DNA from: a virus
Lineage: Duplodnaviria > Caudoviricetes
Length of the DNA: 64,000 nucleotides
Virus record (IMG/VR): IMGVR_UViG_3300029286_001711
Direction: 5' to 3' (one strand)
In this document: positions 1 to 64,000 of the stretch, piece after piece
Position numbering within the stretch: the first letter of the stretch is position 1
How the letters are laid out: every line of letters begins with the position of its first letter
The notes under the pieces: model-generated
Databases searched by the model: none
What the model was told of the DNA's origin: nothing
Seen by the model: only the letters and a program-made list of their open reading frames with translations
Made by a program: the position numbers and the translations under genes

Positions 1-59
1 TCAAATTCTTTTGCGTTTGGATTTTCTTTGAAGAAAATTGTAATTTTTTTATAATTCAT
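1..59 (-). CDS. partial hypothetical protein (runs off window start)
   Basis: ATG at 59, open frame MNYKKITIFFKENPNAKEF to the window edge. Confidence 0.4.
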   Translation of the reverse strand, partial: MNYKKITIFFKENPNAKEF

Positions 60-95
60 ATTAAAACTTAGTTATTTTTATTCAGAAAGGGAATG

Positions 96-314
96 TTATC
101 TAACATTACACATCTTTCTTTTTATCTTATATATATTTTTTTTATATTCTACAATGTCTTCTTCAACTAAACGGTCAAACTCAAAATTTTTACTAGATGT
201 TGAACTAATATAAGCATAATAATCGTATCGTTCCTTAATCTTCTTATTCAATGAACAAATCTTCAATCTATAATATAATATTAGGGGATATTTTTTCATA
301 AACTTTATTTTCAT
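96..314 (-). CDS. hypothetical protein
   Basis: Track ORF 96..416; start moved to ATG 314 (MKIKFMKKYP), which follows TATTTAC and avoids overlap with clpC. Confidence 0.45.
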   Translation of the reverse strand: MKIKFMKKYPLILYYRLKICSLNKKIKERYDYYAYISSTSSKNFEFDRLVEEDIVEYKKNIYKIKRKMCNVR

Positions 315-351
315 ACAATAGTAAATATATTTTCTAAAAAAGAAATACCCT

Positions 352-2877
352 ATGAGTATGAAAAAAATGGTACCTAAAGTTAGATCAATTTTAAAGAATG
401 CTTTCAGAGAATCCATTAGACTTGGTGACTCTAAAATTAAACCAGAACATATATTACTATCAGTATTTAGCGATAAAACAAATGGTGCAACAGAAGTTCT
501 AAAAGAAATGGGAACAAATGTTATGGAATTAACAGAAAAGTTAGAAGGTTACTTGAGACTTAAATTAAAAAACCCTATTATTGTAGAAGTAAAGATAATT
601 CCTCTTAGTGAATCTTCTAAAAACGCTTTAAGTTCCGCAGAACTGGAGTCTGATAAATTAAGAGACGATTTTATAGGTATCGAACATTTAATGTTAGCAA
701 TCTTAAAGAATCGTTCACTAGATGGGACAAAAGTTTTAGGAAATCAGGGTATTACCTATAGAACATTTAAAGAAACTTTATTACATTTAAAACAACAAAA
801 AATAAATATGAATATGTCAGGAGATTTTGAAGAATTAGACGACTACGGTAAGAAGGCGAAGAAAGCCTCACAAGGTAAGTCAACCACACCAATTTTAGAT
901 AATTTTGGTAAAGATGTAACCAAACTTGCCGCAGAAGGCCATATAGATCCCATCATTGGTAGGTCTGATGAAATTGAAAGAGTTTCACAAATTCTTTCAA
1001 GACGTAAAAAGAACAACCCAATTCTCATTGGAGAACCAGGTGTTGGTAAAACAGCCATCGTTGAAGGATTGGCACTTAAAATTATCGAAAGGAAATGTCC
1101 ACGTATCCTTTTTGACAAACGTGTAGTTAGTTTGGATTTAGCATCACTTGTTGCTGGAACCAAATATCGTGGACAGTTTGAAGAAAGAATGAAAGGTATC
1201 ATGCAGGAACTTGAAAAAGCTGACGATGTTATCCTTTTCATTGATGAAATCCACACCATGGTTGGTGCTGGTAACGCTTCAGGTTCGTTAGACGCGTCTA
1301 ACATTTTAAAACCAGCGTTAGCTCGTGGTGATATCCAATGTATTGGAGCCACAACTCTCGATGAATATCGTGAGAACATCGAAAAAGATGGAGCGTTAGC
1401 AAGACGTTTCCAAATGGTTCTTGTTGAACCGCCTTCTAAAGAAGAAACACTTATTATCCTTGATAATATTAAAGGTAAGTATGAGGACCACCACAAAGTG
1501 AGTTACTCACGTGAGGCAGTTGAAGCTTGTGTTAAATTAGCTGACCGTTATATCACAGACCGTGAACAACCAGATAAGGCTATCGACATCATGGATGAAG
1601 TTGGGGCTAGAATGCAGGTTCACATTAAACCACCACAAGATATTCTCGATTTAGAAGAGAAGATTTCTGAAGTTGGAAAACAAAAAATTGAAGTTGTTAA
1701 GGCTCAACGTTATGAAGACGCCGCAAAACTTCGTGACGACGAAAAACGTCTTCAAGATAATCTTGAACAAGCAACCGAAGATTGGGCAAAAAACCTTGAT
1801 AAGGTAAGACCCGTAATTTCAGAAGAAGATGTAGCGAAAGTTGTATCTATGGTAACAGGTATCCCTGTAACTAAGGTTGGTCAAAGTGAGACAGAGAAAC
1901 TTCTCGCAATGGATAAAGAAATCAAAGATAAAGTTATCGGTCAAGATGACGCTATCGGTAAAATAACTAAAGCGATTAAGAGAAATCGTGTTGGTATTAA
2001 AAACCAAAACAAACCAATTGGTTCATTTATGTTCCTTGGTCCGACTGGTGTGGGTAAAACACACTTAGCTAAGAAATTAGCTGAAAGTATTTTTGGTTCA
2101 CCTGACTCTCTTGTTCGTGTTGATATGAGTGAGTTCATGGAGAAACACTCTGTATCTAAATTAATCGGGGCACCTCCAGGGTATGTAGGTTACGAAGAAG
2201 GTGGACAGTTAACTGAGAAAATCAGAAGAAAACCATATTCAGTAATCTTATTGGATGAAATCGAAAAGGCACATCCTGACGTGTTTAACGTATTACTTCA
2301 AGTATTAGACGAAGGTCACTTGAGTGATGGTTTAGGTAGAAAGATTGATTTCAAGAACGCACTTATCATCATGACTTCTAATGTTGGAGCACGTAAACTT
2401 CAAGAGTTTGGAGCTGGTGTTGGATTTGGAACTAAATCTAAAACTGACGGTGTTGATGAAGCAGCTGAGTCTGTAATTCAAGATTCACTTAAAAAGACTT
2501 TCTCACCAGAGTTCTTAAATCGTCTTGATGATGTTATCATCTTCAAATCTTTAGATAAAGAAGATATTAAGAAAATTGTTGAAATTCCTCTTAATGAAGT
2601 AATCGAAAGAGTAAAAGAAATGGGTTATACCCTTAAGTTTGACGAGTCTCTTAAAGAGTATCTTGTTGAAAAAGGTTACGACGAGAAATATGGAGCACGT
2701 CCTCTTAATAGAGCAATCCAAAAGTATGTTGAAGACCCAATCTCTGAAAAGGTGTTAGATGGTGGTATTACCGCGGGTGATACGCTTACAATATCTTACG
2801 ATACCAAAACGGAAGATGTAAAAATCGACATTAAAAAGCCTAAAGCTTCTAAGAAAAAAGAAGATAAAGGTAAGTAA
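352..2877 (+). CDS. clpC: ATP-dependent Clp protease ATP-binding subunit (ClpC-type AAA+ unfoldase)
   Basis: Clp N-domain (KPEHILL, GIEHLMLAIL), Walker A GEPGVGKT and GPTGVGKT, Walker B ILFIDEIH and ILLDEIEKAHPDV, UVR coil QRYEDAAKLRD, ClpP-docking VGFG loop. Confidence 0.95.
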   Translation: MSMKKMVPKVRSILKNAFRESIRLGDSKIKPEHILLSVFSDKTNGATEVLKEMGTNVMELTEKLEGYLRLKLKNPIIVEVKIIPLSESSKNALSSAELESDKLRDDFIGIEHLMLAILKNRSLDGTKVLGNQGITYRTFKETLLHLKQQKINMNMSGDFEELDDYGKKAKKASQGKSTTPILDNFGKDVTKLAAEGHIDPIIGRSDEIERVSQILSRRKKNNPILIGEPGVGKTAIVEGLALKIIERKCPRILFDKRVVSLDLASLVAGTKYRGQFEERMKGIMQELEKADDVILFIDEIHTMVGAGNASGSLDASNILKPALARGDIQCIGATTLDEYRENIEKDGALARRFQMVLVEPPSKEETLIILDNIKGKYEDHHKVSYSREAVEACVKLADRYITDREQPDKAIDIMDEVGARMQVHIKPPQDILDLEEKISEVGKQKIEVVKAQRYEDAAKLRDDEKRLQDNLEQATEDWAKNLDKVRPVISEEDVAKVVSMVTGIPVTKVGQSETEKLLAMDKEIKDKVIGQDDAIGKITKAIKRNRVGIKNQNKPIGSFMFLGPTGVGKTHLAKKLAESIFGSPDSLVRVDMSEFMEKHSVSKLIGAPPGYVGYEEGGQLTEKIRRKPYSVILLDEIEKAHPDVFNVLLQVLDEGHLSDGLGRKIDFKNALIIMTSNVGARKLQEFGAGVGFGTKSKTDGVDEAAESVIQDSLKKTFSPEFLNRLDDVIIFKSLDKEDIKKIVEIPLNEVIERVKEMGYTLKFDESLKEYLVEKGYDEKYGARPLNRAIQKYVEDPISEKVLDGGITAGDTLTISYDTKTEDVKIDIKKPKASKKKEDKGK

Positions 2878-2881
2878 TATT

Positions 2882-2907
2882 AAAACCCCTCTAATGAGGG
2901 GTTTTTT
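2882..2907. terminator. intrinsic terminator
   Basis: AAAACCCCTC-TAAT-GAGGGGTTTTTT directly after the clpC stop. Confidence 0.85.
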
Positions 2908-2945
2908 GTTTCAAAATAATTCATTATCTTTATAAAAAATAAATT

Positions 2946-3542
2946 ATGGGAATATACGTTAGAAATCGAAAAACATTAGAGATGAAAAAAGTATCTCACA
3001 CAAAATTCACAACTTTAATTGCAACATTTTTGGTTGTTTTTTTAATAACTTTAAGAATTGGTTATGGACTTGGATATGATGTGGGTAAAAAAACTCAATT
3101 AAAAGAAAGTGATGTAGTCCTAATATTCAACGATTTAGAAAATACTAGTTTTACACCCAAAAAATTTTATGAATACTTAAAACAAGTTAATATTAAATTC
3201 CCAGAGATTATATTCGCTCAATCAATGAAAGAGTGTGGTTTTAAATCATCACTTTTTAAAAACAACAATAACCTTTTCGGAATGAGGGAGGCTAGTAGAA
3301 GACCTAATCTACAAAGTGATATCGTAAACGGTTATGGGTATTATGATAATTGGAAATTATCGGTAATTGATTATGCTTTATATCAAGCCAACATAGGTGT
3401 TAATAAACTTAAAACCGAAGACCAATATTTAGAATTTATTAAGGAAATGGGGTATTTTGATGTTGACCACCCAAATAATGTTACCTACCTATCTGACGTA
3501 AAATCTATCGCTAAAAATATTGAAAAATATATTAAAGAGTAG
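2946..3542 (+). CDS. glucosaminidase/FlgJ-like peptidoglycan hydrolase with N-terminal TM helix
   Basis: Hydrophobic segment LIATFLVVFLITLRIG; motif IIFAQSMKECG...NNNLFGMRE typical of the glucosaminidase family. Confidence 0.7.
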   Translation: MGIYVRNRKTLEMKKVSHTKFTTLIATFLVVFLITLRIGYGLGYDVGKKTQLKESDVVLIFNDLENTSFTPKKFYEYLKQVNIKFPEIIFAQSMKECGFKSSLFKNNNNLFGMREASRRPNLQSDIVNGYGYYDNWKLSVIDYALYQANIGVNKLKTEDQYLEFIKEMGYFDVDHPNNVTYLSDVKSIAKNIEKYIKE

Positions 3543-3812
3543 ATCCTGGTTTTTTACCACCATAAGGTACTTTCATAACTGGAAATTTATCCCCAGTTAA
3601 TCTATGACCCTTTCTAGGTAATTCTATTCTATCAATATCATGAAATTGTAAGAATTTTTCTACTTCTGCTTTAAATAAATCCATTACTTCACGGTGTGCT
3701 AAATCTGGGTGATTTTTTTAATATCAACCATTAATTCAACTAACGTATCTTGAATAGTAGAGGCACCCTCTTTAATTAGTCTTTGTACTTTTTTATAACC
3801 CTCGTTAATCAT
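3532..3812 (-). pseudogene. frameshifted ORF (about 95 aa if one base is restored in the A7 run)
   Basis: MINEGYKKVQRLIKEG...DIKK continues in the -1 frame as NHPDLAHREVMDLFKAEVEKF...GSTL*; break at the T7 run 3713-3719 (+ strand). Confidence 0.55.
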
Positions 3813-5265
3813 TTTGTATATCTTTAGGTTGACCACCAATTTCTGGTGTTATAGATTTTAATTCTTCAAATACAACTAATTTAAGTTCTTTTACAAATGA
3901 ATCTTGTAATTCTTTAAGGAAGAATGTACCCATTTTACCAAAATACATTAAACCCGATATGTTTGTTATACACTTATGTCCACCACTATTAGCTTGGATT
4001 ATATCCCAACCAGAGATTGTTAACATTTTAAGTGCTTTTCTTTCTCTATCGTTTAAAGTGGTATATGGTTTATCTAAAATCCTTTTTATTGCGTTTTGCC
4101 ATCTTTCTACTGTGTAATCAGGTGCTGCACCGTTGGGTACTGTATTTAATCCGTTAACTGTTTCACCGTATATAGCAATTAAATCGTTATATGTGAAACC
4201 AACACTCTCAGCCTCAAAAGATTTATGTTTTTCACCAAAGTATTTTAATGAATCGACAGTTACTCTAAAATCTCTTAAAGCGGTCTCAGATTTACTTAAT
4301 ACCCTTTGTGCTATTTCCCCTAAGTTAACACCCTTTAATGTTCTTTCAGATTTAAAAGGATTACAACTAGCTTGTAAAAGACCTAATGGCCATGCAATAA
4401 CCAAAAAGTTAGCGTCTGGAAAATTCTTGAAGGGAACATAACGGTCATAAGCCCCAGGTTTCATTAGTGGACCACCACCATATTGTGATATAATACCAGT
4501 TACAGAATCGTATTTAACCTTATCACTGGCTTTCATTGTCTCACCGTAAGCCATAGCGTGTTGAGTCATTACCTCTGGTGAAATATAACCCTCTTCTTTA
4601 GCCAATCCAACTATGTTTTGGTATATGTTTAAAAGAGATGGGGTACAACCCATAACTAGTCTTTCTAAAAATCTCGGTTTGTTTTTGTAAGCTAACAAAA
4701 GTTTATTAGTTACAAGAGCCATGGCTTTCTTATTACTCTCAAGACTTTTTTCTTTATCTAAAGAGAAAACAAACTTCATAACCTGCTCTGGTGTAATACC
4801 TAACTTAGCATAGTTAGCACTATCTACTGTAGATATCATCAAGACATCCAAATGTGGAAATATTTCTTTTGGTGAAACTATTTGTGAGATAGTTTCAACA
4901 TTAGACCTAGCTTGTCTAAAAGATTTAGAAGTTTCAGCTGATGTACCGATTTGTTTATCGTGGTGGTCAGTATGAATTATGAACATAGGTTTACCGTGAG
5001 CAAAGTCAACTAAGACTGGCATGATATCACCTTTAGCCATCGGTTTTTTAATAGCAAATTCTCTGTCACCGTATTGGATAACTTCACAATCAACCACTTC
5101 AATTCCATAACTTTCTAAATAGTTTTTCATTGCAATAGCTGTTGTAACACCATCAGTATCTTGATGAAAATAAATCTTTGCACTCTCATATCTTTGAGCT
5201 AGTTCTTTGATGTTTCTAACACCAGATTCTAAAAGGATATTTTTTTCTAATAGTAAAGTCGACAT
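3805..5265 (-). CDS. DHH-family phosphoesterase with LLE leader
   Basis: HQDTDG (DxD), VLVDF, HTDHH, C-terminal SGGH; N-terminus MSTLLLEKNILLES. Confidence 0.75.
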   Translation of the reverse strand: MSTLLLEKNILLESGVRNIKELAQRYESAKIYFHQDTDGVTTAIAMKNYLESYGIEVVDCEVIQYGDREFAIKKPMAKGDIMPVLVDFAHGKPMFIIHTDHHDKQIGTSAETSKSFRQARSNVETISQIVSPKEIFPHLDVLMISTVDSANYAKLGITPEQVMKFVFSLDKEKSLESNKKAMALVTNKLLLAYKNKPRFLERLVMGCTPSLLNIYQNIVGLAKEEGYISPEVMTQHAMAYGETMKASDKVKYDSVTGIISQYGGGPLMKPGAYDRYVPFKNFPDANFLVIAWPLGLLQASCNPFKSERTLKGVNLGEIAQRVLSKSETALRDFRVTVDSLKYFGEKHKSFEAESVGFTYNDLIAIYGETVNGLNTVPNGAAPDYTVERWQNAIKRILDKPYTTLNDRERKALKMLTISGWDIIQANSGGHKCITNISGLMYFGKMGTFFLKELQDSFVKELKLVVFEELKSITPEIGGQPKDIQND

Positions 5266-5287
5266 TAAAATTCTTTTATAATAAATA

Positions 5288-5509
5288 TCACGATCTTTTA
5301 TTCAATTCTTCTTCTTGAATTTTTATGTATTTATCCAAATATTGTTTAGCTTTGTATAAATCCTGAATCCCATTCTTATGTTTCCAACGTGTAACATATT
5401 TAACGACATTACCCTCAAAAAAATCGAGGTTATGTTGTGCCGAGTAGTCCCACATCTCTGTTTTTCCTTGATTGTAGTGGGATGGGTGTGTAACTTGTTC
5501 TTTATTCAT
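5288..5509 (-). CDS. DUF3310-like phage protein
   Basis: VTHPSHY...FFEGNVVKYVTRWKHKNGIQDLYKAKQYL signature. Confidence 0.85.
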   Translation of the reverse strand: MNKEQVTHPSHYNQGKTEMWDYSAQHNLDFFEGNVVKYVTRWKHKNGIQDLYKAKQYLDKYIKIQEEELNKRS

Positions 5510-5515
5510 AATTAA

Positions 5516-5547
5516 TTTGTATAATTAAAACTATTGTTATATCTTTG
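5516..5547 (+). promoter_or_regulatory. Bacteroidota primary-sigma-type promoter
   Basis: TTTG (5516-19), 20 nt spacer, TATCTTTG (5540-47). Confidence 0.75.
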
Positions 5548-5576
5548 TAATTGTAAACAAAAACCTAATAAACTGT

Positions 5577-6593
5577 ATGTCAAAAACTAAAGAGACCGCA
5601 CAAATCGTAAAGCTTACGGATTTCAATTTCCCACCAGAAGTATTCATACCTCTAAAAAGTGGTAAATTTATTGATACTATAATATCCAAAAAGGGGGGTA
5701 CAATGCCTGCAACCATTACAGTTGTTGTTGGTGAGCCGGGTTCGGGTAAAACAACCATGCTTGTCGATAAGATGGCTGGTATCGAGTCTATCGATAAAAA
5801 TAAAAAATGTCTTTATATATCTTCCGAAATGAACCCTATTGATAATATGGAGTTAGCTGAAGATTTACCACAATTAATGGATTTAAATACATTATATCTA
5901 GCTGATTATGAAGATCCTAAAACAATTTTGGAAGATGTTCTTGATATTGGTTGGGATTACGTCCTAATTGATAGTTTCATGGATGCTAAAGATAAAGTTA
6001 AAGATACTGCTAACATGAATTCAACAACCGTTGAAAGTTGGTTAATCAGTCTGATGATTAGACATACTAAAGGTCAAAATAAGGCTAAAAAATACACCGC
6101 TTTTGATGTTATTCAACATATTACTAAAGGTGGTGAGTACGCTGGTTCCACAAAATTAAAACACAACACCACCGCGATGATGTATGTTCGTATCGATGAA
6201 CAAACAAATCAACGTTACCTTGTTTACGTTAAAAACCGTAGAGGTAGTATTCGTAAAAAATTATACATGTTACTCGAAGATGGTGTTCTAGCTTACGATG
6301 GTAAAAAATATGGTGAATTAGAGAAAGCCATTAGTATTCAAAAACAAATGGATACATTCCAAAACGATAATGAGGCCAGATTGATGGACTTACTTAAAAC
6401 CTCTGAAACATCAGATAAAGAAATTTATAGTAAGATTTCTTTGGTTAAACCAGTTGGTGAGTTAGAACGTATTAGTATTGAGGAGTATAACAAAGAAATT
6501 AATGAAGCTGTTGAAAGGGTTCGTAATGGTGAAGGAATCCCTCATGAACAAGTTATGGAAGAAGTTGACAGAATTTTAGAAGGAGAAGATTAA
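5577..6593 (+). CDS. RadA/Sms-like RecA-superfamily ATPase
   Basis: GEPGSGKTT, VLIDS, QHITKGGEYAGS..LKH, KNRRG; lacks the RadA Zn finger and Lon-like domain. Confidence 0.75.
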   Translation: MSKTKETAQIVKLTDFNFPPEVFIPLKSGKFIDTIISKKGGTMPATITVVVGEPGSGKTTMLVDKMAGIESIDKNKKCLYISSEMNPIDNMELAEDLPQLMDLNTLYLADYEDPKTILEDVLDIGWDYVLIDSFMDAKDKVKDTANMNSTTVESWLISLMIRHTKGQNKAKKYTAFDVIQHITKGGEYAGSTKLKHNTTAMMYVRIDEQTNQRYLVYVKNRRGSIRKKLYMLLEDGVLAYDGKKYGELEKAISIQKQMDTFQNDNEARLMDLLKTSETSDKEIYSKISLVKPVGELERISIEEYNKEINEAVERVRNGEGIPHEQVMEEVDRILEGED

Positions 6594-6654
6594 TCGTTAT
6601 TGCGGTTGTATTTATCATAAAGTATCATTATATTAAACAAAACAAAGAAAAAAC

Positions 6655-7761
6655 ATGGAAAACATTAACTACGACAATTTTAAAAAAGAAGTAAAAGAAA
6701 ACTACCCAATTCGTAAGAATTTAACATTAGCTGAACTTAATATCGATTTTGAAGATGTTGAGAGTCGTAATGGTAATATTACTCTTGAGGGTGTTAAATT
6801 AAAACTATCATCAGGAGCTTTCAAATCACTTCTTAAGACCCTTAAGATTAGTGATACCTTTATTGGTAAGTTCACAGACATTTTCGGTATGAATTCTCGT
6901 AACCAATTGGTTAAGATTATTAAAACCAAATTGGCAACAGCAAAAGATATGAAAATATCTATCTACATTTCTCCATCAACAATGAGAGTGGTAGCCATCA
7001 CTGACGCTGGTAAACCTTATGTTTCCCCAGAGTTCTATTTTGACATGGTTGAAAACGTTATCAATGACCACGATTTAGGTATTAGTAGCATGTCCATTTC
7101 AAGTGAGGGTAATGTTCAAATTTCTACCATTAAAAGTGGTTGGGGCTTTGATATTCCAACTTTGAAAGATGAAGCTTTCCATACTGGTGTTATTGTAACA
7201 GCCGGTCCAACGGAAGAAATCGCGATTGACCCTTACATTTTACGTCTTGTTTGTGCAAACGGAATGGTTGGTCCTCGTCGTCTTGAAATGGGTCCTCGTT
7301 TAATGAATAACAGTGTTGAAGATATTAACCGTTTCATGAATGAAATTAAGGGTTTAAGTGAAACCAATGTAAAATTTCAGGGTGTATTCTCTGATAATGT
7401 TAAGAAAATGAATTCTATTTCAGCTTCTTATAATGAAGTGTTAAAGCTTCGTGAACTTGTAGCTAACAAAGTTACAGATAAGAATGACGCTCGTGTTGAA
7501 GCTGTTCTTGACCGTTTCTTCCCAACTAACGAGATTAAGGCCTCTTATAAAGACAAAGGTATCATCCTTGACTCTTTAACTAACCGTCATTGGAAGAACG
7601 CTAAAACCGATATGACAGCCTGGGAACTACTTAACTCATTAACTGATGTAGCATCACACGATTACGGAATGGGAATTGGTGAACACGCTAAGAATGATTT
7701 GAGAAAACAATCTGGATTGTTTATGTTCAAAAAGGAATTCGATACAGAATTTATTCTATAA
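6655..7761 (+). CDS. DUF932-like protein
   Basis: RLVCANG motif and C-terminal TAWELLNSLT. Confidence 0.6.
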   Translation: MENINYDNFKKEVKENYPIRKNLTLAELNIDFEDVESRNGNITLEGVKLKLSSGAFKSLLKTLKISDTFIGKFTDIFGMNSRNQLVKIIKTKLATAKDMKISIYISPSTMRVVAITDAGKPYVSPEFYFDMVENVINDHDLGISSMSISSEGNVQISTIKSGWGFDIPTLKDEAFHTGVIVTAGPTEEIAIDPYILRLVCANGMVGPRRLEMGPRLMNNSVEDINRFMNEIKGLSETNVKFQGVFSDNVKKMNSISASYNEVLKLRELVANKVTDKNDARVEAVLDRFFPTNEIKASYKDKGIILDSLTNRHWKNAKTDMTAWELLNSLTDVASHDYGMGIGEHAKNDLRKQSGLFMFKKEFDTEFIL

Positions 7762-7793
7762 TAAAAAAGGGACTTTTTAAGTCCCTTTTTTAT
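7761..7793. terminator. bidirectional intrinsic terminator
   Basis: ATAAAAAAGGGACT-TTTTA-AGTCCCTTTTTTAT between convergent genes. Confidence 0.85.
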
Positions 7794-7836
7794 TTAATTA
7801 ATAATTAACCAATAAACATAATTAACATCACTTATC

Positions 7837-8217
7837 TCACGACATAATCTCTTTATTTTCGTTCGTTATACAAATTGTTACTTCTATAACTGTTCCTATT
7901 TCATCATAACTTACTGTATAACCTAAAGGAGTTGCTAACGAATCTGAGGAAAAAACATTCCTATATGTTTTAGAATCACTTTTTATAGGAATTGTTAAGG
8001 ATATATCTGTGTAAAGAATATCACCTACCTGTATAATTCTACTCGATGTGTATATCATCACACCTCCTCTTGGAGGCAAAACAATTTCATTACAAGCCTC
8101 CACCGATATATTATATGGTGTTCCTAATTGGAAAGATAAAACAGGGTTAAATCTTGACCTCAATGCTCTCTCTAATTCTTGTTTTTTTAGTGTAATTTGT
8201 TCTGTTCTATCTGCCAT
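7837..8217 (-). CDS. hypothetical, probably virion-associated
   Basis: 126 aa ORF at the end of the fibre-gene cluster. Confidence 0.6.
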   Translation of the reverse strand: MADRTEQITLKKQELERALRSRFNPVLSFQLGTPYNISVEACNEIVLPPRGGVMIYTSSRIIQVGDILYTDISLTIPIKSDSKTYRNVFSSDSLATPLGYTVSYDEIGTVIEVTICITNENKEIMS

Positions 8218-8228
8218 TTTTAATAAAA

Positions 8229-8807
8229 TTAATTTGTGAAAGTAATAGCTGTACCCTGAAGTATGTAAAACTCAAAATCCACATAAACTTCAGCTTCAAA
8301 TATATTTGTATGTCCTGCTAACAAGGAAATATCATAGAATCGAGGGTCTATTGAATTATCCGTGTTAACCATCATTAAACTTACAGGTACAACAAATCCA
8401 CTTGCCGTTTCGTAAACTAAGGCAGATGGTGATAGTGCTGTATGACAATCTTTGAGAGATGGGTCAAAAGAATTTACAACTGAATTGTTATCATAAACCT
8501 TGAAAGTTAAAGTATTATCAGGGTCAAAAACTGTACCTAAGTAGAAAACGTATATATTACTTCCTGACATACTTGTCGTTGGTACTATTGCACTAATACG
8601 GTATCTATCATATTTATTACCATCTACTATGTATAATGAATTTAATGGAATCATTCCACTCTGAACTTCTGAAAAAATAGTATCAGTTGTAACTGAAATG
8701 TCTGGATTTCCACTTGGTGCCCATGTAGCAGTGTTACCACTTGTGATAATAATGTAATTATTAACTGTTGCAGGTTTTAACTGTTCTACTCTAACTTTTT
8801 GTGACAT
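8229..8807 (-). CDS. hypothetical, probably virion-associated
   Basis: 192 aa beta-rich ORF; MSQKVRVEQLK start resembles MSQVRGQQLK of the neighbouring fibre; TATTTAT upstream. Confidence 0.65.
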   Translation of the reverse strand: MSQKVRVEQLKPATVNNYIIITSGNTATWAPSGNPDISVTTDTIFSEVQSGMIPLNSLYIVDGNKYDRYRISAIVPTTSMSGSNIYVFYLGTVFDPDNTLTFKVYDNNSVVNSFDPSLKDCHTALSPSALVYETASGFVVPVSLMMVNTDNSIDPRFYDISLLAGHTNIFEAEVYVDFEFYILQGTAITFTN

Positions 8808-8837
8808 ATTGGTGATTAATGTTTTTTATAAATATGT

Positions 8838-8865
8838 GAAAAGCCCACTTGTGGGCGGGCTTTTC
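8838..8865. terminator. intrinsic terminator
   Basis: GAAAAGCCC-N10-GGGCTTTTC after the fibre gene. Confidence 0.75.
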
Positions 8866-8886
8866 AGTAAATTAAAGGATTAAAAA

Positions 8887-10989
8887 TTATACGTTATAGT
8901 AGAAATCTACTCTATCGGTTGTAATTAAATTAAACCCAGCATTAGTTCCATTCCAACAGAAAAGATTAGTTGCTGCTATAGTAGCGAAAGTTTCATAAAC
9001 ACCACTACCACAACCGTTAGCTGATGTAACGAAAGAACAATCTTTATCTGGTGTACCATCACCAACCACATACCAAACACCGTTCACTGAAACACCAACA
9101 TATGAACCATTTGAAGGTGTTGCTGTAATATGTAGACCAGTGTTTGCATTATTTCCGGCTGTATTACCTGAGAGTATGACCATACCCTTATTAAGGATGG
9201 TTGGGTTAGCACCTGCTGTTTGTGTTTTCCAAGCGAAACCACCAGAACCGGCGTCATAAGTTAAAATTTGACCAGCTGTTGCTGTAGAACCCGTTACTAA
9301 AAGTTTAACTTCTTTTACACTACGGTCTTTTAAACCAACGTTCATACTCTGACCTAGAGTTACAAATGTTGATGCTGTTACAACACCATCGTTAAATACA
9401 GTGAATCCACTGTTTGCTAACATAGCGTTTGTTACTTGACCAGTTCCGATACCGATTGTTACGGCTCCGTTTGTTGTTGTTGCTGTTAAACCAGCTTGTG
9501 CTGTTACAGATTGAATGATTGTACCACCAATTGATACTGTTCCACCACTATTATTAGTAAGTGTTAAAGTACCGTTGTTTACTGTACCACCAGTTGTGAA
9601 TGTATCTCTATAAGGTAATGTGTAAACACCAGGAGCTATTGCTTGGTTATATAATAAACCAACTGTAGCGTTTGGAGATGCTGGAGAGGCTCCAGTAGTT
9701 GTACCACCAGTTACATAGATTTCAGTTTGTGATAAAGCTGATAAACTAACAGAGTATGTAGTACCGTCATTTCTAGTGTAACTTAAAAGATTGCCACTAG
9801 TAAGTGTACCACCTGTTGTGAATATATTAACAAACGGTAAACTATAACCTGTAGCTCCATTACTGTATTGTAAGTTGATTGTACCGTTAGGGTTAGCACT
9901 TGTACCAGAAACTGTTACAGTACCACCTGTTACGAAAGTATCATTACTATCAACAGTAGATAAATCTAAGGTATAAGTTGTTGAATTGTTTTGAACAAAG
10001 GTAGCTAATTTAGTTGTATTATTATAAGAACTACCAGTTGTAAATGTATCTTTGTATGGTAACGTGTAAGTACCAGGAGCAACACCAGTATTATATAACA
10101 ACCCAATTGTTGCGTTATTATTAGATGTTGTTGCTGTTAAAGTGTTTGTACCACCAGTTACATAGATTTCAGCTTGTGTTAGAGCTGAAAGGGTAATTGT
10201 ACCACCTAAAGTTACAGTACCACCACCACCTAAACCAGAACCAGCAGTTACTGTTACGTTACTGAATGTTAAAGCTGAGTTAGGAATGTTAGCTAAATTA
10301 GCTTCGTTTACATAAAGGTAAATCTGATCCGCGTTAACACCCACACCTTGTTGTACAACAACAGTGTTATCTGGTGATGCTAAAGGACCACTATTAACTG
10401 AAGTTGTTGTTAAAATAGCTGAATAAGTTGGTGTAATACCTGTTGATGGATTGGAAATTTCCCAGAAGTCATTAACTTCATTCCATCTAATAAATACGTT
10501 TGGTTCAGAACCACGGGATACTTCAATACCAACATCTTGTGTAGGTGTACCAGCGGTGAAATTACTATTTAATAAAATAAAATTATCAGCTATTGTTACT
10601 GTTTCAGAGTTAACTGTCGTAGCCGTACCGTTTACAATTAAGTTACCGTAAATAATAACATTATTTGAGAAACCAAATTGATTCCCTGTGATTAAATTAT
10701 TATTGGCTGGGTCACCTAAAACTAGGTTATTACTTGTGTTAGTATAAATTGTTTGATTATCTGTATTTACACTAAGACGTACGTTTGCACCGTTAGGGTT
10801 AACTACTGTTAAAGCAGTGGTACCTGTAACTGACTGTATAGTGTCAGCACTTAATGATATCCATTTGAATCCACCAGAACCGGCATCGTAGGAAGGAACT
10901 TGTCCAGGACCTGCGGTACTACCCGTTACATAAAGCTTTATCGCTTCAATGGTGTTATTCTTTAATTGTTGGCCTCTAACTTGTGACAT
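8887..10989 (-). CDS. tail-fibre-like virion protein
   Basis: 700 aa, T/G/N-rich, repeated (D/E)(T/I)(F/Y)(T/V)TGGT units; TIADNFILLNS...GIEVSRG...RWNE block typical of phage fibres. Confidence 0.7.
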   Translation of the reverse strand: MSQVRGQQLKNNTIEAIKLYVTGSTAGPGQVPSYDAGSGGFKWISLSADTIQSVTGTTALTVVNPNGANVRLSVNTDNQTIYTNTSNNLVLGDPANNNLITGNQFGFSNNVIIYGNLIVNGTATTVNSETVTIADNFILLNSNFTAGTPTQDVGIEVSRGSEPNVFIRWNEVNDFWEISNPSTGITPTYSAILTTTSVNSGPLASPDNTVVVQQGVGVNADQIYLYVNEANLANIPNSALTFSNVTVTAGSGLGGGGTVTLGGTITLSALTQAEIYVTGGTNTLTATTSNNNATIGLLYNTGVAPGTYTLPYKDTFTTGSSYNNTTKLATFVQNNSTTYTLDLSTVDSNDTFVTGGTVTVSGTSANPNGTINLQYSNGATGYSLPFVNIFTTGGTLTSGNLLSYTRNDGTTYSVSLSALSQTEIYVTGGTTTGASPASPNATVGLLYNQAIAPGVYTLPYRDTFTTGGTVNNGTLTLTNNSGGTVSIGGTIIQSVTAQAGLTATTTNGAVTIGIGTGQVTNAMLANSGFTVFNDGVVTASTFVTLGQSMNVGLKDRSVKEVKLLVTGSTATAGQILTYDAGSGGFAWKTQTAGANPTILNKGMVILSGNTAGNNANTGLHITATPSNGSYVGVSVNGVWYVVGDGTPDKDCSFVTSANGCGSGVYETFATIAATNLFCWNGTNAGFNLITTDRVDFYYNV

Positions 10990-11048
10990 AGTTCTTTTTT
11001 ATAATTTTTAGTTATTATTTAATAAATATTCTTTACTTTTAAAAAACA

Positions 11049-11552
11049 TTAGAAATAAATCATGTTTAATTCATCTGTTGTTAATATATTAAAAGGACCC
11101 GTCCATATGACACTGGTACCACCAGTTATTATATAATCATATGGACTTCCATAACGATATTTTACCCCATTAATAAAAAATTTAGTTTCTGTTATATCCG
11201 AAGGTGTTGTCGGTAATATTGAATTAAACACTGTTTGACCCTGTGTTGATGCAGAAAAATAGAACACCACCTCAGATACTGTAGAACCACTACTACCAAG
11301 ATTTAGTAGACTCCAATCGGCATCAGTATTAACCCACGGCGGTGCTAATAACTTGTAATAATTATCGTTGTCTTGTTGATAGACAATCATACCTTGTCTA
11401 CGACGCAGTGTAGTTACAGCATTTCTCTGTATACTATTACCAACACTCCTTAAACCGTCAATACCATAAATTGGATCAATAACAGCGTAGGTATCCCCCG
11501 TTGTACTTGGGGCTATAAAACCAGTAACCGTTACACCACCAATTATTGCCAT
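11049..11552 (-). CDS. virion/fibre-associated protein
   Basis: 167 aa, within the fibre operon, beta-rich C-terminus. Confidence 0.6.
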   Translation of the reverse strand: MAIIGGVTVTGFIAPSTTGDTYAVIDPIYGIDGLRSVGNSIQRNAVTTLRRRQGMIVYQQDNDNYYKLLAPPWVNTDADWSLLNLGSSGSTVSEVVFYFSASTQGQTVFNSILPTTPSDITETKFFINGVKYRYGSPYDYIITGGTSVIWTGPFNILTTDELNMIYF

Positions 11553-11568
11553 CTTCTATTTTTTCTTT

Positions 11569-12657
11569 TTATGAACACATCCAAACATTTAATGAACCAC
11601 CAACAATATTGATAGTCCTATAAACGTTATAGGTTTGTGATACGCCATAAGCGTTATTAAATGTTACCGTACCTAAATTAGAGTATGGAATGTTATTACC
11701 AAAACACCCAGCTACCGAATCTCTTAAATCTGTTGGTTGTACTAATGTGTTAGGTATTACTAAATAAATATATGTTGTGTTTGATGGGTCTGATGCTATT
11801 GTAACATAACTGTTAACAACACCCGACGTTAAACTTGTACTTGTAAGTCCAGTTATTTGGGCTGAATTTAAACTTGTATTTGTACTTCTACCGTAATACC
11901 ATCTAGGGTACCAAGTTGCTGAAATTGTAGTGTTAAATGTGCCCGCTTGTGAATTAACACCCGTAATTCTATATAAACTAAGTGACGCTAATGAACTACT
12001 TGATACTGTCGTACTTAAAGTTACACCCGTACTACTAGGACCTGGTGTGTCTGGGTTTAAATTTGATGCTAATATAACAACAGAAGGTGTTAATTGTTCG
12101 ATATATAGTGAACCCAAATTCACATTACTATCATTACTGTTTGCCCAACTAAATGTTTGTACTCCAATAGGAATTTGATTACCTAACTCATAAGAAGAAG
12201 ATAAATTCGTTCTAGAAAACGATGTAAATGTTGGATATTGATATGGATATAACAACGAATCCCACATTTGTTGCATTGTTTTACCACTAAAACTGGACCC
12301 TGCCGGAATACCACCTATTGTTGTTGGAGTTGGTAATGGATTACTATAAATAACTGTAGCTCCAGATAATTCAATGTTTAAAGGAATTTCAATTGTGACC
12401 GCGTCATTCCTAAGAAGGTATAAAATATTGTTTGAAGTATATCCAGTTGTGATAAAAGTATCACCCGAACCACCACCAGAACCTGTACACCCAGAAAGGT
12501 TTACATTAAAAGTTGTGTTATCATCTTTAGTAAAAGTAAGGTTACAACCAATTAAGCCAACGCTAACAATATCCCTGCTTTTCAAGAAAACAAAGTTATT
12601 ATCTAATTGTGCGTGGGTTAATGCGTTAGTTTGTAGTCCCCTTAACGTTAATGCCAT
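11569..12657 (-). CDS. tail-fibre/baseplate-associated protein
   Basis: N-terminus MALTLRG...ALTHAQLDNNF resembles phage fibre N-termini; S/T-rich; TATTTAT at 12671-77. Confidence 0.65.
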   Translation of the reverse strand: MALTLRGLQTNALTHAQLDNNFVFLKSRDIVSVGLIGCNLTFTKDDNTTFNVNLSGCTGSGGGSGDTFITTGYTSNNILYLLRNDAVTIEIPLNIELSGATVIYSNPLPTPTTIGGIPAGSSFSGKTMQQMWDSLLYPYQYPTFTSFSRTNLSSSYELGNQIPIGVQTFSWANSNDSNVNLGSLYIEQLTPSVVILASNLNPDTPGPSSTGVTLSTTVSSSSLASLSLYRITGVNSQAGTFNTTISATWYPRWYYGRSTNTSLNSAQITGLTSTSLTSGVVNSYVTIASDPSNTTYIYLVIPNTLVQPTDLRDSVAGCFGNNIPYSNLGTVTFNNAYGVSQTYNVYRTINIVGGSLNVWMCS

Positions 12658-12685
12658 TTAATTTTTATTTATAAATATCTGATAA

Positions 12686-14389
12686 TTATATATCGGTTGG
12701 AATTATGTAATAAAAAGTACCAGCTATTTGTACCATCCAATAATCACCTGTACTACTAAAATAATCTACATCTCTTCCGTTAGCTAAATCAGTAACTACA
12801 GCTTCCTCATCGATTCCAACCAGACCCCTATCAAAGGCATCCTTACTTGGTTTTCCGTCTTCCCACCAACCCCAATCTTTCATCCAACGAATAGGGTCTT
12901 GCATTTCTTCAATATATCTTTCTTTATAAACGTTATAAAGTTTTGCCTTCATATAATCAAAAAGGTCATTTAGTTCATTTTCTATTTTTTTTCTATCCTT
13001 ATTTATTCCACCAAGTTTTATTTCATACTCATATTTACTAATCTCTTCTTCTTGGAAAGATTTTTTTAAATTATCGATATAAGTGTCAATGGTTTTAAGA
13101 TTTTTTTGTAAATTTAAATAGTATGTGTGATTCTCTTTTTGAAACGGTTCAACGTTATCCAATATTTCTTCATCACTTAAGTCATCGATATAACTATCAG
13201 TTAACTCACGGGCTATTGTTGCCTGGTCTCTTATGTAATAATAATCAGCACTAATATATTCTATAGTTGAAAGGATACCATTCAAATCTACAAACTCTCT
13301 GGCCCAGTCAACTTTAGCTACATCAATATCATCTTCATCACCCACCATATAACCTGTATTACCCCAGATGCGTTCTAGACTGTAAACTTTTAAACCGTAG
13401 TTGGTGTAATGTAACTCTTCAATCTCTTCAGCATCCTCTTGTGTTAATTGAAACTGTTCAACTAGGGCCTGAATATGTGGGTTATCGACAAATCCGAGAT
13501 TTTTATACATCTCAGCCATTTCCCTTTTCATATAATCTGAAATAGCTTTAATTACATTTTGGGGTACTGTTTTTAGGTATTCTTCAGCGGTATCAACATA
13601 AGAATAATATGTTAAATCATTATCCTGAGCATCCCATAGTTTTAAACCTGTTAATTTAACATCAAAACTTAATGGGTCTATAACTGTATCTATGTTCTTT
13701 GTATAAGGAATTTGCCAAGCGATTTTATAAGTATCATCGTCTTTAGTTAGATTTTTATTAATAACATAAATAAGAAACTTACTAGTCGTTTCACGAGTAA
13801 AGTGTGATGAGGTCTCTTTTGATGTTGTACACCATTTAGTGCCCGCACCATAATGACAAGAAGACTCCCAATTTTTAGGTCTTAGAACTAACCAATTTTT
13901 GTCTTCATAAATTTTATCAATACCTTTTCTAAGTTCTTTCTCTTTATCTTTCTTTTCTTTTCTAGTAAATGCTTCATGTATGTCGTTTATTAAATAGTGA
14001 ATCATTTCACTATCGGTAAATTTATATTGGTATAAATCTGTCGTACCTTCTTTTTTACCATCTTCATTAGTGTGAACCAGGTATGGTAATAACTCATGGA
14101 ACCTTATTACTAAATTTAAAATTTCATTCGCTGTTTCTATATGTGCTTCAGTAAAGGCAGTATTGTGTTTTTCTTCGGTATACCCAAGTAAATCACCATT
14201 TATAGAATGAACGGTTGGTAGATGGTCAATTGCCTTAACCATCCATTCCAAATATTTTTGATTACCAGAAGGATCATTCCTTACGAAAAAGTCGATTAAA
14301 TCGGGGCTAACATTAGGAAATTTCTTCTTAACATCATCAATTCTATTCTCTAATAAAACTTCTTTTATTCTTTCTAATAACATTCCCAT
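12686..14389 (-). CDS. DPSG-KYL / SCxYGxxTxWC family protein, paralogue 1
   Basis: LLENR leader, DPSGNQKYLEWM, SCHYGAGTKWCTT; acidic C-terminal half. Confidence 0.8.
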   Translation of the reverse strand: MGMLLERIKEVLLENRIDDVKKKFPNVSPDLIDFFVRNDPSGNQKYLEWMVKAIDHLPTVHSINGDLLGYTEEKHNTAFTEAHIETANEILNLVIRFHELLPYLVHTNEDGKKEGTTDLYQYKFTDSEMIHYLINDIHEAFTRKEKKDKEKELRKGIDKIYEDKNWLVLRPKNWESSCHYGAGTKWCTTSKETSSHFTRETTSKFLIYVINKNLTKDDDTYKIAWQIPYTKNIDTVIDPLSFDVKLTGLKLWDAQDNDLTYYSYVDTAEEYLKTVPQNVIKAISDYMKREMAEMYKNLGFVDNPHIQALVEQFQLTQEDAEEIEELHYTNYGLKVYSLERIWGNTGYMVGDEDDIDVAKVDWAREFVDLNGILSTIEYISADYYYIRDQATIARELTDSYIDDLSDEEILDNVEPFQKENHTYYLNLQKNLKTIDTYIDNLKKSFQEEEISKYEYEIKLGGINKDRKKIENELNDLFDYMKAKLYNVYKERYIEEMQDPIRWMKDWGWWEDGKPSKDAFDRGLVGIDEEAVVTDLANGRDVDYFSSTGDYWMVQIAGTFYYIIPTDI

Positions 14390-14426
14390 TTAAATAAAAT
14401 TTGTATTTATATATAAATATTTATAA

Positions 14427-15224
14427 ATGATGGTAAATTCAATTTTTGATACAGAATATAAAACGGTGATAAATAATATCTTAAGGGACATTTATCGTGG
14501 CACCGAATATTGGGGTGTTGGTGAATCTGGGACTGAGGGTGTTATTAGACCCATTACAGATGAAGATGATCCAACCTGGTCTAACTATAATTTTATTAAT
14601 AGTCATTGGACGGTAAAAGATACTATCGTTATACCTTACTTGAGAAGGTTATATAATGTCGGTTTCGAAAAGGATAAGAGTTATAAAGAGAGTGAGATTA
14701 ATGCAAACTTTTTTAAAGTATTATGGGATGTTAGAGAAGAGTTATTTTCTCCTGACTCTAACTTAAGAAATGACATTGTAGAGGCTATTAATAAAACAAG
14801 AAAAAAGGGTGTTGAAAGAGAGAACTATGTGAAGTTAGCTTTAGAAACCTTAAGAGGTGTTACTGTTGAACCAGTAGCTGAAGCTGGGGGTGTTCAAGAT
14901 TTCATGGGAACCGATTTAATTATACACTCACATAACCCATCATTTAATAACCTTACAGCACAAGTTAAACCCTTTAGAAATTTAACAAATGACACTGATA
15001 ATTGGTTTGTTGAGACCGATGCTTTAAGAAGAGAATACACCCAAGATTTAATGATATTCGGTAAACTAAGTGGTCAAGAATATCATGTCGCTATTTTTAA
15101 AAATAAACCTAAACTTTTTGTAATAGAAGATAAAAGGGTTACCATCCCTAAAAATTTAATTGTACTTTTAATTAACTACAATATTTTTAACAAGAAAAGT
15201 AAGTTTAAACTTTATCGTAATTAA
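14427..15224 (+). CDS. hypothetical, possible PD-(D/E)xK nuclease fold
   Basis: QDFMGTDLII...TAQVKP resembles a D-G-x-D...Q-V-K catalytic layout. Confidence 0.5.
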   Translation: MMVNSIFDTEYKTVINNILRDIYRGTEYWGVGESGTEGVIRPITDEDDPTWSNYNFINSHWTVKDTIVIPYLRRLYNVGFEKDKSYKESEINANFFKVLWDVREELFSPDSNLRNDIVEAINKTRKKGVERENYVKLALETLRGVTVEPVAEAGGVQDFMGTDLIIHSHNPSFNNLTAQVKPFRNLTNDTDNWFVETDALRREYTQDLMIFGKLSGQEYHVAIFKNKPKLFVIEDKRVTIPKNLIVLLINYNIFNKKSKFKLYRN

Positions 15225-16477
15225 CAAAAGTTAATACCTTGTGTTGGTTTCTGTAAATCAATATCTACTCTTTGTGGTGTTAGCTGAACACTTTTTGTTT
15301 GATTATTATAAACATACCCCACTACTTTTTCTTTTAACGGTCTAAATCTAATTGATAATCTATGGTCTTTAGAACAATCTCTTTGTCCTTTATTAGACCA
15401 GTAAAATTCAAAGTTTTTTTGACCCTTCTCATCAATTCGAGGGATTAAAATGTTTTTATCGTACATAATACCGTTTATATGGTTTTCAGCCTCAGTAATA
15501 ATAGATTTACCTTCATCTTTAAGGTAGTTATAAACATTATCTATGATTCTATTATAAAAAAACCTAAATTTTTCTTCGTCAACACCCTCTTTTTCTAGGT
15601 TGGTTTTTAGGTCAGAATTTTTATAGATTGCATAAAATTCGGACATGTAACTATCAGTTGCGTAGTCCATTTTTTTAACTTCTATGTAAGATCCTTTAGG
15701 GAAAATAACTTTGTCCCCAACTTTTAAATTATTGACAACCCTTAAATCAGCTTTAGCGGTTTCAAAAATTTCAGCTTTATTTTTAACTATAGTATCTATA
15801 ATACGTTTATATAGAAAATTTTCTTTTAAATTACCCTTATAAACTAATAGAACTAATTTCCAGAATGAATTAACTTCTAAATCAAGATTAGGCATACGCC
15901 AGCTACCACCTATATACTCAAAATTATCACCAACAAAACTTCTTTCATACTCTTGATGTCCAATCATACGAACGTTCTTTAGTAACTCTTCCATATTTTC
16001 TAATGTAAAATCATCACCAGACGACAGTAATTTATGTAATGCATCTCTAATAGATTTTTTAGTTGTCTCTAAAACCTCACCACTAGTTAAAACAACGTGG
16101 CCCTTTTTCATGGTTGACGCTAAAACTCTTATCGCGTTACCAAAATAATCTAAACCTAAAATAGTTTCAATTACATTACGAAAAACCGTTGTATTATTGA
16201 TTTTTAAATCAACCTTGAAAAAATTATAAATAGTATTAATATCTTCTAATAACTCATTCTGTTCCGTAAGTCCAAGTTCTAAAATTTTATCTCTTAGCCC
16301 ACAATAAATGGAATCAGTTTCTTTAGAACATAATTCTGTTAATGCATCTATATTTTCAATTAATAATCCTCTACGTTGTTGTGCAGATTCATTAACACTG
16401 TCTCGTCTTTGTAAGGCTTCTTTAATGTGTAACCCTCTACGTTGTAAAGCTCTCTCTTTATGTCCTTGTACTGCCAT
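15221..16477 (-). CDS. hypothetical with tandem N-terminal repeats, possible nuclease-like C-terminus
   Basis: ALQRRGLHIKE/ALQRRDSVNES/AQQRRGLLIEN; KADL...YIEVK. Confidence 0.6.
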   Translation of the reverse strand: MAVQGHKERALQRRGLHIKEALQRRDSVNESAQQRRGLLIENIDALTELCSKETDSIYCGLRDKILELGLTEQNELLEDINTIYNFFKVDLKINNTTVFRNVIETILGLDYFGNAIRVLASTMKKGHVVLTSGEVLETTKKSIRDALHKLLSSGDDFTLENMEELLKNVRMIGHQEYERSFVGDNFEYIGGSWRMPNLDLEVNSFWKLVLLVYKGNLKENFLYKRIIDTIVKNKAEIFETAKADLRVVNNLKVGDKVIFPKGSYIEVKKMDYATDSYMSEFYAIYKNSDLKTNLEKEGVDEEKFRFFYNRIIDNVYNYLKDEGKSIITEAENHINGIMYDKNILIPRIDEKGQKNFEFYWSNKGQRDCSKDHRLSIRFRPLKEKVVGYVYNNQTKSVQLTPQRVDIDLQKPTQGINFC

Positions 16478-16478
16478 A

Positions 16479-16745
16479 TTAATAAATATTAATCAACTGA
16501 CCTTCTTCGGATATTAAATTAGAAAAAGGTGCTCGAATAAGACTATCGTATGAAAATACGATAACTGGATAAGGTGGGTTATACCTTTTTAACCAAAGTT
16601 GTGGTAATTTGTAATTGTGTTTGAATAAATTGTTGGATGACCAACGTAGGAGTGACTTATTATCATCATCTAACTGTTCTACTCTGTCAATATAACCCGA
16701 TTGGTTTGTAATACTTAAAACTGAATCGTATAATTCATCTATCAT
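16479..16745 (-). CDS. hypothetical protein
   Basis: 88 aa ORF. Confidence 0.5.
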   Translation of the reverse strand: MIDELYDSVLSITNQSGYIDRVEQLDDDNKSLLRWSSNNLFKHNYKLPQLWLKRYNPPYPVIVFSYDSLIRAPFSNLISEEGQLINIY

Positions 16746-16793
16746 AATTTAATGTTTGATAAAATATAAACATTATAATTATAATACTGAATG

Positions 16794-17192
16794 TTATTCT
16801 TCAAGTTCACCATCTTCTAAATCACGAAGGTATTCTAAACTCTCAACAACCCATTCTATGGCCTCGATTAACTGTTCCATATAAAATTCAGAATACTGTT
16901 CTTCAGGGTGTATTTCAACTAAAACATCTGGTTCTTTTGTTTGGATAACTCTTAAATCTTCAACGATATCGTTCAAACCATGAACCATATCACTAAATGC
17001 CTCTTTTGTGTCATCACCAAAAGAGGTAACACTTCCTTCTGGAAATTCACCAGCCTCTTCTGTACGTTCACTAAGATACTTTTTGATAGCTCTATCAATC
17101 TTAGATTCGTTCACAACACTACCATCACGTCTTAGTTTTTCTCTAATGATATTTGTAACACTATTTTTATTGAGCCTAATTTTTCTACTCAT
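16794..17192 (-). CDS. acidic helical protein with IRL/IIRE/VNE leader
   Basis: MSRKIRLNKNSVTNIIREKL...VVNES; TATTTATA upstream. Confidence 0.65.
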   Translation of the reverse strand: MSRKIRLNKNSVTNIIREKLRRDGSVVNESKIDRAIKKYLSERTEEAGEFPEGSVTSFGDDTKEAFSDMVHGLNDIVEDLRVIQTKEPDVLVEIHPEEQYSEFYMEQLIEAIEWVVESLEYLRDLEDGELEE

Positions 17193-17249
17193 TTTTACTC
17201 TTTATTTAATTATAAATATATCTTAACTTAAGATAATAAAGAATAATAT

Positions 17250-17489
17250 ATGAAAAAGTGGGAAATTGAATTGATGAACATTATGTCAAAAAGTAATGTT
17301 GATAGTATGCAGAAAGATGTTAATACATTTATTAATAATCTATTGAAAGAGATTAATACGGGTAATGAAAGTGGGTTAATTTTACCTGAACAAAATGAAG
17401 ATGATCAGAAACAATGGTATAGAATGGGTAAGAATAGAACAATTTTAGATTTATCTGAATATCTTAAAAAAGAATATATTAAAGATTAA
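17250..17489 (+). CDS. hypothetical protein
   Basis: 79 aa ORF. Confidence 0.55.
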   Translation: MKKWEIELMNIMSKSNVDSMQKDVNTFINNLLKEINTGNESGLILPEQNEDDQKQWYRMGKNRTILDLSEYLKKEYIKD

Positions 17490-17727
17490 ATTGCATTGTC
17501 TCATAACCCTCAAATGTGTCAAAATCTTCTTTACTGATTTGTTTAACTTTAAAACCGTTATCAAAAAATCCGTCAAGAAGTTCAATCATATCTTCACCTT
17601 CTACGAGTAGTTTAATTTTAAAAATTGGTTTATCTTCTTTAGTAGAAACTTCAATATACTTTGCTTTAGAATTTGTTATAGCATCTAAAAGAACATAAAC
17701 TTTACTAATATGTGAATTATCTTCCAT
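17479..17727 (-). CDS. hypothetical protein
   Basis: 82 aa ORF with TATTTATA upstream. Confidence 0.6.
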   Translation of the reverse strand: MEDNSHISKVYVLLDAITNSKAKYIEVSTKEDKPIFKIKLLVEGEDMIELLDGFFDNGFKVKQISKEDFDTFEGYETMQFNL

Positions 17728-17766
17728 ATTATATAAATATAATACTGTTTATATAAAATAAATCCT

Positions 17767-17774
17767 TATATTTG
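17767..17774 (+). promoter_or_regulatory. TAnnTTTG -7 promoter element
   Basis: TATATTTG 5 nt before the uvsE ATG. Confidence 0.6.
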
Positions 17775-17778
17775 TATT

Positions 17779-18681
17779 ATGAAAATAGGTTACGCTTGTA
17801 TCAATATGACCCTAGGTGAACAAAAAATCACCACCAATCGTGGTATGGTCAAACGTACTTTTGACTCCAAAGGTGTTAAGTACGCATCAGAGTTAGCACT
17901 CCAAAATGTTCGTGATTTACTCCAAGTTATTAATTGGAATCAACGTAATAATATTAATTTTTATCGTATGTCTTCTGACATGTTTCCGTGGATGTCAGAA
18001 TACAAATTTGATGACCTACCTGACATTCAACTTATTCGTAATATACTTTCTGGTATTGGCCGTATTACACATTCGTTACATTACGACCATCGTCTTACTT
18101 TCCATCCCGGCCCATTCAATGTTTTAGCATCACCAAACCAAGATGTTATTACAAAAACTGTGGCCGAACTTGACCGTCATGCCTATATCATGAATATGCT
18201 TGGTTTACCTAAGTCTCCGTTCTCCAAAATCAATATACATGTTGGTGGTGCTTACGGTAACAAGTCTGACGCACTTAAACGTTGGGTCGATAACTTCTCT
18301 TTATTACATGATGACACCAAAGCTCGTCTTACTATTGAGAATGACGATAAACCAAATATGTTTACTGTTGCCGACCTTATGTATATATACGAACATACTG
18401 GTATACCTATTGTATTTGACTATCATCACCACAACTGTCATAGTGGCGGTATGTCCACCCATGACGCTTTACAGTTAGCTATATCTACATGGCCTGACGG
18501 TATCACACCTATTGTTCATGTATCAGAGCCACGTGATGACCAAAATGTACGTGCACATCATGACTATATACGTAACCAAGTTGACACTTACGGTTATGAT
18601 TTAGACCTTATGTTCGAGGCCAAAGCCAAAGAATTGTCTGTGTTAGAGTATCGTAAGAATTTTAATACGTTATTGACGTAA
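17779..18681 (+). CDS. uvsE: UV-damage endonuclease (UvsE/UvdE)
   Basis: MKIGYACIN, FYRMSSDMFP, RLTFHPG, INIHVGG, IENDD, FDYHHH, LMFEAKAKE. Confidence 0.92.
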   Translation: MKIGYACINMTLGEQKITTNRGMVKRTFDSKGVKYASELALQNVRDLLQVINWNQRNNINFYRMSSDMFPWMSEYKFDDLPDIQLIRNILSGIGRITHSLHYDHRLTFHPGPFNVLASPNQDVITKTVAELDRHAYIMNMLGLPKSPFSKINIHVGGAYGNKSDALKRWVDNFSLLHDDTKARLTIENDDKPNMFTVADLMYIYEHTGIPIVFDYHHHNCHSGGMSTHDALQLAISTWPDGITPIVHVSEPRDDQNVRAHHDYIRNQVDTYGYDLDLMFEAKAKELSVLEYRKNFNTLLT

Positions 18682-18684
18682 TTT

Positions 18685-19089
18685 TTATTTTCTCATAAAT
18701 CCAACGTTAAAGAGTATAAACCGAAAGTTAATACCGAAGGTTAGATTAAATACTGTAAAACTACCTGTGTTGGATAAATTTACAAATCTTATTTTTGGTG
18801 TGTGTGGTGTTTTGTCGACTATAGATGTGCCGATTTTATTTTTCATTTCATCCAAGGAAGGTGGTTGAAATTGTGCTGACGGTGGTAAAATAACATATTC
18901 CTCTTCACCTGTTAAAATTTTATCTAATTCTATTTGAAGGGCACTAGCCACTTCATATTCTTCTTTAGAGACACAAATCTCAATCCATAAAGTTAATATA
19001 GCAATACGTTGTGGTGTGTTCATTTGATGTTTATAAAAGTTATAAAGACCAACTATCCCTCGAATTCTATCTTCTAATTCTTTACCCAT
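18685..19089 (-). CDS. hypothetical with UVR-like helix
   Basis: KEEYEVASALQIEL resembles a UVR motif. Confidence 0.5.
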   Translation of the reverse strand: MGKELEDRIRGIVGLYNFYKHQMNTPQRIAILTLWIEICVSKEEYEVASALQIELDKILTGEEEYVILPPSAQFQPPSLDEMKNKIGTSIVDKTPHTPKIRFVNLSNTGSFTVFNLTFGINFRFILFNVGFMRK

Positions 19090-19106
19090 TTACTAATAAT
19101 AATACA

Positions 19107-19138
19107 TTTGTATATTATATAAATAATTTGTATCTTTG
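19107..19138 (+). promoter_or_regulatory. Bacteroidota primary-sigma-type promoter
   Basis: TTTG (19107-10), 20 nt spacer, TATCTTTG (19131-38). Confidence 0.75.
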
Positions 19139-19143
19139 TTTTT

Positions 19144-20421
19144 ATGAGAAATATATTGAATCGTATGCAAGAATTGGTCGATAGGTTACAAACCAATTCA
19201 TCTTCTAACATTAAAAAAGAATTTCTTCAAGAGTATCTTCATGACAGTGACCTTAAAAAACTCATGATGTATGTTCACAATCCGTTTTATCAATTCCATG
19301 TAACTTCTGATAATTGTAAGAAGTTCGAAAACATGCATATTCAAAATGTTGACTGGAATGTTTTTGATTTATTAGACGCACTACGTACACGTAGAATAAC
19401 AGGTCATGAGGCCATAGGTAATATCAATACCTTTATAATGGCAAACCCAGAACATAAACAACTTATTTACAACATTATCGATAAAGACCTAAAATGTCGT
19501 GTAGGAGAGAGTTTAATTAATAAGGCAGTACCCAATACCATTCCGACATTTGACGTTGCCTTGGCAGAGAAATTTGAACCTGAGATGGTAAACTTCGAGA
19601 CTGAAGAGTGGTATGTTTCTCGTAAACTCGATGGAGTTCGTTGTATCGTTGTTATTGATGAAAACGGTAAAGTAACTTCGTTTTCACGTCAAGGTAAGAT
19701 TTTTGAAACACTCGGTAAGATAGAGGAGTTTTTCTCATCGTATAAAGTTAGGGGTATTGTTTTTGACGGTGAAATTTGTATGGTTGATGAAAAAGGTGAC
19801 GAAGATTTTCAATCCATCATGAAAGAAATCCGTAGAAAGGATCATACCATTCAAAATGTTAAGTATAAAATATTTGACTGTTTAAGTTTAACTGAATTTT
19901 ATAATCAAAGAAGTATTCGTAAACTATCTGAACGTTTAGATACTATTAGTCATTTTGATAGTATTGTTGAATACCTACCACAAGAACGAATTCGTGACAT
20001 CAAACATTTTCAAGAATGGATTGACATGGCCAATGAGGGTGGTTGGGAAGGTGTTATGTTACGTAAGAATGTTGGTTACAAGGGTAAACGTAGTAAAGAC
20101 CTTTTAAAAGCTAAGAAATTTCATGACGCTGAATATGTTGTAGAAGGAATAACCTTCGGACCGATTCGTAGATTAGTAGAAGGTCAAGAAGTTACTGAAA
20201 CTATGACCTCACAGATTATGATTAAACATAAAGGGTTTGAGGTTGGTGTTGGTAGTGGGTTTAGTATGGAACAACGAATGGAATTTCACCAAGACCCAAG
20301 TAAGATTGTTGGTAAAACAATTACCGTACAATACTTTGAAGAAACTCACAATCAAGAAGGTGGCATTAGTCTTAGGTTCCCAGTTTTAAAACATATCTAC
20401 GAAAATGGTAGAAATGTCTAA
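19144..20421 (+). CDS. lig: ATP-dependent DNA ligase
   Basis: KLDGVR (motif I), FDGEI, IFDCL, EGVMLR, LLKAK, VGSGF, SLRFPV. Confidence 0.93.
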   Translation: MRNILNRMQELVDRLQTNSSSNIKKEFLQEYLHDSDLKKLMMYVHNPFYQFHVTSDNCKKFENMHIQNVDWNVFDLLDALRTRRITGHEAIGNINTFIMANPEHKQLIYNIIDKDLKCRVGESLINKAVPNTIPTFDVALAEKFEPEMVNFETEEWYVSRKLDGVRCIVVIDENGKVTSFSRQGKIFETLGKIEEFFSSYKVRGIVFDGEICMVDEKGDEDFQSIMKEIRRKDHTIQNVKYKIFDCLSLTEFYNQRSIRKLSERLDTISHFDSIVEYLPQERIRDIKHFQEWIDMANEGGWEGVMLRKNVGYKGKRSKDLLKAKKFHDAEYVVEGITFGPIRRLVEGQEVTETMTSQIMIKHKGFEVGVGSGFSMEQRMEFHQDPSKIVGKTITVQYFEETHNQEGGISLRFPVLKHIYENGRNV

Positions 20422-20442
20422 AAAATTGATTATATTTGTAAT

Positions 20443-20910
20443 ATGAAAATTATTTTTATAGATATTGATGGTGTATTGGCTACCGCTCCCTGCTGGAATA
20501 TGAGTAGAGACAATAAATGGGATGCCTATCCTTTCGATAAGAAAGCTGTAAAAGTTTTAAATGAAATCTTAAGTGAAACTGGTGCTGAAATGGTATTATC
20601 TTCCGATTGGAAATATTACTATACCATGGACCAAATAAAAGAAATCTTCACAGAGTTGAATAGTGTTATTAAAGCACCATTCGATCAGACACCTATGTTT
20701 CCGACTAACGCTATGAATTTAGGTGGTGGTAGAGTTAATGAGGTTAAGGCCTGGTTAGAGGATAACGTAGAAAAATTGGGTGTAACACATTGGGTTGCTA
20801 TTGATGATTTAGATATGTTTGAGTTAGAAAACTTTGCTCATTGCCCAAGACAAATGGAAGGTATTAAACAAAGTGGCCTTAAAGATAAAATACTTAAATT
20901 TTTAAGTTAA
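20443..20910 (+). CDS. HAD-domain protein (Swiss-army-knife RNA-repair-type HAD)
   Basis: FIDIDGVL, VLSSDW, WVAIDD; TATATTTG at 20431-38. Confidence 0.8.
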   Translation: MKIIFIDIDGVLATAPCWNMSRDNKWDAYPFDKKAVKVLNEILSETGAEMVLSSDWKYYYTMDQIKEIFTELNSVIKAPFDQTPMFPTNAMNLGGGRVNEVKAWLEDNVEKLGVTHWVAIDDLDMFELENFAHCPRQMEGIKQSGLKDKILKFLS

Positions 20911-21137
20911 TGTTAGAGATTTGGTCGGACTATTATAAAGTACTTGATGTGATTAATAGTTGTAAAACTATTGAACAATTAAAGGGTGCTTCAAGGATGT
21001 TAGGGTTTTGGTTGGATAAGCATATGGATAGACAAGTCTACTCCAAAACTTTTGAAAATCATATTGAAAGAAGATTTAAAGAATTAAATGGAAAAGAAGT
21101 TGATAAAATATCGTGTAGAGAAATTACAGTTTATTAA
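20910..21137 (+). CDS. hypothetical protein
   Basis: 75 aa, TAATG-coupled; VLDVINSCKTIEQL motif. Confidence 0.6.
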   Translation: MLEIWSDYYKVLDVINSCKTIEQLKGASRMLGFWLDKHMDRQVYSKTFENHIERRFKELNGKEVDKISCREITVY

Positions 21138-21423
21138 AAAGCCTGTAATCCCTAATTTTGATTTTGCGACATTATATGGTGAAGTTGGGATTGATATGTC
21201 TCCAAGGTGGAGTAATCCGAATAATAACCCGTGTGTTGAAATGGTACAAAATTTATATGGTGGTGGTTATGAATCGGGAGAATATGGTTCTTATAGGGGT
21301 AGAAGTTTTGTGGATCCAGTTACAGGTGTTATTAATTATAACCTCATTTCTGATGATTGGGATTGGGATCAAAATTTAAATTATACATTTGAATCTGACA
21401 CTTGGGAGGACACTTATGAATAA
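21088..21423 (+). CDS. hypothetical protein
   Basis: 111 aa ORF in operon. Confidence 0.55.
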   Translation: MEKKLIKYRVEKLQFIKKPVIPNFDFATLYGEVGIDMSPRWSNPNNNPCVEMVQNLYGGGYESGEYGSYRGRSFVDPVTGVINYNLISDDWDWDQNLNYTFESDTWEDTYE

Positions 21424-21889
21424 AATTAATCGTTGGTTTTATTATAGAGTTGCAAGACTTTCTGTTAGAGCCAAATGGTCAAAAGTTAATTTATCTGAAC
21501 TTAGTAGGGTTCAAGATAGAACGATGAAGATAACTTTAACTCTAATGCGTGATGGTGACACTGAAATGTTAATTAACCCTAGAGTCGATGAAAAGGTTGG
21601 TGAAAAATATTACATTAAAAAATTTAATGAAAATAACGAACCATCAGTTTTTGTTACAATTTCTAAAAACTCAAACGGATATATCTTCAACATAATTGGT
21701 AATGAAGATATTAACGGTAAAGAAGTTAGATATCATTATGATATTTGGTTCAATGAGGGTTATGGTAGTTATGTATTAGAAAGGTTTAAACGTATATTAA
21801 CACGTAGAAGAAATAAGATGGAAAAAGAAATCCGTCAGGGAGATGAAGAGGCACTAGATTTAATATTAAAAAAATTAGAAAATAAATAA
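21416..21889 (+). CDS. hypothetical protein
   Basis: Track ORF 21389..21889, likely ATG at 21416. Confidence 0.6.
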   Translation: MNKINRWFYYRVARLSVRAKWSKVNLSELSRVQDRTMKITLTLMRDGDTEMLINPRVDEKVGEKYYIKKFNENNEPSVFVTISKNSNGYIFNIIGNEDINGKEVRYHYDIWFNEGYGSYVLERFKRILTRRRNKMEKEIRQGDEEALDLILKKLENK

Positions 21890-22101
21890 TGAAAAAGAAG
21901 TTGTATTTTAACGGTACGTACCTAATAAAAGGTCGTAAACTTTTTGGTAAGATTAGAGGTAAAGTTATTTCTAGCCATTACCGTAATATCTACAGAATTG
22001 GTGACAGTATATCTGTCCCTGCTGGTGATAGTTTCAAAGAAATTAGTGAAGAACAATTTGAGGTATTAAAAAAATTTGATTTTATAAAAGATGGAAAATA
22101 A
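21889..22101 (+). CDS. hypothetical protein
   Basis: 70 aa, TAATG-coupled. Confidence 0.55.
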   Translation: MKKKLYFNGTYLIKGRKLFGKIRGKVISSHYRNIYRIGDSISVPAGDSFKEISEEQFEVLKKFDFIKDGK

Positions 22102-22420
22102 AGAATATATTTTATGTGCGGCCAACTACTACAATGATGGTAAGAAACACACATTTAGTCCTAGAAATATTGAAACAGGTTTTGTGGTTTGCGGTCGTAG
22201 ACATCATAACTGTATTCAAACCTTTGCACAGATAGTAGGATTTCCTTATGATGAAAAAGGTTTGGAGTTAATGAGAACTGAAGAACAAGGGTTTTTAACT
22301 AACCTGGATAGATATGTTGATAGATTAGAGGCTCTTGAAATAGCGAGAAATGCTAACCAATTATTAGATGGTGAAGGTGTAAACGAAAAAATTGGTTTGT
22401 TTAGTGAAAATTTATACTAA
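22091..22420 (+). CDS. conserved phage hypothetical protein
   Basis: CGRRHHNC and EQGFLT..RYVDR.EA...LFSENLY, a pattern I recognise from phage proteins. Confidence 0.65.
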   Translation: MENKEYILCAANYYNDGKKHTFSPRNIETGFVVCGRRHHNCIQTFAQIVGFPYDEKGLELMRTEEQGFLTNLDRYVDRLEALEIARNANQLLDGEGVNEKIGLFSENLY

Positions 22421-22731
22421 TGGATATTATTAAGAAAAAACATATTAGAACTTTAAAAGAAGTACAAATTAAGAAAATAGATTGGGTTGAACCTCCTTTA
22501 AATATGGAAGATCACATAGAACAACTCAGACTTGAGCGTCATAGACGTAGACATGAATTTATGGATTACGAAAGACGAGTGTTAGATGATTTTAGTACAA
22601 GATTTGATAATCTACAAAGAGACCACGAAAGGAGACTTAGAAAGGTAGATAGAATTTTTAAGTTTATAAAATGGGGTATGGTAGCGTTTGTCATTGCCCA
22701 AATTGTTGTTACAATCATAAAAATTAAATAA
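22420..22731 (+). CDS. coiled-coil protein with C-terminal TM helix
   Basis: Charged coil followed by WGMVAFVIAQIVVTII. Confidence 0.6.
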   Translation: MDIIKKKHIRTLKEVQIKKIDWVEPPLNMEDHIEQLRLERHRRRHEFMDYERRVLDDFSTRFDNLQRDHERRLRKVDRIFKFIKWGMVAFVIAQIVVTIIKIK

Positions 22732-22742
22732 AAGGATTTAAT

Positions 22743-22773
22743 TTTGCCCATCAAATATTTATCTATATATTTG
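22743..22773 (+). promoter_or_regulatory. Bacteroidota primary-sigma-type promoter
   Basis: TTTG (22743-46), 19 nt spacer, TATATTTG (22766-73). Confidence 0.7.
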
Positions 22774-22792
22774 TACTATAAATAAGAAAGAT

Positions 22793-23083
22793 ATGAATCA
22801 AGATTTCAACCCCTATAACGACATCGTTAAAAGTTTAAAGAAGACCTTAATCTTAAAGAAAGTCTCTACTTTTTTCAAATTTTTAGTTTTAATTGGATTA
22901 CCATATGTGATTGTATCAAGTATGTTTGTAAGTCCTGAACAAAACACAATTCAAATCGTGGCATTTGTAACCACTTTTATTACCTGGGTATTTACCCTTA
23001 GAGCTTACAACCATTCAAATATGATTTCTAAAGTTTGGATTTGGTTAGAAGATACTAAGGCCAAAAAAGGTACCATCATCTAA
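22793..23083 (+). CDS. two-TM membrane protein
   Basis: Two hydrophobic helices. Confidence 0.6.
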   Translation: MNQDFNPYNDIVKSLKKTLILKKVSTFFKFLVLIGLPYVIVSSMFVSPEQNTIQIVAFVTTFITWVFTLRAYNHSNMISKVWIWLEDTKAKKGTII

Positions 23084-23382
23084 TGGAACTCAAAGAATTT
23101 TTAGACAAGGTTGTCGGCAGTGGCTCCCTTCATCAAAACGACGATGGGTTGTGGAAAATTCAACCCTATGAAATTGTTATTGAAGATAATAATAGGGGAC
23201 ACATTAGTGGTTTCCTCTCATTTAAAGGTGAAAGATTTCAAGATTTTAGTGCGTCAGGTCAGGATATTAAAACCGTTGAAGGTTTTGTAGAATCTTTAAA
23301 TCATGGATATACTCAAGCAATTAAAGATGTTATTATAAATGGTAACATTGGAAATACTATTAAACCTTTTAAATTCGTTTAA
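23083..23382 (+). CDS. small protein with C-terminal KPFKFV tag
   Basis: 99 aa, ends GNTIKPFKFV. Confidence 0.6.
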   Translation: MELKEFLDKVVGSGSLHQNDDGLWKIQPYEIVIEDNNRGHISGFLSFKGERFQDFSASGQDIKTVEGFVESLNHGYTQAIKDVIINGNIGNTIKPFKFV

Positions 23383-25274
23383 ACCCTCTTAAGTCTTCCT
23401 TGAGTCCAGGCCTCATAACTTGGTCCAATGAAGTATACAAACTTTCTACCACGTCTTTCTGACCTTACAAGACCCGCATCTTTGATAGAACTAAAGAATG
23501 TACTATTATGTGCTGGTCGACGTGATCCACCCAGTACTTCTTGATAGAATTCTTCAGGTGTTTTACCTGTTGGGTTAGCAATTAAATAATCTAAAAATCT
23601 TTTTGTTAAACTAGTTTCAGAGGCCGGATATTCAAACTTATAGGATGAATGTGAACTTACTGGTCTCCAAAGAATAGAACCATCTTTTGTTGGTACATGA
23701 TTCTTAAATAACACATCAAAAGCGGTCTTTTCAAAAGTCTCCGTAAATCTGTCTAAAAGAAATTCCATTAACACCGATGTATCATCACCATCAGTTATGT
23801 TAGTTATACGTGAAATCATTGCTTTAGCATCCCAATTTATAACTTCAAATAATCTATTAATACCGACACGTGATTCGGTATTAATTAAATTTGAAAATTT
23901 AGTAAAGAACCTATTTATTGGGTATCTTGAGTAAAGGTAAATTATACTCATTTCTTTTAAATCTGAAACTGGATCCGCATCTTCTACTACCCCAGTTCCA
24001 CCACCCTCTTTAGTTTTATATAAACGACAACTAAAAAATGTATTCTCATCGGGGAATATTTTACCTTCAATAAAATAACCATGATCTTCGATGGGTTCTT
24101 CTTCCACGACACCACCCTGATATGAGGTATCTGGATAGATTTGGAATCTACCTTCTTGATATGTCATATATGACCATCTACCATAAACATTTCTAAATTG
24201 TGTATTATAAATACTTGTATCACCTAGGATTTCATCAAATAAATCATAAAAACCATATTCTTCAATAATATATGGAACAAAAACTTTTTGTAACTCTCTA
24301 AATCTTTCTTCTGATGTTTTTTGATTATTCTTTTCACCCAATATTTTTTCTATAGCCTCAGATTTCCTTTTGTTGTTAAGTTTATCTAACACCATTTTAT
24401 AGTAATTGTCTATGGCCTCACCTAACTCCTTTGGGAGAAGTGGCATGATATAATTTAAATTAACTTGACTATCTTGTTCATCATAACCCGTACCAGGACC
24501 ACCTGCTGGAAGAAGTGGTGTGTAATAGTATCTAAACGTTGGCATTTCAGTACCAGTTCCTACGGTATTCTCACCTACTTCCCTACCAGGATTAAATGTT
24601 TTGTGAATAGCTAATTTATAAAGTGTACCTTCTTTTCTTGTTTTATCTAAAATATAAAAAAGAACACCATTTCCACCGTTAATAGATGTATATTGTTTGA
24701 AATAACTTGGTTGACCTTTTGCTGTTGTACACCATTTGGTACCAGCTCCATAATGACAAGATGCTTCATGAGTTTTAGGTACCATAACAACCCATCTACT
24801 GTCTTGATAGATTTTGTCAGCAGATCCTTTTAACTCTTTTTCTTTAGTAATTTCTATATGTTTATTTGTGGCTTGATTAATAGCACTCCTTAAAACCGTA
24901 ATATCTTTATATTCAGGACTGTAAATGTCTTTATTTTGAATAAGGTTTCTTTCTGAAAATTTATGGAAAGAATCTACTAAGTTTAAAATAAAAGTAGTTG
25001 GGCTGTCAATACTCGATATATCGTCATATCCACCGTTTAAGTCATCAGTCCAAGATGAAACTATTTGACTTAAAATATAATCAAGATATTTTCCAGTACC
25101 AGATGGGTCTTTTTCTTGTACTGTTTTAATAACATGTGACCAATCATCTTCATTTTTTAATGGACCCCTATCTTCGTGACCTGGTACAACATAGTTAGAC
25201 CATTTATCTATAATAGATTTAGTACGTCCTTCGTTTAATAAGGATTCGAATAATATTTTTAAGGAAACTTCCAT
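23379..25274 (-). CDS. DPSG-KYL / SCxYGxxTxWC family protein, paralogue 2
   Basis: LLNEGR leader, DPSGTGKYLDY, SCHYGAGTKWCTT; unique C-terminus with possible winged-helix tail. Confidence 0.8.
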   Translation of the reverse strand: MEVSLKILFESLLNEGRTKSIIDKWSNYVVPGHEDRGPLKNEDDWSHVIKTVQEKDPSGTGKYLDYILSQIVSSWTDDLNGGYDDISSIDSPTTFILNLVDSFHKFSERNLIQNKDIYSPEYKDITVLRSAINQATNKHIEITKEKELKGSADKIYQDSRWVVMVPKTHEASCHYGAGTKWCTTAKGQPSYFKQYTSINGGNGVLFYILDKTRKEGTLYKLAIHKTFNPGREVGENTVGTGTEMPTFRYYYTPLLPAGGPGTGYDEQDSQVNLNYIMPLLPKELGEAIDNYYKMVLDKLNNKRKSEAIEKILGEKNNQKTSEERFRELQKVFVPYIIEEYGFYDLFDEILGDTSIYNTQFRNVYGRWSYMTYQEGRFQIYPDTSYQGGVVEEEPIEDHGYFIEGKIFPDENTFFSCRLYKTKEGGGTGVVEDADPVSDLKEMSIIYLYSRYPINRFFTKFSNLINTESRVGINRLFEVINWDAKAMISRITNITDGDDTSVLMEFLLDRFTETFEKTAFDVLFKNHVPTKDGSILWRPVSSHSSYKFEYPASETSLTKRFLDYLIANPTGKTPEEFYQEVLGGSRRPAHNSTFFSSIKDAGLVRSERRGRKFVYFIGPSYEAWTQGRLKRV

Positions 25275-26143
25275 TAATCTTTTTCGATTACAAGCTTTTT
25301 CTTACCACCTTCAGATGTATCATAAACAACAAAATGAACTTCAGGGTGTAACTTCTTTAATTGATGTTCAATAAAACTTTCAACAGCTTTAACGTTTTTA
25401 ATATCATCATCAGAAAACCCAAGGGAAATCTTTCTATATTTACCACCCACCATATGTGATTTTACACCATCAATTAATTTTTTAACAAAATGTTCGATAG
25501 CAACTTGTTTAGCGTGTTCAGGGTTCGAAGAACCCCCTTTAACATCGAGACCAAATCTCTCACCAAATTCTGGTGAAGAAACTGGGTAGTACTCACCCCT
25601 CTCATCTAAATAGAGTTCAATTAGTTGTTCACCATTAAGACCTTTAGTTAAATTAGCCGGTAATTCTTTTTGAAGATTTTTAATCATCATCTTTTTCTCT
25701 TCAGGAGTTAAAACCATTTTAATAAAAAGTTTAACACCGTCTTTTAAAGCTTTAGGTTCATGACCTCTTGCTGTATTAATAGCGAAAGAGTTACCGTGTG
25801 TTAAAGCCTCAATAAATTTCTTGTAACTTGGTGCAAATTTTTCATGATGAATCGCTGTTTCAGTATCTCTTAAAAAAGCCTTATAATCTCTAAAATCAGA
25901 GAACGCCTCTTCTGGATTACCATTTCTCACTCTATATTCTGGATTACTTCTAACCTTAGCAAACTCTTCAGTAGAAACATCTACTGGAACCCACTTACCG
26001 TTTTGGTTTTTGTCCATCTTAATTTTTGTTGGCATTCTAAGAATATTATCATCCCAATCAAAAACATATGAACGAAGTTTAACTTCTAATAAATGTTTTT
26101 TAACTTTACTTAATTGTGTCTCTGTTAATATAATTTTTTTCAT
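25274..26143 (-). CDS. HAD-superfamily phosphatase-like protein with LTE leader
   Basis: FDWDDNI (DxD), INTARG, GFSDDD; leader MKKIILTETQL...HLLE. Confidence 0.7.
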   Translation of the reverse strand: MKKIILTETQLSKVKKHLLEVKLRSYVFDWDDNILRMPTKIKMDKNQNGKWVPVDVSTEEFAKVRSNPEYRVRNGNPEEAFSDFRDYKAFLRDTETAIHHEKFAPSYKKFIEALTHGNSFAINTARGHEPKALKDGVKLFIKMVLTPEEKKMMIKNLQKELPANLTKGLNGEQLIELYLDERGEYYPVSSPEFGERFGLDVKGGSSNPEHAKQVAIEHFVKKLIDGVKSHMVGGKYRKISLGFSDDDIKNVKAVESFIEHQLKKLHPEVHFVVYDTSEGGKKKLVIEKD

Positions 26144-27462
26144 TACGTTGTCTTTGGTTTTCTTCCTTTGGGTTGTACTATTTTTTGTAAATAAGCCCCA
26201 TTTATCAATACAACACCAGTTATCACCCTATTTTCACCAGTACCTATCCATCGATTATAACCTTGGGTTGATTTTCTACCAGGGACGTGTACTAAATAAG
26301 TTCCAGCATTAGTGACACCCACATCTTTCTGCCTACCTGGTGCACCACTGTAAGTTTCAACAACGAAACCTTCATCACCTCTATAATAACCATATCCACT
26401 AACCAAAAGTTTTACTTTATCACCTTTTTTTAATCTGACAGGGTTTGGGTTAACCTCATAAGGTATCTCACCCTTCTTTTTTCTAGCAACGGAAATTTCA
26501 ACTTTTCTTTGTATTGCTTTCAATAATCCTTGTAACTTTTCTGGTAACTGAGACTGTTCGATAAATTCATTCCAATCTATTTCATCATCATCAGCCTCCC
26601 AATATGTAGTTTTAGTTGACTCGTATTGTCTTTTAATATTTTGTATTGCTCTTTTTTGTTGTGCAGCACCACGAAACCTTTCTCTAGGTTTTAAACCATT
26701 ATCAGTTTCTGTGGGATTTACTCTTGTGTCGATTTCTTTATGCCAAGGCAACTCTATTTTAATATCTTCTGATGGTGTATCTAATTTAATATCAGTATTG
26801 ATTGCCCATTTTTGATTTACTTTTTTCTTAATTACGAAAATTAGATAATGATTATCTTTTGTATATCTTTGATAATATTGTGGGTCATTTCTCATGGTTA
26901 CACACCATCTAGTGTTAGAACCGTAGACGCAAGATGCTTGATGTGTTTTTGGTGAAATAAATAACCAGTCTTCATCCTCGTATATTTTCTCAACATCTTT
27001 AGCCAACCCCTTTTCAGAAGCTTTAATTATAATAGGACCTAATGCGTTTTTAAGTGAATCATACGTGTAAGAATTTATATCCTTATTTTGTAAACCTCTA
27101 CCATATTGATGGAAATCTTTTGTGATTCCTATTAAAGGTTCTATAAAAGTTTTAACCCAAAAACCACCGTTTCTATTAAACCTATCCACGTCAGACCAAA
27201 TTGGATTGTTAAAATCACTTAAACAACCTGGTTTTTCCCCTCCGAATTCTTGTTTAAAACCATCATAACCTTCAATATCTTCACCCTCCCATAACATCTT
27301 AGTCATCCACATTAGATATTTGTTATTTCCAGACGGATCCTTAGATGCCATATAATCAATAAGCATTGGTGGTATACATTTGTAACGTGCCTTAGCATCA
27401 TCAACCCTATTTTCAGTTAATAGTTGCTCAAGAATGATGTATTTTATATTTTGACTTTCCAT
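26143..27462 (-). CDS. DPSG-KYL / SCxYGxxTxWC family protein, paralogue 3
   Basis: Likely ATG 27462 after TATTTATA; LLTENR, DPSGNNKYLMWM, SCVYGSNTRWCVT; SH3-like C-terminus (LKKGDKVKL). Confidence 0.8.
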   Translation of the reverse strand: MESQNIKYIILEQLLTENRVDDAKARYKCIPPMLIDYMASKDPSGNNKYLMWMTKMLWEGEDIEGYDGFKQEFGGEKPGCLSDFNNPIWSDVDRFNRNGGFWVKTFIEPLIGITKDFHQYGRGLQNKDINSYTYDSLKNALGPIIIKASEKGLAKDVEKIYEDEDWLFISPKTHQASCVYGSNTRWCVTMRNDPQYYQRYTKDNHYLIFVIKKKVNQKWAINTDIKLDTPSEDIKIELPWHKEIDTRVNPTETDNGLKPRERFRGAAQQKRAIQNIKRQYESTKTTYWEADDDEIDWNEFIEQSQLPEKLQGLLKAIQRKVEISVARKKKGEIPYEVNPNPVRLKKGDKVKLLVSGYGYYRGDEGFVVETYSGAPGRQKDVGVTNAGTYLVHVPGRKSTQGYNRWIGTGENRVITGVVLINGAYLQKIVQPKGRKPKTT

Positions 27463-27485
27463 TGTATATAAATATATCGAAATCT

Positions 27486-27827
27486 TCAATCTTCATCATT
27501 ATATGATGAAGGTGTTGGTGGTGTTGGTGTGGTTTTACTTAATTCATCTGTGAGATATAAATCGGTGATTTCACGAAGGCTGTTTTCATCTAATTTAGAA
27601 ATTTTAGCCTTATTTAATAATCCACTAATTATCATATAAACAATTGTATAGTTTTCATATACCTTTGTGATATCATAAAAGCTTAAGTGGGTTCTTAATT
27701 TAATTTTCTCAAAGTCTTCACGAATAAGACTATGCATAGTACGAGTGAAGCGTACTAAATCTTTATCCTTCAATAGGATATTAAATCTAACAACATCGTA
27801 TAATGATTTTATGGAATAATTACTCAT
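27486..27827 (-). CDS. hypothetical protein
   Basis: 113 aa, TATTTAT upstream. Confidence 0.55.
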   Translation of the reverse strand: MSNYSIKSLYDVVRFNILLKDKDLVRFTRTMHSLIREDFEKIKLRTHLSFYDITKVYENYTIVYMIISGLLNKAKISKLDENSLREITDLYLTDELSKTTPTPPTPSSYNDED

Positions 27828-27883
27828 ATCAATAATAAATATATAATATTGATATAGTAAATAATAATACCTAAGATTAATAT

Positions 27884-28282
27884 ATGATTAATGTGGGTGA
27901 TATTGTTAAAGTAAAAGAAAGTCAACATAAAATAGCTAAAGGTCAAAAAGTTAAATTAAGAGCTAGAGTTGTTTTTATAACTGAAACTGGACTTGAGATT
28001 GCTAATGGCTGTATCATAAGTGTTCATAATGGTAGTGAGTTTAAGTATGTTGATTTGAAGAGAATTAAAATTATTGAATCAGACGGTGAACTTAATCCAG
28101 AAGATAAGATTACTTTTATAGCTGAATTTAATTTAGAACCCCAAGATATGTCCGACGATTCCATTATTTTAAAAAGTCTCTATACTAAATGGAACGTTCA
28201 TTTGTCAGATTGGTATACTAAGTTTCGTAAAGAAAATTTAGAAAAATATGGGTATGATACACACAAAATGATTTACAAATGA
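27884..28282 (+). CDS. hypothetical, KOW/SH3-like N-terminus
   Basis: MINVGDIVKVK. Confidence 0.6.
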   Translation: MINVGDIVKVKESQHKIAKGQKVKLRARVVFITETGLEIANGCIISVHNGSEFKYVDLKRIKIIESDGELNPEDKITFIAEFNLEPQDMSDDSIILKSLYTKWNVHLSDWYTKFRKENLEKYGYDTHKMIYK

Positions 28283-28626
28283 GATATAAAGAAGGGGAGG
28301 AAGTTTCATTTAAAGTTTTATCACCAATTGATGAATCCGTCAATGGGAAAGTGGTGGTAGCAATTCCAGATGGAATACTTAAATGGGAAGAATATGGTGA
28401 ACCGTATTATTTAGTTGAATACCGTGAAGGTTGGGATTACCATTTAATGGTAATGGATGAATTAATAGGTTTAATAGGGGAAGATAATATATCTAAACTA
28501 GAAGATGAAAAAAAATATTGGTTTGTTCGTGAAAAAAACATTGTTGGTAAGTGGGATGGAAAACGGACAATACCAGAGTTAATGAATTTTAGGTTATTAA
28601 AATATAACTTTAAGAAAAATTCTTAA
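28279..28626 (+). CDS. hypothetical, SH3-like
   Basis: MRYKEGEEVSFK; ends PELMNFRLLKYNFKKNS. Confidence 0.6.
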   Translation: MRYKEGEEVSFKVLSPIDESVNGKVVVAIPDGILKWEEYGEPYYLVEYREGWDYHLMVMDELIGLIGEDNISKLEDEKKYWFVREKNIVGKWDGKRTIPELMNFRLLKYNFKKNS

Positions 28627-29573
28627 TCGTCTAACTTGTTCCAAACATCACCAGTATAGAGTTTCCAGACACCCCTTTCTAGGTGATTTAATACTGATTG
28701 TAAATTGTAAGTGGTACTTTGGTTTTTACCGTTATGAATCCACGATACACCAATAATCGGTCTTCCTTTAAAATCTTCTTTTATTGAATCTATTGTGTAA
28801 ACAATAAAACTACCCACAGAATCTTCATCAGCAAGTGTAAATTCTAGTCCTAATAAACTTTTTGGATCTTCCATTTTATTTTCATTAATATTTTTTCGGC
28901 CTATAAAATCTGACCATATAATATGTATTGGTTTACCTAGCTTATTACTTACTGATACACCTAAAGAATCATGATAAGGCCAACTAGCTGAACGTGTTAG
29001 TGTTTGATCTTCAATATTTTCAGGCCAGATAGATTGTATAGACCTTATCCCTTTAGTTTTTTCAATCTTCGTACCTTGTTCACCCCATCTAAATCCTTGT
29101 TTGAATAACCATTTTTGTATTTCAATGAAGTCTTCATCGGTATCAAAATCAATATGCCAAGGCTTACCTTTTAAACCGTCATACCCATTAATAACATCTT
29201 TTGCCCATTCAAAATCATCTTCAGATTCGTATAGTTTATCAAAAGCTTGATTAACATCTGGGATGACACTATAACCATCAAGCATTCTATATCCGTTACC
29301 TTCAAACCATTCAAGCCTATCATTTAAGTTATCATTATCTGTACCCTCACGATAATCGTATAGTGTGAACTGGGTTATATAGTTATCGTATATTCTAATA
29401 TATCCAATACTATCTTCAGTATTAACCATGATGTCTCTTATGTAATCATAACTTTTATAGTTTTTACGTTCATTACTATCAAACAATAAATCAATAATTT
29501 TAATACCCTCATTACCAGATAGTGGTGGGTTGAAAGTTAATATTGTATCTCTATCGAAAAAGGCAGATATCAT
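28623..29573 (-). CDS. linker-joined multidomain protein A (3 modules)
   Basis: ATG 29573 after TATTTAT; AFDKLYESEDDFEWAKD and NINEN junctions; ends WNKLDD. Confidence 0.8.
   Translation of the reverse strand: MISAFFDRDTILTFNPPLSGNEGIKIIDLLFDSNERKNYKSYDYIRDIMVNTEDSIGYIRIYDNYITQFTLYDYREGTDNDNLNDRLEWFEGNGYRMLDGYSVIPDVNQAFDKLYESEDDFEWAKDVINGYDGLKGKPWHIDFDTDEDFIEIQKWLFKQGFRWGEQGTKIEKTKGIRSIQSIWPENIEDQTLTRSASWPYHDSLGVSVSNKLGKPIHIIWSDFIGRKNINENKMEDPKSLLGLEFTLADEDSVGSFIVYTIDSIKEDFKGRPIIGVSWIHNGKNQSTTYNLQSVLNHLERGVWKLYTGDVWNKLDD
29198..29246 (-). repeat. ESED-EW linker copy
   Basis: Encodes AFDKLYESEDDFEWAK; 29203-29228 is identical to 43016-43041. Confidence 0.9.
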
Positions 29574-29583
29574 TAACAATAAA

Positions 29584-29606
29584 TATTCAGGAAAACGGAA
29601 AGGGGT
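29584..29606 (+). repeat. partial copy of the GC-rich element
   Basis: ATTCAGGAAAACGGAAAGGGGT, similar to 32421 ATTCAGGAAAAAGGGGGT. Confidence 0.5.
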
Positions 29607-29607
29607 G

Positions 29608-29868
29608 TTAGGTCATTTGAAACCTTTTGGAAAAAGAACATCTAGGTTCGATTTGGGGTTTACTAGATATTACGTAGAAAGAACCACATTCAATATGGTT
29701 ATAATTTAGATTGATACTATGTAATGATGAACCGTCAGAAGTTTGTGGTGGTGTAATCATATTAACTTTATTATACGTAAGGTTACCTTCACCTTCAACA
29801 TAAGATTCATCAGTGATTTCATAGGTACCACCAGACCAAAATATTATATCGCCAACACGTAATCTCAT
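29608..29868 (-). CDS. small SH3-like protein
   Basis: MRLRVGDIIF; ends EPRCSFSKRFQMT. Confidence 0.65.
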   Translation of the reverse strand: MRLRVGDIIFWSGGTYEITDESYVEGEGNLTYNKVNMITPPQTSDGSSLHSINLNYNHIECGSFYVISSKPQIEPRCSFSKRFQMT

Positions 29869-29870
29869 AA

Positions 29871-30116
29871 CTATACAAATTTGAATTTTAAAATATTACC
29901 AGCCCATTTAGTAGGGCTAACAGCACCGATGACATAGTCGTTCCACCTCTCAACTCTAAAACATTTTTGAGGAACCATTGGGTTTTCAGGAAATGTAAAC
30001 CAAACACGGTTACCAACACCTCTTTCTTCTATTCTAGTTACTAAAATTGTATTACCGTGAAATCTAGATGAAATAGATCCGTGATCATTTAAACGATATG
30101 TTTTACCTATCTCCAT
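29871..30116 (-). CDS. small SH3-like protein
   Basis: MEIGKTYRL; ends PTKWAGNILKFKFV. Confidence 0.65.
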   Translation of the reverse strand: MEIGKTYRLNDHGSISSRFHGNTILVTRIEERGVGNRVWFTFPENPMVPQKCFRVERWNDYVIGAVSPTKWAGNILKFKFV

Positions 30117-30328
30117 TATTTTATATTGAGAATATGTTTAATTAAATCAACATCAATTTCTTCGGGTCTGTGTTTAACCAACTCAACACGTTTAATTCCG
30201 ACACCTAATAAATCGTCAAAACGTCCAATAGACCAACGACCATTAACTAAGAAAGCATATAAATCATCAATCTCACCTTGTTCATTAACAATAACATAAG
30301 GTTCAACTGGTATCCACTCAAAACCCAT
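30116..30328 (-). CDS. hypothetical protein
   Basis: 70 aa, TAATG-coupled. Confidence 0.55.
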   Translation of the reverse strand: MGFEWIPVEPYVIVNEQGEIDDLYAFLVNGRWSIGRFDDLLGVGIKRVELVKHRPEEIDVDLIKHILNIK

Positions 30329-30477
30329 TTTAGGATATATTTGAAATCTTGTTCGGTAACCAAACGATATTCATTAAGGCGAATGCCATTTCTAACCTTC
30401 TGTAAAAACCCACCCAAAGTTAACCCCTTGGTTAATAAATGTTTGGGTATGGGCACCATAATCAATTCATCATTCAT
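30247..30477 (-). CDS. hypothetical protein
   Basis: ATG 30477 just after TATCTTTG (30483-90); overlaps the next ORF by about 80 nt. Confidence 0.4.
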   Translation of the reverse strand: MNDELIMVPIPKHLLTKGLTLGGFLQKVRNGIRLNEYRLVTEQDFKYILKWVLSGYQLNLMLLLMNKVRLMIYMLS

Positions 30478-30527
30478 ATATACAAAGATAAACAAATTAG
30501 AAGAAATAGATAAATAAAAATTAGGAA

Positions 30528-32402
30528 TTACTTGATAGGTTTAACACCTTGATTTGTCATAACAAAATGACCACCGTCTTTAACACGAATCATATGGTGA
30601 ACAGGTAAACTATCGGCGAAGTAGATATCTTCTGTCCATAACTTAGTATCATGATAACATTCATCACCATCATCTGGGATAACTAATATACCCTTTTTAT
30701 ATAGTTCATCAATACATTTTCGATCACCTTGGGGTTCTCCACTACGATCTTGACCAATTATACATTCCCTAACCCCAGGGATATTGAAATAATCCCATAA
30801 CGTGATGTTTTCTGGATAGTAATGTCCTCTTCTTAATACAACCCATAAATTTTGATCTACGTTAGATGGTGGGGTAATGTCTCTAGCCCATTCAAACTCG
30901 TCTTCTTCAGATTCTTTAAGATTTTCTTGGGGTGGGGTTATATATTTAACTCTTAATATACCATCAGTTCCAATTGTAGAGGAACTTACTTCGAAATAAT
31001 TACCAGTTGATGCGGTTCTCCAATTATTAGGTCTATCTGATAATGAAGCTAACCATTCTAATATTATATTGTCAATCTCACCCGTACCATTCCCACTATA
31101 GACATCTCTTTTATAGGTAACTCGGTCAACTTTAAATTCCTCACCAGTTAAATTAAACAATAATTTTTTACTATCCCTAACTTCACCGTATAAGGCAATC
31201 TCATCACCTTTTACTAATGCATCTTTTTCCCATAAATAACCTAAAGTGATTGGTGTGTTAATCAATTGTTTAGCCCATTCAAAATCTTCTTCAGATTCAT
31301 ATAGTTTACTAAAGGCATCATCCGAACTCATCTTAGAAAACTCAAATTGACCTCTACTTAAATAAACCCACCTACCAGTTTCATTTAATCTAATATGAAA
31401 TACTACACCAAAGGTACATTCACCAGGTTTTATTTCGGTAATCTTTTTATATATACCACTTCTACCACTAATATCTAAAATTGTTCCAATTTGTTCCCAT
31501 GATGGGACATAAACATTGTCACCAACATGAATTGTTCTTACACCTTCAGATTCAAATAATCTATTAAAATTATCAATAGTTGTTTTAATATTATCATCTT
31601 TAATAAAATAAAATCCCCTATTTAAATCACCAATGAAATCATCCCATTCTAAAGAACCCTTAGCACCCTCCCATTTAATCTTAAGTTCTTCACCGTCATC
31701 ATCAACTATAGTATAAAAAATTCCAGTCTCCTCATATTCTGTAGGGTGATAAAACTGTAACCCAAGAATATCTTGAGTTCTTAAGAAACTGTAATCATTT
31801 TCAGATTCATATAATTGTTTATACAGGGTATCAAAAATTTCAGAAGTGGTTGTACCGTTAACATAATCCCAACCATCATAAAGTTCCCAATAATTTGGTG
31901 TGTCTTTCATTTCATGTTCAGCATCATTACCAGTACCCCAAGTTACACTTTTCCTAGAATCAATAAAAATAGTATTTAATTTAATAGAGGAATAACTTCT
32001 ACTGTTGAGTTTATTACCACTACTCCATTTAATACCAGGAAACATTTCTGTCAACCTATCGTAAATCATTTCTTCCTGTTCAGAAGTGGGACGGGGATCG
32101 AATTTTAAAATTATACCCCTTTCTTTTACTGCGTCATTAGATTCATTAATTGTTTCTTTTATAACGGAAGAAATATCAACAGTAGGCAAATCAGTTATAA
32201 TCCAAGTATCATTTATATAATTAAGAAAAGTTTCCACATCATAGTCAGCCATATCTTCACCTTTATAACGATGTGGCCAGTCAATAAAGACATGACCATC
32301 ATAATATGAGTGAATAAGATAATCCCATTTACGTTCACCATCTCTCTTAAGACGAAAGTGTAAACCGATCAAATAGGGGATATCATCAATGGTGTATTTC
32401 AT
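30528..32402 (-). CDS. linker-joined multidomain protein B (6 modules)
   Basis: ATG 32402 after TATTTAT; junctions TINES, QLYESEND, RLFESEG, FSKLYESEEDFEWAK, LKESEEDEFEWAR. Confidence 0.85.
   Translation of the reverse strand: MKYTIDDIPYLIGLHFRLKRDGERKWDYLIHSYYDGHVFIDWPHRYKGEDMADYDVETFLNYINDTWIITDLPTVDISSVIKETINESNDAVKERGIILKFDPRPTSEQEEMIYDRLTEMFPGIKWSSGNKLNSRSYSSIKLNTIFIDSRKSVTWGTGNDAEHEMKDTPNYWELYDGWDYVNGTTTSEIFDTLYKQLYESENDYSFLRTQDILGLQFYHPTEYEETGIFYTIVDDDGEELKIKWEGAKGSLEWDDFIGDLNRGFYFIKDDNIKTTIDNFNRLFESEGVRTIHVGDNVYVPSWEQIGTILDISGRSGIYKKITEIKPGECTFGVVFHIRLNETGRWVYLSRGQFEFSKMSSDDAFSKLYESEEDFEWAKQLINTPITLGYLWEKDALVKGDEIALYGEVRDSKKLLFNLTGEEFKVDRVTYKRDVYSGNGTGEIDNIILEWLASLSDRPNNWRTASTGNYFEVSSSTIGTDGILRVKYITPPQENLKESEEDEFEWARDITPPSNVDQNLWVVLRRGHYYPENITLWDYFNIPGVRECIIGQDRSGEPQGDRKCIDELYKKGILVIPDDGDECYHDTKLWTEDIYFADSLPVHHMIRVKDGGHFVMTNQGVKPIK
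30885..30922 (-). repeat. ESED-EW linker copy
   Basis: NLKESEEDEFEWAR. Confidence 0.85.
31270..31318 (-). repeat. ESED-EW linker copy
   Basis: AFSKLYESEEDFEWAK; 25/26 nt match to 29203-29228. Confidence 0.9.
31785..31840 (-). repeat. degenerate ESED linker copy
   Basis: IFDTLYKQLYESENDYSF. Confidence 0.7.
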
Positions 32403-32425
32403 TAACAATAAATATCAGAAATTCA

Positions 32426-32490
32426 GGAAAAAGGGGGTCGGGGGAAAACGGTACGGGATCCGGCTATGCGAAAATCAATCCACATCATTG
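32426..32490 (+). repeat. GC-rich element, copy A
   Basis: AAGGGGGTCGGGGG...ACGGGATCCG...GAAA...ATCCACAT; inverted homologue at 37381-37447. Confidence 0.7.
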
Positions 32491-32511
32491 TATTCGTAGT
32501 GAACACACTAA

Positions 32512-32769
32512 TTAGGATAAGGAAAATTTCTTTAGATGTGTAATAGGTTCAATACCAACATAAGAGAAATCAATATGTTTAAGCACAGAACGACCATTAT
32601 GATACATAAAGAAAGGTTGTCCATCACCATTAAGGACGAGAGAACCATCCTGATTATAAACTTCCATCGTACTTCTTGTAAGGATTTTAAAAATCTTTCC
32701 CTTTAATTCTTCCTTCAAAGATGAAGGCCCACTTTTAAATCGATATGTCTTACCAATAAGAATATTCAT
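32512..32769 (-). CDS. small SH3-like protein
   Basis: IGKTYRFK; ends EPITHLKKFSLS. Confidence 0.65.
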   Translation of the reverse strand: MNILIGKTYRFKSGPSSLKEELKGKIFKILTRSTMEVYNQDGSLVLNGDGQPFFMYHNGRSVLKHIDFSYVGIEPITHLKKFSLS

Positions 32770-33057
32770 TTATTGTTTTTTTAAAAAGTTAAATATTTTA
32801 AATCGATAATTAGGGATTTTAGTCATAGCAATCCATTTACCTATTACACTTCCACATATATAAACAATAATAACAGTATAGTTACCATTTAAGAGACCCT
32901 CTATAGAAAAATAGGTTGTGGATATACTAACCAAATTAATAAAAACTGTATTTAAAAGTAATGGGATAATTTTATTCTCGTAAGTATATTTAATCTCATA
33001 AGTTTTAAAAATATTAAATAAGACCTGTGAGATGAATATGAAAATATAGGTTAACAT
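32770..33057 (-). CDS. small multi-TM membrane protein (DUF2179/DUF5698-like)
   Basis: Three hydrophobic helices, YICGSVIG. Confidence 0.55.
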   Translation of the reverse strand: MLTYIFIFISQVLFNIFKTYEIKYTYENKIIPLLLNTVFINLVSISTTYFSIEGLLNGNYTVIIVYICGSVIGKWIAMTKIPNYRFKIFNFLKKQ

Positions 33058-33063
33058 AATGAA

Positions 33064-33378
33064 TTAATGTCTAGGTACAACAATCTCAACCTTCTGCTTG
33101 GGATGAATGGTATGAACATACTTAATAAGATTATCCGTTTGAACCTCAAAACTAAGTTGGGTAATCGATAACTCTTGAATGGGTTTGGCATGTTTACCAT
33201 GAGAAGGATTTAACTCAAACTCGGAGTGGTCATAGACAGCAACAGATTTATTACTATAGTAAATGGTGTCGTTCTTGGTAGACCATTTATGGTATTCTTC
33301 ACAAGTTAATTTTCCCTTGTATACTGAACAAGAGACGATGGACATAATAAGTCCAATTGATATTACTATTTTTTTCAT
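33064..33378 (-). CDS. putative lipoprotein
   Basis: Likely start 33378: MKKIVISIGLIMSIVSC (lipobox-like Cys). Confidence 0.6.
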   Translation of the reverse strand: MKKIVISIGLIMSIVSCSVYKGKLTCEEYHKWSTKNDTIYYSNKSVAVYDHSEFELNPSHGKHAKPIQELSITQLSFEVQTDNLIKYVHTIHPKQKVEIVVPRH

Positions 33379-33379
33379 A

Positions 33380-33619
33380 TTATATAAATTTAAAAACCAA
33401 TTTGGAATCACCCTGAATAATATCAGGTGCTTCACCTTGAACATAGATATCCCAAAACCCCTTGGGTAGGGTACGAATACGTGAAGTACCTATAACTTGA
33501 TAATGTACATTGATACGACCAATACCCGTAAGGTAAAATTCCTTATTGGCAAGAAGACCTATCTTATGGTTAGGGTTTTCCACCCTCTCCCTGAACTTAT
33601 ATCGTTTACCTATCTCCAT
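33380..33619 (-). CDS. small SH3-like protein
   Basis: MEIGKRYKF; ends PDIIQGDSKLVFKFI. Confidence 0.65.
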   Translation of the reverse strand: MEIGKRYKFRERVENPNHKIGLLANKEFYLTGIGRINVHYQVIGTSRIRTLPKGFWDIYVQGEAPDIIQGDSKLVFKFI

Positions 33620-33622
33620 ATC

Positions 33623-33835
33623 TTAATGTGTACCGTTAGTTAATGAAACCCCATGACGAAATCCCATAATGAAATCCCTAATTTCTTCCTCATTCATTTT
33701 GGGGAGTATGGAACCTAAAATAAATCCGACCTCATTACCGACATCCGATAAATCACCATTCTGATAGGGAACCTTGGTTAACCCAGCACCTAACTTATTT
33801 AAGACCTCTTGAAACTCTATCTCACGTTCTTGCAT
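33623..33835 (-). CDS. hypothetical protein
   Basis: 70 aa; TATCTTTG at 33935-42 upstream. Confidence 0.6.
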   Translation of the reverse strand: MQEREIEFQEVLNKLGAGLTKVPYQNGDLSDVGNEVGFILGSILPKMNEEEIRDFIMGFRHGVSLTNGTH

Positions 33836-33959
33836 ATAGAAAAGACTATACTTAGTTTTAAATTCCTTATAGGTGGAATTGGATAACTCGAATGTTTTTT
33901 AGTCCCTTACATTCTGAACCATAAACCTTATATACAAAGATACGAAAATTATTTTATTG

Positions 33960-34180
33960 AGACCACTTTTTTGGGAAAAATTTTCCCGAAATTTTTTTTG
34001 GGTTTTTGACCCTATATAGAGTAGAACGCTATTTTCAGAAATTTTTACCCCAAAATTTTTTTACACTTTTGATCTGAAAACGTATCCGAACCCCCCTATT
34101 GGGGGCTCCCCACGTCCCGGCCAGGGGGAGGGGGGATATGCGCAGGGGGGAGGGGGCCATGGTATGGGGACCCTGCCAGC
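33960..34180. other. non-coding A/T-tract block followed by a GC/G-run island (G-quadruplex potential)
   Basis: GGGAAAA-A-TTTTCCC (33973-87), long A/T tracts, CCCCCC-TATT-GGGGG (34091-105), GGGGG-A-GGGGGG-ATATGCGCA-GGGGGG-A-GGGGG (34124-56). Confidence 0.75.
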
Positions 34181-34203
34181 CTGACATCTTGTCTGTATAT
34201 TTC

Positions 34204-34395
34204 TTACGTTCGCCTCAATAGTCTACTATTAATTGGTTTGGCCGATGTCCCAGTGAACTTCGGCTTATTGTACTGCTTCATCCTCTCCATAAACTCTTTC
34301 CTCTTCCTCTCTCTGTTGTCCATCACCTTCACGATGACAGCTGATACGATTAGGATTGTACCTACTGAGATTCCTACTATAACATTCGCTTCCAT
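34204..34395 (-). CDS. small single-TM protein
   Basis: VIVGISVGTILIVSAVIV plus basic tail; promoter TTTG/20 nt/TATCTTTG at 34412-43. Confidence 0.6.
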   Translation of the reverse strand: MEANVIVGISVGTILIVSAVIVKVMDNRERKRKEFMERMKQYNKPKFTGTSAKPINSRLLRRT

Positions 34396-34484
34396 ATTAT
34401 TATCTTTAATACAAAGATAAACAATTCATTTGATATAGACAAATCTATTTGCTATGTTGTTATGTCTATCTTAGTCGTTGGAGA

Positions 34485-34754
34485 TTACATAGTCGTTGAG
34501 AATGTTAATGGTCTTAAGTGTTTGATTGGTTCTATACTTTCTTCCCGTATAGATAGTACACCTCTCTCTAGCCAACCCTCTATGTCATCATCATAAACCC
34601 AGATGGTCTTACCTGATGTCTTACCCTTAAGGAAGTACTTGTGTCTAATGAATGGTACATCACCTAGTCTATAGACTCTATCAGCCACTTTGTCTATGAC
34701 GGTCATGTAGCTATCATGTCTCATGTTATTAAACCTATCTCCTATTTGATACAT
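34485..34754 (-). CDS. small SH3-like protein
   Basis: MYQIGDRF; ends EPIKHLRPLTFSTTM. Confidence 0.65.
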   Translation of the reverse strand: MYQIGDRFNNMRHDSYMTVIDKVADRVYRLGDVPFIRHKYFLKGKTSGKTIWVYDDDIEGWLERGVLSIREESIEPIKHLRPLTFSTTM

Positions 34755-34854
34755 TCTTCTTCCTGCTCTTCTTAATCTCGTTAACTAGTATGGTGATTGA
34801 TGTGACAGCCAATCCTATACCAAAACAAAACCCCATAACATCTTTTATAATCAT
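34735..34854 (-). CDS. 39 aa single-TM peptide
   Basis: My translation MIIKDVMGFCFGIGLAVTSITILVNEIKKSRKKNVSNRR; TATCTTTA just upstream. Confidence 0.45.
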   Translation of the reverse strand: MIIKDVMGFCFGIGLAVTSITILVNEIKKSRKKNVSNRR

Positions 34855-34997
34855 ACGATAAAGATAACCATTTTATTTGGTAGTGTCAAAAGTATTATGT
34901 ACATTTGTATTGTTGATGGCCATCAGCGTGAGAGTACCAGAGTCGATTGGAGACAGCGCCAAGTGTGCCTTATATTTTCCTATTGCGGAAAATATTA

Positions 34998-35029
34998 TTT
35001 GTTTTTTAATTATATTATCCGTATCTTTG
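34998..35029 (+). promoter_or_regulatory. Bacteroidota primary-sigma-type promoter
   Basis: TTTG (34998-35001), 20 nt spacer, TATCTTTG (35022-29). Confidence 0.7.
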
Positions 35030-35127
35030 TATTATATGGGAATGACATTTAGAGTCGATGATAAACAATCGTTTTAATGTTTTTTACACTTTGTTATACA
35101 CAGTATTAATTTATAAAATATAAACAA

Positions 35128-35295
35128 ATGGAATCAGTAAAAGAATTTATCACAGAAACAAAAACAGAAATAAAAAACGGTGTTAAATACACCACACATT
35201 TTGTTAATAGACCTATTAGACAAGGCGACACACAAGGTGGTTCTGTTGGTACGTGTATTAACGGAATAAACAAAACAACGGAAATCATAAATTAA
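35128..35295 (+). CDS. 55 aa hypothetical protein
   Basis: My translation MESVKEFITETKTEIKNGVKYTTHFVNRPIRQGDTQGG...; A-rich leader, downstream of the 35022 promoter. Confidence 0.5.
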   Translation: MESVKEFITETKTEIKNGVKYTTHFVNRPIRQGDTQGGSVGTCINGINKTTEIIN

Positions 35296-35535
35296 TATTG
35301 TGTATAACTACTAGATTAACGCAATAGACATAACAAATAAAAAAAATAACAAGGTGTATCAATGCCTACATATAAAAAAGTGAAGAAGAAGTATGTCAGC
35401 GTATTTAGGTGTTGTAGTTTCATTGACTTGGCTGGTTTTAATACTTTCCTACCAACTAGAAAACGTACACTTGTTATAAAAAATTAACCCATAAAAATAG
35501 TTGATAGTATAAAATAAAATTCTTATATTTGTAGT

Positions 35536-35634
35536 ATGGAAATATTAAGTTTAGAAACAGGAGTATTAGTAATGGTGGGCGTTTGTATCACCCTATTAGT
35601 ATGGCTATTACGCAGAGTCGCTAAGATGAGTTAA
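35536..35634 (+). CDS. 32 aa single-TM peptide
   Basis: MEILSLETGVLVMVGVCITLLVWLLRRVAKMS; TTG/20 nt/TATATTTG (35501-31) directly upstream. Confidence 0.5.
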   Translation: MEILSLETGVLVMVGVCITLLVWLLRRVAKMS

Positions 35635-35932
35635 ACATGGGTTACGGTACACCCTATTTTCCCACTCTCTGTCCCTTCTCTCCAGGGAATTCCCCATTCG
35701 CTGCCGTAAAATTTGAGTCATAACTCGCAAGAGGGTCAGTTCCCTTTACGGTTTCCTTACATAATCAACCATTTCCTATTGTCTTTTCTATACGTGGCAA
35801 TCTCTTCATATACACAATCCACCACTTTTCCCCATTATTTACCACCGAGTATTCCAAGATCGAGAAATTTATACTAATTGGCAGCGGGCGTTGCCTATTG
35901 TATGGATCTACATCTTCCACACATTTACTGAA

Positions 35933-36154
35933 TTAAGATCGTAATAGAGTAGGGTTTATGGTACGTAGTAATGTCGGTTCAAAACATTCTTCCATATTTT
36001 CCTTCCATATCCAGAGTATTCTGTTCCCCCTTTCCAATATATCAACACACTCTCGTTCCCAGGCAATATATCTATATACCTCATAGACTTTTCCTATACG
36101 GAAATTCTTTGTATAATCAATCTTAGGAATCTTCTTACAAATTACTCTTTCCAT
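35933..36154 (-). CDS. small SH3-like protein
   Basis: FRIGKVYEV; ends EPTLLRTINPTLLRS. Confidence 0.55.
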   Translation of the reverse strand: MERVICKKIPKIDYTKNFRIGKVYEVYRYIAWERECVDILERGNRILWIWKENMEECFEPTLLRTINPTLLRS

Positions 36155-36528
36155 TACTTCATGTTCTTTGTTACCATCTCCAATGTATATAAGTTCTCAT
36201 TGTCCTTTTTGGTTCTGTTCTTTTTATTCTTAAGTAATTCAATCTCTTTCATTAATTCCAACTTTTGATTACTTACCTTTACTTCAGGTTTCTCAATGAA
36301 TGAATGTTCTATTGTCTTTACTGGTCTGTCTACATAGACTATCTTTTCCTTATAGACAATTTTCTCTACAGGGATTTCCTTATTTACTATCTTATCTTTG
36401 TAGACAATTTTATCCTTATAGATAATCTTATTCTTACCGATTGGTTTACTCTCTGCTGATAGAGATTTCATTACTAAGAATTGTATTACGTTGAGAACTA
36501 TTGAACCTATTATTATCATTTCTATCAT
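36154..36528 (-). CDS. membrane-anchored protein with KIVYK repeats
   Basis: N-terminal TM, then KIIYKDKIVYKDKIVNKEIPVEKIVYKEKIVY; TATCTTTG at 36533-40. Confidence 0.65.
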   Translation of the reverse strand: MIEMIIIGSIVLNVIQFLVMKSLSAESKPIGKNKIIYKDKIVYKDKIVNKEIPVEKIVYKEKIVYVDRPVKTIEHSFIEKPEVKVSNQKLELMKEIELLKNKKNRTKKDNENLYTLEMVTKNMK

Positions 36529-36546
36529 AATACAAAGATAGGGAAT

Positions 36547-36771
36547 TTATTCCTCATTTCCTATTCTATAATCTATTCTACACCAGTAGTATTTCTCCAA
36601 TGTACTAACATTAAATCCCCTTTCCAATATCATCTTACCAACCAGACTCCATCCTTGTTCTCTCTCTATATAATTTAGTATTGTATTTATAAACTCCATA
36701 GTTACATGTTCATATATTTTAGACCTTTGTTCTTTCTTACTAAAACTATGTCTCTTTAATTTGAATTCCAT
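36547..36771 (-). CDS. hypothetical protein (MEFKLKRH start)
   Basis: Likely ATG 36771 within the junction motif. Confidence 0.55.
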   Translation of the reverse strand: MEFKLKRHSFSKKEQRSKIYEHVTMEFINTILNYIEREQGWSLVGKMILERGFNVSTLEKYYWCRIDYRIGNEE

Positions 36772-36773
36772 TT

Positions 36774-36980
36774 CTAATTGTATTCTACTACACATCTTAC
36801 TTTCTCATTATAGAGTGCTGGACATTCTCCTGTATAAGTTTCTATTCTAAAATCTATTACATTATATCCTCTTACTATCATGGTCTTAATCCAATCCAAA
36901 GATTCTCTATGTGTTATATCTTCACATGTAACAGAATAAATTTTTCTTATACTATGTTTCTTCAGATTCTTTTTAATCAT
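36774..36980 (-). CDS. hypothetical protein
   Basis: 68 aa, bounded by junction motifs. Confidence 0.55.
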   Translation of the reverse strand: MIKKNLKKHSIRKIYSVTCEDITHRESLDWIKTMIVRGYNVIDFRIETYTGECPALYNEKVRCVVEYN

Positions 36981-37264
36981 TTCCTATTGTAATTTTCTAA
37001 AAACTTATTTGATGTCATATCTACGTATTCTTCCACTGTCATGAATTTGATATCTTTTATCTCTTCATTTTGTATTACCCTTTCTACTGGTTGACAACAC
37101 TCATAACAGTCTGTCTTTATTGAATAATCTACTACTGCATCATATCCACAATGATGTCCTATATCAGTTAGGAAATCTTTCTTACAGTGTGGACATTCTG
37201 TTTGTACACAAATTAATACAATACCTTTACCACGTTTTAGTGCCTCTTGTAAATTATCTTCCAT
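36977..37264 (-). CDS. Zn-ribbon-like protein
   Basis: CPHC...CYEC. Confidence 0.6.
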   Translation of the reverse strand: MEDNLQEALKRGKGIVLICVQTECPHCKKDFLTDIGHHCGYDAVVDYSIKTDCYECCQPVERVIQNEEIKDIKFMTVEEYVDMTSNKFLENYNRK

Positions 37265-37267
37265 TTC

Positions 37268-37366
37268 TTATCTTATTCTTAATCTCTTTATGTATGGTAA
37301 TGGTTCCATAACTTCTTTAACCCATTTCTTATAGAAACTTCCTTTGGTTCTACAAATATAATGAAT
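37268..37366 (-). pseudogene. start-less fragment homologous to 37822..38019
   Basis: IHYICRTKGSFYKKWVKEVMEPLPYIKRLRIR* versus FVYYCEMDGRFYDRWIKEDIKPIQYIEKFKLQ*. Confidence 0.5.
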
Positions 37367-37380
37367 TTATCTCTTATTAT

Positions 37381-37447
37381 CCATTATGTGGATAATATTT
37401 CCGATCAACGGATCCCGTCCACAATCCCCGACCCCTTTCTTTCCGAC
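37381..37447 (-). repeat. GC-rich element, copy B (inverted), containing TTATCCACA
   Basis: Minus strand AAAGGGGTCGGGG...ACGGGATCCG...GAAA...TTATCCACAT. Confidence 0.7.
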
Positions 37448-37452
37448 CGTTC

Positions 37453-37530
37453 CTATTGTAATTCTAATGGATTAATACTTAGTAGTAAGTCCATCATTTC
37501 TTCCTGTGTTAATAATATTGCTGTTCCCAT
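37453..37530 (-). CDS. 25 aa micro-ORF bounded by junction motifs
   Basis: MGTAILLTQEEMMDLLLSINPLELQ*. Confidence 0.4.
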   Translation of the reverse strand: MGTAILLTQEEMMDLLLSINPLELQ

Positions 37531-37533
37531 TTC

Positions 37534-37818
37534 TTATTCATAATGATAGTTCTTTCTTTGTGTTGTAATCAAATATTTGTCCAGGAATATTTGTTCTATT
37601 TCAGGTATTGGGTTATTATCACCTAAGAACCCATCTTTACCCCATTGTCCATTTGAGTAATAAGCCACGAGTTCTTCTTCTTCATCACCTAATAGGTACC
37701 ATTTGATTATATGGAAATCTTTATTCATTATACACTCATCTCTCACATATTCTACCCCATCATATTCCACTACATGTGTGAAATCTTCTCTATATCTTGG
37801 TTCTCTTATTATCTTCAT
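37534..37818 (-). CDS. hypothetical protein
   Basis: 94 aa, junction-bounded. Confidence 0.6.
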   Translation of the reverse strand: MKIIREPRYREDFTHVVEYDGVEYVRDECIMNKDFHIIKWYLLGDEEEELVAYYSNGQWGKDGFLGDNNPIPEIEQIFLDKYLITTQRKNYHYE

Positions 37819-37821
37819 TTC

Positions 37822-38019
37822 TTATTGTAATTTAAATTTTTCTATATATTGTATTGGTTTAATATCTTCCTTAATCCATCTGTCATAAAAACGGCCATCC
37901 ATTTCACAGTAATAAACAAATGTTTCCCATCCATAACCACAAAAGACCGTTTCCCATCCGTTCATACTTTCTACCCATTGTCTATATTTACGAAACCCCT
38001 CTCTATATCTTCCTTCCAT
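37822..38019 (-). CDS. hypothetical protein with C-terminal tag
   Basis: Ends KPIQYIEKFKLQ. Confidence 0.6.
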   Translation of the reverse strand: MEGRYREGFRKYRQWVESMNGWETVFCGYGWETFVYYCEMDGRFYDRWIKEDIKPIQYIEKFKLQ

Positions 38020-38022
38020 TTC

Positions 38023-38259
38023 TTATTGTAGTTTTACTTTTCTTAACATTCTTGGTATACAGCAGATTTCCCATTCTATAAATTCCTGATATGTTATTGG
38101 CCATATATGTTCATATTTCACATCACCTATTTCAAAATATCTTAGATAGTCTCTGAGTGAGATTAGTGTCTCTAATTGATTTATTCCCATGAACTTTGAT
38201 TCCAATGTTATATCGTATTTATTTAGTAAGAATTTCCTGTATTCCTTCTCCTTATCCAT
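38023..38259 (-). CDS. hypothetical protein with C-terminal tag
   Basis: Ends IPRMLRKVKLQ. Confidence 0.6.
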   Translation of the reverse strand: MDKEKEYRKFLLNKYDITLESKFMGINQLETLISLRDYLRYFEIGDVKYEHIWPITYQEFIEWEICCIPRMLRKVKLQ

Positions 38260-38428
38260 TTCCTTCTGATAATGTTCTTATTCTAAACAATGGTCTTGGA
38301 GTTCCATGTTGTAATCTTCTTAATCTTTTTCTTTCTTGTTGTCGCATTACCTTTTCTAACCATTCTTCCTCTTCTCTGGTTTTCTTTCTTCTGGGAATAA
38401 AGTTATGTCTCTTTAATTTGAATTCCAT
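38252..38428 (-). CDS. 58 aa basic protein (MEFKLKRH start)
   Basis: My translation MEFKLKRHNFIPRRKKTREEEEWLEKVMRQQ...; fills the gap between junction-bounded ORFs. Confidence 0.55.
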   Translation of the reverse strand: MEFKLKRHNFIPRRKKTREEEEWLEKVMRQQERKRLRRLQHGTPRPLFRIRTLSEGNG

Positions 38429-38431
38429 TTC

Positions 38432-38806
38432 TTATTGTAAGTTGTTTTTGTAAATGTAATCATATCTTACCATCAAACCAACTTCACCTGTTGGTTTCAT
38501 ATCTTTCCCTACGATACCACCGATCGGTGTTACATCATATAGATAAATCCCTTCTACACCTTTTTCCTTGTAGGTTCCTGTGCTAATCTTTTCCTTTGTT
38601 CTTACTAACCATTGATGATAGGTTTCATTTGGTTTTATCATTTCTGACCTAACACACCAGTAAGGAACTTTCTTATGTACTGCAGTTACTATTTTACCTG
38701 GGTTTTTAAAATCATCTTCAGTCTTTGTTTCAAAACTTACTAACTCCTGGTCTTCAATCTTAGTATTACTATCTTGTAGTGGTTTCCATATTTGTATTAC
38801 TTTCAT
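38432..38806 (-). CDS. hypothetical protein
   Basis: 124 aa, ends NLQ within the junction motif. Confidence 0.65.
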   Translation of the reverse strand: MKVIQIWKPLQDSNTKIEDQELVSFETKTEDDFKNPGKIVTAVHKKVPYWCVRSEMIKPNETYHQWLVRTKEKISTGTYKEKGVEGIYLYDVTPIGGIVGKDMKPTGEVGLMVRYDYIYKNNLQ

Positions 38807-38809
38807 ATC

Positions 38810-39118
38810 TTATTGTATATTTAAATTATCTTTTGTATCACCATTGAGTATTGGTATGAGTTCGTCTGGTACATAGTAGGTGTTTCCGTATTTATCCATC
38901 TTTATTGCCTTTGTTAAGAAAGGTTCTGATGTATATCTAACAACAGGGTCTTGAGTATAATAACAGAACCTATGAATCTTTTCATTATCACCGTGTTGAG
39001 CTGTGACTGTATAGTCACCATCATCCCATAAGTTTATTATAATAGTATGATGGCAGTTTGGAAACATCTCGAACATTGTTTTTCTTACGACTTCTATTTT
39101 ATCTGAAAAATTATTCAT
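38810..39118 (-). CDS. hypothetical protein
   Basis: 102 aa, ends NIQ within the junction motif. Confidence 0.65.
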   Translation of the reverse strand: MNNFSDKIEVVRKTMFEMFPNCHHTIIINLWDDGDYTVTAQHGDNEKIHRFCYYTQDPVVRYTSEPFLTKAIKMDKYGNTYYVPDELIPILNGDTKDNLNIQ

Positions 39119-39121
39119 TTC

Positions 39122-39370
39122 TTATCTTATTTCTAATTTCTTAATTTTCTTAATTGGTATTATATCACCCACTAGTCTTAAATGATGTGTATCTATAATT
39201 TCACTTATTGACCCTTCACTAATACCACAATATCTTTTTCTAGTATTTTCAGGTGTATGATAAACTTCTACGTCGTATCTTATATCATCATAGTGATAAC
39301 CAGCACTAATTATTATATTGGTAATTGTTATGCCGTAACCATCACGTCTATAGACCTCACCTATATTCAT
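39122..39370 (-). CDS. small SH3-like protein
   Basis: Likely ATG 39370 MNIGEVY; ends IPIKKIKKLEIR. Confidence 0.6.
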   Translation of the reverse strand: MNIGEVYRRDGYGITITNIIISAGYHYDDIRYDVEVYHTPENTRKRYCGISEGSISEIIDTHHLRLVGDIIPIKKIKKLEIR

Positions 39371-39701
39371 TAGAATTAAAATTGGAAATTGGGGTTTGAT
39401 TTTTATAGAATTCTTCAAACATACTTTCTATATCAAAACTATATAAAGGATTTTTTGTGTCTATCTTTTTAAGGTATTCTCCAGCACACTTATTTACATT
39501 GTGATAAACTATTCCATCCTCTTCTAGTTCATGGTCAAAACTATAAACCTCAGGTTCCATCGATTGTATTATATACCTTTCTCTATATCCAAGATTATAC
39601 ACATCTCTACCATAATGATATGCTTCCAAGACCACACAAACAATCTCTATCGAATCACTATTATATTTAACAACTTCTCCCTTATAGAACAATGGTGTCA
39701 T
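39357..39701 (-). CDS. small SH3-like protein
   Basis: LFYKGEVVKY. Confidence 0.55.
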   Translation of the reverse strand: MTPLFYKGEVVKYNSDSIEIVCVVLEAYHYGRDVYNLGYRERYIIQSMEPEVYSFDHELEEDGIVYHNVNKCAGEYLKKIDTKNPLYSFDIESMFEEFYKNQTPISNFNSNEYR

Positions 39702-39760
39702 ATCACAAATATAATCATTTCTGTGGAATTAGACAAATATATATCTGGACCGTCTTGCAT

Positions 39761-39789
39761 AAAAAACCCCCATATTTCTATGAGGGTTT
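39761..39789 (-). terminator. intrinsic terminator
   Basis: Minus strand AAACCCTCATA-GAAA-TATGGGGGTTTTTT. Confidence 0.75.
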
Positions 39790-39793
39790 ATTT

Positions 39794-40297
39794 TTATCGA
39801 CCTAAAATCTTGGTGATTTGTTTGGCCTTGTTGATGTCATCTATTCCCATTACTTTGAGAACTTGATATGCTTTGAAATCTTCATCGGAGAATTCTTCGA
39901 TTTTTTGTGTGATTAGAAATTGTTTCTTTTCTTCAAGGTCTTTAATCTCTGTCTCTAATTCCACCATTTTATCTTTCGCTCCCTTTATGTCCTCTTCGAT
40001 TGTTTCGAGGTTGATTACGTTTGGTTTCAATTCATATTCGTAGTAATTATATTGGGCCTGATATGACTGTCCATTGTATGTTATTACTGAACAAGTGTAT
40101 TGTGTCTGACCTCCACCACAACCTTTATGTTCTTTTGTAACTTTTACCACAACATCTAAACACTGACCTTGTGATACTCCAAGACCACCTGATGATTGTT
40201 TACCATTTGGTGTTGTTACTACTTTGTATGTTTTTCCTACTTCAATTTTCATTTTTTTTCTTTTAAGTTTGTTTTTAATATATTGGATTAAATTCAT
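39794..40297 (-). CDS. SH3-like plus coiled-coil protein
   Basis: KIEVGKTYKVV (alternative start 40252) followed by a heptad coil. Confidence 0.65.
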   Translation of the reverse strand: MNLIQYIKNKLKRKKMKIEVGKTYKVVTTPNGKQSSGGLGVSQGQCLDVVVKVTKEHKGCGGGQTQYTCSVITYNGQSYQAQYNYYEYELKPNVINLETIEEDIKGAKDKMVELETEIKDLEEKKQFLITQKIEEFSDEDFKAYQVLKVMGIDDINKAKQITKILGR

Positions 40298-40333
40298 ATT
40301 TAATTTTACTTAAAATTTTTGATACTGTCAAAC

Positions 40334-40360
40334 AAAAAACCCTGATGTTATTCAGGGTTC
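40334..40360 (-). terminator. intrinsic terminator
   Basis: Minus strand AACCCTGA-ATAACA-TCAGGGTTTTTT. Confidence 0.7.
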
Positions 40361-41079
40361 ATTAAATTAATTATTTGCCATTTGCCGTCATAATCTTCGA
40401 CCAAACAGGTGCTATTCTCACAAAAGTCTCCTGAATTCATATAATCTTGTTCTAATTTTGGATAATGTATGTGACCACAAACAGCAACATCATAACCTTT
40501 TTGTTTGGTTAAATTCTTAGCATTATCTTCAAAATCTGATACAAAGTTAATTACTCCTTTGACAGATTGTTTAATTGTGTTAGCTAACGAATGATAAGGT
40601 AAATTAAATTTATTTCTTATATAGTTGTATACTGTGTTTAGTTTAATAATAAAATCATATGACCAACCGCCAAGAACTGCTAACCATCTCATTTTCATAA
40701 TTACAAAATCTAAAACATCTCCATGAAAACAATAGTAAGTTCTACCATCTACTCCTGTGTGTACATACTTTCTAACAATTTGAATATTGTTCATAGTAAA
40801 TGGAATAAATGGTTTTAAAAAATCATCGTGATTTCCCCTAATGTATATTACTTTTGTTCCTTTCTCACTTCTCTTCATAAACTTTCTAAATATTTTGGAG
40901 CAATCGTTGTTCCACCTTCCTTTTGATTTTAATGCCCAACCATCAATGATATCGCCATTTAAAATTAATATTTCGGATTTGTTTTCTTTTAAAAACTGTA
41001 ATATCTTTTCTGTTTGTGATTGTCTTGCACCAAGATGTAAATCACTCATTATAATGGTTCGCCATTTTTTCATTGCCAA
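40348..41079 (-). CDS. UDP-2,3-diacylglucosamine diphosphatase-like (LpxH-like) metallophosphoesterase
   Basis: SDLHLG, NGDIID, RGNHD, HGD, CGHIH, NSGDF. Confidence 0.85.
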   Translation of the reverse strand: MAMKKWRTIIMSDLHLGARQSQTEKILQFLKENKSEILILNGDIIDGWALKSKGRWNNDCSKIFRKFMKRSEKGTKVIYIRGNHDDFLKPFIPFTMNNIQIVRKYVHTGVDGRTYYCFHGDVLDFVIMKMRWLAVLGGWSYDFIIKLNTVYNYIRNKFNLPYHSLANTIKQSVKGVINFVSDFEDNAKNLTKQKGYDVAVCGHIHYPKLEQDYMNSGDFCENSTCLVEDYDGKWQIINLMNPE

Positions 41080-41774
41080 TATGAATTATGTTTTTGAAAA
41101 AAGTTCTTATTATTTCTGTTAATAAATGATTGAAACATTAATTTTATCATATACACTACACCCTTGTTTTTAAACCTTCTTGGGCTTGTGAATATGTGTT
41201 TGTCGATAATTTTAAATTTATTGGGTTTTACTTTTTTGGATAATAAATAATCTTCTGCGACTTTTATACTTTCATCAAAACCACCAAGTTTTTTAAATAT
41301 CTTTGTTTTAAATAACATAAAACCACCAAGACAAAATGGGGTTATTGGTTTAATTATTTTTTGTATAACATCGAATGATTTATATGTGTAATTATATTCA
41401 CCTGTTGTTGTTCTAACTTTTGTGGTTAATAAATGAAGTTTTTCTTTTTTCATTATATTAATTGTTTCTGTTAGTAAATTAAAATCTAAAATAAACATGT
41501 CTGCATCCAAAAATAAAACATAAGGAGTTGTTACATATTTAATACCATTATTTCTTGCAACTGAAGGTAGGCCACCTTGAATAATTTGTAAAATAAATTT
41601 ATCTTTTTCTCTTAATTCAAGTTCAACGGTTGTGTTATCCGTTGAAGAATCTGATACAATAACATTAACCCCCTCTATGTTATTTTGTTGGTTTAATAAA
41701 GATAATGTTGTGTCTATTATCTTAGATTCATTTTTACAAGGTATAACGATTGTTAGTAATTTTGAAAGTTCCAT
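41070..41774 (-). CDS. GT2 glycosyltransferase
   Basis: IVIPCKNE, DSSTD, ARNNG, FLDAD, AED; TATTTAT upstream. Confidence 0.88.
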   Translation of the reverse strand: MELSKLLTIVIPCKNESKIIDTTLSLLNQQNNIEGVNVIVSDSSTDNTTVELELREKDKFILQIIQGGLPSVARNNGIKYVTTPYVLFLDADMFILDFNLLTETINIMKKEKLHLLTTKVRTTTGEYNYTYKSFDVIQKIIKPITPFCLGGFMLFKTKIFKKLGGFDESIKVAEDYLLSKKVKPNKFKIIDKHIFTSPRRFKNKGVVYMIKLMFQSFINRNNKNFFQKHNSYWQ

Positions 41775-41813
41775 AATGATAAATATCTTTTAATATTTTC
41801 CTAATCAAATCTC

Positions 41814-42224
41814 TCATTTCATTTTACACCAATACTTACTTGGGATTAACTCTTCCGTAAACCATTTGAAGGAAACATCTTCGTAACCATTCTTATCAGC
41901 ATCTTCACTTTCAGGGTCTTCATAATCATAACACCTTGAGGATTCTATTGAATAGTCTTTAGCGTTGTAGGTTGTATTTTCAGGATCACAAGGTTTATAC
42001 TTAATAATAAGCCCACCTTTTTCATCGGGGATAATATCAGCAATTGTCAGAACGTATCTAGCATCTGTTGGTTGATAATCATCAGGAGATGGGTTGGTTT
42101 TCTGGGGATTATTATTATCAACAACATAGAAAACATCACCAATGTTAATGTTTAAACCTGATACTGCCTCTCTAGCCCATTCCAGGTCGTCGATTTCTTC
42201 TTTTATGATTTTTCTAATATCCAT
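41814..42224 (-). CDS. single-module member of the linker family
   Basis: MDIRKIIKEEIDDLEWARE (leader fused to the EW linker), then NIGDVFYV. Confidence 0.75.
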   Translation of the reverse strand: MDIRKIIKEEIDDLEWAREAVSGLNINIGDVFYVVDNNNPQKTNPSPDDYQPTDARYVLTIADIIPDEKGGLIIKYKPCDPENTTYNAKDYSIESSRCYDYEDPESEDADKNGYEDVSFKWFTEELIPSKYWCKMK

Positions 42225-42225
42225 T

Positions 42226-43611
42226 TTATTCTATAACAATAATATCTACCATATCTTCATTAATCCAATAAGGTAGGTCTAAAACATTATCAGTTAAACA
42301 CTCAACAAGTTGAGCACTCAGAACATCCTCATCGATATCCATACCAAAATTAAAACCAGCTTCACAATCAGAACCACTTCTCACCATCTGTTTAATTTTA
42401 CCTATTCTAAATACTTGTTTAAACCACCATTCAACATTACCATTAAATGAACACAAATCTAAGGATTCTTTAAAATAATCACTACCATTTGATTTTGGGA
42501 TAAGTTTAAATTTTAGTTTATCAAGATTTTTAGGGTTACTTTGTTTAAAGACATCCCAATAGTTTTCAACCCCAGAAACCAAATCTCTGGCCCATTCCAA
42601 TTCATCTTCTTGTTCTCTAATTTTACTAACTCTCTTCCTAGCTGGTCTATACCCGTCAGCATTAATTATAAAATGTTTACCATCTGATTTTCTCACCAGA
42701 TGTGAAATTCTTTCATCGTATTCATTAGTCTCCGTGTTATTGATTAGGTAACAAATATCACCGTTTTCTGGTGTCCCTAATGATGGTACTTGTTGATGTA
42801 AAAATAATGTCCCAACATCACCTTTAATGCCCTCACCCATTTCATATCTACGTGATAAATTATGATAATCTTCACTATCCCACCAATGTTTTCCATATTT
42901 CTGATTAAACTCTTCCATACCTGGAATTTTTACATTTAACATAAATTCTGTATAGGTCGGATAATAAGCCGCACTTCTGGTAACCACAACTTCTGGAAAT
43001 TTAGTTAGTTCCTTAGCCCATTCAAAATCATCTTCAGATTCATTTAGATTACTCTCCACAACTTTCCAAGCACCACTATTCAAAATCTTTAAAAGTTTGC
43101 CTATATCAAAAGGTGTACCTTTTGATGGGTATGAAGCCGGTAAGTTTGCTGGTAAAATATATACAACCCTATCTGTAACTTTTGTTATAACAGCTAATAT
43201 TGGTGAACCACCTGGTATTTTTGATGGTATTGAAAATTTCTGACCAACTTTAAGAAGATTGGTACTATCTAAGTCTTTAACCCAAGATAAATCATCTTCA
43301 GATTCATATAACTGGCCAAAGAAATCGGTATTTTGAATATCAGGTGGAATTAGAGTGAACCAATCTTCATAGTTTCGACCAACCACATCTTTTTGTACAG
43401 TAAATCTAGCAGTATGTTGACCACGATTTCTAACCCCTCCAATACTAATGATATCTTCTCCACGATTACCACCCCTAGATTCAAAGTTGGTAACTTCAAC
43501 ATAATCACCCACCTTTGGCCCAACACCTTCCGTATGGCAATACAAAAAATCTCCGACCTTGGGTACCGGCTTTAATGATTCTTTAATTATTTTACGGATA
43601 GAGTTTCTCAC
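42226..43611 (-). CDS. linker-joined multidomain protein C (4 modules)
   Basis: Likely GTG 43611 after TATTTAT; IRKIIKES leader; QLYESEDDLSWVK, LNESEDDFEWAK, IREQEDELEWAR. Confidence 0.85.
   Translation of the reverse strand: MRNSIRKIIKESLKPVPKVGDFLYCHTEGVGPKVGDYVEVTNFESRGGNRGEDIISIGGVRNRGQHTARFTVQKDVVGRNYEDWFTLIPPDIQNTDFFGQLYESEDDLSWVKDLDSTNLLKVGQKFSIPSKIPGGSPILAVITKVTDRVVYILPANLPASYPSKGTPFDIGKLLKILNSGAWKVVESNLNESEDDFEWAKELTKFPEVVVTRSAAYYPTYTEFMLNVKIPGMEEFNQKYGKHWWDSEDYHNLSRRYEMGEGIKGDVGTLFLHQQVPSLGTPENGDICYLINNTETNEYDERISHLVRKSDGKHFIINADGYRPARKRVSKIREQEDELEWARDLVSGVENYWDVFKQSNPKNLDKLKFKLIPKSNGSDYFKESLDLCSFNGNVEWWFKQVFRIGKIKQMVRSGSDCEAGFNFGMDIDEDVLSAQLVECLTDNVLDLPYWINEDMVDIIVIE
42587..42622 (-). 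repeat. ESED-EW linker copy
   Basis: KIREQEDELEWAR. Confidence 0.8.
43011..43050 (-). repeat. ESED-EW linker copy
   Basis: NLNESEDDFEWAKE; 26 nt identical to 29203-28. Confidence 0.9.
43275..43323 (-). repeat. ESED-EW linker copy
   Basis: FFGQLYESEDDLSWVKD. Confidence 0.85.
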
Positions 43612-43652
43612 GTTAATAAATATCCACATAAAAAAAGAAGAACACATCTCCT

Positions 43653-43925
43653 TTATTTTTTCATCCCTAAATATTCTTTAATTTTGTCTATATCATCTCG
43701 AGATAGGACACCTTTATTCTCAAGTGTTCTAAGTCTTGATGCAATGAATTCATTATTCTGAATGATTAACTCACTCATTTTAATAACGTGTTCTTCTAGA
43801 TGTTTTAATGTTTTATCCTTATCTTCTAATGCTTTTAATCGTTTATTATATTGAACTAAGGTAACGACTAGACCAACAATCATCACAAGAACTAAAAACC
43901 CTATTCCTACCCAAATGTCTTCCAT
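43653..43925 (-). CDS. single-TM coiled-coil protein
   Basis: WVGIGFLVLVMIVGLVVTLV followed by a coil. Confidence 0.65.
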   Translation of the reverse strand: MEDIWVGIGFLVLVMIVGLVVTLVQYNKRLKALEDKDKTLKHLEEHVIKMSELIIQNNEFIASRLRTLENKGVLSRDDIDKIKEYLGMKK

Positions 43926-43937
43926 TATATATAAATA

Positions 43938-44570
43938 TCAACCAATATTATTCTTCTTAATTTTATACTTCCCTATAAATGTTTCAATAAATTTTGCAGC
44001 GACTAATAATTTTAACACTGTCAAGATAAATGAAAATAGATTAGTTTTGGTGTTAAATTTTAAGACTAAAACATACCTATCACCTTCAATTACTGGGAGG
44101 GCTTCATGCCAAGATTTAATTGTATTAGCTCTAAATAACAACCCACAACCCCTTGGATAATCTTGTGGTGTGTATTTATATTTTAAAAAAGGTAAATTAG
44201 TTCCGCCACCTGTAAAATTATTGTTTAAATTTATGGGTAGACTTAAATAACTACCATCATAATGACAAGGCATATTCGATATTAAATTTTTATTGTATTT
44301 TATGATAAAGCTTTGATTTAACTTAAAATCACCAAATTTTTCAACAACTTTATTTATCAAATCTTGAATATGGACAGGTAATTCTGTTGTTTGCATTTCA
44401 TAGGCACTTAAATATAACCACCCATTTTCATTTGAAACTTTTAATTTATCGATATTATCTTCAATTGAGGATATTATCTCATCACACTCAATGTCACTAA
44501 AAACTCTAATGACAGAAAAATTCTTTTTACGTTTTAACCAATCTATTGGGTTATATTCCTCTATATCCAT
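43938..44570 (-). CDS. 2OG-Fe(II) oxygenase (prolyl/lysyl hydroxylase-like)
   Basis: FIIKY, HYD (HxD), FTGGGT, distal H in WHEALPV, and RYVLV. Confidence 0.85.
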   Translation of the reverse strand: MDIEEYNPIDWLKRKKNFSVIRVFSDIECDEIISSIEDNIDKLKVSNENGWLYLSAYEMQTTELPVHIQDLINKVVEKFGDFKLNQSFIIKYNKNLISNMPCHYDGSYLSLPINLNNNFTGGGTNLPFLKYKYTPQDYPRGCGLLFRANTIKSWHEALPVIEGDRYVLVLKFNTKTNLFSFILTVLKLLVAAKFIETFIGKYKIKKNNIG

Positions 44571-45418
44571 TTTATATTGATTTTATCTATTTGGTATAAT
44601 TCTTTATCAATATCATTGGTAATGTCATTAACTTCTTTCATTTTTTTCTTTTTTTCATCTTCAGACATTACCCCACGTTTACCCCTATTGATAGACATAT
44701 TTTTATTAAAATAATAGTAATATAATTCTTCCTTTATTATGTGTTCAGTTTTAATTAAATCTTTCTCATACATTTCAGTTATCCACTCTAAATCTTGATC
44801 TCTAGGTCTATCACTAAATTTTATTTTATTAACAATATCTCTTTTTATCGGTGTTACTGGGTGTGTATAAGTTGTTGTCTCAATTGTGAACCTTTTAACT
44901 AACGATAAGAAAGAAATCATAAAAAGGGTTTTAAAAAATCCACTACCGTCCCATTTCATAATAGGTATACTTCCTAATTTTAGTTTGAAATGAGATTTTA
45001 AATCCGTATTATGAGTGGTTTCTTCTAAAAAAAATAGGTTTAAAAAATTGACTGAATAATAACCCTTTTCTTTAGATATTCTCACTGGAACACTTTTTTT
45101 ATTTAGATTGTCATACCACCTTTTACCTATTGATATTTGGTCCACATTTTTTACTTCTATAACATCACAAATAAGTTTACAATAGTTTTCACTAACCATG
45201 TCGTCGTCATCTATTATAACGACATATCTACCTTTGGCTGTTTGATTTAAAACGTTTCTTTTTTCACCCAAACTTTTTTCAAAATCATCTTCGTAAATTA
45301 TGATTTCAATTTTATCCATTAAATTGTTAATAACGATTTGCTCTTGAAGGTTAAATAGTAACCTATTAAGATATTTCCTTCTTGGTGGTACTGTAGCTAT
45401 AAGTATGGATAATAACAT
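44561..45418 (-). CDS. GT-A fold glycosyltransferase
   Basis: LSILIAT, GEKRN, IIDDDD. Confidence 0.8.
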   Translation of the reverse strand: MLLSILIATVPPRRKYLNRLLFNLQEQIVINNLMDKIEIIIYEDDFEKSLGEKRNVLNQTAKGRYVVIIDDDDMVSENYCKLICDVIEVKNVDQISIGKRWYDNLNKKSVPVRISKEKGYYSVNFLNLFFLEETTHNTDLKSHFKLKLGSIPIMKWDGSGFFKTLFMISFLSLVKRFTIETTTYTHPVTPIKRDIVNKIKFSDRPRDQDLEWITEMYEKDLIKTEHIIKEELYYYYFNKNMSINRGKRGVMSEDEKKKKMKEVNDITNDIDKELYQIDKINIKWI

Positions 45419-45455
45419 ACTTAAGAATAGTTAGTGTGAGTGGAATTATAAAGGG

Positions 45456-46205
45456 TTAGAAAGGGTAGTCTGACTTATTAAAACTATTAACAATTAAATC
45501 ATTATCAGTGGGGAATTTATGTGGGTTTACCTCTATACAATCTTTTCCTCTTCCTATATTAATAGCTTCCCAACCACTAGGTCTTTCCCCTGGGTTTTTT
45601 AACCAAGAAAAATGAAAGCCATCATCGTAACGGTTTTCAACCTCAAAAGGTTCACTATTTAAAATTAATAAAATATCACCATCATCACCCTTGATTTCAC
45701 CACTTAGGGTGATTTGGTCGCCTTTCTCTAAATGTTTCCATACAGATTGTAATGTTATTTCTGATTCTAATGATTGTTTAGCCCAATCTAGTTCATCTTC
45801 GGATTCATATAATTTATTAAAAGCATCTTCAGTTGAGGGTGTGTTATGGAACTTACTAATGAAATCTCTATAAGGTATAAAAATGTAGTCTTGATTTATA
45901 AAACCATTTGGGTTTCCCCAAAAGATATGAGTACCTTGAGTGATATCAGTATCATAATAACCAGCACCAATACCTAAATCTCTACCCCTCATTAAGTAGT
46001 CTTCTATCACAATATCAATATCCGCATCAGTCCAATCCCTATTACTCTCAAGAGGTGAAGGAACCCCATTTACCCTGAAAAAATCAAGAACCATTTTAAT
46101 ATCTTCTTTTTTTGCTGATGGAGTAAAAATCACCATCTTTCCTAAAATAGGGTTAGTAGAGTCGACATATTCTTCCCTTAATATTTTACGGATGGAGTTT
46201 CTCAC
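45456..46205 (-). CDS. linker-joined multidomain protein D (2 modules)
   Basis: Likely GTG 46205; IRKILREE leader; AFNKLYESEDELDWAKQ. Confidence 0.8.
   Translation of the reverse strand: MRNSIRKILREEYVDSTNPILGKMVIFTPSAKKEDIKMVLDFFRVNGVPSPLESNRDWTDADIDIVIEDYLMRGRDLGIGAGYYDTDITQGTHIFWGNPNGFINQDYIFIPYRDFISKFHNTPSTEDAFNKLYESEDELDWAKQSLESEITLQSVWKHLEKGDQITLSGEIKGDDGDILLILNSEPFEVENRYDDGFHFSWLKNPGERPSGWEAINIGRGKDCIEVNPHKFPTDNDLIVNSFNKSDYPF
45777..45826 (-). repeat. ESED-EW linker copy
   Basis: AFNKLYESEDELDWAK. Confidence 0.88.
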
Positions 46206-46223
46206 ACTAATAAATATCCGCAT

Positions 46224-46249
46224 AAAAAAAGAGAGTCTAACTCTCTTTT
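46224..46249. terminator. intrinsic terminator
   Basis: AAAAGAGAG-TCTAA-CTCTCTTTT. Confidence 0.7.
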
Positions 46250-46251
46250 GA

Positions 46252-46614
46252 TTATTCTAAAATTACTACTACTTTACCTGACACTAATTTGGGTTGTAAA
46301 TCAGAGTTAGAAAACCCTAAGATTTTACTAAAGAAATTAACTACCTTATTAAACCCTTTTATTTCCCCCAATTCAACAAAGACCCCATTTTGTAATGGTA
46401 TATAATCTTCTTGTAGAACTATCGGTCTTAATACGTACTCACTAGACCATCTTGTTCTAGGTGTCCCAATCCAACCTAAATTTTTAAGGTCAATGAAAAT
46501 TGTGTTATCTTGTGATACAAAATTACCAGTATAAGCGACACCATTTACATTTACCACATTATTACACGGTTTAGTCTTGCAGGGTGTTAATATTAATTTA
46601 AATCTGGTTTTCAT
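46252..46614 (-). CDS. hypothetical protein
   Basis: 120 aa; TATCTTTG at 46620-27. Confidence 0.6.
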   Translation of the reverse strand: MKTRFKLILTPCKTKPCNNVVNVNGVAYTGNFVSQDNTIFIDLKNLGWIGTPRTRWSSEYVLRPIVLQEDYIPLQNGVFVELGEIKGFNKVVNFFSKILGFSNSDLQPKLVSGKVVVILE

Positions 46615-46650
46615 AACTACAAAGATAGTAAAATATTTTGAATATAAAAA

Positions 46651-47025
46651 TTATTCTGTTTCATAAATGTAGAAATCTATACCACATTCAACAAAAATTA
46701 AGATAGGTCTTTGGTGAGTATTAATTTGGAACTCTACGTTATCTTCTTGTTTTTTAATTAGATGTGTAGTTGCACTTAAACTTTTTAAAGTGGCAACATC
46801 ATAAACATTAATTCTAACTGTATCGACATAATGTGAATCAAATATTAAATGAACAAAATTACCGTCAAAATGATAAAGTAGTTTTTTCTTTCTAATTTGG
46901 TCTGATAATGAGGTAAAATGAAAATTAAGTTTAGGTTTCACAGTGTCCTTCGGACTAACTAAAGCCGAAAAAGACTTGAACCCAATAAGTAAAAATACTA
47001 ATAATATATATGATAATTTTCTCAT
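46651..47025 (-). CDS. secreted protein (signal peptide)
   Basis: Likely ATG 47025: MRKLSYILLVFLLIGFKSFSA. Confidence 0.6.
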   Translation of the reverse strand: MRKLSYILLVFLLIGFKSFSALVSPKDTVKPKLNFHFTSLSDQIRKKKLLYHFDGNFVHLIFDSHYVDTVRINVYDVATLKSLSATTHLIKKQEDNVEFQINTHQRPILIFVECGIDFYIYETE

Positions 47026-47026
47026 A

Positions 47027-47338
47027 TTAAAAAGGCATTTGTATATCATCATCTTCTACCCATGCATTACTACTTCTTACTGGTCTAACTGGTATTAAAT
47101 CCCCAAACTCATCGTGATAGTCACCGAATGGGTTTATTTCTGGGCTACTATATCTTCTTTGAGTGACTTTTTCTTCTGTTAAAATCTTAAACAACATACT
47201 TAGTTCAGAATTTGGTAGGACCCTTAGTTCAGAATAATTACTTTCCTTTAACATTCGCATGATAGCAACAATTTTCTTTGTCCTATCTTCAGTTGATTGG
47301 AATTCTATTTTAGGTATTTCACTTCTCTTCGGATCCAT
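47027..47338 (-). CDS. hypothetical protein
   Basis: 103 aa. Confidence 0.55.
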   Translation of the reverse strand: MDPKRSEIPKIEFQSTEDRTKKIVAIMRMLKESNYSELRVLPNSELSMLFKILTEEKVTQRRYSSPEINPFGDYHDEFGDLIPVRPVRSSNAWVEDDDIQMPF

Positions 47339-47358
47339 TATATTAAAACTTAATCAAA

Positions 47359-48501
47359 TTACTTAAGGGTATCAATAGTAACTATATAAAAATCCTTTAA
47401 AATTTGACTATCTTTAGCGAAATAAGAGTGAGCGGTTGTTACATTTAATAGTTTATAACCTTTATAGGTGTTACCTTCGATATCCATCGTCGTTCTTTCC
47501 CCTATTTCATATATAAACTTACCGTTTGATCTTCTAACAATCAAACCTGGTCTTAAATCTTCAGGACTTAACTTAATCAATGAATGACCACCCATTATTC
47601 TATTTAATTGGGACCTATCTATACCCTTTGGTAATCCCAAATCTTTAACCCAATCAAACTCGTCACCCTCTTGTTCGGTTAAATTATCAAAATTCATCAC
47701 TTGTTGATCCTTACCACTATAAATGTTAATAAATAAATCAACAGGAAACACAAATTCAAAAGTGTCGATTGAATTTTCTTCACAATCATCCCAACCACCC
47801 CACTGTAATACACCATCATGAGTTCCAAAATACATAACTATTCTACCTTTACTGGAATTCATTGCATTTTGGAACCAATCCTCATCAGGTGTTACTGATC
47901 CCGAATATTGTGATAGATAAGACATTAAAATATTTTTTAAATCATTAAATCTAAATACCGACTCAGGTTTAACTCTCCCATGTTTAACTCTCCTGTGTTT
48001 GTTTAAACTATCTCTACAAAATGTGATGGCAAATTCTGATGGTAATGTTTTAATTGAGTCTCTAGCCCACTCAAAATCATCTTCTTGTTCATATAGTTTA
48101 TCGAAAATATCTTCGACATTGGGTGTGTTTAGTAATTCACGACCGTCATAGAAGGCATCAAAGGTTTTCGAGACTGACCTTTCATTTTTATACCAGTTAA
48201 TAGTATCTTTTTTGGTTTGTAATTCATCGTCTGGGTTTTGCCAAGAATCTAAATCCCCACTAGGAGTGGTTTGAATCCACAGTAATCTCTGATCTTCACC
48301 CCAACGGTCATCCATTAAAGGTCTTGTAACTATATAACCATGTTTAAGGTTTTTAAGAAGATTTTCGAGTTGGTATATTTCATGTGCCTCAAGAGGTGGG
48401 TCAAAATAATAGACAGCATTAGGTTGTAGTGTACCTCTAGAGGCGAATTTCTCCAGAGCATTTCCTTTTACCTTTTTCCCGTCTTTTTTCTTTTTGGCCA
48501 T
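47359..48501 (-). CDS. linker-joined multidomain protein E (3 modules)
   Basis: TATTTAT upstream; IFDKLYEQEDDFEWARD and NFDNLTEQEGDEFDWVKD. Confidence 0.85.
   Translation of the reverse strand: MAKKKKDGKKVKGNALEKFASRGTLQPNAVYYFDPPLEAHEIYQLENLLKNLKHGYIVTRPLMDDRWGEDQRLLWIQTTPSGDLDSWQNPDDELQTKKDTINWYKNERSVSKTFDAFYDGRELLNTPNVEDIFDKLYEQEDDFEWARDSIKTLPSEFAITFCRDSLNKHRRVKHGRVKPESVFRFNDLKNILMSYLSQYSGSVTPDEDWFQNAMNSSKGRIVMYFGTHDGVLQWGGWDDCEENSIDTFEFVFPVDLFINIYSGKDQQVMNFDNLTEQEGDEFDWVKDLGLPKGIDRSQLNRIMGGHSLIKLSPEDLRPGLIVRRSNGKFIYEIGERTTMDIEGNTYKGYKLLNVTTAHSYFAKDSQILKDFYIVTIDTLK
47643..47694 (-). repeat. ESED-EW linker copy
   Basis: FDNLTEQEGDEFDWVK. Confidence 0.85.
48061..48110 (-). repeat. ESED-EW linker copy
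   Basis: IFDKLYEQEDDFEWAR. Confidence 0.9.
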
Positions 48502-48533
48502 ACTAATAAATATTCCAAAAATGATATTAAGTT

Positions 48534-48848
48534 TTAATTAAATCCAAGAGGTGGAACCCAACGTATACCGACTTTATTTTGAACGAAATCTGAAATATTA
48601 ACAGTCGAACCGTTAGTTATTATATCAATAACATGAATACCACTACCGTACCTTAGATATAAAACTTGGAAATACATTCCACCACGGTCAATATCTTCAA
48701 TAGTAGTACGGTCTTCAACCTGGTAAGTTATAAGAGGTCTTACCATTTCTAGATAACTTTCAATAGTACGTTTTATTTGAAGTCTTACTTCTTTACAATT
48801 TATTTCGAATTGAAACCCACTAAGTATATGTTCTAAATCTTCTTTCAT
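48534..48848 (-). CDS. small protein resembling a tail-sheath C-terminal domain
   Basis: FQFEIN...RLQIKRTIESYL...YQV.DRTT.EDIDRG. Confidence 0.45.
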   Translation of the reverse strand: MKEDLEHILSGFQFEINCKEVRLQIKRTIESYLEMVRPLITYQVEDRTTIEDIDRGGMYFQVLYLRYGSGIHVIDIITNGSTVNISDFVQNKVGIRWVPPLGFN

Positions 48849-48850
48849 TT

Positions 48851-49354
48851 TTAAACAAACTCAAAAGGCTTAATTGGTTCGTCACTAAGAAATGCCATTT
48901 GTCCTAGATGTTCCCACTTCACACTCCATCTTGTAGTACTATCATCTTTAGTTTTGGCAATGATATTGTCACTGTTTATTTCGACGATTCTACATTCACT
49001 ACCACGAAAATTATCAACCCACCTATCCTCGTTGGGTACTCTGAACCTATCACCAATCCTAACTTTTCTGAATTTTTTACGTTCTAAATCATCGTAATCA
49101 CGTTTTAATCTTCTTATAGTATCTTCACGCTCAATAACTTCATCTTTTTTTTCCCTATAGGAACGTTTATAGGCCATAATGACTACATCTAATAATAACA
49201 TAGTCAGTATGACATTCACGATTGGTATTGATAACATTATATAGTATAACCATTTATGGTCAAATCTTTTTATAGTTTCATCACGAAGTGTAACACAACA
49301 TGCTATCATCATGACATGTATACATGATAGCATTATTAAAACAACTGGGTCCAT
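48851..49354 (-). CDS. two-TM, coil and SH3-like protein with C-terminal tag
   Basis: VRIGDRFRV; ends EPIKPFEFV. Confidence 0.65.
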   Translation of the reverse strand: MDPVVLIMLSCIHVMMIACCVTLRDETIKRFDHKWLYYIMLSIPIVNVILTMLLLDVVIMAYKRSYREKKDEVIEREDTIRRLKRDYDDLERKKFRKVRIGDRFRVPNEDRWVDNFRGSECRIVEINSDNIIAKTKDDSTTRWSVKWEHLGQMAFLSDEPIKPFEFV

Positions 49355-49740
49355 TACTTAATAACCATTTTATAGTTTCTACTATTCACCTCACCTTGAA
49401 TGTTATATTCAATGGTTTCCTCCAGTACAAAGGTAGAATCTGATATTGCGTCATACTCTTTTTTTGTTGTATAAGTTTCTTGAAATCCATTATAACGAAG
49501 TATTATTACTTCTTTATCTTTCAATATACTAATGTCTTTGGGTTTGATTTCTTTGGGTGAACTCGTTGTATAGGTTTTGTTTTCAATAAAACACCAAATG
49601 TAGATTAAACAACAAACACATGCCGCAATGAACAAGTTACCTAACGTATGATCCCCACTATCATCTTTTACTTTTATAATAAAACAGACTATAAAAAACA
49701 CTGTTACAAGTGCTATAAGACTAAAAATTACCCAATACAT
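49354..49740 (-). CDS. two-TM membrane protein
   Basis: Two hydrophobic helices at the N-terminus. Confidence 0.65.
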   Translation of the reverse strand: MYWVIFSLIALVTVFFIVCFIIKVKDDSGDHTLGNLFIAACVCCLIYIWCFIENKTYTTSSPKEIKPKDISILKDKEVIILRYNGFQETYTTKKEYDAISDSTFVLEETIEYNIQGEVNSRNYKMVIK

Positions 49741-49741
49741 A

Positions 49742-50083
49742 TTATTTGTTTATTATATTTTTACGTGAATACTTAATTGTTTCTTCTTCCCACAAATCAT
49801 CCTTCTTCTTTTCATTACAAACCGAACAAGCAACCACAAAGTTAGTTGTTTCATTTACTAAATCAGGGTACTTTGATTTTGGTAGGAAATGGTCTACTGT
49901 AGCCATTTTATTTCTGTCAGGTTTGGTGTCCCAAGAGTAAACAATGAGTTTTTCCTTCCCACAATACTCACACCAAAGACTACCATGTTCTTCCTCAACC
50001 TTCTTTAGAAAGTCGAAATGAAGAACAAGACGTTCCCACCTTACTTTATTGTTTGGGTAATTAGCCCACCTTGGTTTTTCCAT
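49742..50083 (-). CDS. HNH endonuclease
   Basis: CEYC...TVDHFLPKS...NFVVACSVCNEKK. Confidence 0.85.
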   Translation of the reverse strand: MEKPRWANYPNNKVRWERLVLHFDFLKKVEEEHGSLWCEYCGKEKLIVYSWDTKPDRNKMATVDHFLPKSKYPDLVNETTNFVVACSVCNEKKKDDLWEEETIKYSRKNIINK

Positions 50084-50088
50084 TAATA

Positions 50089-50313
50089 TTACTCTTTGTC
50101 GAAATTAACTCTGTAGTTTAACGATTCGACAAATTTATCATCACTACTTTTTTTCGTTTTAATTTGTGAAATAATTCTTTCTAAATCTTCAAGCAAATAA
50201 GAATTACTACCTATATACACCAAGGTATCTTCTTTTGGTGTCGGATAGTTTGTCATAAGTTTTTTTGTTGTGACACTATCTTCACTAAATGTATTTCTAT
50301 TTAATATTTTCAT
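50089..50313 (-). CDS. hypothetical protein
   Basis: 74 aa; TATATTTG at 50333-40. Confidence 0.55.
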   Translation of the reverse strand: MKILNRNTFSEDSVTTKKLMTNYPTPKEDTLVYIGSNSYLLEDLERIISQIKTKKSSDDKFVESLNYRVNFDKE

Positions 50314-50345
50314 ATGATATATGTTTTATTAACAAATATAGGCAT

Positions 50346-50369
50346 AAAAAAAGGGTTTCTCAACCCCTT
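50346..50369 (-). terminator. intrinsic terminator
   Basis: Minus strand AAGGGGTT-GAGA-AACCCTTTTTTT. Confidence 0.75.
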
Positions 50370-50386
50370 CTCTATTTTAAATATTC

Positions 50387-51940
50387 TTAATGAATCTTTT
50401 TAGCCTTTTCCATCATCGCTTTTCTAATTTCGAGTGGTATTTCATTACCACCTTTACCCATCCACTCATCTAATAAATTATGACTGGTTACAATACCATA
50501 TAAATTACCATTAGCGAAACGTGCTCTTAACATCATCATCTGTAATGAATGGTGATGTTGAGGGTCAAATCTGTCAACCTTAATAATACTTTCAATATCA
50601 ATTGATTTTTCATATTTTGGTTCACCATTTTTATCTACACCAACTTCCATTGGTTTAATAGAACCTACAAAGAAATAACTTGATGATGCACTATATGCTT
50701 CCCATTGTTCTGGAGTCATTGTCCATTTATCAACGAATATTTTAGTATCATTACCAGCTTCAGTAACATTTGGTTTACCACCATTTTTCTCAACAACAAG
50801 TGCGGCTAATTCTCTATTTTGATTTTCATCAAACGATTTAGTAATTTTAGTGAATGCTTCTTGTGAGTGTAAATCTTTTAATGTTTCTTTGATATTCTTT
50901 GATGATTCTATCATCTCCTTTAATAAAGAGAAAACAACTTGATTACCTAATTTAGCACGAACTTTATTACCGTTCTCTGAATTCTCATAGAATGCTAACC
51001 AGTTATCATTTCTAATAATTGTTAATATTTGTTCTGGGGTGTAAACATTTTCTGCAACGAAAGTAAGGAAATCGTTTTTCAATCTACTATCACTTCCACT
51101 TCTTTTGTAAAATCCTGGTGTGACTAATAATCTTTCAATTTCTCTTTGTTTATGATTTAATAAATCTTGTGAATGATGTCTTTCAACAGCTGTCGCTATT
51201 TCGGGTGTAAACCAATCCATATTAGGACTACCAACCCAAGCACTAAACCCTGTGTCAGCTTGGTTAAACCAATTCTTTTTGTTTCCACTATAACTCCAAT
51301 AAAGGGCTACTTTCTCACCTAAATTACCAGGAAATGCCCCACCTTTTTTTCTTAAGAAATAATAAAGAACACCGTCACGACGATAATTCTCAAATGTGTG
51401 TGGATTCTCTCTAGAAGTTGTACACCAACGTGATGTAGCACCATATATACAAGATGCGTTATGAGTTTTAGGTGCCATTACAACAATATCATCATTCTCA
51501 TAAATCTTGTCAGCTTGTTTCTTTAATTCGTCTTTTTCTTTTTTCTTTGAAGTGATAGTACCGAAAAAATCAGTAAAATGTCTTAAATGTGCTAAAGACG
51601 GAAATGAATTAATATCTTTTGGTGACTTTTCCATTCTCGCAAAAGCTGTATCATCACCACCCCAAGTACCTTTTTCAGCCTTATATTCAGCTAAATTATT
51701 AGCATTGATAAGGTTTAGGTTAGCGTTATAAAGTCTTACTAATTGTAGAATTTCTTCAGGGTTTTGTGTGTTAACAAATACCTTAACCATCCACTCAAGG
51801 TATTTGTTATTCCCTGAAGGATCGTTTTGTGACAAGTATTCGATAATTTTCTTATCAACTTTCGGGTATTTGGCCATTACATCTTCCTTACGGCCTTCCG
51901 TTAATACTTGTTCGTTTAAGAGATTATATAATGAATTCAT
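50387..51940 (-). CDS. DPSG-KYL / SCxYGxxTxWC family protein, paralogue 4
   Basis: LLNEQVLTEGR leader, DPSGNNKYLEWM, SCIYGATSRWCTT. Confidence 0.8.
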   Translation of the reverse strand: MNSLYNLLNEQVLTEGRKEDVMAKYPKVDKKIIEYLSQNDPSGNNKYLEWMVKVFVNTQNPEEILQLVRLYNANLNLINANNLAEYKAEKGTWGGDDTAFARMEKSPKDINSFPSLAHLRHFTDFFGTITSKKKEKDELKKQADKIYENDDIVVMAPKTHNASCIYGATSRWCTTSRENPHTFENYRRDGVLYYFLRKKGGAFPGNLGEKVALYWSYSGNKKNWFNQADTGFSAWVGSPNMDWFTPEIATAVERHHSQDLLNHKQREIERLLVTPGFYKRSGSDSRLKNDFLTFVAENVYTPEQILTIIRNDNWLAFYENSENGNKVRAKLGNQVVFSLLKEMIESSKNIKETLKDLHSQEAFTKITKSFDENQNRELAALVVEKNGGKPNVTEAGNDTKIFVDKWTMTPEQWEAYSASSSYFFVGSIKPMEVGVDKNGEPKYEKSIDIESIIKVDRFDPQHHHSLQMMMLRARFANGNLYGIVTSHNLLDEWMGKGGNEIPLEIRKAMMEKAKKIH

Positions 51941-51991
51941 ATTTCTATATTACTATATTACTTTATCACTATATAAATATATGGCAAAAAC

Positions 51992-52020
51992 AAAAAAGGG
52001 ACGAAAATCGTCCCTCTTTT
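51992..52020. terminator. intrinsic terminator
   Basis: AAAAAAGGGACGA-AAA-TCGTCCCTCTTTT. Confidence 0.8.
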
Positions 52021-52287
52021 TTAGTTACTTTCAGTATCTTCTACTTCTACCTCTTTTTGTGTAATTTCGACAGCTTCTAACGCTGAGATAACTTTATCTG
52101 CGTTGTCTTCATCGACATTTTCGATGATAAATGTGTCAAGTTCCAAGGAGATGATATTCAAAAAATCCTTCTTGAATTCAGCAATTCCTTCTGGGGTTGA
52201 CGGGTAATCTTCCATACTTTCTTTAGAAACTTTAATCTTACAATTGTAAGAATTTTTCTTTTCTTTAATTTTTACTTTTACGTTCAT
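52021..52287 (-). CDS. hypothetical acidic protein
   Basis: 88 aa. Confidence 0.6.
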   Translation of the reverse strand: MNVKVKIKEKKNSYNCKIKVSKESMEDYPSTPEGIAEFKKDFLNIISLELDTFIIENVDEDNADKVISALEAVEITQKEVEVEDTESN

Positions 52288-52305
52288 GTTATTTGTTTTT
52301 TATGT

Positions 52306-52662
52306 TTATGTTTTTACTATATAAATTTCTTTTGGTAATTTCCCGTCAAATACATAACGTGTTACGTCACACAACCACATTTTAAGGTTTATGTTATGTC
52401 CACGATAGTAATCTAGAAGGTAGTATCCACCACCAGCATCTGGTGTCTCTTCAACAAGAGTGAGTTTATCATACCCAGGTGATTCTTCTAATGTAATTGA
52501 CGTTCTAACTTTATCTTCACCCTCTGACATATATTCTAACATAGTATCAGCACCCATAACCATTTCCAGTTCGGCTTTAGTGCCAGTCCAGTCGGGTAGG
52601 TCTACGTACCAACGAGTATCGGGGTCTTTATAAAACGTTATATCTTTGATATTGGTATTCAT
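52306..52662 (-). CDS. DUF6717-like protein
   Basis: FYK...WYVDLPDW.G.KAELEMV.GADTML...WLCDVT..VF. Confidence 0.65.
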   Translation of the reverse strand: MNTNIKDITFYKDPDTRWYVDLPDWTGTKAELEMVMGADTMLEYMSEGEDKVRTSITLEESPGYDKLTLVEETPDAGGGYYLLDYYRGHNINLKMWLCDVTRYVFDGKLPKEIYIVKT

Positions 52663-52754
52663 TAATCTTTAGTAAAGATAATAAAAAGATTTGTGATATT
52701 CAAGAAATAATTTCGATTAATTAAAATGGCCGTAAAGTTTTATTAACTTTTTGT

Positions 52755-53945
52755 TTAGTATTCACCAGTCGCGTCGTATTTTAACGAATATAATCTACCC
52801 ACGTTCCTGAATAGTTTTTGACCACCCTTCTCAATTTGGTTACCCATGTATTTAATCAGTGATTTTAAATCTTTTTGTTTAATGAATTTCTCATCTAATA
52901 CCTCATGTGATTCTTTAGCTTTAGTGATATATGTTTTAACTACACGCATTCTTATTTGATTAAAAAATGCATTCATTTGTTCTTCATTGACCTCTTCACC
53001 TTTAGATTCATAATATATAGTCACAGAATTAACTAATTCATCGTAAAAACTTTCGTAGTCAAAATCCATTAACTTTTTAACTCTTTTACCTTGAAAGGAT
53101 TCAAAAAATTCATTGACAGACATATCCAAAACATATGGATACATTTCCTGTGTAATAGCTTTAACTTCAGCTGGCAATGCCCAATAATATAACATATATA
53201 AATTACTGATTGCATCTTTAACAACAGTCGGTATACCAACTAGTTTAGCGTCACTCAAATATGCTTTAGATGTTTCAGTTTTGTTCTTCGGTAATTTAGT
53301 TTTTTCAAGTGTATCAAGATGAAAAACCCTCTCATCCTTAGATTTATCTTTGTAACCTTCATATAGATGATGCATTTCATGAAAAACAACCGCACTTAAT
53401 TCTTTTTCAAGTGCCCCATTTTCAGTATTAAAATCAAAATTCTTATATACAGAGATATCGAATTCTGTCTTACCGATTAAAACCCTATCAATAGATTCTC
53501 TTCTCTTTTTAGATATTGGGTATTTCTCTGGTTTATCTCTGTGACTTAAAGATACAGTAGGTGTTTTGTATACAGGCCATGCACCACCACCGATGATGAA
53601 ATTACCTCCACTTGGTGAGTAACTTCCTCGTCCGTCTTGGTCTATCAAATTCATTTTAAGGTCGATGATTATCTTAACCATAGGAAAATCTTCAAAGATA
53701 TCATCATCAATATACTTAGCTAAAACCCTGTAAGGTAACTCTATTGTTGTAACATAATCAGGTACCAAACCTCGTATTTCACTAGTCCATTCCAAATAGG
53801 CCTCGTCTTTAATTTTTTCAAGGAAATAAGCAATGTGTTTGTCTAATACGTTCATGACCGCATGTGTATATGGAACTGTTGATTCTGCTATACCTCTTGC
53901 TTCATTTAGTTTTATTTTACCCATTTCTTTTAATAATGGAATCAC
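52755..53945 (-). CDS. zincin-like (HExxH) protein with LNE leader
   Basis: VFHEMHHLY plus downstream PAEVKA; KIKLNEARG. Confidence 0.6.
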   Translation of the reverse strand: MIPLLKEMGKIKLNEARGIAESTVPYTHAVMNVLDKHIAYFLEKIKDEAYLEWTSEIRGLVPDYVTTIELPYRVLAKYIDDDIFEDFPMVKIIIDLKMNLIDQDGRGSYSPSGGNFIIGGGAWPVYKTPTVSLSHRDKPEKYPISKKRRESIDRVLIGKTEFDISVYKNFDFNTENGALEKELSAVVFHEMHHLYEGYKDKSKDERVFHLDTLEKTKLPKNKTETSKAYLSDAKLVGIPTVVKDAISNLYMLYYWALPAEVKAITQEMYPYVLDMSVNEFFESFQGKRVKKLMDFDYESFYDELVNSVTIYYESKGEEVNEEQMNAFFNQIRMRVVKTYITKAKESHEVLDEKFIKQKDLKSLIKYMGNQIEKGGQKLFRNVGRLYSLKYDATGEY

Positions 53946-54426
53946 TTCCCTTTAATTGATAAGTATACCCTTGAGGTAGATTACCTTTTAAATAAATACT
54001 ATTCAATCTTGCTCTTTTATTAGTACTGTTTTTAATTCTATCAATAATTTCAGTTGCTGAAGATGTCTTCAACGCTTTAAAGGTAGCACTAACCTCTTTC
54101 TGGGTATTAATATGTGGTATTCTAATTAAAATCGGGTTGAACTCGTTAATGAAATCTATAGTAATCTTAGTAATAGTTGATAAAACTTTATAAACATCAC
54201 CAGTTCCTGTTTCGTCATATTTACCATCTGCGGTATATTCTCTTTCCCAAACATCGTCAGGGAATCTAGTAAATTTAACTAAATAGTTAGCACCACTTTT
54301 GTCTTGGAATTTATATCCAATATCATCATGCCAACCCTGTTCAAATGGGCCAGTCCAAGAGTAATGGTTTTCAATACCACCAACCTCTAGAATTAAAGCT
54401 TCTTTTATTATTTGTTTAAGATTCAC
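53917..54426 (-). CDS. IIKE-leader family protein (paralogue of 58183 and 58861)
   Basis: MNLKQIIKEALILEVG; DVYKVLSTI..I; RARL. Confidence 0.7.
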   Translation of the reverse strand: MNLKQIIKEALILEVGGIENHYSWTGPFEQGWHDDIGYKFQDKSGANYLVKFTRFPDDVWEREYTADGKYDETGTGDVYKVLSTITKITIDFINEFNPILIRIPHINTQKEVSATFKALKTSSATEIIDRIKNSTNKRARLNSIYLKGNLPQGYTYQLKGSDSIIKRNG

Positions 54427-54449
54427 TCCTTAATAAATATAAATCTATT

Positions 54450-55067
54450 TCAATAACGATATCCTTTAGTTCTATTATCTTCAATAAAAAGAGGTTGTAA
54501 ATTATCTAATTCGTTAGCCTTCTGACACACTTCGTTATTATCTTTAAATAAAAATTTATTGTCAGTAAACCACTTTATCGGTTTAATATGGTCTAACTCC
54601 CACACTGTACCGTGATTATCCCAAGACATTTCACCTATAAACTTATTTTCAATATGTGTTTTAAGATCTTGTGAAGTATAAGTAACCAAATTAAAAGATT
54701 TAATTTTTTTATCTTCTTTTATGGAATTAAAAAACCTTAAAACACTGTACCGTATGATTTCATTAATTTTAAAATTAATATCATTTTTTCTTCTATTTTT
54801 TCTATATTCTTTTTGATAAAACCTAATGGTTTCTATATTTTTTTCTTTATATATTTTTTGTTTTTCCACTACTGATTTTTTATTATTTTTATAATATAAT
54901 TTTTTATATTCAGAAGTAGTAGAAGGTGAATTACAAGTATGTGTATTTCTGTGTATCTTTTGACAGGTTTTACAATAACTTTGTTTCCCGTCTTTTTTTG
55001 TGTTATCTATACCGAAATTACACAACTCTTTTGTTTCATTACATTTAGAACACTTTTTCATATTCAT
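54450..55067 (-). CDS. HNH homing-endonuclease-like protein
   Basis: N-terminal CSKC/CKTC Zn finger; SWDNHG..WELDHIKP...NLQPL. Confidence 0.8.
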   Translation of the reverse strand: MNMKKCSKCNETKELCNFGIDNTKKDGKQSYCKTCQKIHRNTHTCNSPSTTSEYKKLYYKNNKKSVVEKQKIYKEKNIETIRFYQKEYRKNRRKNDINFKINEIIRYSVLRFFNSIKEDKKIKSFNLVTYTSQDLKTHIENKFIGEMSWDNHGTVWELDHIKPIKWFTDNKFLFKDNNEVCQKANELDNLQPLFIEDNRTKGYRY

Positions 55068-55084
55068 AAATATTCTGAAATATT

Positions 55085-55112
55085 AAAAAACCCGAGAATG
55101 TTCTCAGGTTTT
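55085..55112 (-). terminator. intrinsic terminator
   Basis: Minus strand AAAACCTGAGAA-CA-TTCTCGGGTTTTTT. Confidence 0.65.
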
Positions 55113-55118
55113 AGTATT

Positions 55119-55280
55119 TTAATCAAGGTGGGGTTGAATGTCTAAATGGAAGACTTCAGTATACTTATGGGTATCAACCTTGGTTTTTTGTTCTTTATCT
55201 TGAATTTTGGTAACTTGTGACTTTTTTACTTCTTCAGCCAATTCTGAGTTCCAAAAATTGTATCTTTCTATCTCGTTCAT
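55119..55280 (-). CDS. 53 aa hypothetical protein
   Basis: My translation MNEIERYNFWNSELAEEVKK...; TATTTATA upstream. Confidence 0.5.
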   Translation of the reverse strand: MNEIERYNFWNSELAEEVKKSQVTKIQDKEQKTKVDTHKYTEVFHLDIQPHLD

Positions 55281-55308
55281 ATTGTTGTTTGTTATTATAT
55301 TATAAATA

Positions 55309-55704
55309 TTATCTCCACATTATCAGGAATAAAAAGTATGTGGATAAAGCGTAGATAATTTCTAATAGAATTATATATCCTAAACCTATTAACATATCGA
55401 TTACAAAGACTTTTACCTGACTTTTTGTGTCGTTTGCTTTAATTTTCATTCTTGTAACCCATTTAGGTTCAAGTACAGGATCCAATAGAAACCAACTGAT
55501 TAAAAGAAAAGGTATTGTGAACCAGCCACTTATTGTATCGTGTTCTTTACCCTCTAATAATAAGTTATATATGTCTTGGTTTTTATATGAACAAATTAAA
55601 CCACCTAGAAAAAGGGTTATAATTGAAAATACAATTCTTTCTGCTTTGGAAAGATAGAAAAACCCTAAAACAGGTTTATACTGACTTTTATCTTTAATAT
55701 TCAT
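55309..55704 (-). CDS. three-TM membrane protein
   Basis: Three hydrophobic helices. Confidence 0.65.
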   Translation of the reverse strand: MNIKDKSQYKPVLGFFYLSKAERIVFSIITLFLGGLICSYKNQDIYNLLLEGKEHDTISGWFTIPFLLISWFLLDPVLEPKWVTRMKIKANDTKSQVKVFVIDMLIGLGYIILLEIIYALSTYFLFLIMWR

Positions 55705-55722
55705 AAAATAAATCTAATGAAA

Positions 55723-56034
55723 TTACTTCAGACTGTCAATTAACTTTCTAGAATCTTTGATGGTAAGTAACTTATCCCTTAAAAGATTAAGTTTCTCAGT
55801 TAATTGTGGAACAAAATTTGGGTTGGATTTCATGAATTTTTTCATAGTTGTAAATAAAACAACACCAGACCTAAAATGAATATCAATAATTTTGGCATAA
55901 TCCTCAGTACTGAGATAAGCTTTTAACTTAGTATCCCAAGAATCATACCAACCAAGAATGCGGCTCAATGTTTTATCCATTTCCACTTCTTCTTTTAATA
56001 TTCTTTTTATTATCTGCCTACTTAACAAATCCAT
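55723..56034 (-). CDS. ILKEE-leader protein
   Basis: Likely ATG 56034: MDLLSRQIIKRILKEE, after TATTTATA. Confidence 0.65.
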   Translation of the reverse strand: MDLLSRQIIKRILKEEVEMDKTLSRILGWYDSWDTKLKAYLSTEDYAKIIDIHFRSGVVLFTTMKKFMKSNPNFVPQLTEKLNLLRDKLLTIKDSRKLIDSLK

Positions 56035-56058
56035 ATAACTGTTACATATAAATATAAC

Positions 56059-56083
56059 AAAAAAGGGACTTAATAAGTCCCTT
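56059..56083. terminator. intrinsic terminator
   Basis: AAGGGACTT-AAT-AAGTCCCTT with A tract. Confidence 0.75.
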
Positions 56084-56095
56084 CTAAAATTTTTA

Positions 56096-56623
56096 TTAAT
56101 CCCACCAGCTGTTAAGACCAAATTCACCTTTATTACCGTTTTTAATGGTATCCCATAGTTCATCCCACTCCTTCTTCTCTAACTCACGAGCCTTTTTAAA
56201 TATTTCACTCATTTCTTCATCACTTTGTGGGTTGGGGTTTTTGTTAACCATTTTGAATAGTTTCTCACCGTCTAAAGTTTCTTCGATTGGTTCAAAACCC
56301 ATAGTATGTCTACTGGTATCATAACCACAACGTTGAGCGAAGTTATCCTCTAATACGTTGTTAAGAAGTTCGATACAACGTTTGATGTCCTCAATTTTAG
56401 GTAAACGACCTTCATCGACCTCGTGACCGTTCTCAAGAACTTTTAATAGTTTCTCAAGTTTGAACTTCTTCATTCTTAGGATAGAATGGTAATCAAAATC
56501 AACTCCGCCCCAAACTATCGGGAAGTAGTTAATAAGGTTTTTAATCCCACTTTTGAGGTCATACCATTTGTAAGTGACATTCCACTTCCACCAGGTTTTA
56601 ATATCTTCTAATTTTTCTTTCAT
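56096..56623 (-). CDS. conserved phage hypothetical protein
   Basis: 175 aa, ends SWWD. Confidence 0.65.
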   Translation of the reverse strand: MKEKLEDIKTWWKWNVTYKWYDLKSGIKNLINYFPIVWGGVDFDYHSILRMKKFKLEKLLKVLENGHEVDEGRLPKIEDIKRCIELLNNVLEDNFAQRCGYDTSRHTMGFEPIEETLDGEKLFKMVNKNPNPQSDEEMSEIFKKARELEKKEWDELWDTIKNGNKGEFGLNSWWD

Positions 56624-56624
56624 A

Positions 56625-57023
56625 TTATAATAAAGGTAAATGGCCAGTTACTTCATCTATACTATCAGACCAGTTAGGACCAATCGCTATACAAGTCTTA
56701 GTTGGTACACCATTAAATTCAGTTAAACCGGCGTCTACAATCATAGAACAGATTAAACCTTTTTCTTTGGCCTTACCATATATTTCATTCAATTCTTTCT
56801 CACTGTTCACATAAAGACAAATCTTGGTAAATCTACCTTGAACCCAATCCTTTAGAGCACTTTTAGGGGTGTAATTTAAACAGATAAAGTTCTCCTCATC
56901 GTTCTCCCCCATTATATCAAACAGTGCCTTTAAAGATGCGTGGGCACCCTGGCTAACCATTTTTCCCTTACGCATGTTGAGGTCTTTCCTCATTACGATA
57001 ACTTGTTTACTAATCCTACTCAT
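56625..57023 (-). CDS. pth2: peptidyl-tRNA hydrolase, PTH2 family
   Basis: KQVIVMRKDL.M.KGK..SQGAHA, DAGLTE, TCIAIGP, IDEVTGHLPLL; TATCTTTG at 57029-36. Confidence 0.92.
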   Translation of the reverse strand: MSRISKQVIVMRKDLNMRKGKMVSQGAHASLKALFDIMGENDEENFICLNYTPKSALKDWVQGRFTKICLYVNSEKELNEIYGKAKEKGLICSMIVDAGLTEFNGVPTKTCIAIGPNWSDSIDEVTGHLPLL

Positions 57024-57047
57024 ATCTACAAAGATATATAAAATTAT

Positions 57048-57383
57048 TTAATAAATGAAATCTTCTTTATTATTTTCATCCGAATTGGATAAGCCGTAAC
57101 AACCAACTAAGTCCCTTAGTTTGTGTAGATAGGTATCTACGTTGTCATTGTTAGTATCAGCATTTTTGATATCATGCCTAAATTGTTGTATGATATTCTT
57201 GAATTGGGTTAATTTATTTTTATCTTTAATTTCAGATTTAGCACTTTGTTCTATTCTGTTGATTAAAGATAATGCTTGGTCATTTGACATATAACCACCC
57301 TTACCACTACCATTTGGTGAGACTAAGTGGCATAAAAGTTGTTCTTTAAGTAACTCTTCTTTTATAATTCTTCTGATATTCAT
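57048..57383 (-). CDS. IIKEE-leader protein
   Basis: MNIRRIIKEELLKEQ. Confidence 0.65.
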   Translation of the reverse strand: MNIRRIIKEELLKEQLLCHLVSPNGSGKGGYMSNDQALSLINRIEQSAKSEIKDKNKLTQFKNIIQQFRHDIKNADTNNDNVDTYLHKLRDLVGCYGLSNSDENNKEDFIY

Positions 57384-58159
57384 TATCTATCTCTATGGAC
57401 ATACTCCATCTTATTAAGCTTACGAATTATTTCATCACTTTTTCTATTAAAGTATTTAACAGAGGCTCTTAAAAATGAATTGTAATCTTTATATTTTTTA
57501 ACCAAAGGTATATCGAGTGATGAAAGAGTTTCCCAGTTTTTTTGTAACTGGTCTGGGTCTTCATAATAAGCCTCTTTAAAAATGTCGGTTTCCCTTATCT
57601 TATTAATCATCTTACGATAATCGTTTATGTAGTCATTATCATAAACATTTTCCATGAAAGCGTCAACTTCTAAGTCTGATAATAAATAATAGAATTTCAA
57701 TATCTCTTTGAAGAACGTACCGACCACTATACGGTCTTTAACAACTTTTACAAAATCACTAGTGTATAGTTCTTTAGATTCTTTGGTGTGTGAAATACTT
57801 GGATATCCCTTTCTTTGACGTTCCCAATCTTGATATGCATGCTTTAATTCATGGTTAAGAATTGTTAACATATACTCATTATCTCTAAACCTATTTAAGA
57901 CCATAATATGTGCAACATAGTTACCGTCTTTATCGTAACCAGAGGTTTCATCTAAGTAACCATTTGTCCAATCATTAAAATCAATAACAAAGTAGTCTAC
58001 AGAAAATTTCTCATAAAGTTCTGGATAATCTTGACCGTCTATAATTAATCTTGTTTCAGATTCATCTAGATTACCTAAAAGGTAATAGATAACTTTAGCC
58101 CATTCTCTAACTTTGAATGAAATACCTACAGCCTCTTTTATTAATTCTTTATTTTTCAT
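57383..58159 (-). CDS. zincin-like (HExxH) protein with LIKE leader
   Basis: LNHELKHAY plus LEVDAF; paralogous layout to 52755..53945. Confidence 0.6.
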   Translation of the reverse strand: MKNKELIKEAVGISFKVREWAKVIYYLLGNLDESETRLIIDGQDYPELYEKFSVDYFVIDFNDWTNGYLDETSGYDKDGNYVAHIMVLNRFRDNEYMLTILNHELKHAYQDWERQRKGYPSISHTKESKELYTSDFVKVVKDRIVVGTFFKEILKFYYLLSDLEVDAFMENVYDNDYINDYRKMINKIRETDIFKEAYYEDPDQLQKNWETLSSLDIPLVKKYKDYNSFLRASVKYFNRKSDEIIRKLNKMEYVHRDR

Positions 58160-58182
58160 TAATCAAACATACTCTTTAAACA

Positions 58183-58836
58183 CTAACGTTTCAATTTATT
58201 TTTCATACGATGAAATGTTTTCTCTAAAGGTGATTCAATATCATCATATTGTTCATTTCCTTCGTCGTATTCGTACTCAACACTTTTATCTACTGTAATA
58301 AATGTTGCACCATTTTCCATTCTTAAAATTTCAGATCCTGGTATTTGATTTTCAAAGTATCTTTGAAATAACTTACCTCTCGAATCGGTTGCTGGCATAA
58401 AAACAAATCCCCTGACTTTTTGAATTTTCATTAAGTCTTTAACAATTTCAGATAATGTAGACATTATCCTGTAAATCTCTATTTTATCTGTTTTATATTC
58501 ACTTGCACTTATGGTTATATTAGGATCATCTACTGGTTTATCTTTAAATTCTACAGCACTAAATTCGGTGTCCCAATAATAATAAGGGTGTTCTAAAACA
58601 TCTTCAACCTTATGTTTAAGGGCTTTACGATGTGAAATAAGAAGTTGGTTTAAACTATACGGTCTAACCAGATGAAAACTTACTTCTATTTTAAGTCCAG
58701 AACCACCTTTTGTTTTAAAAGCGTAACCAACTAAGTGGGGCATGTTTATTTTTAACTTCCACTTATATGGTTGTGAGGTACCTTCACCGATTTCTAATAA
58801 GAGAGATTCTTTAATTATTTGTTTAATAAGATTCAT
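58183..58836 (-). CDS. IIKE-leader family protein
   Basis: MNLIKQIIKESLLLEIGEG; EIYRIMSTL..I; SRGKLF. Confidence 0.7.
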   Translation of the reverse strand: MNLIKQIIKESLLLEIGEGTSQPYKWKLKINMPHLVGYAFKTKGGSGLKIEVSFHLVRPYSLNQLLISHRKALKHKVEDVLEHPYYYWDTEFSAVEFKDKPVDDPNITISASEYKTDKIEIYRIMSTLSEIVKDLMKIQKVRGFVFMPATDSRGKLFQRYFENQIPGSEILRMENGATFITVDKSVEYEYDEGNEQYDDIESPLEKTFHRMKNKLKR

Positions 58837-58860
58837 ATCAAATAAATATCAAAGAATAGA

Positions 58861-59562
58861 TTAGAGGTTTAACACAAAGAAGAATTCGTTGTCGTCCACC
58901 CACACTTTAGAGCCGGGCATTTGTTTCATTATGAAATGTGAAAAGACACGACCCCTTCTATCATCATATGGGGTGAATGTTAAAACCCTACCACCATGTT
59001 TTTGAAAATGATTTTTTACAATTTTTACGATGGTTGCCATGACACGGAAAAACTCACCTTTGTTGGCTTCATCATAACCACTGTGTGTTCTACTTTGTAC
59101 TGTATGTATTTTTGGTGTGTCATCAACGGGTGCGTCCATATCTACGTCACCGTATCTCGTATAAGATGTGTATGTATTTGCTGTATAAGTTTCCTCGACT
59201 CTTGGACTGTCAGAGATTGAAAACCCGACACTCCATACACTTTTTAAATCATCTCTAGTTAAACCCATTTTCATTAGGTTAACATATTTTTTCCTATCGT
59301 ATTTATACATTGAGGTTAATTCTTCTTTCCAATCTTTATCGGTAGGTTTAAAACCAAAATTTTCACGATTTAATTCACGTTGAATCACTACATCATATGT
59401 AAAACCTTCTTTAGTTTTAAAGGTATAGTTAAAAACATCCTTTTCTTTTCTATGTTCGTATGGTGTTGAATACCCCATATTCTTTTTAAACCTAAAAGGA
59501 GTTTTACCCGCATCACCAATCTCGTTCAACAAAGAATCTTTTATTATGTTTTTAATACCCAT
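58861..59562 (-). CDS. IIKD/LLNE-leader family protein
   Basis: MGIKNIIKDSLLNEIGDAG; EFFRVMATI..I; RRGRVF. Confidence 0.7.
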   Translation of the reverse strand: MGIKNIIKDSLLNEIGDAGKTPFRFKKNMGYSTPYEHRKEKDVFNYTFKTKEGFTYDVVIQRELNRENFGFKPTDKDWKEELTSMYKYDRKKYVNLMKMGLTRDDLKSVWSVGFSISDSPRVEETYTANTYTSYTRYGDVDMDAPVDDTPKIHTVQSRTHSGYDEANKGEFFRVMATIVKIVKNHFQKHGGRVLTFTPYDDRRGRVFSHFIMKQMPGSKVWVDDNEFFFVLNL

Positions 59563-59575
59563 AATAATAAATATC

Positions 59576-59737
59576 TTAAGATGTTTTGTTCTCTGGTTCT
59601 TCAGTTAAAACTTTTGTTTTACACACTTTGTGACATTTACCACAAAAGAAAACCGACATATCCATCAATCCTAATCCCGTACTTGGGAAATGATTAACAT
59701 TTGAATTACAACACACACTTACTACTTTTTTTTTCAT
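59576..59737 (-). CDS. 53 aa Cys-rich Zn-ribbon-like protein
   Basis: My translation MKKKVVSVCCNS...FFCGKCHKVCKT... Confidence 0.5.
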   Translation of the reverse strand: MKKKVVSVCCNSNVNHFPSTGLGLMDMSVFFCGKCHKVCKTKVLTEEPENKTS

Positions 59738-59760
59738 GATCATTAAATATTTATTTAAGT

Positions 59761-60597
59761 ATGAAAGTAATTCGTCTAAATGAAAATGATATCGAAAAGT
59801 TAGTTAAAAAAATCATCAAAGAAGAAGGTGAAAATTTTGATTGGATTGGGGATATTGGACAATATGACTTGTTTGGTTATTATGTTGGTAAACCAGTGGA
59901 GAAGTTAACTGGTGTATCTAATGGCAATGTTTTAGAGGTTACCGCTATTGTTGGTGATGAAATTGAGTATTTCGTATCTTATAATGGTATGTCTGAAATA
60001 ATAAAAGGTTATCCTTATAGTTCTGAAGGTCCATATTATATGTCTGTTAAGGATTTATTAGATGAACTTCAAAATGGCAATGTAAGTAAATTTCAACTGC
60101 CGATAGATGAATCTCGTTTATTTGGTGAACCAAAGAAAACAGCGGATGAAAGAATTGCTGAATATATTTTACAAAAATTAGAAAAAGAAAGAGCCGACAT
60201 TCAACATCAATTTTTAGATTACACCAAAAATTTTAATAATTTTTATGGTGTTAAATCTAATGTCCCATTGGAGGGTGACTTATTTAGGGTTGATTTTAAT
60301 AATAAATCAAAGAAAATAAACACAGATAATAGTGGACATTTGAGGGGTGGTGATTTTGGTGTGGTTAAGGTTTATGAACCCTGGAATAGGAAAATATCAG
60401 AAAAAAAATTATCCATAAGAGGATACGGTATTGCCTTAACAGGTCAAGAACCCTTAAAAATAAAAGAATCTTTAGTAAGACAAATTTATGATAAGGTTGA
60501 AGAACAGTATGGTGATATTAGAGTATTTAAAAGTCAAAGAAAGTTAGATAAAGGAACTGATGATGAATCAGATATATTTGACCAGTTAACACAATAA
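59761..60597 (+). CDS. leader/linker family protein (2 modules)
   Basis: TATTTAT upstream; MKVIRLNENDIEKLVKKIIKEEGENFDWIGD; internal PIDES junction. Confidence 0.75.
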   Translation: MKVIRLNENDIEKLVKKIIKEEGENFDWIGDIGQYDLFGYYVGKPVEKLTGVSNGNVLEVTAIVGDEIEYFVSYNGMSEIIKGYPYSSEGPYYMSVKDLLDELQNGNVSKFQLPIDESRLFGEPKKTADERIAEYILQKLEKERADIQHQFLDYTKNFNNFYGVKSNVPLEGDLFRVDFNNKSKKINTDNSGHLRGGDFGVVKVYEPWNRKISEKKLSIRGYGIALTGQEPLKIKESLVRQIYDKVEEQYGDIRVFKSQRKLDKGTDDESDIFDQLTQ

Positions 60598-60623
60598 AAA
60601 ACCCCGATTTCTCGGGGTTTTTT
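60596..60623. terminator. bidirectional intrinsic terminator
   Basis: AAAAAACCCCGA-TTTC-TCGGGGTTTTTT between convergent genes. Confidence 0.88.
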
Positions 60624-60626
60624 GTT

Positions 60627-63600
60627 TTACTTAAGTAATGTTACGTGTCCTGTTTTAGTGTGTCTGACACCGTTAGTATCTGTAATTATTAATTTATAAA
60701 CATAAACACCGTCTTCACATGGTTCACCTTTAAAAGTACCGTCCCACCCTTTATCACCATTTTGGAATATTAAATTTCCCCATCTATTAAAGATTGATAA
60801 ATCGTAACTTTTAACACCCAACCCCTTAGGTTTAAATGAGTCGTTATTTCCGTCACCATTTGGTGTGAAGGCGTTAGGGATGTAAACTAATAATTCATCC
60901 TTTATTTCGATAATTTTAGTTAGAGTATCCTTACACCCATGTTCAGAGGTAACCACAAGTGTGATTGGGTATTTACCTTGATTTTCGTAGGTTACTGTAG
61001 GTGTATTATCGGTTGTTGTTGTATTAGCGGCTAATTCCCAAAAATACATATTACTACTGTTTTGATTTATCGGATAAAAAGTTACACGATTATCTGACAC
61101 AGTATTAGGTGTATTTGGTGTCCAATTAAAGTCAGCTGTTGGTTTTGGGTATACAGTTATCAAATTAGGATATGAAAATACTTCCTTACAACCGTTTAAC
61201 CCTATTGATGTTACGTCAACAGTATAGATACCACTTGATAAACAAATGTTCGTACTGTCACCATAAGTTATTTGACCACCATTGAATGTGTAACCAACTA
61301 ACTCAGTCTGACCTTTAATGTGAGAATTGTAGATTGTACAATATGGTTCACATTGATAGTTAGGTACTGATAAATTTGGTACTGGTGCTCTATTAACATT
61401 TATAACAAATGAGTGATTAATAGTGTATTGAGGACAAGCTATGTCATAAACAGTTATATTATAAACTGTGGTTCCTTGACCAACACCAGCTTGTACACTT
61501 CCAGTTGGTCCAGTTATGTTGTAATAAGGGTTCCAGTTGTAAGCGTAGTTACCACTACCTTGTCCAGCTTCGGCTGTTACAGTGAAACTATCACCTTTAC
61601 AGATAGTTCTATTTGATGGTGCGTTTTTCCAAACAATTGGGTCTTGAACATCAACAAATACTGAACCATAAGTTGGACAACCGTTTAAATCAACTACCAG
61701 GTTATACGTACCAATATTAATAGTACTTGCGTTTGGTAGATATAAGTTTTGAGAATTAGATGTAAAATTAGGTCCAGTCCAAGTGTATGAAGTTGCTCCA
61801 TTAGGTCCTAATACGTTTAATGTTTGGTTAAAACATAACTTACTAATTGGGGCTAATGTAAACGGAATTATAGGTTTCACTAATAGGTTAGTGAAATTGG
61901 TGTTATAACAATTTATACTACCATCAGTAAATAAAGCAGTAACTGTGTAGATACCTGACCAACTTGGTGTTAAGTTAACAAAGGTTGGGTTTGGTGCTCC
62001 AACATTAAACCCACCTGGTCCTGTCCATGTATATGAAACAGCTCCTGGAGCGTTCGCTGAAAACTGAGTACCGTTCTTTTCACATAAAGTGATATTAGGT
62101 ATAATAGAAATTGTACTCATTGGAACCACCATTATGTTGGTTACGTTTGATGTAATACAAGATACAGTACCGATACTAAAGATGGCGTTTACTGAGTAAA
62201 AACCGGCTGAGACAGGTAAAATATTGTTAATAGTGTTAGATTGTGCGTTTGATGTAAATGAGTTAGGTCCAGTCCATGAATAGATTGGGGTTCCAGCTGC
62301 ATTTGCTGTAAATGTAGGGTTAGTACCTTGACAAACATTTTGACCAACAGAAACACTTACAGGGTTCATAGGTACAATAGATACATTTGAAACTGCACTT
62401 GATGTACAAACCAAGGTTGTTTGATTACTTGTAAATGTTGCTGTAACGCTATAGTTACCAGACATAGTAGGTGTTGAGTTACTTAAAGTTGGGTTTTGTA
62501 AGTTACTTGTGTAACTTGGGCCATTCCAAGTAAATGAACTAGCACCATTCACGTTAGCATTTAAGTTGATAGAAGTTCCCTGACATTGTGTGTATGACGA
62601 TGTAACACTAACCTGTGCGACAGGTACAACAGCTGCACTACTTGATGATATTGCCATACAACTTCCACCGTTACCTGGGAAGGTATTAACCACAGTAAAG
62701 TTATACATACCACTAAGACTAGGTTGTGCTGAAGCGAATGATATGTTTTGTGTGTTGTTTGTATAACTGTTAGGTCCAGTCCATGAATAAGTTACATTAC
62801 CTGAATTAGTTACGTTATTAGTAAAGTTTAAAGGACTGCCTTGACAAACAGGTCCATTATTTGTAATAGAAGTTGAAGGGTTTGGATTAACCCAAATTTG
62901 GATGGTGTTTGTTGAATTACAACCACATGTACCTGGTGAAATGTTTAATGTATAAACACCACTTTGTAACACGTTAGTGGCTGTAAACGATGGGTTCATT
63001 ACGTTACTTGTGAAACTCATAGGACCTGTCCAAGAGTAAGTAAAATTTGGTATTGCCGCTATACAAGTACCAGCACCAGGTGCCAGTGTAACCGCTGTAT
63101 TTATGTTTATCACATTACCTATACAAACAGGTGAATTACTTGTTAAAGTAACAGTCATTGTATTTGGTGTGGTATTGACGTACACATTATATTCTTCTGT
63201 CTCACCGTAACCATAATTCATACATGGGTCGATAGTAGGACCATTTGTAAAGTAAGCACATCTTACTCTCATTCTATAAATTCCGTTAGGAACAACAGGT
63301 ACAGTCCACGCTGGCATCGGAGTTATAACCGCTGCAGGTGGAACACCCGCGGTAGATGTCATACGTTCAGTAATTGGATTATAAATACCGTCATTATTCC
63401 AATCAACAAATACTGTTGCCCCTTGAGAATAAACATTACCTGATTGGAAATTACTTGTTATAACTTGACCAGGTGAGGTTATCATATAATATTGACATCC
63501 CCAAAAGCGATAATTTTTAGTACCCGCTAGATTTTGTGCGTTACAACCAGAACCGTTGTTTGCTATATTGAATGTTGCACCCGCAGTGTTATAACTATGA

Positions 63601-63767
63601 ATGAAATCATTAACTCCATTTCCAGGTGTATTAGATGCGAATGGTTGGTTACAAGGGATATTTGAATAGAGAGGCATACAATATGGAGCCGGACCGATTC
63701 CAACTTGTGCGGTAATCTTAGTTGTGATAAAGAAGATACCTAAAAGTATTGTTAGTAGTTTTTTCAT
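60627..63767 (-). CDS. secreted GEVED/Ig-repeat/PKD protein with gliding-motility-type (T9SS type B) C-terminal domain
   Basis: Signal peptide ending TAQ; GEVED-like VFVDWNNDG...YRMRV...GETEEY; repeated (Y/F)(S/T)WTGP Ig modules; PKD (GKYPITLVVT..GC); IPNAFTPNGDGNND...IFNRWG...WDG...GHVTLLK. Confidence 0.9.
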   Translation of the reverse strand: MKKLLTILLGIFFITTKITAQVGIGPAPYCMPLYSNIPCNQPFASNTPGNGVNDFIHSYNTAGATFNIANNGSGCNAQNLAGTKNYRFWGCQYYMITSPGQVITSNFQSGNVYSQGATVFVDWNNDGIYNPITERMTSTAGVPPAAVITPMPAWTVPVVPNGIYRMRVRCAYFTNGPTIDPCMNYGYGETEEYNVYVNTTPNTMTVTLTSNSPVCIGNVININTAVTLAPGAGTCIAAIPNFTYSWTGPMSFTSNVMNPSFTATNVLQSGVYTLNISPGTCGCNSTNTIQIWVNPNPSTSITNNGPVCQGSPLNFTNNVTNSGNVTYSWTGPNSYTNNTQNISFASAQPSLSGMYNFTVVNTFPGNGGSCMAISSSSAAVVPVAQVSVTSSYTQCQGTSINLNANVNGASSFTWNGPSYTSNLQNPTLSNSTPTMSGNYSVTATFTSNQTTLVCTSSAVSNVSIVPMNPVSVSVGQNVCQGTNPTFTANAAGTPIYSWTGPNSFTSNAQSNTINNILPVSAGFYSVNAIFSIGTVSCITSNVTNIMVVPMSTISIIPNITLCEKNGTQFSANAPGAVSYTWTGPGGFNVGAPNPTFVNLTPSWSGIYTVTALFTDGSINCYNTNFTNLLVKPIIPFTLAPISKLCFNQTLNVLGPNGATSYTWTGPNFTSNSQNLYLPNASTINIGTYNLVVDLNGCPTYGSVFVDVQDPIVWKNAPSNRTICKGDSFTVTAEAGQGSGNYAYNWNPYYNITGPTGSVQAGVGQGTTVYNITVYDIACPQYTINHSFVINVNRAPVPNLSVPNYQCEPYCTIYNSHIKGQTELVGYTFNGGQITYGDSTNICLSSGIYTVDVTSIGLNGCKEVFSYPNLITVYPKPTADFNWTPNTPNTVSDNRVTFYPINQNSSNMYFWELAANTTTTDNTPTVTYENQGKYPITLVVTSEHGCKDTLTKIIEIKDELLVYIPNAFTPNGDGNNDSFKPKGLGVKSYDLSIFNRWGNLIFQNGDKGWDGTFKGEPCEDGVYVYKLIITDTNGVRHTKTGHVTLLK

Positions 63768-63768
63768 A

Positions 63769-64000
63769 TTATGGTTTGTAGATTAATTTATTGTTAGGTA
63801 TTAGAACGATTGCATCTTTGAAACCTTCTATAAGGATAGTAAATTCAGAAGTTTCCATTCTTTGACTCTCAAAACGACTGATATCTATTTGGTATTCATC
63901 TATTGAGTACCCACTAAGATTCACATTACGTTTAATGTAAAAAGATTCTGCGTAGTACCAAATCTCTTTAATATAAAGGAACTTATTATCTTTTTTCCAA
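63769..64000 (-). CDS. partial hypothetical protein (enters from window end)
   Basis: Open frame WKKDNKFLYIKEIWYY...KLIYKP*. Confidence 0.55.
   Translation of the reverse strand, partial: WKKDNKFLYIKEIWYYAESFYIKRNVNLSGYSIDEYQIDISRFESQRMETSEFTILIEGFKDAIVLIPNNKLIYKP

Follow-up and report, generated by a model that had tools for sequence, protein, structure and literature searches.

The window, i.e., the whole stretch of 64,000 nt that was analysed, belongs to an uncultured T4-like phage of Bacteroidota. Within about 57 kb of it, 20 genes encode proteins that begin with a leader of 9-21 residues containing one or two hydrophobic-hydrophobic-x-Glu (hhxE) sites each. The genes are listed below, with a slash after the Glu of the site that ends the leader; ATATTTAT is the late promoter.

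3699..3812 (-), 37-aa protein; MINE and RLIKE/G near the N-terminus
3805..5265 (-), DHH/DHHA1-type phosphoesterase, 486 aa; 13-aa leader with two sites (LLLE, ILLE/SG); ATATTTAT 15 nt upstream
12686..14389 (-), family A protein, 567 aa; leader end VLLE/NR; directly behind ATATTTAT
15221..16477 (-), 418-aa protein; atypical candidate leader, the N-terminus bearing three QRR-containing repeats with HIKE, VNE and LIE sites; behind ATATTTAT
16794..17192 (-), 132-aa protein; IIRE at residue 18, VVNE/S downstream; behind ATATTTAT
23379..25274 (-), family A protein, 631 aa; ILFE and LLNE/GR; third gene of the 26143 late unit
25274..26143 (-), 289-aa candidate HAD-like phosphatase; the 21-aa leader has ILTE and HLLE/V and immediately precedes the FDWDDN motif; second in the 26143 late unit
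26143..27462 (-), family A protein, 439 aa; leader with IILE and LLTE/NR; opens the three-gene late unit, ATATTTAT 5 nt upstream
41814..42224 (-), 136-aa protein; 9-aa leader, end IIKE/E, then DDLEWAR; starts 2 nt downstream of gene 42226..43611
42226..43611 (-), multidomain protein, 461 aa; 11-aa leader, end IIKE/S; internal junctions of L-x-E, acidic residues and DFEWA
45456..46205 (-), 249-aa protein; 11-aa leader, end ILRE/E; one internal LYE-SED-ELDWAK junction
50387..51940 (-), family A protein, 517 aa; LLNE and VLTE/GR in the leader; behind ATATTTAT
52755..53945 (-), protein of about 390 aa with a HEMHH motif; LLKE and KLNE/A; overlaps the end of the preceding late gene
53917..54426 (-), family B protein, 169 aa, GTG start; IIKE and LILE/VGG; ATATTTAT 6 nt upstream
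55723..56034 (-), 103-aa protein, corrected start 56034; 15-aa leader, end ILKE/E; preceded by a terminator hairpin and its own ATATTTAT
57048..57383 (-), 111-aa protein; IIKE and LLKE/Q in the leader; start overlaps the stop of gene 57383..58159
57383..58159 (-), 258-aa protein with a HELKH motif; 9-aa leader, end LIKE/A; downstream of 58183
58183..58836 (-), family B protein, 217 aa; IIKE and LLLE/IG; ATATTTAT 5 nt upstream
58861..59562 (-), family B protein, 233 aa; IIKD and LLNE/IG; ATATTTAT 4 nt upstream
59761..60597 (+), 278-aa protein; 21-aa two-site leader (RLNE, IIKE/E), then GENFDWIG

The first-pass annotation needed some corrections. Its item at 3532 corresponds to the 37-aa gene 3699-3812 (-), and its starts of 42226, 45456 and 55723 were in error. 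Genes 42226 and 45456 in fact begin with GTG at 43611 and 46205, respectively, in each case 4 nt behind a copy of ATATTTAT; the apparent IFIN and IFIS residues of these proteins arose because the promoter had been translated. The gene at 15221 was added to the set as a likely further member.

All 20 leader genes lie in late units behind ATATTTAT, 23 of the 30 copies of which are situated at most 40 nt upstream of a correctly oriented start codon. Thirteen of the genes directly follow the promoter, and the other seven (six from the first-pass list plus 3699-3812) are located further along the same units. A comparison by promoter class, proposed together with the original claim, agrees with it: the leader is present in 13 of 27 ATATTTAT genes versus 1 of 16 TAnnTTTG genes (Fisher p 0.004). 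Among the late proteins compared, the tail-fibre-like proteins, the portal and the terminase lack a leader. The sequence TATGTTTG upstream of 57383..58159 also matches the host-type promoter pattern.

The listed N-terminal motifs were found in translated genes as the first-pass annotation had reported, and their enrichment at N-termini was confirmed. In the 97 genes of the window, its leader motif matches 15 times within the first 30 residues; the rest of the proteins, 14,742 aa in total, contains 5 matches, so that the N-termini are enriched 15-fold (binomial p 2e-13). Shuffling the residues within the N-termini (2000 shuffles) gave 1.3 matches on average and never more than 7. In an unbiased scan of 4-mers in a reduced alphabet, the top-ranked words were ph++, hh+-, ++hh and h+--, which yield a consensus resembling S-I-R-K-I-I-K-E-E. 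The codons vary from leader to leader, indicating that conservation acts at the protein level.

The bodies that follow the leaders fall into several BLASTP groups: family A (12686, 23379, 26143 and 50387), family B (53917, 58183 and 58861) and a third group in which 42226 and 45456 join 41814. The proteins had been described as about 20 unrelated ones sharing a leader; the leader is indeed carried by 20 genes, but the BLASTP relationships reduce them to about 13 independent families. The proposed diversity of enzymes likewise stood in part, as one body contains the DHH motifs and another plausibly has a HAD-like fold, whereas the zincin assignment amounts to HExxH motifs only and most bodies have no known family. 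In the DHH body (3805-5265), HQDTDG at residue 34, TDHHD at about residue 100 and SGGH at about residue 428 represent the DHH motifs and the DHHA1 GGH, and the Atlas model gives TM scores of 0.50-0.55 to DHH/RecJ clusters. Its Pfam DHH score is 19 bits against a cut-off of 28.1, and its DHH/DHHA1 membership therefore rests on motifs and fold. In the HAD-like protein (25274-26143) the FDWDDN and SDDD motifs are invariant. Its closest structure is the T4 Pnkp 3'-phosphatase (Z 7.0, thus below 8; rmsd 3.5; 126 residues), and most of the other structural matches are HAD proteins; Foldseek gave no match below E 0.001, and the Pfam and PDB sequence searches gave no match. The model aligns to HAD structures only from residue 19-23 on, which places the leader outside the enzyme core. 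In the AlphaFold2 model of the family A protein 50387..51940 (mean pLDDT 94), the leader and the next residues form a single continuous, fairly confident helix (residues 2-24), and internal copies of the family A domain in giant proteins also bear LLxE/GR. In this family, the motif may thus be partly structural.

Metagenomic orthologues, numbering hundreds and covering three unrelated leader families, vary in the length and sequence of the leader and retain Glu at P1, Leu/Ile at P3 and a hydrophobic residue at P4. Of the 84 distinct leaders of DHH orthologues, 83 have Glu at P1, and all 83 leaders that have the site carry Leu/Ile at P3 and L/I/V/F at P4; P2 varies freely, P1' is one of S/T/G/A/V and P2' is Gly, in leaders of 6-19 residues. 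Leaderless DHH forms start with Met-Gly-Gly, exactly after the Glu, and one of them shows an in-frame stop two codons upstream together with its own late promoter. As a core gene, the DHH gene shows high conservation (60-90% identity in the 120 best of 3957 matches), and some relatives have it fused to a sigma factor. Its conservation, the leaderless variants and the fusions together suggest a role in the infected cell and not as cargo only. For family A, clustering at 50% left 114 N-terminal copies, of which 102 show hhxE-(G/S/N)-(R/K); leaders are 8-26 residues long, and 100 of the 102 have Leu/Ile at P3. Here too, leaderless forms begin at P1'. The HAD-like orthologues retain two L/I-x-E sites, although one bears the 59761-type leader instead. 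The latter is also found on at least two other, unrelated bodies, and one leader of 23 residues occurs on several different bodies. The leader is therefore modular and has moved naturally between unrelated bodies; in T4, such modularity of the tag is known by engineering. The cultured relative Flavobacterium phage immuto possesses the same leaders, with 28 N-terminal sites compared to a shuffle mean of 9.7.

The contig also encodes T4-type head machinery. About 8-27 kb beyond the window start, we identified Terminase_6N, Portal_T4, Peptidase_S77 (270 aa), Gp23 and an acidic scaffold-like protein of 460 aa; the profile families PF03420, PF07230 and PF07068 represent the gp21-type protease, T4-type portal and major capsid protein, respectively. 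The protease retains the catalytic His (ELNHP) and Ser (SSRG) when aligned to T4 gp21, and both it and the scaffold-like protein contain hhxE-type sites near their own N-termini. In T4, gp23 loses 65 residues and gp21 cleaves after L/I-x-E (PMC5694885, PMC9026906). The T4 sites are themselves of the hydrophobic-hydrophobic-x-E type (gp24 LLRE10, gp21 LLIE9, gp23 FLTE65). The propeptide site of the present Gp23, VLINE/S (LINE60/S), aligns column-exactly with FLTE65/A of T4 and QIVSE/A of immuto.

Taken together, the cut-site grammar and the parallel with T4 favour, at somewhat better than even probability, leaders that function as T4-type capsid-targeting propeptides, whose cargo set would be unusually large and diverse. 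The capsid-targeting reading first put forward has support in part: the site grammar, head machinery, Gp23 alignment, orthologue conservation, modularity and restriction to late units speak for it, the injection of an enzyme arsenal is a proposal, and the notion that all 20 proteins are unrelated was lost. By analogy with the T4 internal proteins, some 20 late proteins most likely enter the capsid and are trimmed inside it. The leader, a mostly helical N-terminal extension of 9-21 residues expressed late in infection, would bind the assembling scaffold core as in T4 IPI-III, Alt and gp24, and the core-bound protein would become enclosed in the prohead. Cleavage behind the Glu by a gp21-type serine protease would then free the mature protein inside the head, from which it may be ejected into the host. 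From the T4 precedent we infer core binding, cleavage, presence in the virion and ejection. Besides the DHH core gene and the family A helix, two observations count against this reading: internal hhxE sites are about as frequent in the bodies that follow the leaders as expected (28 observed versus 32 expected), with no depletion, and three late multidomain proteins (28623, 30528 and 47359) contain the same junction internally yet have no N-terminal leader.

The leader might instead be a shared docking or regulatory helix without a role at the capsid, in which Glu and Leu/Ile would act as binding or helix-capping residues; its partner could be the ClpB/ClpC-like AAA+ protein (352-2877) or a late-stage assembly/transcription factory. 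Such a function would suit the continuous helix of the family A model, the proximity of the conserved DHH core gene to the Clp-like gene (adjoining here and in a relative), the DHH-sigma factor fusions and the undepleted bodies. We nevertheless consider it unlikely, since the grammar is identical to that of the T4 protease sites and of the phage's own capsid protein maturation site, a free P2 among fixed P1, P3 and P4 is typical of a protease site, leaderless variants start precisely at P1', and the same sites recur in the protease and the scaffold-like protein. Removal by the head protease or a related enzyme is also compatible with leaders that are mainly inhibitory or timing propeptides, or disposable marks of the core or scaffold, and not addresses of ejected cargo. 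The T4 core proteins gp22, gp67 and gp68, which share these sites, are degraded; the bodies include several potentially harmful enzymes (phosphoesterase, phosphatase-like and HExxH proteins); and tandem sites would aid fragment clearance, as discussed for giant phages. This proposal appears doubtful, given that in T4 the same short propeptides suffice for targeting, that the bodies differ from scaffold fragments in being large, folded and conserved, and that the leaders are too short for likely inhibitors.

There is hardly any probability left for a by-product of base composition or translation-start constraints, arising in an AT-rich genome with leaderless mRNAs and lacking protein-level function. 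Ile, Lys and Arg are slightly overrepresented in the N-termini, and many start codons lie just 4-8 nt from a promoter of either type. The controls already contradict this origin, however: 15 matches stand against 1.3 after shuffling, the codons vary, other late genes with equal promoter spacing have no leader, and Glu and Leu/Ile are near-invariant in hundreds of orthologues while neighbouring positions drift.

Encapsulin cargo-loading peptides resemble the leaders, taken as capsid-targeting propeptides, in mode of working and not in ancestry: a short terminal peptide sends unrelated enzymes into an HK97-fold shell. Those peptides are usually C-terminal and uncleaved, and they bind the shell protein directly with no scaffold or protease. 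As with the capsid-targeting sequence (CTS) of T4, late proteins of a T4-type phage begin with a short extension of about 10-20 residues that ends in L/I-x-E; the 9-21 residues of the leaders in the window compare with about 10-19 in T4. Shared as well are Peptidase_S77, the T4-type portal, a scaffold-like protein and Gp23, with the capsid site at the T4 cut position, Glu65. Sequence similarity to the T4 CTS is nevertheless limited to the cut-site grammar, the leaders here often have two sites in tandem, and the same junction is also internal to multidomain proteins. At least 20 genes of about 13 families, many of 250-630 aa, contrast with three small basic proteins plus Alt in T4. The implied cargo, at least 20 genes in 57 kb and several of them 440-630 aa, far exceeds T4's handful, which speaks against a cargo function.

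In the giant phages phiKZ, 201phi2-1 and SPN3US, propeptides of inner-body and ejection proteins are cut by a diverged gp21 homologue; a short motif directs processing after Glu in 8-19 head proteins, enzymes included, and the propeptides, in which several sites can occur, were proposed to target proteins to the prohead (PMC5694885, PMC7411985). Those cases are backed by virion mass spectrometry, whereas the present leaders were recognized in translated DNA. The giant-phage sites read S/A/G-x-E, and the propeptides are mostly longer than 100 residues (PMC9026906, PMC5694885); Leu/Ile at P3 as in T4, in place of Ser/Ala/Gly, and a leader length of 6-26 residues rule out the phiKZ/SPN3US-type class for the proteins described here. 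Closer in organization are the polymorphic internal-protein loci of T-even phages, in which a conserved CTS-like leader precedes variable, fast-evolving bodies and has already been read as a general route for new proteins into the head (cited in PMC9026906). These loci comprise a few small basic proteins at one hyperplastic site, whereas the leader described here extends over many late units, protein classes and a whole clade of aquatic Bacteroidota phages.

The window (G+C 31-35%, densely coding, chiefly on the minus strand) encodes proteins that match exactly on a metagenome contig of 201,065 bp (ena:ERZ27250635:k141_1522191), and walking along this contig revealed five head genes beyond the window start.

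Head module of the contig, 8-27 kb beyond the window start
Terminase_6N large terminase
Portal_T4 protein
Peptidase_S77 protease, 270 aa (L006:9138-9950)
Scaffold-like protein, acidic, 460 aa
Gp23 major capsid protein, 578 aa

Judged by these five T4-type genes, the source is an uncultured phage of the T4 type with a genome of about 200 kb; megablast of 20 kb of the window against the phage collection gave no match at the DNA level. The element TAnnTTTG, the housekeeping promoter element of Bacteroidota, lies upstream of many window genes and thus points to a host in this group. The genes at the two edges of the window belong to the phage and not to the host. The left one (352-2877, plus strand; also L009:2882-5347, a locus outside the window) codes for a ClpB/ClpC-like double AAA+ protein with Clp_N, UVR and two AAA modules; it adjoins the gene of a DHH protein (3805-5265), an arrangement conserved in a distant relative. 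The right one (60627-63767, minus strand) codes for a protein of 1046 aa in which a signal-peptide-like N-terminus and GEVED and PKD domains are combined with a CHU_C sorting domain for type IX secretion (T9SS) at the C-terminus, so that a phage gene would use the T9SS of the host.

The first-pass annotation had described a shared N-terminal leader, (I/L)(I/L)(K/R)E or LL(N/T)E, on about 20 unrelated proteins; it is a short extension ending in hydrophobic-hydrophobic-x-Glu (hhxE). All the N-termini that it quoted are present, with four amendments to the list (genes are named by their left coordinate): the item at 3532 is a 37-aa gene at 3699-3812; genes 42226 and 45456 have GTG starts, 4 nt past the late-gene element ATATTTAT; gene 55723 starts at 56034, preceded by a terminator hairpin and its own ATATTTAT; and 15221 is a candidate additional leader gene of atypical form. 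The residues IFIN and IFIS once read at the front of 42226 and 45456 are ruled out, being translated promoter upstream of the GTG starts. The proteins are less unrelated than had been claimed, since all-against-all BLASTP places the 20 genes in about 13 families, with three groups of paralogues: family A (12686, 23379, 26143 and 50387), family B (53917, 58183 and 58861), and 42226/45456 with 41814.

The leader pattern is nevertheless highly non-random and real. In the comparison of N-terminal with internal positions that the annotation had called for, its motif has 15 matches among the N-terminal 30 residues of 97 genes, against 5 in the remaining 14,742 residues, a 15-fold excess (p 2e-13). 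Shuffled N-termini (2000 trials) gave a mean of 1.3 and a maximum of 7 matches, and N-terminal composition is therefore not the explanation. A motif-free scan of reduced-alphabet 4-mers ranked ph++, hh+-, ++hh and h+-- at the top, which combine into a consensus like S-I-R-K-I-I-K-E-E. Codon usage varies freely from leader to leader, so that conservation is at the level of the protein and not that of a recently copied DNA cassette.

The T4 head protease gp21 (Peptidase_S77) cleaves after the Glu of L/I-x-E, and the propeptides of T4 internal proteins, 10-19 residues long, are capsid targeting sequences (CTS), for which a wider evolutionary use has already been suggested (PMC9026906). Translation of the T4 genes shows that the known sites have the form hhxE (gp23 FLTE65, gp24 LLRE10, gp21 LLIE9). 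In a three-way alignment, LINE60|S of the window phage Gp23 and IVSE|A of the cultured Flavobacterium phage vB_FspM_immuto (immuto) fall in the T4 Glu65 column, the bar marking the predicted cut. The protease of the window phage keeps the gp21 His and Ser columns and carries LIKE and TLNE sites in its N-terminal extension, and the scaffold-like protein begins with IIEE and ALLE. The leaders of the window thus end in the grammar that the phage's own head proteins show at positions known to be cut in T4. A complex predicted for residues 46-270 of the protease and the N-terminal 50 residues of the 57048 protein, run without controls, scored 0.00 and weighs neither way.

The strongest new evidence, drawn from sequence comparison, is the behaviour of the leader in orthologues. 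The DHH protein has 3957 homologues, of which the best 120 share 60-100% identity with it (at most 90% except for its own record). Among these 120 there are 84 distinct leaders, 6-19 residues long and drifting in sequence. Of the 84, 83 have Glu at P1, and these without exception have Leu or Ile at P3 and L, I, V or F at P4; P2 is occupied by any of eight residues, P1' by a small one and P2' by Gly. Three homologues without a leader start with Met-Gly-Gly precisely at P1', and one of them truly lacks it, as its DNA has an in-frame stop two codons upstream together with a late promoter. Family A (query 50387; 3977 representative clusters at 50% identity) behaves likewise: 102 of 114 copies of its N-terminal domain carry hhxE-(G/S/N)-(R/K) behind leaders of 8-26 residues, and members without a leader again begin at P1'. 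Orthologues of the HAD-like protein 25274 retain two L/I-x-E sites about 13 residues apart, and in one of them the protein's own leader is replaced by a 23-residue leader of the 59761 type, which also occurs on a separate family of 186-190-aa proteins and on a 151-aa protein adjoining the capsid gene. A variable, exchangeable and dispensable extension, fixed at P4, P3 and P1 and free at P2, is how a protease-processed address tag should look.

A related motif lies within proteins. Of the 11 (D/E/N)-(F/L/Y)-(D/E/N)-W-(I/V/A/L) motifs in the window, 10 have L/I-x-E and an acidic run a few residues before them, either internally (e.g., LYE-SED-DFEWAK within 28623, 30528, 42226, 45456 and 47359) or directly after N-terminal leaders (IIKE-EID-DLEWAR in 41814, IIKE-EGE-NFDWIG in 59761). 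The recurrence of the same motif in both places indicates a single junction design, which would fit one protease processing multidomain precursors. The linker L-x-E-(S/Q)-E-D-D-F-E-W-A-(K/R) connects small domains of five late proteins in 28623-48501, for example:

28623-29573, minus strand, residues 105-128: internal linker

ATATTTAT is a genuine upstream element, because 23 of its 30 copies, correctly oriented, precede a start codon by at most 40 nt, and often by just 4-8 nt. Thirteen leader genes stand immediately behind it, and the remaining ones are downstream within the same units. The proposed tie between leader and late promoter holds: 13 of 27 ATATTTAT genes carry a leader, against 1 of 16 TAnnTTTG genes (p 0.004). 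Tail-fibre-like proteins, a glycosyltransferase, membrane proteins, the portal and the terminase lack the leader, which is therefore not general to late genes.

As to the bodies, most leader proteins could not be assigned with significance to any family in Pfam or PHROGs. The DHH assignment of 3805 was borne out by DHH and DHHA1 signature motifs and by a fold matching DHH/RecJ clusters, with a Pfam score under threshold. Many of its homologues (P0040-P0119; 640-653 aa) have a C-terminal ECF-type sigma-70 domain, fused through ILKE and an acidic stretch with DF that resembles the internal junctions; no separate sigma-factor gene of this kind was found in the roughly 90 kb examined. The model of 25274 (pLDDT 81) matches, from residue 19-23 on, the T4 Pnkp 3'-phosphatase best and then other HAD proteins, at a modest Z of 7.0; the profile of its family gave no match to PDB sequences, and neither did the 57383 protein. 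HExxH motifs are present in 52755 and 57383, and the tentative zincin call is based on these motifs. Family A was modelled confidently (50387, AlphaFold2 pLDDT 94). Foldseek against PDB with the family A and HAD-like models gave nothing at E 0.001 or better, a wide VIA search with family A gave helical-repeat rows at Z <7 and no convincing PDB fold match, and tblastn of a family A protein against the phage collection gave no match. The hallmarks of family A (50387-51940, minus strand, and paralogues) are DPSGNNKYLxWM and THxASCxYG..TxWC; its roughly 4000 representative clusters are chiefly viral, some within proteins of 1000-1800 aa. A leader-bearing enzyme of the CCA-adding/poly(A) polymerase family lies beside the protease gene (L006:10001-11941, in the head region of the same contig). 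Together with the Pnkp-like match, this enzyme hints that RNA repair may be a theme of the tagged proteins. It is fair to speak of a diverse protein set that includes some enzymes, whereas the "enzyme arsenal" of the first-pass annotation exceeds the data.

Capsid targeting with processing by the head protease, as originally proposed, is the best explanation available, and we lean slightly towards it, given the contig's head genes, the Gp23 site and the evolution of the leader. The leader would be an address tag, cut after the hhxE Glu, the same concept as the T4 CTS; packaging, cleavage and ejection of the cargo are what we infer from these patterns. Several findings call for caution. The putative cargo is far above that of T4 in number and size. 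The DHH gene behaves as a conserved core gene that also occurs in leaderless form and, in some relatives, as a fusion with an ECF-type sigma factor; a role of its protein in the infected cell as well is probable. The family A model shows a single unbroken helix over residues 2-24, with the leader as its first half. Where the domain recurs inside giant proteins it retains LLxE|GR, and some lineages have Ala for Glu; in this family the motif may in part be structural, or else the giant proteins may be polyproteins that undergo processing. Internal hhxE sites in the bodies of leader proteins showed no depletion, in a test that is uninformative.

By capsid protein, the cultured phages most closely related are immuto (host Flavobacterium sp. 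LMO8), which carries the same leaders on proteins such as gp069, gp072, gp076, gp077, gp080 and gp092-095, and Microcystis phage Mel-JY01, the closest. In Mel-JY01 (L010 15989-21587), the protease (IIKE|S) and the capsid protein (LISE|A) contain conforming sites, and the head module includes a bS21 gene. Few leader-bearing genes occur within the 41 kb of Mel-JY01 examined, so that the leader expansion may be restricted to the Bacteroidota-phage clade. Searches of the literature turned up precedents in T4 and giant phages; a description of these leaders was not found, nor was a virion proteome of immuto or Mel-JY01. Compared with the T4 CTS, the novelty lies in the scale and the protein classes, in tandem sites and natural leader exchange, and in the spread of the leaders across a large aquatic-phage clade.

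A broader and distinctly tentative scenario is that an aquatic clade of T4-like Bacteroidota phages, including immuto, loads dozens of enzymes into the head via an exchangeable hhxE leader and polyprotein junctions. The cargo would include the DHH phosphoesterase (sigma-fused in some relatives), the Pnkp-like phosphatase and the HExxH proteins, plus two proteins encoded just outside the window, the CCA-adding enzyme and one that is SprT-like. Alongside its DNA, the virion would bring a ready-made takeover and RNA-repair proteome, comparable in scale to the phiKZ-like inner body but by way of T4's short tag system. If the leaders work as in T4, they would provide a sequence rule for reading from the genome the injected proteome, which is usually invisible without virion proteomics and to which the anti-defence and host-takeover factors IPI and Alt of T4 belong. 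Such a rule would cover metagenomic proteins in their thousands, from Bacteroidota phages that abound in lakes and the sea, and would flag several large families of unknown fold, such as family A, as candidate ejected effectors. As a cultured Flavobacterium phage would carry this natural and exchangeable packaging tag, the question would be directly testable, and the tag could become a tool for loading foreign proteins into capsids beyond the T4/E. coli system.

The window shows several further features. Both ATATTTAT (e.g., 41774, 43611, 48501 and 59562) and TAnnTTTG (e.g., 17779, 20443 and 36528) often end 4-8 nt before the start codon, so that many mRNAs should be leaderless or nearly so. 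Eight consecutive small genes (37264-39125, minus strand) share the start context (C/G/T)-(A/T)-A-T-A-A-G-A-(A/T)-ATG, to be read either as a stop-GAA-start junction that is conserved or as a third signal upstream of genes. Although the genome is otherwise densely coding, 1.2 kb at about 34750-35930 holds no ORF >66 aa and no tRNA; an Rfam search of the window gave no match. Within this stretch, a 22-nt inverted repeat (35093-35308, 95% complementary) surrounds 172 nt.

Follow-up and report, generated by a model that had tools for sequence, protein, structure and literature searches.

Five minus-strand genes of an uncultured T4-like phage encode strings of small modules that are joined by a conserved peptide of the form [L/I]-x-E-(S/Q)-E-D-D-F-E-W-(A/V)-(K/R)-D. 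The peptide resembles a cutting site for the prohead protease that the phage itself encodes, so one such gene probably delivers several small proteins. We think the chances are about even that these are the effector strings of a T4-type jumbo phage, loaded into the head and cut there by a protease; packaging, cleavage, injection and effector function are what we infer from the genes. On this reading the linker polyproteins would be a variant of the T4 internal proteins and the 'polyvalent proteins', with a linker that the literature searched does not describe.

The linker motif in the window

Translation and a six-frame motif scan of the window (i.e. the whole 64-kb stretch of viral DNA that was analysed) reveal nine internal copies of the motif, one each in genes A and D, two each in B and E, and three in gene C (Table 1). 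In genes 41814 and 59761 it directly follows an N-terminal leader. A local linker HMM matched exactly these 11 places (9 internal and 2 N-terminal) and none outside them in the window. There are also degenerate junctions that lack the tryptophan (W), reading LYESEND, LFESEG, INES and INEN. All of this agrees with the initial annotation, which had described the five genes as module strings with a conserved linker, together with the two N-terminal copies and the degenerate junctions; its W-containing copies are real, but it counted eight where there are nine internal ones. The segments between junctions are 83-142 aa in length, close to the 70-130 aa that had been given. The motif is not expected by chance: there are seven strict matches in the five proteins against 0.0005 expected from 2000 residue shuffles, and 200 nucleotide shuffles of the window gave no match.

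As previously noted, nucleotides 29203-29228 and 43016-43041 are identical at 26 of 26 positions, and a third copy at 31277 matches at 25 of 26. This identity is largely a matter of AT-biased codon usage on identical peptides. Synonymous variation is common between the linker copies (GAT/GAC, GAA/GAG, GCT/GCA/GCC and AAA/AAG/AGA), and the same codon is used in 171 of 247 pairs of identical residues where 139 would be expected, a slight excess. The silent sites therefore fail to bear out a conservation of the linker as DNA.

Table 1. Polyprotein genes, junctions and related stand-alone genes in the window. The arrow marks the putative cut; W-linkers contain the tryptophan.
Feature	Position	Strand	Description
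Polyprotein gene A	28623..29579	-	316 aa from ATG at 29573; three segments: FNPP-type module, family-5 module, C-terminal module
Gene A W-linker ..FDKLYE↓SEDDFEWAKD..	29151..29246	-	HMM E 2.7e-14
Gene A degenerate W-less junction ..NINEN..	28875..28889	-	
Polyprotein gene B	30528..32408	-	624 aa from ATG at 32402; six segments, the last two family 0 (SH3-like) and family 2
Gene B W-linker 1	31221..31319	-	HMM E 6e-14
Gene B W-linker 2 ..NLKE↓SEEDEFEWARD..	30846..30929	-	HMM E 2e-9
Gene B degenerate junction LYESENDYSF	31785..31814	-	
Gene B further degenerate junctions	~31539-31559 (LFESEG); ~32133-32150 (INESND)	-	
Stand-alone single-module protein	41814..42224	-	136 aa; leader MDIRKIIKE, tag EIDDLEWARE, family-12 module
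Polyprotein gene C	42226..43647	-	473 aa; leader, then modules of families 6, 16, 2, 54
Gene C W-linker 1	43231..43326	-	HMM match
Gene C W-linker 2	42973..43056	-	HMM match; exact start of 91% DNA identity block with relative L017
Gene C W-linker 3 ..KIRE↓QEDELEWARD..	42541..42630	-	HMM match
Polyprotein gene D	45456..46223	-	255 aa; leader, family-87 module, linker, family-0 SH3-like module
Gene D W-linker	45732..45827	-	HMM match; AlphaFold low-confidence junction
Polyprotein gene E	47359..48501	-	380 aa; three modules
Gene E W-linker 1	48022..48111	-	HMM match
Gene E W-linker 2 ..NLTE↓QEGDEFDWVKD..	47617..47694	-	HMM match
Stand-alone gene	57383..58159	-	258 aa; body 41% identical to module behind W-linker in polyprotein P0141
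Stand-alone protein	59761..60597	+	278 aa; long leader ending IIKE, then tag EGENFDWIGD (59800-59859)

A family of linker proteins

A search of 1.84 billion protein clusters with a 34-position profile of the linker matched 147 clusters, no two of which reach 50% identity; most have 2-8 linkers. The linkers join some 600 modules with a median length of 114 aa, falling into 88 families and 172 singletons, in varying order and with 2-10 segments per protein. A hydrophobic (L/I/M/V)-x-Glu stands ahead of the tag in all but five of the 380 linkers, which come from 150 proteins (Leu in 189, Ile in 154, the rest Met or Val), so that P3 is Leu or Ile in 343 of the 375; P1′ is Ser in 319. Alongside L/I-x-E, conservation is strongest in the Trp, which is invariant, and in the acidic run, the latter ranging from 1 to 5 residues by insertions and deletions in multiples of a codon.

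Junctions that lack the tryptophan keep [L/I]-N-E-S, observed 36 times against 2.7 expected inside segments (13-fold), and therefore the half of the linker that resembles a protease site is the more indispensable. Within the modules L/I-x-E shows no clear depletion (ratio 0.97, z -1.0, compared with 1.15 for L/I-x-D), so the specificity of cutting would rest on accessibility. A short N-terminal leader ending L/I-x-E is present on unrelated proteins, including in the window those of genes 41814, C, D and 59761. Stand-alone proteins hardly ever start with the tag, which such a leader precedes, and for N-terminal copies of the tag the putative cut follows residue 9-11 in 36 of 51.

Exchange of modules at the linkers

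The common module families are each followed by many different families. Relatives of gene C (P0002-P0008) differ from it by whole modules, and comparison at the DNA level shows that an 83-aa module between two linkers can be there or missing. The breakpoints between these relatives map inside linkers; on comparing gene C with L017 the DNA identity rises from 77% to 91% exactly at the linker. Between otherwise unrelated genes the sole nucleotide similarity is that of the linker DNA, extending over 37-45 nt at 84-89%. Module order, whose comparison had been proposed at the outset, thus differs between relatives. The suggestion that the linker is a hub for recombination is upheld by the positions of the breakpoints, but not by conservation of its DNA, where silent sites vary.

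The same modules turn up both in genes of their own and inside polyproteins; for example the family-12 module of gene 41814 is internal in P0036, P0040, P0047 and P0055. This interchangeability argues that the modules act as independent proteins.

Structure and properties of the modules

The product of gene D was modelled using AlphaFold with an alignment of 21 rows. The C-terminal module (family 0) has a pLDDT of ~90 and is an SH3-like barrel; the pLDDT of the linker is ~50 or below. The N-terminal module was poorly predicted, so the structural test rests on one linker and one module. The junction is flexible in the model; the prediction is of disorder and short helices, as in linear motifs. 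The modules are not copies of one repeated fold. Both points favour the exposed junction envisaged in the initial annotation over an integral element of a repeat.

The modules are soluble, without transmembrane segments, and acidic, with a median pI of 4.65. A Pfam scan found no family in the five window polyproteins, and only NUDIX (P0085) and MIB_HERC2 (P0021) in the ~20 linker proteins scanned. Acidic, soluble modules with hardly any Pfam matches are what one typically sees in phage counter-defence 'dark matter'.

The phage and its head genes

The window is part of a phage genome that has been assembled at 201 kb and also at 212 kb, and the host is probably a member of the Bacteroidota. Terminase_6N, Portal_T4, Peptidase_S77 and Gp23 are encoded ~10-25 kb upstream on the same contig. 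The prohead protease matches Pfam S77 at 6e-29 and T4 gp21 (PDB 5JBL) at 2e-19, and its catalytic-motif residues align with those of 5JBL, i.e. the His in ELNHP, the Ser in SSRG and a conserved Asp. By sequence, then, the phage is of the T4 type, and encodes a prohead protease of the gp21 family and a gp23/gp20-type head. Its capsid protein carries ..VLINE↓STQAAGGQ... In the alignment with mature T4-type gp23* the Ser falls on residue 11, which puts this I-N-E↓S ~10 residues away from the point of the maturation cut in T4.

The protease, portal and terminase genes have a TATTTAT motif upstream, as do polyprotein genes A, B and E, which is compatible with co-expression of the polyproteins with head assembly. 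A leader of the polyprotein type is also present on a CCA-adding enzyme and on a SprT-like protein, the gene for the latter lying between those of the protease and the scaffold. The window also encodes a ClpB/ClpC-like AAA+ protein (352-2877).

A proposed mechanism

We propose that the precursor would be a 'beads-on-a-string' arrangement of small, mostly acidic effectors. The basic amphipathic leader ending I/L-x-E would be a capsid-targeting sequence like that of T4, carrying the entire precursor into the prohead's scaffold core, where the gp21-family serine protease would cut after Glu at every [L/I]-x-E↓(S/Q) junction. The freed modules (~85-140 aa) would be kept in the head and pass into the host together with the DNA. 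Most would start with the acidic-Trp tag S-E-D-D-F-E-W-A-K-D, which might act on the prime side as an exosite for the protease or be a handle for retention or ejection. Recombination within linkers would be possible because the ~30-45 nt of coding sequence on either side of a module are the same throughout, and could add, delete and reorder modules, and turn an internal module into a stand-alone gene with a leader or the reverse. The outcome would be a combinatorial repertoire, as expected for anti-defence or host-takeover proteins.

A capsid-loaded polyprotein cut at L-x-E was already suggested in the initial annotation; the S77 protease, the L/I/M/V-x-E of the linkers and the I-N-E↓S of the capsid protein are consistent with it, and from these we infer cleavage and packaging. 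More tentatively, and with rather less than an even chance, a single ~20-aa peptide may combine a capsid-protease cut site, a common acidic-Trp handle (that would serve retention, ejection or partner docking) and an in-frame recombination joint. If so, any small protein flanked by the linker could join a head-delivered combinatorial anti-defence library. Some observations count against cargo of the head. Known gp21 sites have no such strongly conserved tag on the prime side, and T4 IPII and IPIII are mostly basic, unlike the highly acidic cargo here. Moreover packaging of the CCA-adding enzyme and the SprT-like protein is not obviously needed, so their leader could have another role.

It is less probable, although we take it seriously, that these are uncut multi-domain proteins, with the linker as a flexible spacer that shows a short linear motif (D-D-F-E-W) once per module to a common partner. 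That partner might be the ClpB/ClpC-like AAA+ protein, the scaffold or a host protein. The conservation of the Trp and acidic run rather than L/I-x-E alone would be explained, as would the linear-motif-like character of the predicted junction and the leader or tag on enzymes of cytoplasmic type, and a Clp-type unfoldase is at hand in the window. Yet the retention of [L/I]-N-E-S where the tryptophan is missing, the leader ending L/I-x-E that precedes the tag in stand-alone proteins, and the exchange of modules between separate genes and internal units all speak for cut, independent proteins.

The processor could be a zincin-like metallopeptidase instead of the prohead protease, as proposed for the polyvalent proteins, but we consider this unlikely. 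Such processing was predicted by Iyer et al. (PMC5512222), and 16 of ~150 linker proteins, the largest members, end in a conserved ~215-aa domain with an invariant H-E-x-x-H and downstream His/Glu, which is confidently folded in the model (pLDDT 86.5). This domain, or a separate enzyme such as the leader-bearing SprT-like protein in the head-gene cluster, might cut on the N-terminal side of the conserved Phe/Leu or Trp, either inside the capsid or once the proteins have been injected. The sole whole-domain structural matches are the catalytic domains of zinc aminopeptidases and oligopeptidases, at weak Z scores of 4.3-4.6 that are below the level that distinguishes folds; the nearest atlas neighbours bearing Pfam domains are LPD23 and SprT-like. 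However, the domain has no sequence match in the PDB and no similarity to the SprT-like protein of the phage, and is absent from the five polyproteins, the window and ~32 kb of adjoining genome. The L/I-x-E↓S regularity fits the rule of the serine protease, and is unlike the typical P1′ preference of zincins. Lastly, the linker might be kept mainly as a DNA site for cassette exchange, in the manner of the PeSL cassettes known from T4-type phages, with no function as protein. The breakpoints inside linkers, the similarity confined to linker DNA and the slight excess of shared codons all point that way, but we regard it as very improbable, since silent sites vary freely, it is the peptide and not the DNA that is conserved over the 147 divergent clusters, and the linker has position-specific residues (P3 Leu/Ile, P1 Glu, P1′ Ser and the invariant Trp) with codon-multiple indels in the acidic run.

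Comparison with known systems

A close parallel to the proposed head-loaded, protease-cut modules is provided by IPI, IPII, IPIII and Alt of T4, alike in the T4-type head and gp21-family protease. The T4 leader is MKTYQEFIAE, from which that here (MK.LI+KILKE) differs by eye. Mullaney and Black reportedly described the capsid-targeting sequence and gp21 processing of T4 internal proteins in 1996. T4 gp21 cuts after L/I-x-E, and N-terminal capsid-targeting leaders of 10-19 aa load unrelated proteins into the head (PMC9026906, PMC9958956); Ip1-3 have only the leader in common, and all are injected anti-restriction proteins (PMC12373910). In both systems a short L/I-x-E leader is placed on unrelated small proteins, a hypervariable repertoire sharing the leader only, and the putative cut after residue 9-11 here resembles the 10-aa targeting sequence of T4. 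By contrast the T4 proteins are single modules with one cut, while up to 8 modules are chained here, and the acidic-Trp tag following the putative cut has no T4 counterpart. In T4 the proteins enter the head, are trimmed there, reach the host by injection and counter its restriction; for ours a similar course is predicted from the genes.

Polyvalent proteins have 2-15 disparate domains per polypeptide in many architectures, with predicted delivery with the DNA and processing by peptidases (Iyer, Burroughs, Anand, de Souza and Aravind 2017, PMC5512222). The linker proteins are likewise multi-domain with many architectures (2-10 segments), and some have the C-terminal HExxH domain or a NUDIX domain. 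But polyvalent proteins comprise large enzymatic domains without a common linker (the word 'linker' is absent from PMC5512222), whereas the modules here are small and mostly non-enzymatic, and one conserved junction peptide defines the group. Disparate enzymatic domains were not found, Pfam giving NUDIX and MIB_HERC2 alone in the ~20 proteins. In phiKZ, 201phi2-1 and SPN3US the inner-body and ejection proteins are cut by gp175/gp245, sometimes at several sites in one protein (PMC9026906, PMC5694885, PMC10052503); here too a homologue of gp21, though a diverged one, cleaves after the Glu of short motifs, akin to our proposal. Their motif is S/A-x-E, as opposed to L/I-x-E here, and cleavage mostly removes propeptides rather than releasing serial independent modules; they have neither a conserved linker peptide nor combinatorial module order. 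Neither the S/A-x-E motif nor PF12699-type paralog families were found in our proteins, P3 being Leu or Ile as above and the window proteins having no Pfam family.

The initial annotation knew of no description of this system. In the literature searched neither the acidic-Trp linker nor polyproteins built with it are described, but the logic has precedents in T4, phiKZ/SPN3US and the polyvalent proteins (PMC9026906, PMC12373910, PMC5512222). The PeSLs in the hyperplastic regions of T4-type phages are short conserved sequences flanking accessory ORFs, at which cassettes are inserted, deleted and swapped (Arbiol et al. 2010, PMC2839356). Both they and the linkers are short conserved points of recombination. 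PeSLs are intergenic promoter or terminator elements, whereas the repeat here is coding sequence within one reading frame, so that exchange must keep both the frame and the peptide.

A conserved linker joins the modules of five polyproteins

Five genes of the window, each named here by its start coordinate, encode polyproteins in which small modules are joined by a conserved peptide linker. Translation and motif scanning of the five open reading frames reveal nine internal copies of [L/I]-x-E-(S/Q)-E-(D/E)-(D/E)-(F/L)-x-W-(A/V)-(K/R)-(D/E/Q), with the putative cleavage site following the Glu. In genes 41814 and 59761 the part that follows this site (i.e. the acidic-Trp tag) lies directly behind a basic N-terminal leader. 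The initial annotation had proposed such a linker system, and a linker HMM matches just these 11 places in the 64 kb of the window; no match is expected by chance, since 200 nucleotide shuffles gave 0 and 2000 residue shuffles gave 0.0005. Searches of Pfam and PHROGs with the seven motif-bearing proteins of the window gave nothing useful, returning only a sub-threshold SH3-type match and one weak PHROG.

Polyprotein open reading frames of the window
Gene	Feature	Coordinates	Strand	Basis
28623	polyprotein ORF	28623-29579	minus	translation
30528	polyprotein ORF	30528-32408	minus	translation
42226	polyprotein ORF	42226-43647	minus	translation
45456	polyprotein ORF	45456-46223	minus	translation
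47359	polyprotein ORF	47359-48501	minus	translation

The identities of 26/26 and 25/26 nt between linker copies that the initial annotation had reported are correct. The linker copies share 171 codons (of 247), against 139 expected from codon usage. This excess is modest and silent positions still vary among the window copies, so that selection on the linker acts on the peptide.

Distribution of the linker

The linker is also found on other contigs. One IMG/VR contig (L001) encodes a 1154-aa ORF with several Trp-containing linkers (six in the linker alignment) together with degenerate junctions that have no Trp. Another (L002) encodes a stand-alone protein near Gp23-like genes, in which an 11-aa leader is followed by SEDDFEWAKD. 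A profile of 34 positions was built from 27 linkers and searched against 1.84 billion representative proteins, giving 147 clusters at E <= 1e-3 and 31 at E <= 1e-10. The proteins matched have mostly 2-8 matched stretches, and are up to 1328 aa in length.

In an alignment of 380 linkers the Trp is invariant and is preceded two residues upstream by F or L, while the acidic run is variable in length. The residue at the head of the tag is Ser in 319 of 375 linkers. It is preceded by Leu (189), Ile (154), Met or Val, then any residue (Asn in 181), then Glu. Of 51 stand-alone cases, 36 have the putative cut after residue 9-11, and in such proteins the tag is essentially never found at the extreme N-terminus.

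Two proteins encoded in the head-gene region upstream of the window (L009) are of this kind. A 646-aa CCA-adding (PolyA_pol) enzyme (10001-11941, plus strand) starts with a leader and an ENDFDW tag, followed by an SH3-like segment, and a 145-aa protein encoded adjacent to the capsid gene (3982-4419, minus strand) comprises a leader, a Cys4 ribbon, a Trp-containing linker and a module. The tag system therefore extends into the head-gene cluster, and onto an enzyme.

Modules and their shuffling

Cutting the proteins at their junctions generates ~600 segments of at least 30 aa, with a median length of 114 aa (interquartile range 96-129). Of these, 172 are singletons and the rest form 88 multi-member families; the successor of each common family varies widely. 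The sharing of modules between genes noted in a companion to the initial annotation is upheld for two families: the fifth module of gene 30528 corresponds to the last module of 45456 (family 0), and the last module of 30528 to the third main module (fourth segment) of 42226 (family 2). The body of 41814 is an internal module in four polyproteins, and the stand-alone protein encoded at 57383-58159 is a module of P0141, one of the linker-bearing proteins found with the profile. Judged by such sequence matches, modules shift between internal and stand-alone positions. Acidic pI values prevail among the modules (median 4.65, 90% below 6), and hydrophobic spans are absent. Almost none is recognised by Pfam, the exceptions being NUDIX (P0085) and MIB_HERC2 (P0021).

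Module order is not fixed among relatives. Relatives of gene 42226 show other orders: P0002 is without the second module, P0003 has an FNPP-type module directly after ..LNES, and P0004, P0005 and P0008 have further combinations. Comparison of the DNA of the window with that of the contig encoding P0002 (L017) shows 77% identity over the end of module 1, and 91% identity starting exactly at residue 201, where the second linker begins. P0002 has a single linker, which aligns to both of the window linkers that flank the 83-aa module missing from this protein. Linker DNA (37-45 nt, 84-89% identity) is the sole nucleotide similarity to two unrelated genes of L017. On the sequences compared, this pattern is what recombination between linker repeats would produce. 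We note that P0132, a relative of gene 45456, has two tandem linkers only about 12 residues apart (residues ~135-165), which looks like either a 'mini-module' or what remains after a module between two linkers was deleted.

The largest polyproteins (L001 7907-11371; L013 10001-13174; P0009-P0049) have a common N-terminus of ~40 aa (MPY.. ..KKYLAALHANV) and a C-terminal HEIEH domain. In three or more contigs (L001, L013, L014) their genes directly follow a GP88 / L5_gp82 fusion gene. Their sequences suggest a conserved 'anchor' polyprotein whose inner modules vary.

Structure of the junction

Gene 45456 was modelled with AlphaFold2 using a 21-row alignment. The C-terminal module has a pLDDT of about 90, while the linker (residues 131-152) is at about 50 or below and forms two short helices; the N-terminal module is unreliable, with only 2 alignment rows there. 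Fold searches with the C-terminal module gave weak resemblance to SH3, FeoA and Tudor-like barrels. Another module, the C-terminal HExxH domain of the largest members, has a confident alpha/beta fold (pLDDT 86.5), and therefore the linker joins different folds. The spacer that follows the tag is variable in length. The low confidence of the linker, the differing folds and the variable spacer all argue against the linker being an integral element of one repeated fold.

The phage and its head genes

Judged by its ends, which encode a ClpB-like protein, an ATP-dependent ligase and a T9SS CHU_C protein, the window could be taken for cellular DNA. The ClpB and T9SS genes had prompted a poly-immunity or host-island reading, which was dropped once the contig proved to be phage. 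Contig walking upstream of the start of the window revealed a large terminase, Portal_T4, Peptidase_S77, an extremely acidic scaffold-like protein and a Gp23 capsid protein, and proteins identical to those of the window occur on contigs of 201 and 212 kb. The window thus lies in a phage. Its source samples come from fresh water and include JGI 3300029268 and the ENA ERZ272506xx assemblies. The protease matches Pfam S77 at 6e-29 and the structure of T4 gp21 (5JBL) at 2e-19, with alignment of the His, Ser and Asp motifs.

Among deposited phages, the nearest capsid proteins (~40% identity) are those of Flavobacterium phage immuto, Microcystis phage Mel-JY01 and the uncultured 484-kb phage LR756508; the linker is absent from all three. 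No relatives of the polyproteins were found among 50,697 deposited phages by megablast or tblastn. In two short adjoining ORFs of L002 (100 and 232 aa; 5867-6864, record G002:C1 6771-7564) we observe Gp23-like pieces whose profile segments are out of order (304-361, then 134-197, then 4-59). Such an arrangement may come from a capsid-like gene that is fragmented or rearranged, or else from faulty assembly.

The CHU_C gene and the affinity to a Flavobacterium phage suggest that the host lies in the Bacteroidota. The CHU_C protein itself (60627-63767, minus strand; 1046 aa) has GEVED, PKD and a C-terminal CHU_C type IX secretion sorting domain, which hints that the host is one of the Bacteroidota and that a phage protein exploits the host T9SS. 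The ClpB/ClpC-like protein (352-2877, plus strand) is an 841-aa double-AAA+ unfoldase with Clp_N and UVR motifs, unusual in a phage, and its gene adjoins a glucosaminidase gene. It is a conceivable candidate for a partner of the tagged proteins.

Four paralogs, all on the minus strand (12686-14389, 23379-25274, 26143-27489 and 50387-51940), have leaders of the ..LL(N/T/E)E(G/N)R type. Three of these (23379, 26143 and 50387) have a common domain matching phrog_17056 and phrog_28193, while 12686 has no PHROG match; 50387 also matches gene 45 of the 440-kb Salicola phage SCTP-2.

Proposed processing at the junctions

In T4, exchanging the Glu before the cut (P1) for Asp prevents processing but leaves targeting intact. 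T4 gp21 cuts after L/I-x-E, taking 65 residues off gp23 and trimming capsid-targeting leaders of 10-19 aa from internal proteins, and a ten-residue leader is enough to load foreign proteins into the head (PMC9026906; PMC9958956). T-even phages have many Ip genes with only the leader in common, and Ip1, Ip2 and Ip3 block one GmrSD restriction enzyme each, a different one in every case (PMC12373910; PMC3012670). The present phage resembles T4 in having a protease of the gp21 family. Its capsid protein contains I-N-E-S, the commonest spelling of the linker, with the Ser aligned to residue 11 of mature gp23*, and the N-terminus of the scaffold-like protein reads ..ALLEA, with the putative cut before the final Ala. 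Junctions without Trp retain [L/I]-N-E-S (36 observed, 2.7 expected). Inside modules L/I-x-E shows no clear depletion: the ratio is 0.97 when cuts are made at Trp-containing linkers only, and 0.90 when degenerate junctions are also cut out, which biases the count. Complex prediction with the linker alignment and residues 35-235 of the S77 protease gave an uncontrolled score of 0.01, which counts neither for nor against the pairing.

The most economical reading, to which we give an even chance, is that the N-terminal leader would carry the precursor into the core of the prohead, the S77 protease would cut every junction, and the released acidic modules would travel with the DNA. The acidic-Trp tag is without precedent at gp21 sites. 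It is possible though unlikely that no cleavage occurs, and that a common partner binds the tag as a linear motif. Cleavage by a zincin-like peptidase seems more doubtful still. A C-terminal HExxH domain is conserved in sixteen members of the linker family; its only whole-domain structural matches are zinc peptidases (weak, Z 4.3-4.6), and its atlas position near the LPD23 and SprT-like clusters ties the family to Aravind's polyvalent proteins (PMC5512222). However, this domain is absent from the window and the adjacent DNA searched, and is unrelated to the SprT-like gene of the head cluster. That the linker is purely a DNA-level recombination element is very improbable, being contradicted both by the silent-site variation and by conservation of the peptide across clusters that are < 50% identical.

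The initial annotation knew of no description of this system. This stands for the linker and the polyproteins built with it, neither of which was found in the literature searched by motif strings, and the polyvalent-protein paper does not mention linkers (PMC5512222). It does not stand for parts of the logic, since the T4 capsid-targeting sequence and Ip proteins, Glu-specific prohead proteases, the multiply cleaved head proteins of phiKZ and SPN3US, and polyvalent proteins are all known. At the level of sequence the findings are solid and wide in extent, and the mechanism proposed here is a plausible one. Should cleavage at the junctions take place in the head, a single late gene would load several independent proteins into the virion at fixed stoichiometry, and the common linker would make the set of cargo evolvable by simple in-frame recombination. 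The T4 internal-protein paradigm, with one protein behind one leader, would thereby be widened to polyproteins, and hundreds of unannotated small modules would become candidates for proteins that phages, probably of Bacteroidota hosts, inject to counter defences or take over the host. The linker profile offers a route to such cargo in metagenomes (147 clusters so far), and leader plus linker is a candidate portable signal for packaging and release.

A promoter-like motif

Upstream of the protease, portal and terminase genes, and likewise of three of the five polyprotein genes, there is a TATTTAT motif. Many genes have the motif (G/A)ATATTTAT 4-40 nt ahead of their start codon (window 28623-59761; L009). 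Among others these are 28623, 30528, 47359, 58183, 58861, 26143, 3805, 43653 and 59761 in the window, and the S77 protease, portal, TerL, SprT-like and CCA genes on L009. The motif is a candidate late or middle promoter of the phage, and is often so near the ATG that the mRNAs would be leaderless.

What the first reader, a model, noticed from the sequence alone, without database searches (positions are those of the whole stretch)
30528..32402. Direct evidence of module swapping between non-adjacent linker genes
Seen by eye alignment. (i) Module 5 of gene B (ITLGYLW..LVKGDEIALYGEV...WL....RPNNW) matches the last module of gene D at 45456 (ITLQSVW..LEKGDQITLSGEI...WL....RPSGW). (ii) The last module of B (VVLRRGHYYP...DGDECY...DGGHFVM...GVKP) matches module 3 of gene C at 42226 (VVTRSAAYYP...NGDICY...DGKHFII...GYRP). 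(iii) An F(D/N/T)P module is first in A, D and E but second in B. (iv) An (L/I)GL(E/Q/H)F module occurs twice in B and last in A. So the same modules sit in different positions and with different neighbours. The mechanism (homologous recombination at linkers) is inference.
Basis: seen in the sequence. Interest (0 to 1): 0.75.

Follow-up and report, generated by a model that had tools for sequence, protein, structure and literature searches.

The report
Domain shuffling at conserved phage linkers
An uncultured lake phage related to T4 builds several proteins from small interchangeable domains joined by one conserved linker, and sister phages show whole domains gained, lost or exchanged exactly at that linker; the process is a known kind of phage evolution, seen here inside genes instead of between them.

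Summary
Gene B (30528-32402, minus strand) is six small domains on a string.

**Module matches, linkers excluded:**
- B5 matches the last module of D: BLASTP 1e-9, disjoint-profile HHalign 99.3%.
- B6 matches module 3 of C: BLASTP 2e-7, HHalign 98.9%.
- The GLxF module (B1, B3, A3) is one family: 94-96%.
- The 'FxP' claim holds only weakly for A1~B2. It is not shown for D1 or E1.

**Age of the pairs.** They share only 23-30% identity and no DNA similarity outside the linkers. They are old paralogues, not recent swaps between these genes.

**Direct evidence comes from sister phages in lake metagenomes:**
- The A orthologue has one extra module, flanked by 29/30-nt direct linker repeats.
- The D orthologue lacks D1 exactly between the leader and the linker.
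- The E orthologue lacks E1.
- The B orthologue has a replaced middle, with similarity resuming at the linker.
- One gene (P0008) is a mosaic of two others, with the crossover inside the linker.
- By my reading of these alignments, 11 of 12 breakpoints lie within 10 residues of a linker site.

**Mechanism and function.** The most likely mechanism is in-frame recombination between linker-coding repeats, an intragenic counterpart of PeSL shuffling in T4-like phages. What the domains do, and whether the head protease cuts the linker, remains unproven.

This is a new variant of a known kind.

The parts
30528..32402 (-). Gene B, 624 aa: six modules in the order G-P-G-B4-T-U (B1 to B6) on a string
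   Evidence: ORF. An identical protein, P0001, is in the public collection. Module map.
32121..32402 (-). B1, a GLxF (G family) module; in relatives this subtype is always N-terminal
   Evidence: HHalign with A3 and B3 at 94-96%. AF2 gives pLDDT above 90 for residues 1-72, then a low-confidence tail. It heads nine different downstream architectures.
31842..32120 (-). B2, an 'FxP' (P family) module
   Evidence: The P family has 24 members and occurs up to four times in one protein. The link to A1 is borderline.
31572..31769 (-). B3, the second GLxF (G family) module
   Evidence: The same module stands alone as proteins of 85-100 aa (P0016, P0026, P0031-33).
31335..31541 (-). B4, an SH3-like module with no relatives found
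   Evidence: Weak, sub-threshold Pfam MSSS SH3 hit. No homologue other than itself.
31269..31334 (-). Canonical linker between B4 and B5 (tail ..F.KLYE, then SEEDFEWAK)
   Evidence: Motif scan. pLDDT about 50. DNA similarity to sister gene P0002 resumes here, at gene nt 1081.
30930..31268 (-). B5, a T family module, paralogue of D2
   Evidence: AF2 pLDDT above 90. Weak match to SH3/Tudor-like barrels, Z about 6.
30882..30929 (-). Linker between B5 and B6 (..LKE, then SEEDEFEWAR)
   Evidence: pLDDT below 50 over model residues 139-155.
30531..30881 (-). B6, a U family module, paralogue of C3
   Evidence: AF2 pLDDT above 90. Weak SH3-like match, Z about 5.
45459..45776 (-). D2, a T family module, last module of gene D
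   Evidence: A sister phage carries it alone behind the leader (P0034, 93.5% nt identity).
45816..46169 (-). D1 with its ..KLYE tail (D aa 19-136), absent from the sister phage
   Evidence: Clean in-frame indel between leader ..KIL(K/R)E and SEDELDWAK.
42640..43011 (-). C3, a U family module, third module of gene C
   Evidence: It sits in a 100/100-supported C3-type clade whose four members have four different architectures.
28626..28859 (-). A3, a GLxF (G family) module, last module of gene A
29199..29258 (-). The single canonical linker of gene A; the site where a sister phage carries one extra module
   Evidence: 264-nt insertion in L003 flanked by 29/30-nt direct linker repeats.
48124..48501 (-). 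E1, first module of gene E, absent from sister protein P0050

Best explanation
Genes A, B, C, D and E, and about 50 relatives in lake metagenomes, belong to one combinatorial family. Each protein is a string of small, independently folding domains of about 65-125 aa, mostly beta-rich.

The domains are joined by one flexible linker of about 20 aa. Its first half is the C-terminal tail of the upstream domain (h-D-x-F-x-x-[LI]-x-E). Its second half is the N-terminal cap of the downstream domain ([SQ]-E-D-D-[FL]-x-W-[AV]-[KR]-D). That same cap directly follows the short basic N-terminal leader on stand-alone versions of the domains.

The linker is conserved as DNA, always on the same strand and in the same reading frame. 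It therefore acts as a portable patch of homology. Recombination between two linker copies, or between a leader and a linker, deletes, duplicates, inserts or exchanges whole domains and always leaves an open frame.

What is shown:
- homology of the modules;
- their many different contexts;
- flexible linkers;
- sister-phage indels and a mosaic whose junctions lie in the linker.

What is inferred:
- that homologous recombination, not selection alone, places the junctions there;
- that the B/D and B/C module pairs in this genome are old products of the same process.
For: Homology. B5~D2, B6~C3 and A3~B1~B3 are significant with linkers removed and with non-overlapping profiles.

Combinatorics. 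HMMER against 1.84 billion proteins found 40 relatives.
- The T, U and G modules occur alone, first, in the middle and last.
- The T module follows a leader, B4, P, G, S or D1.

Beads on a string. AF2 of B aa 359-626 gives two domains at pLDDT above 90, both linkers below 50, and pTM 0.47. In the B1 model confidence drops after residue 72.

Junctions in sister phages:
- The A orthologue (L003, 87% nt identity) has a 264-nt extra module bracketed by linker repeats identical at 29 of 30 nt; the window has one copy.
- The D orthologue (L001) lacks aa 19-136, exactly from the leader E to the linker E.
- The E orthologue P0050 lacks E1 and keeps ..KLYE|QEDEFEWAK.
- P0049 lacks only the nine-residue cap of linker 2.
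- B against P0002: B1 72% nt identity, the middle unalignable, then 78% from the first codons of the linker onward.
- P0008 matches P0010 at 87.7% over nt 1-534 and P0006 at 83.3% over nt 494-831. The 41-nt overlap is the linker.
- By my count from these alignments, 11 of 12 breakpoints lie within 10 residues of an [LI]xE site; binomial 3.5e-8 at 17% coverage.

DNA-level substrate:
- Linkers of different genes share up to 93% identity over a 30-nt core, a 26-nt exact run, and 81-82% over 57 nt.
- Non-orthologous linkers of the sister phage match the window over 41-76 nt at 79-93%.
- Codon identity at shared residues is 0.71 against 0.55 expected. Ser is TCT in 6 of 7 Ser-bearing linkers, against 29% TCT usage.
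Against: - Selection would also concentrate surviving indel junctions at domain boundaries, so the clustering of breakpoints does not by itself prove a recombination mechanism.
- The linker homology is short (30-57 nt) for efficient homologous recombination.
- The left junction of the E1 deletion is not in a linker. It lies after residue 5, with only a few shared bases.
- The excess of identical codons is modest, and the pairs counted are not independent.
- Several sister contigs are short metagenome assemblies (1.3-6.6 kb). The P0008 mosaic rests on one 1.27-kb contig and could in principle be an assembly chimera.
- Within this genome the paralogous modules are only 23-30% identical, so no recent event can be read from the window alone.
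Confidence: 0.72

Rival explanations
1. Selection filter only. Indels and exchanges arise by illegitimate recombination at random places. Only those that respect domain boundaries survive. The linker is conserved purely for a protein-level role, and its DNA similarity is a by-product.
For: The left junction of the E1 deletion lies outside any linker, with only a few shared bases. The codon-identity excess is modest (0.71 against 0.55). AT-rich codon bias already makes acidic linkers look alike as DNA.
Against: The extra module in L003 is flanked by 29/30-nt direct repeats and the window keeps exactly one copy, the classic footprint of repeat-mediated recombination. The D1 junction and the P0008 crossover both fall inside stretches shared by both partners. 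All observed products are in frame.
Confidence: 0.18
2. Fusion and fission of neighbouring leader-bearing genes is the main route. Multi-module genes arise when the stop codon between tandem stand-alone genes is lost and the next gene's leader decays into a linker. Single modules arise by the reverse. Recombination at linkers is secondary.
For: - The linker cap equals the sequence that follows the leader in stand-alone modules (P0012, P0023, P0034, P0036, gene 41814-42224, L005).
- The linker tail ..KLYE resembles the leader end ..KILKE.
- Gene 41814-42224 starts 1 nt after the stop codon of C and opens with leader plus cap.
- G modules that end a protein keep the tail.
Against: This route explains where linkers came from. 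It does not explain the mosaic P0008, the replaced middle of B/P0002, or an indel bounded by two full linkers. It fits alongside the best explanation and does not replace it.
Confidence: 0.07
3. Artefact. The similarities are chance or compositional, or the variant architectures are metagenome mis-assemblies at the repeated linker.
For: Linkers are repeats that could confuse short-k assembly. Some variants rest on a single short contig.
Against: - Module similarities survive removal of the linker, shuffling controls and disjoint profiles.
- P0002 was read on 11 contigs from several samples.
- Identical contigs from other lakes span the B5/B6 and C2/C3/C4 junctions.
- Exact linker repeats of 26-30 nt are shorter than the final k of L002's assembler: its record name, k141_428689, indicates k = 141.
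Confidence: 0.03

Closest known systems
PeSL-mediated modular shuffling in T4-like phages (Arbiol et al. 2010, PMC2839356; Comeau et al. 2014, PMC4122927)
   Same: - Both involve a short conserved DNA motif repeated many times in a hyperplastic accessory region of a T4-type genome.
- Sister phages differ by cassettes flanked by two motif copies in one genome and a single copy in the other (ORF192 of RB49 against phi1).
- This matches the A against L003 case here.
- In both cases exchanges are targeted to 'acceptable' places.
   Different: PeSLs are intergenic promoter-plus-terminator cassettes of about 100 bp that move whole genes. Here the motif is a translated linker of 30-57 nt inside genes. 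The unit moved is a protein domain, and the reading frame is preserved. Mini-circles were not looked for.
Internal proteins of T-even phages and their capsid targeting sequence (Repoila et al. 1994, as cited in PMC12373910 and PMC3012670; Mullaney and Black 1996, as cited in PMC5694885)
   Same: Both are sets of highly diverse small accessory proteins that share only a short conserved N-terminal leader ending in a Glu. T4-type prohead proteases cut C-terminal to Glu. Genes C, D and 41814-42224 start with such a leader, and every linker carries [LI]-x-E.
   Different: T4 internal proteins are single-domain proteins with one N-terminal tag. Here the tag-like site is repeated internally between domains. 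Genes A, B and E have no N-terminal leader. Packaging and cleavage are untested here.
Conserved-motif recombination in T-even tail-fibre adhesins (gp38 glycine-rich motifs, gp37 His boxes; Trojet et al. 2011, PMC3157838; Tetart et al. 1998, cited there)
   Same: Conserved short motifs inside one protein separate variable segments, and exchange between motifs swaps the segments.
   Different: The glycine-rich motifs are proposed to form the structural core of one domain, and the variable parts are loops. Here the conserved parts are flexible linkers (pLDDT below 50), and the variable parts are whole autonomous domains that also exist as separate genes.
Multiply processed head and ejection proteins of giant phages (SPN3US, phiKZ; PMC5694885)
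   Same: Proteins are cut at several x-E sites by a T4-related prohead protease. This is a precedent for the polyprotein reading of the linker.
   Different: Those sites are short degenerate motifs (A-x-E, S-x-E), not a conserved 20-residue linker. No domain shuffling at the sites has been described there.

Membership tests
PeSL-type shuffling cassette (T4-like hyperplastic regions) | A short conserved DNA motif present in many copies within an accessory region | tested here: met
   There are 9-11 linker copies between 28.6 and 48.5 kb, all on the minus strand. The 30-nt core is up to 93% identical, and 57 nt are 63-82% identical.
PeSL-type shuffling cassette (T4-like hyperplastic regions) | The motif is an intergenic early promoter plus a stem-loop terminator | tested here: not met
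   The motif lies inside ORFs and is translated. This locus therefore works like a PeSL but is not one. A separate terminator-like stem-loop does precede D.
PeSL-type shuffling cassette (T4-like hyperplastic regions) | Sister genomes differ by a cassette flanked by two motif copies in one genome and a single copy in the other | tested here: met
   A against L003: a 264-nt module between 29/30-nt linker repeats. D against L001: the same pattern between leader and linker.
T4-type capsid-targeted internal proteins | An N-terminal leader of about 10 residues ending in [LI]-x-E | tested here: inconclusive
   Present on C, D and 41814-42224, and on stand-alone relatives. Absent from A, B and E, whose only such sites are internal.
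T4-type capsid-targeted internal proteins | Cleavage by the prohead protease and presence in the virion | not testable with these tools
   No virion proteome exists, the phage is uncultured, and the whole genome is not held for this window.
T-even adhesin motif-mediated swapping (GRM / His box) | Conserved motifs form the structural core, and the variable segments are loops of one domain | tested here: not met
   The linkers are low-confidence and flexible. The variable parts are separate domains at pLDDT above 90.
SH3/Tudor-like small beta-barrel fold (modules B1, B5, B6) | Structural match to solved SH3/Tudor/KOW/FeoA barrels well above background | tested here: inconclusive
   The best Z is 5.0-6.3 over 55-78 aligned residues, with many SH3, Tudor and FeoA rows. 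Foldseek gives E at or above 0.017. This is within the tool's stated background range.
   A1~B2 50-93%; B2~E1 18-48%; B2~D1 2-20%; D1~E1 about 2%.

The most novel reading that the evidence does not exclude
The linker is a dual-purpose element. As protein, it would be a head-protease cut site and packaging tag repeated between domains, so each gene would be a polyprotein that delivers several small injected host-targeting domains. As DNA, it would be an in-frame recombination cassette boundary. Together these would let the phage population reassort its injected cargo domain by domain. That would be a natural combinatorial library built on one motif.
Probability: 0.3. Interest if true: 0.85.

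Novelty: new variant of a known kind. Interest (0 to 1): 0.62.

Why it matters
Modular shuffling is a central idea in phage evolution. In T4-like phages it is documented at the level of whole genes (PeSLs) and of loops within adhesins.

Here the same logic operates on autonomous protein domains inside genes. One translated linker keeps every recombinant in frame, and the intermediate states are still visible in co-occurring lake phages.

This gives a concrete, testable natural example of how multidomain proteins are assembled and taken apart. It also suggests a design principle for engineered domain libraries.

If the linker is also a head-protease site, the system would extend the T4 internal-protein concept from single tagged proteins to shuffled polyproteins.

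Tried and rejected
**Searches that found nothing**
- INPHARED phages: megablast of 28000-48600 and tblastn of B, no match.
- IMG/VR with B as the query: nothing confirmed.
- Exact linker DNA in IMG/VR: no match.
- A degenerate linker pattern found a single contig, L005, carrying a stand-alone protein with leader plus cap.
- Pfam and PHROGs on all six linker genes: nothing above threshold.
- ESM Atlas by features: no usable hit. ESM Atlas by shape: TM below 0.5.
- Foldseek against PDB: no hit at E 0.001 or better for either model.
- The whole genome is not held.
- Full-text search for the linker motif strings: none among the ten papers listed, whose only hits were the unrelated word 'middleware'. 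This is not proof that the motif is undescribed.

**Population variants**
- Contigs of four lake runs were laid on 28600-48550. No joint at a linker was listed.
- One record joins 44654 to 30933, near linker 5, with 36 foreign letters between. It is probably from another phage.
- All four runs are contigs, which drop rare variants, so this says nothing against recombination.

**Expression timing**
- No T4 late-promoter TATAAATA lies directly upstream of A to E.
- The sigma-70 scan is at background.
- No conclusion is drawn.

**Rejected ideas**
- Alternative genetic code for the ORF-poor stretch at 33.9-36 kb: not pursued. Rfam found nothing there.
- The idea that B5/D2 or B6/C3 are recent copies is rejected. 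There is no DNA similarity outside the linkers, and each sits in a different subclade.
Full report
**What is at the coordinates**

The finding spans one minus-strand ORF, 30528-32402. It is 624 aa from the ATG; the ORF lister begins two codons earlier at a TTG. An identical protein is in the public collection (P0001).

The gene lies in a long run of small minus-strand genes. These sit among accessory genes: DNA ligase, glycosyltransferase, metallophosphatase and a ClpB-like ATPase. Earlier notes of this scan describe the genome as an uncultured giant T4-like phage. The longest contig carrying gene A is 212,321 bp. The DNA occurs in lake-water metagenomes.

A motif scan finds nine copies of an acidic, tryptophan-containing linker, of the type ..F.KLYE-SEDDFEWAK. 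All are on the minus strand, in five genes:
- A: 28623-29579
- B: 30528-32402
- C: 42226-43647
- D: 45456-46223
- E: 47359-48501

A sixth gene, 41814-42224, has the same motif directly after a short leader. None of the six has a Pfam or PHROG family above threshold.

**Checking the four sub-claims**

I cut the six proteins into 19 modules and removed the linkers.

Pairwise test. All 171 pairs were scored by Smith-Waterman against 300 shuffles each. Only two pairs stand out:
- B5/D2: z = 14, Gumbel p 9e-9.
- B6/C3: z = 10, p 1.5e-6.

BLASTP on the linker-free segments gives 30% identity at E 1e-9 for B5/D2 and 23% identity at E 2e-7 for B6/C3.

Profile test. For the weaker claims I built profiles from relatives. 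To avoid circularity, each homologous segment was assigned to one seed only. HHalign then gives:

| Pair | Probability | E-value |
|---|---|---|
| B5~D2 | 99.3% | 1e-20 |
| B6~C3 | 98.9% | 1e-17 |
| A3~B1 | 95.9% | 6e-9 |
| A3~B3 | 94.0% | 1.4e-7 |
| B1~B3 | 93.7% | 1.9e-7 |

A 30-sequence alignment of this GLxF family has invariant G and F and nearly invariant Y, I, W and L. Claims (i), (ii) and (iv) therefore hold.

Claim (iii) does not hold as stated. A1~B2 is borderline: 50% over 17 columns with disjoint profiles, and 92.6% over 88 columns with iterated, partly circular profiles. D1 and E1 are not significantly similar to B2, to A1 or to each other. The four share a strand-FxP(P)-helix opening, which may reflect a common fold, but this is not shown.

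**These are old paralogues, not recent swaps**

B5/D2 and B6/C3 share no DNA similarity outside the linkers.

In module trees, B5 groups with its orthologue P0002 and with leader-bearing stand-alone proteins. D2 groups with P0034 and other C-terminal copies ending in ..YPF. C3 sits in a 100/100-supported clade apart from B6. The window alone therefore shows that shuffling happened at some time. It does not show that B exchanged modules with C or D.

**Relatives show a combinatorial family**

HMMER of B against 1.84 billion representatives returned 40 proteins of 74-1039 aa. Searches with A and E added 17 more.

Mapping module profiles onto them gives about 40 different orders.
- The G module stands alone (P0014, P0016, P0026, P0031-33) and also occurs first, in the middle and last.
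- The T module stands alone behind a leader (P0012, P0023, P0034, P0036). It also follows B4, P, G, S or D1.
- The U module stands alone (P0038). It also follows T, G, C2 or P.
- The P module occurs up to four times in one protein.
- Further shared modules exist among the unassigned stretches.

**Anatomy of the linker**

Sixty-odd linkers from these proteins share [LI]-x-E, then S or Q, an acidic run, [FL]-x-W-[AV] and usually [KR]-D.

The part after the Glu directly follows the basic 11-residue leader in stand-alone modules and in gene 41814-42224. The part before the Glu persists as the C-terminal tail of terminal or stand-alone G and S modules. So the linker is a composite: the tail of one module plus the cap of the next.

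AF2 models give:
- B aa 359-626: two domains at pLDDT above 90, both linkers below about 50, pTM 0.47.
- B1: confident to residue 72, then low.

Fold searches give only weak matches, all to SH3/Tudor/KOW/FeoA-type barrels. Z is 5-6.3, within the tool's background range, and Foldseek E is at or above 0.017. No function can be read from this.

**Direct evidence from sister phages**

Contigs that encode close relatives were fetched and aligned as DNA.

(a) L003, the orthologue of A at 87% nt identity, carries 264 extra nucleotides. That is exactly one module plus one linker, bracketed by two linker copies identical at 29 of 30 nt. The window has one copy.

(b) L001, the orthologue of D at 85-94% identity, goes from the leader ..KILKE straight into SEDELDWAK. 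D aa 19-136, which is D1 plus its ..KLYE tail, are missing. The junction lies in bases shared by leader and linker.

(c) L004, from the same sample, encodes E without E1. It retains MAKKK-NKLYE|QEDEFEWAK, which itself looks like a leader.

(d) P0049 lacks only the nine-residue cap of E's second linker.

(e) L002 is syntenic with the window over 24.6-29.9 kb at 84% identity. Its B orthologue P0002 was read on 11 contigs.
- It matches B at 72% over B1.
- It is unalignable through the middle: two P modules in place of P-G-B4.
- It matches again at 78% from gene nt 1081, the first codons of the linker, to the end.

(f) P0008 matches P0010 at 87.7% over nt 1-534 and P0006 at 83.3% over nt 494-831. 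The 41-nt overlap is the linker. This is a mosaic with its crossover in the linker.

By my count from these alignments, 11 of 12 breakpoints lie within 10 residues of an [LI]xE site. Such zones cover at most 17% of these proteins. The binomial probability is 3.5e-8. The exception is the left end of the E1 deletion.

**Is the linker a recombination substrate?**

- Within the window, linkers of different genes share up to 93% identity over a 30-nt core, a 26-nt exact run (A against C), and 81-82% over 57 nt.
- Non-orthologous linkers of L002 hit window linkers over 41-76 nt at 79-93%, including 28 nt at 100%.
- At identical residues the same codon is used in 71% of pairs, against 55% expected from codon usage. 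Ser is TCT in 6 of 7 Ser-bearing linkers, against 29% TCT usage.
- All copies are on one strand and in one frame relative to the motif, so any crossover is in frame.

This is the intragenic counterpart of PeSL shuffling in T4-like phages. There, a cassette flanked by two motif copies in one phage corresponds to a single copy in its sister (PMC2839356; PMC4122927). It also recalls motif-mediated swapping in T-even adhesins (PMC3157838).

Selection for intact domains would also enrich junctions at linkers. I therefore rate the recombination mechanism as likely, not proven.

**What the system is for**

This remains open.

Points in favour of a polyprotein cargo:
- Every linker and leader carries [LI]-x-E.
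- T4-type prohead proteases cut C-terminal to Glu and trim the capsid-targeting leaders of the diverse internal proteins, which are injected anti-restriction factors (PMC5694885; PMC3012670; PMC12373910).

Points against:
- A, B and E have no N-terminal leader.
- No T4 late promoter precedes these genes.
- Nothing here tests cleavage or packaging.

I give this reading about 0.3.

**Controls against artefact**

- Identical contigs from independent lake samples span 30499-31316 (B6, linker, B5) and 42484-43085 (C3 with both of its linkers).
- P0002 and the A orthologues occur on several contigs.
- The P0008 mosaic and the L001 variant each rest on one short contig. This is the main weakness.

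**Verdict**

Shuffling with linkers as breakpoints is real. 'Direct' exchange between these particular genes is not shown.
- Classification: a new variant of a known kind.

Noticed in passing
window 46166-46255 and 43577-43658 (minus strand); L001:1147-1233: Genes C and D share about 85% DNA identity over some 83-90 nt covering the upstream region and the leader. Upstream of D and L001, a terminator-like stem-loop with a T-run ends right at the ATG; C shares the T-run and leader but not the stem. The true starts may be the in-frame GTG, which would give the 11-residue leader (M)RNSIRKI(L/I).E. This looks like a PeSL-type gene-level cassette boundary.
   Followed up: partly
window 43938-45418 against L001:1577-1696: In the sister contig, the D-like gene is followed directly by the homologue of 43653-43925. 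The two genes 44561-45418 and 43938-44570 are absent there, and an extra 191-aa gene sits upstream of the D-like gene.
   Followed up: partly
window 29871-30505 against L002:5817-9400: Two small genes of 81 and 70 aa between A and B are missing from the sister phage. The sister instead has a second B1-headed gene (P0010, 600 aa) directly upstream of its B orthologue.
   Followed up: partly
window 33900-36000: This is an ORF-poor, relatively GC-rich stretch (0.36 against about 0.32). It is 85.6% identical over 1064 nt to the sister phage (L002:2485-3522). Rfam finds nothing there. It is conserved but unexplained.
   Followed up: partly
window 29871-30116, 32512-32769, 33380-33619, 39794-40297: Several small stand-alone genes open with the same M-(E/K)-I-G-K-(T/R)-Y-(R/K) strand, typical of SH3-like barrels. 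They may be free-standing members of the same domain pool, without leader or linker.
   Followed up: no
window 57279-57377, 55990-56010, 59761-60597 (+): Three further ORFs carry the basic leader ..[IL][KR][KR]I[IL]KE. The plus-strand one is followed by EGENFDW, a linker-like cap, about 20 residues into the protein.
   Followed up: no
window 42222-42228: The stop codon of C (TAA) is followed after 1 nt by the ATG of gene 41814-42224, which begins with leader plus cap. The C4-type module before it is always C-terminal in relatives (P0003, P0010, and the 549-aa gene of L007).
   Followed up: partly
window 60627-63767 and 352-2877: One 1046-aa protein has GEVED and PKD domains and a CHU_C type IX secretion sorting domain. 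There is also a full ClpB/ClpC-like AAA+ ATPase. The secretion signal hints at a Bacteroidota host.
   Followed up: no
L005:8457-8888 (IMG/VR contig): A 143-aa stand-alone protein with the same leader and cap (M-K-D-L-I-R-K-I-L-K-E-S-E-D-D-F-E-W-A-K) lies on a viral contig. About 1 kb away are ORFs that, from memory and unchecked by any tool, resemble a T4-type major capsid protein. A TROVE-like gene is also nearby.
   Followed up: no
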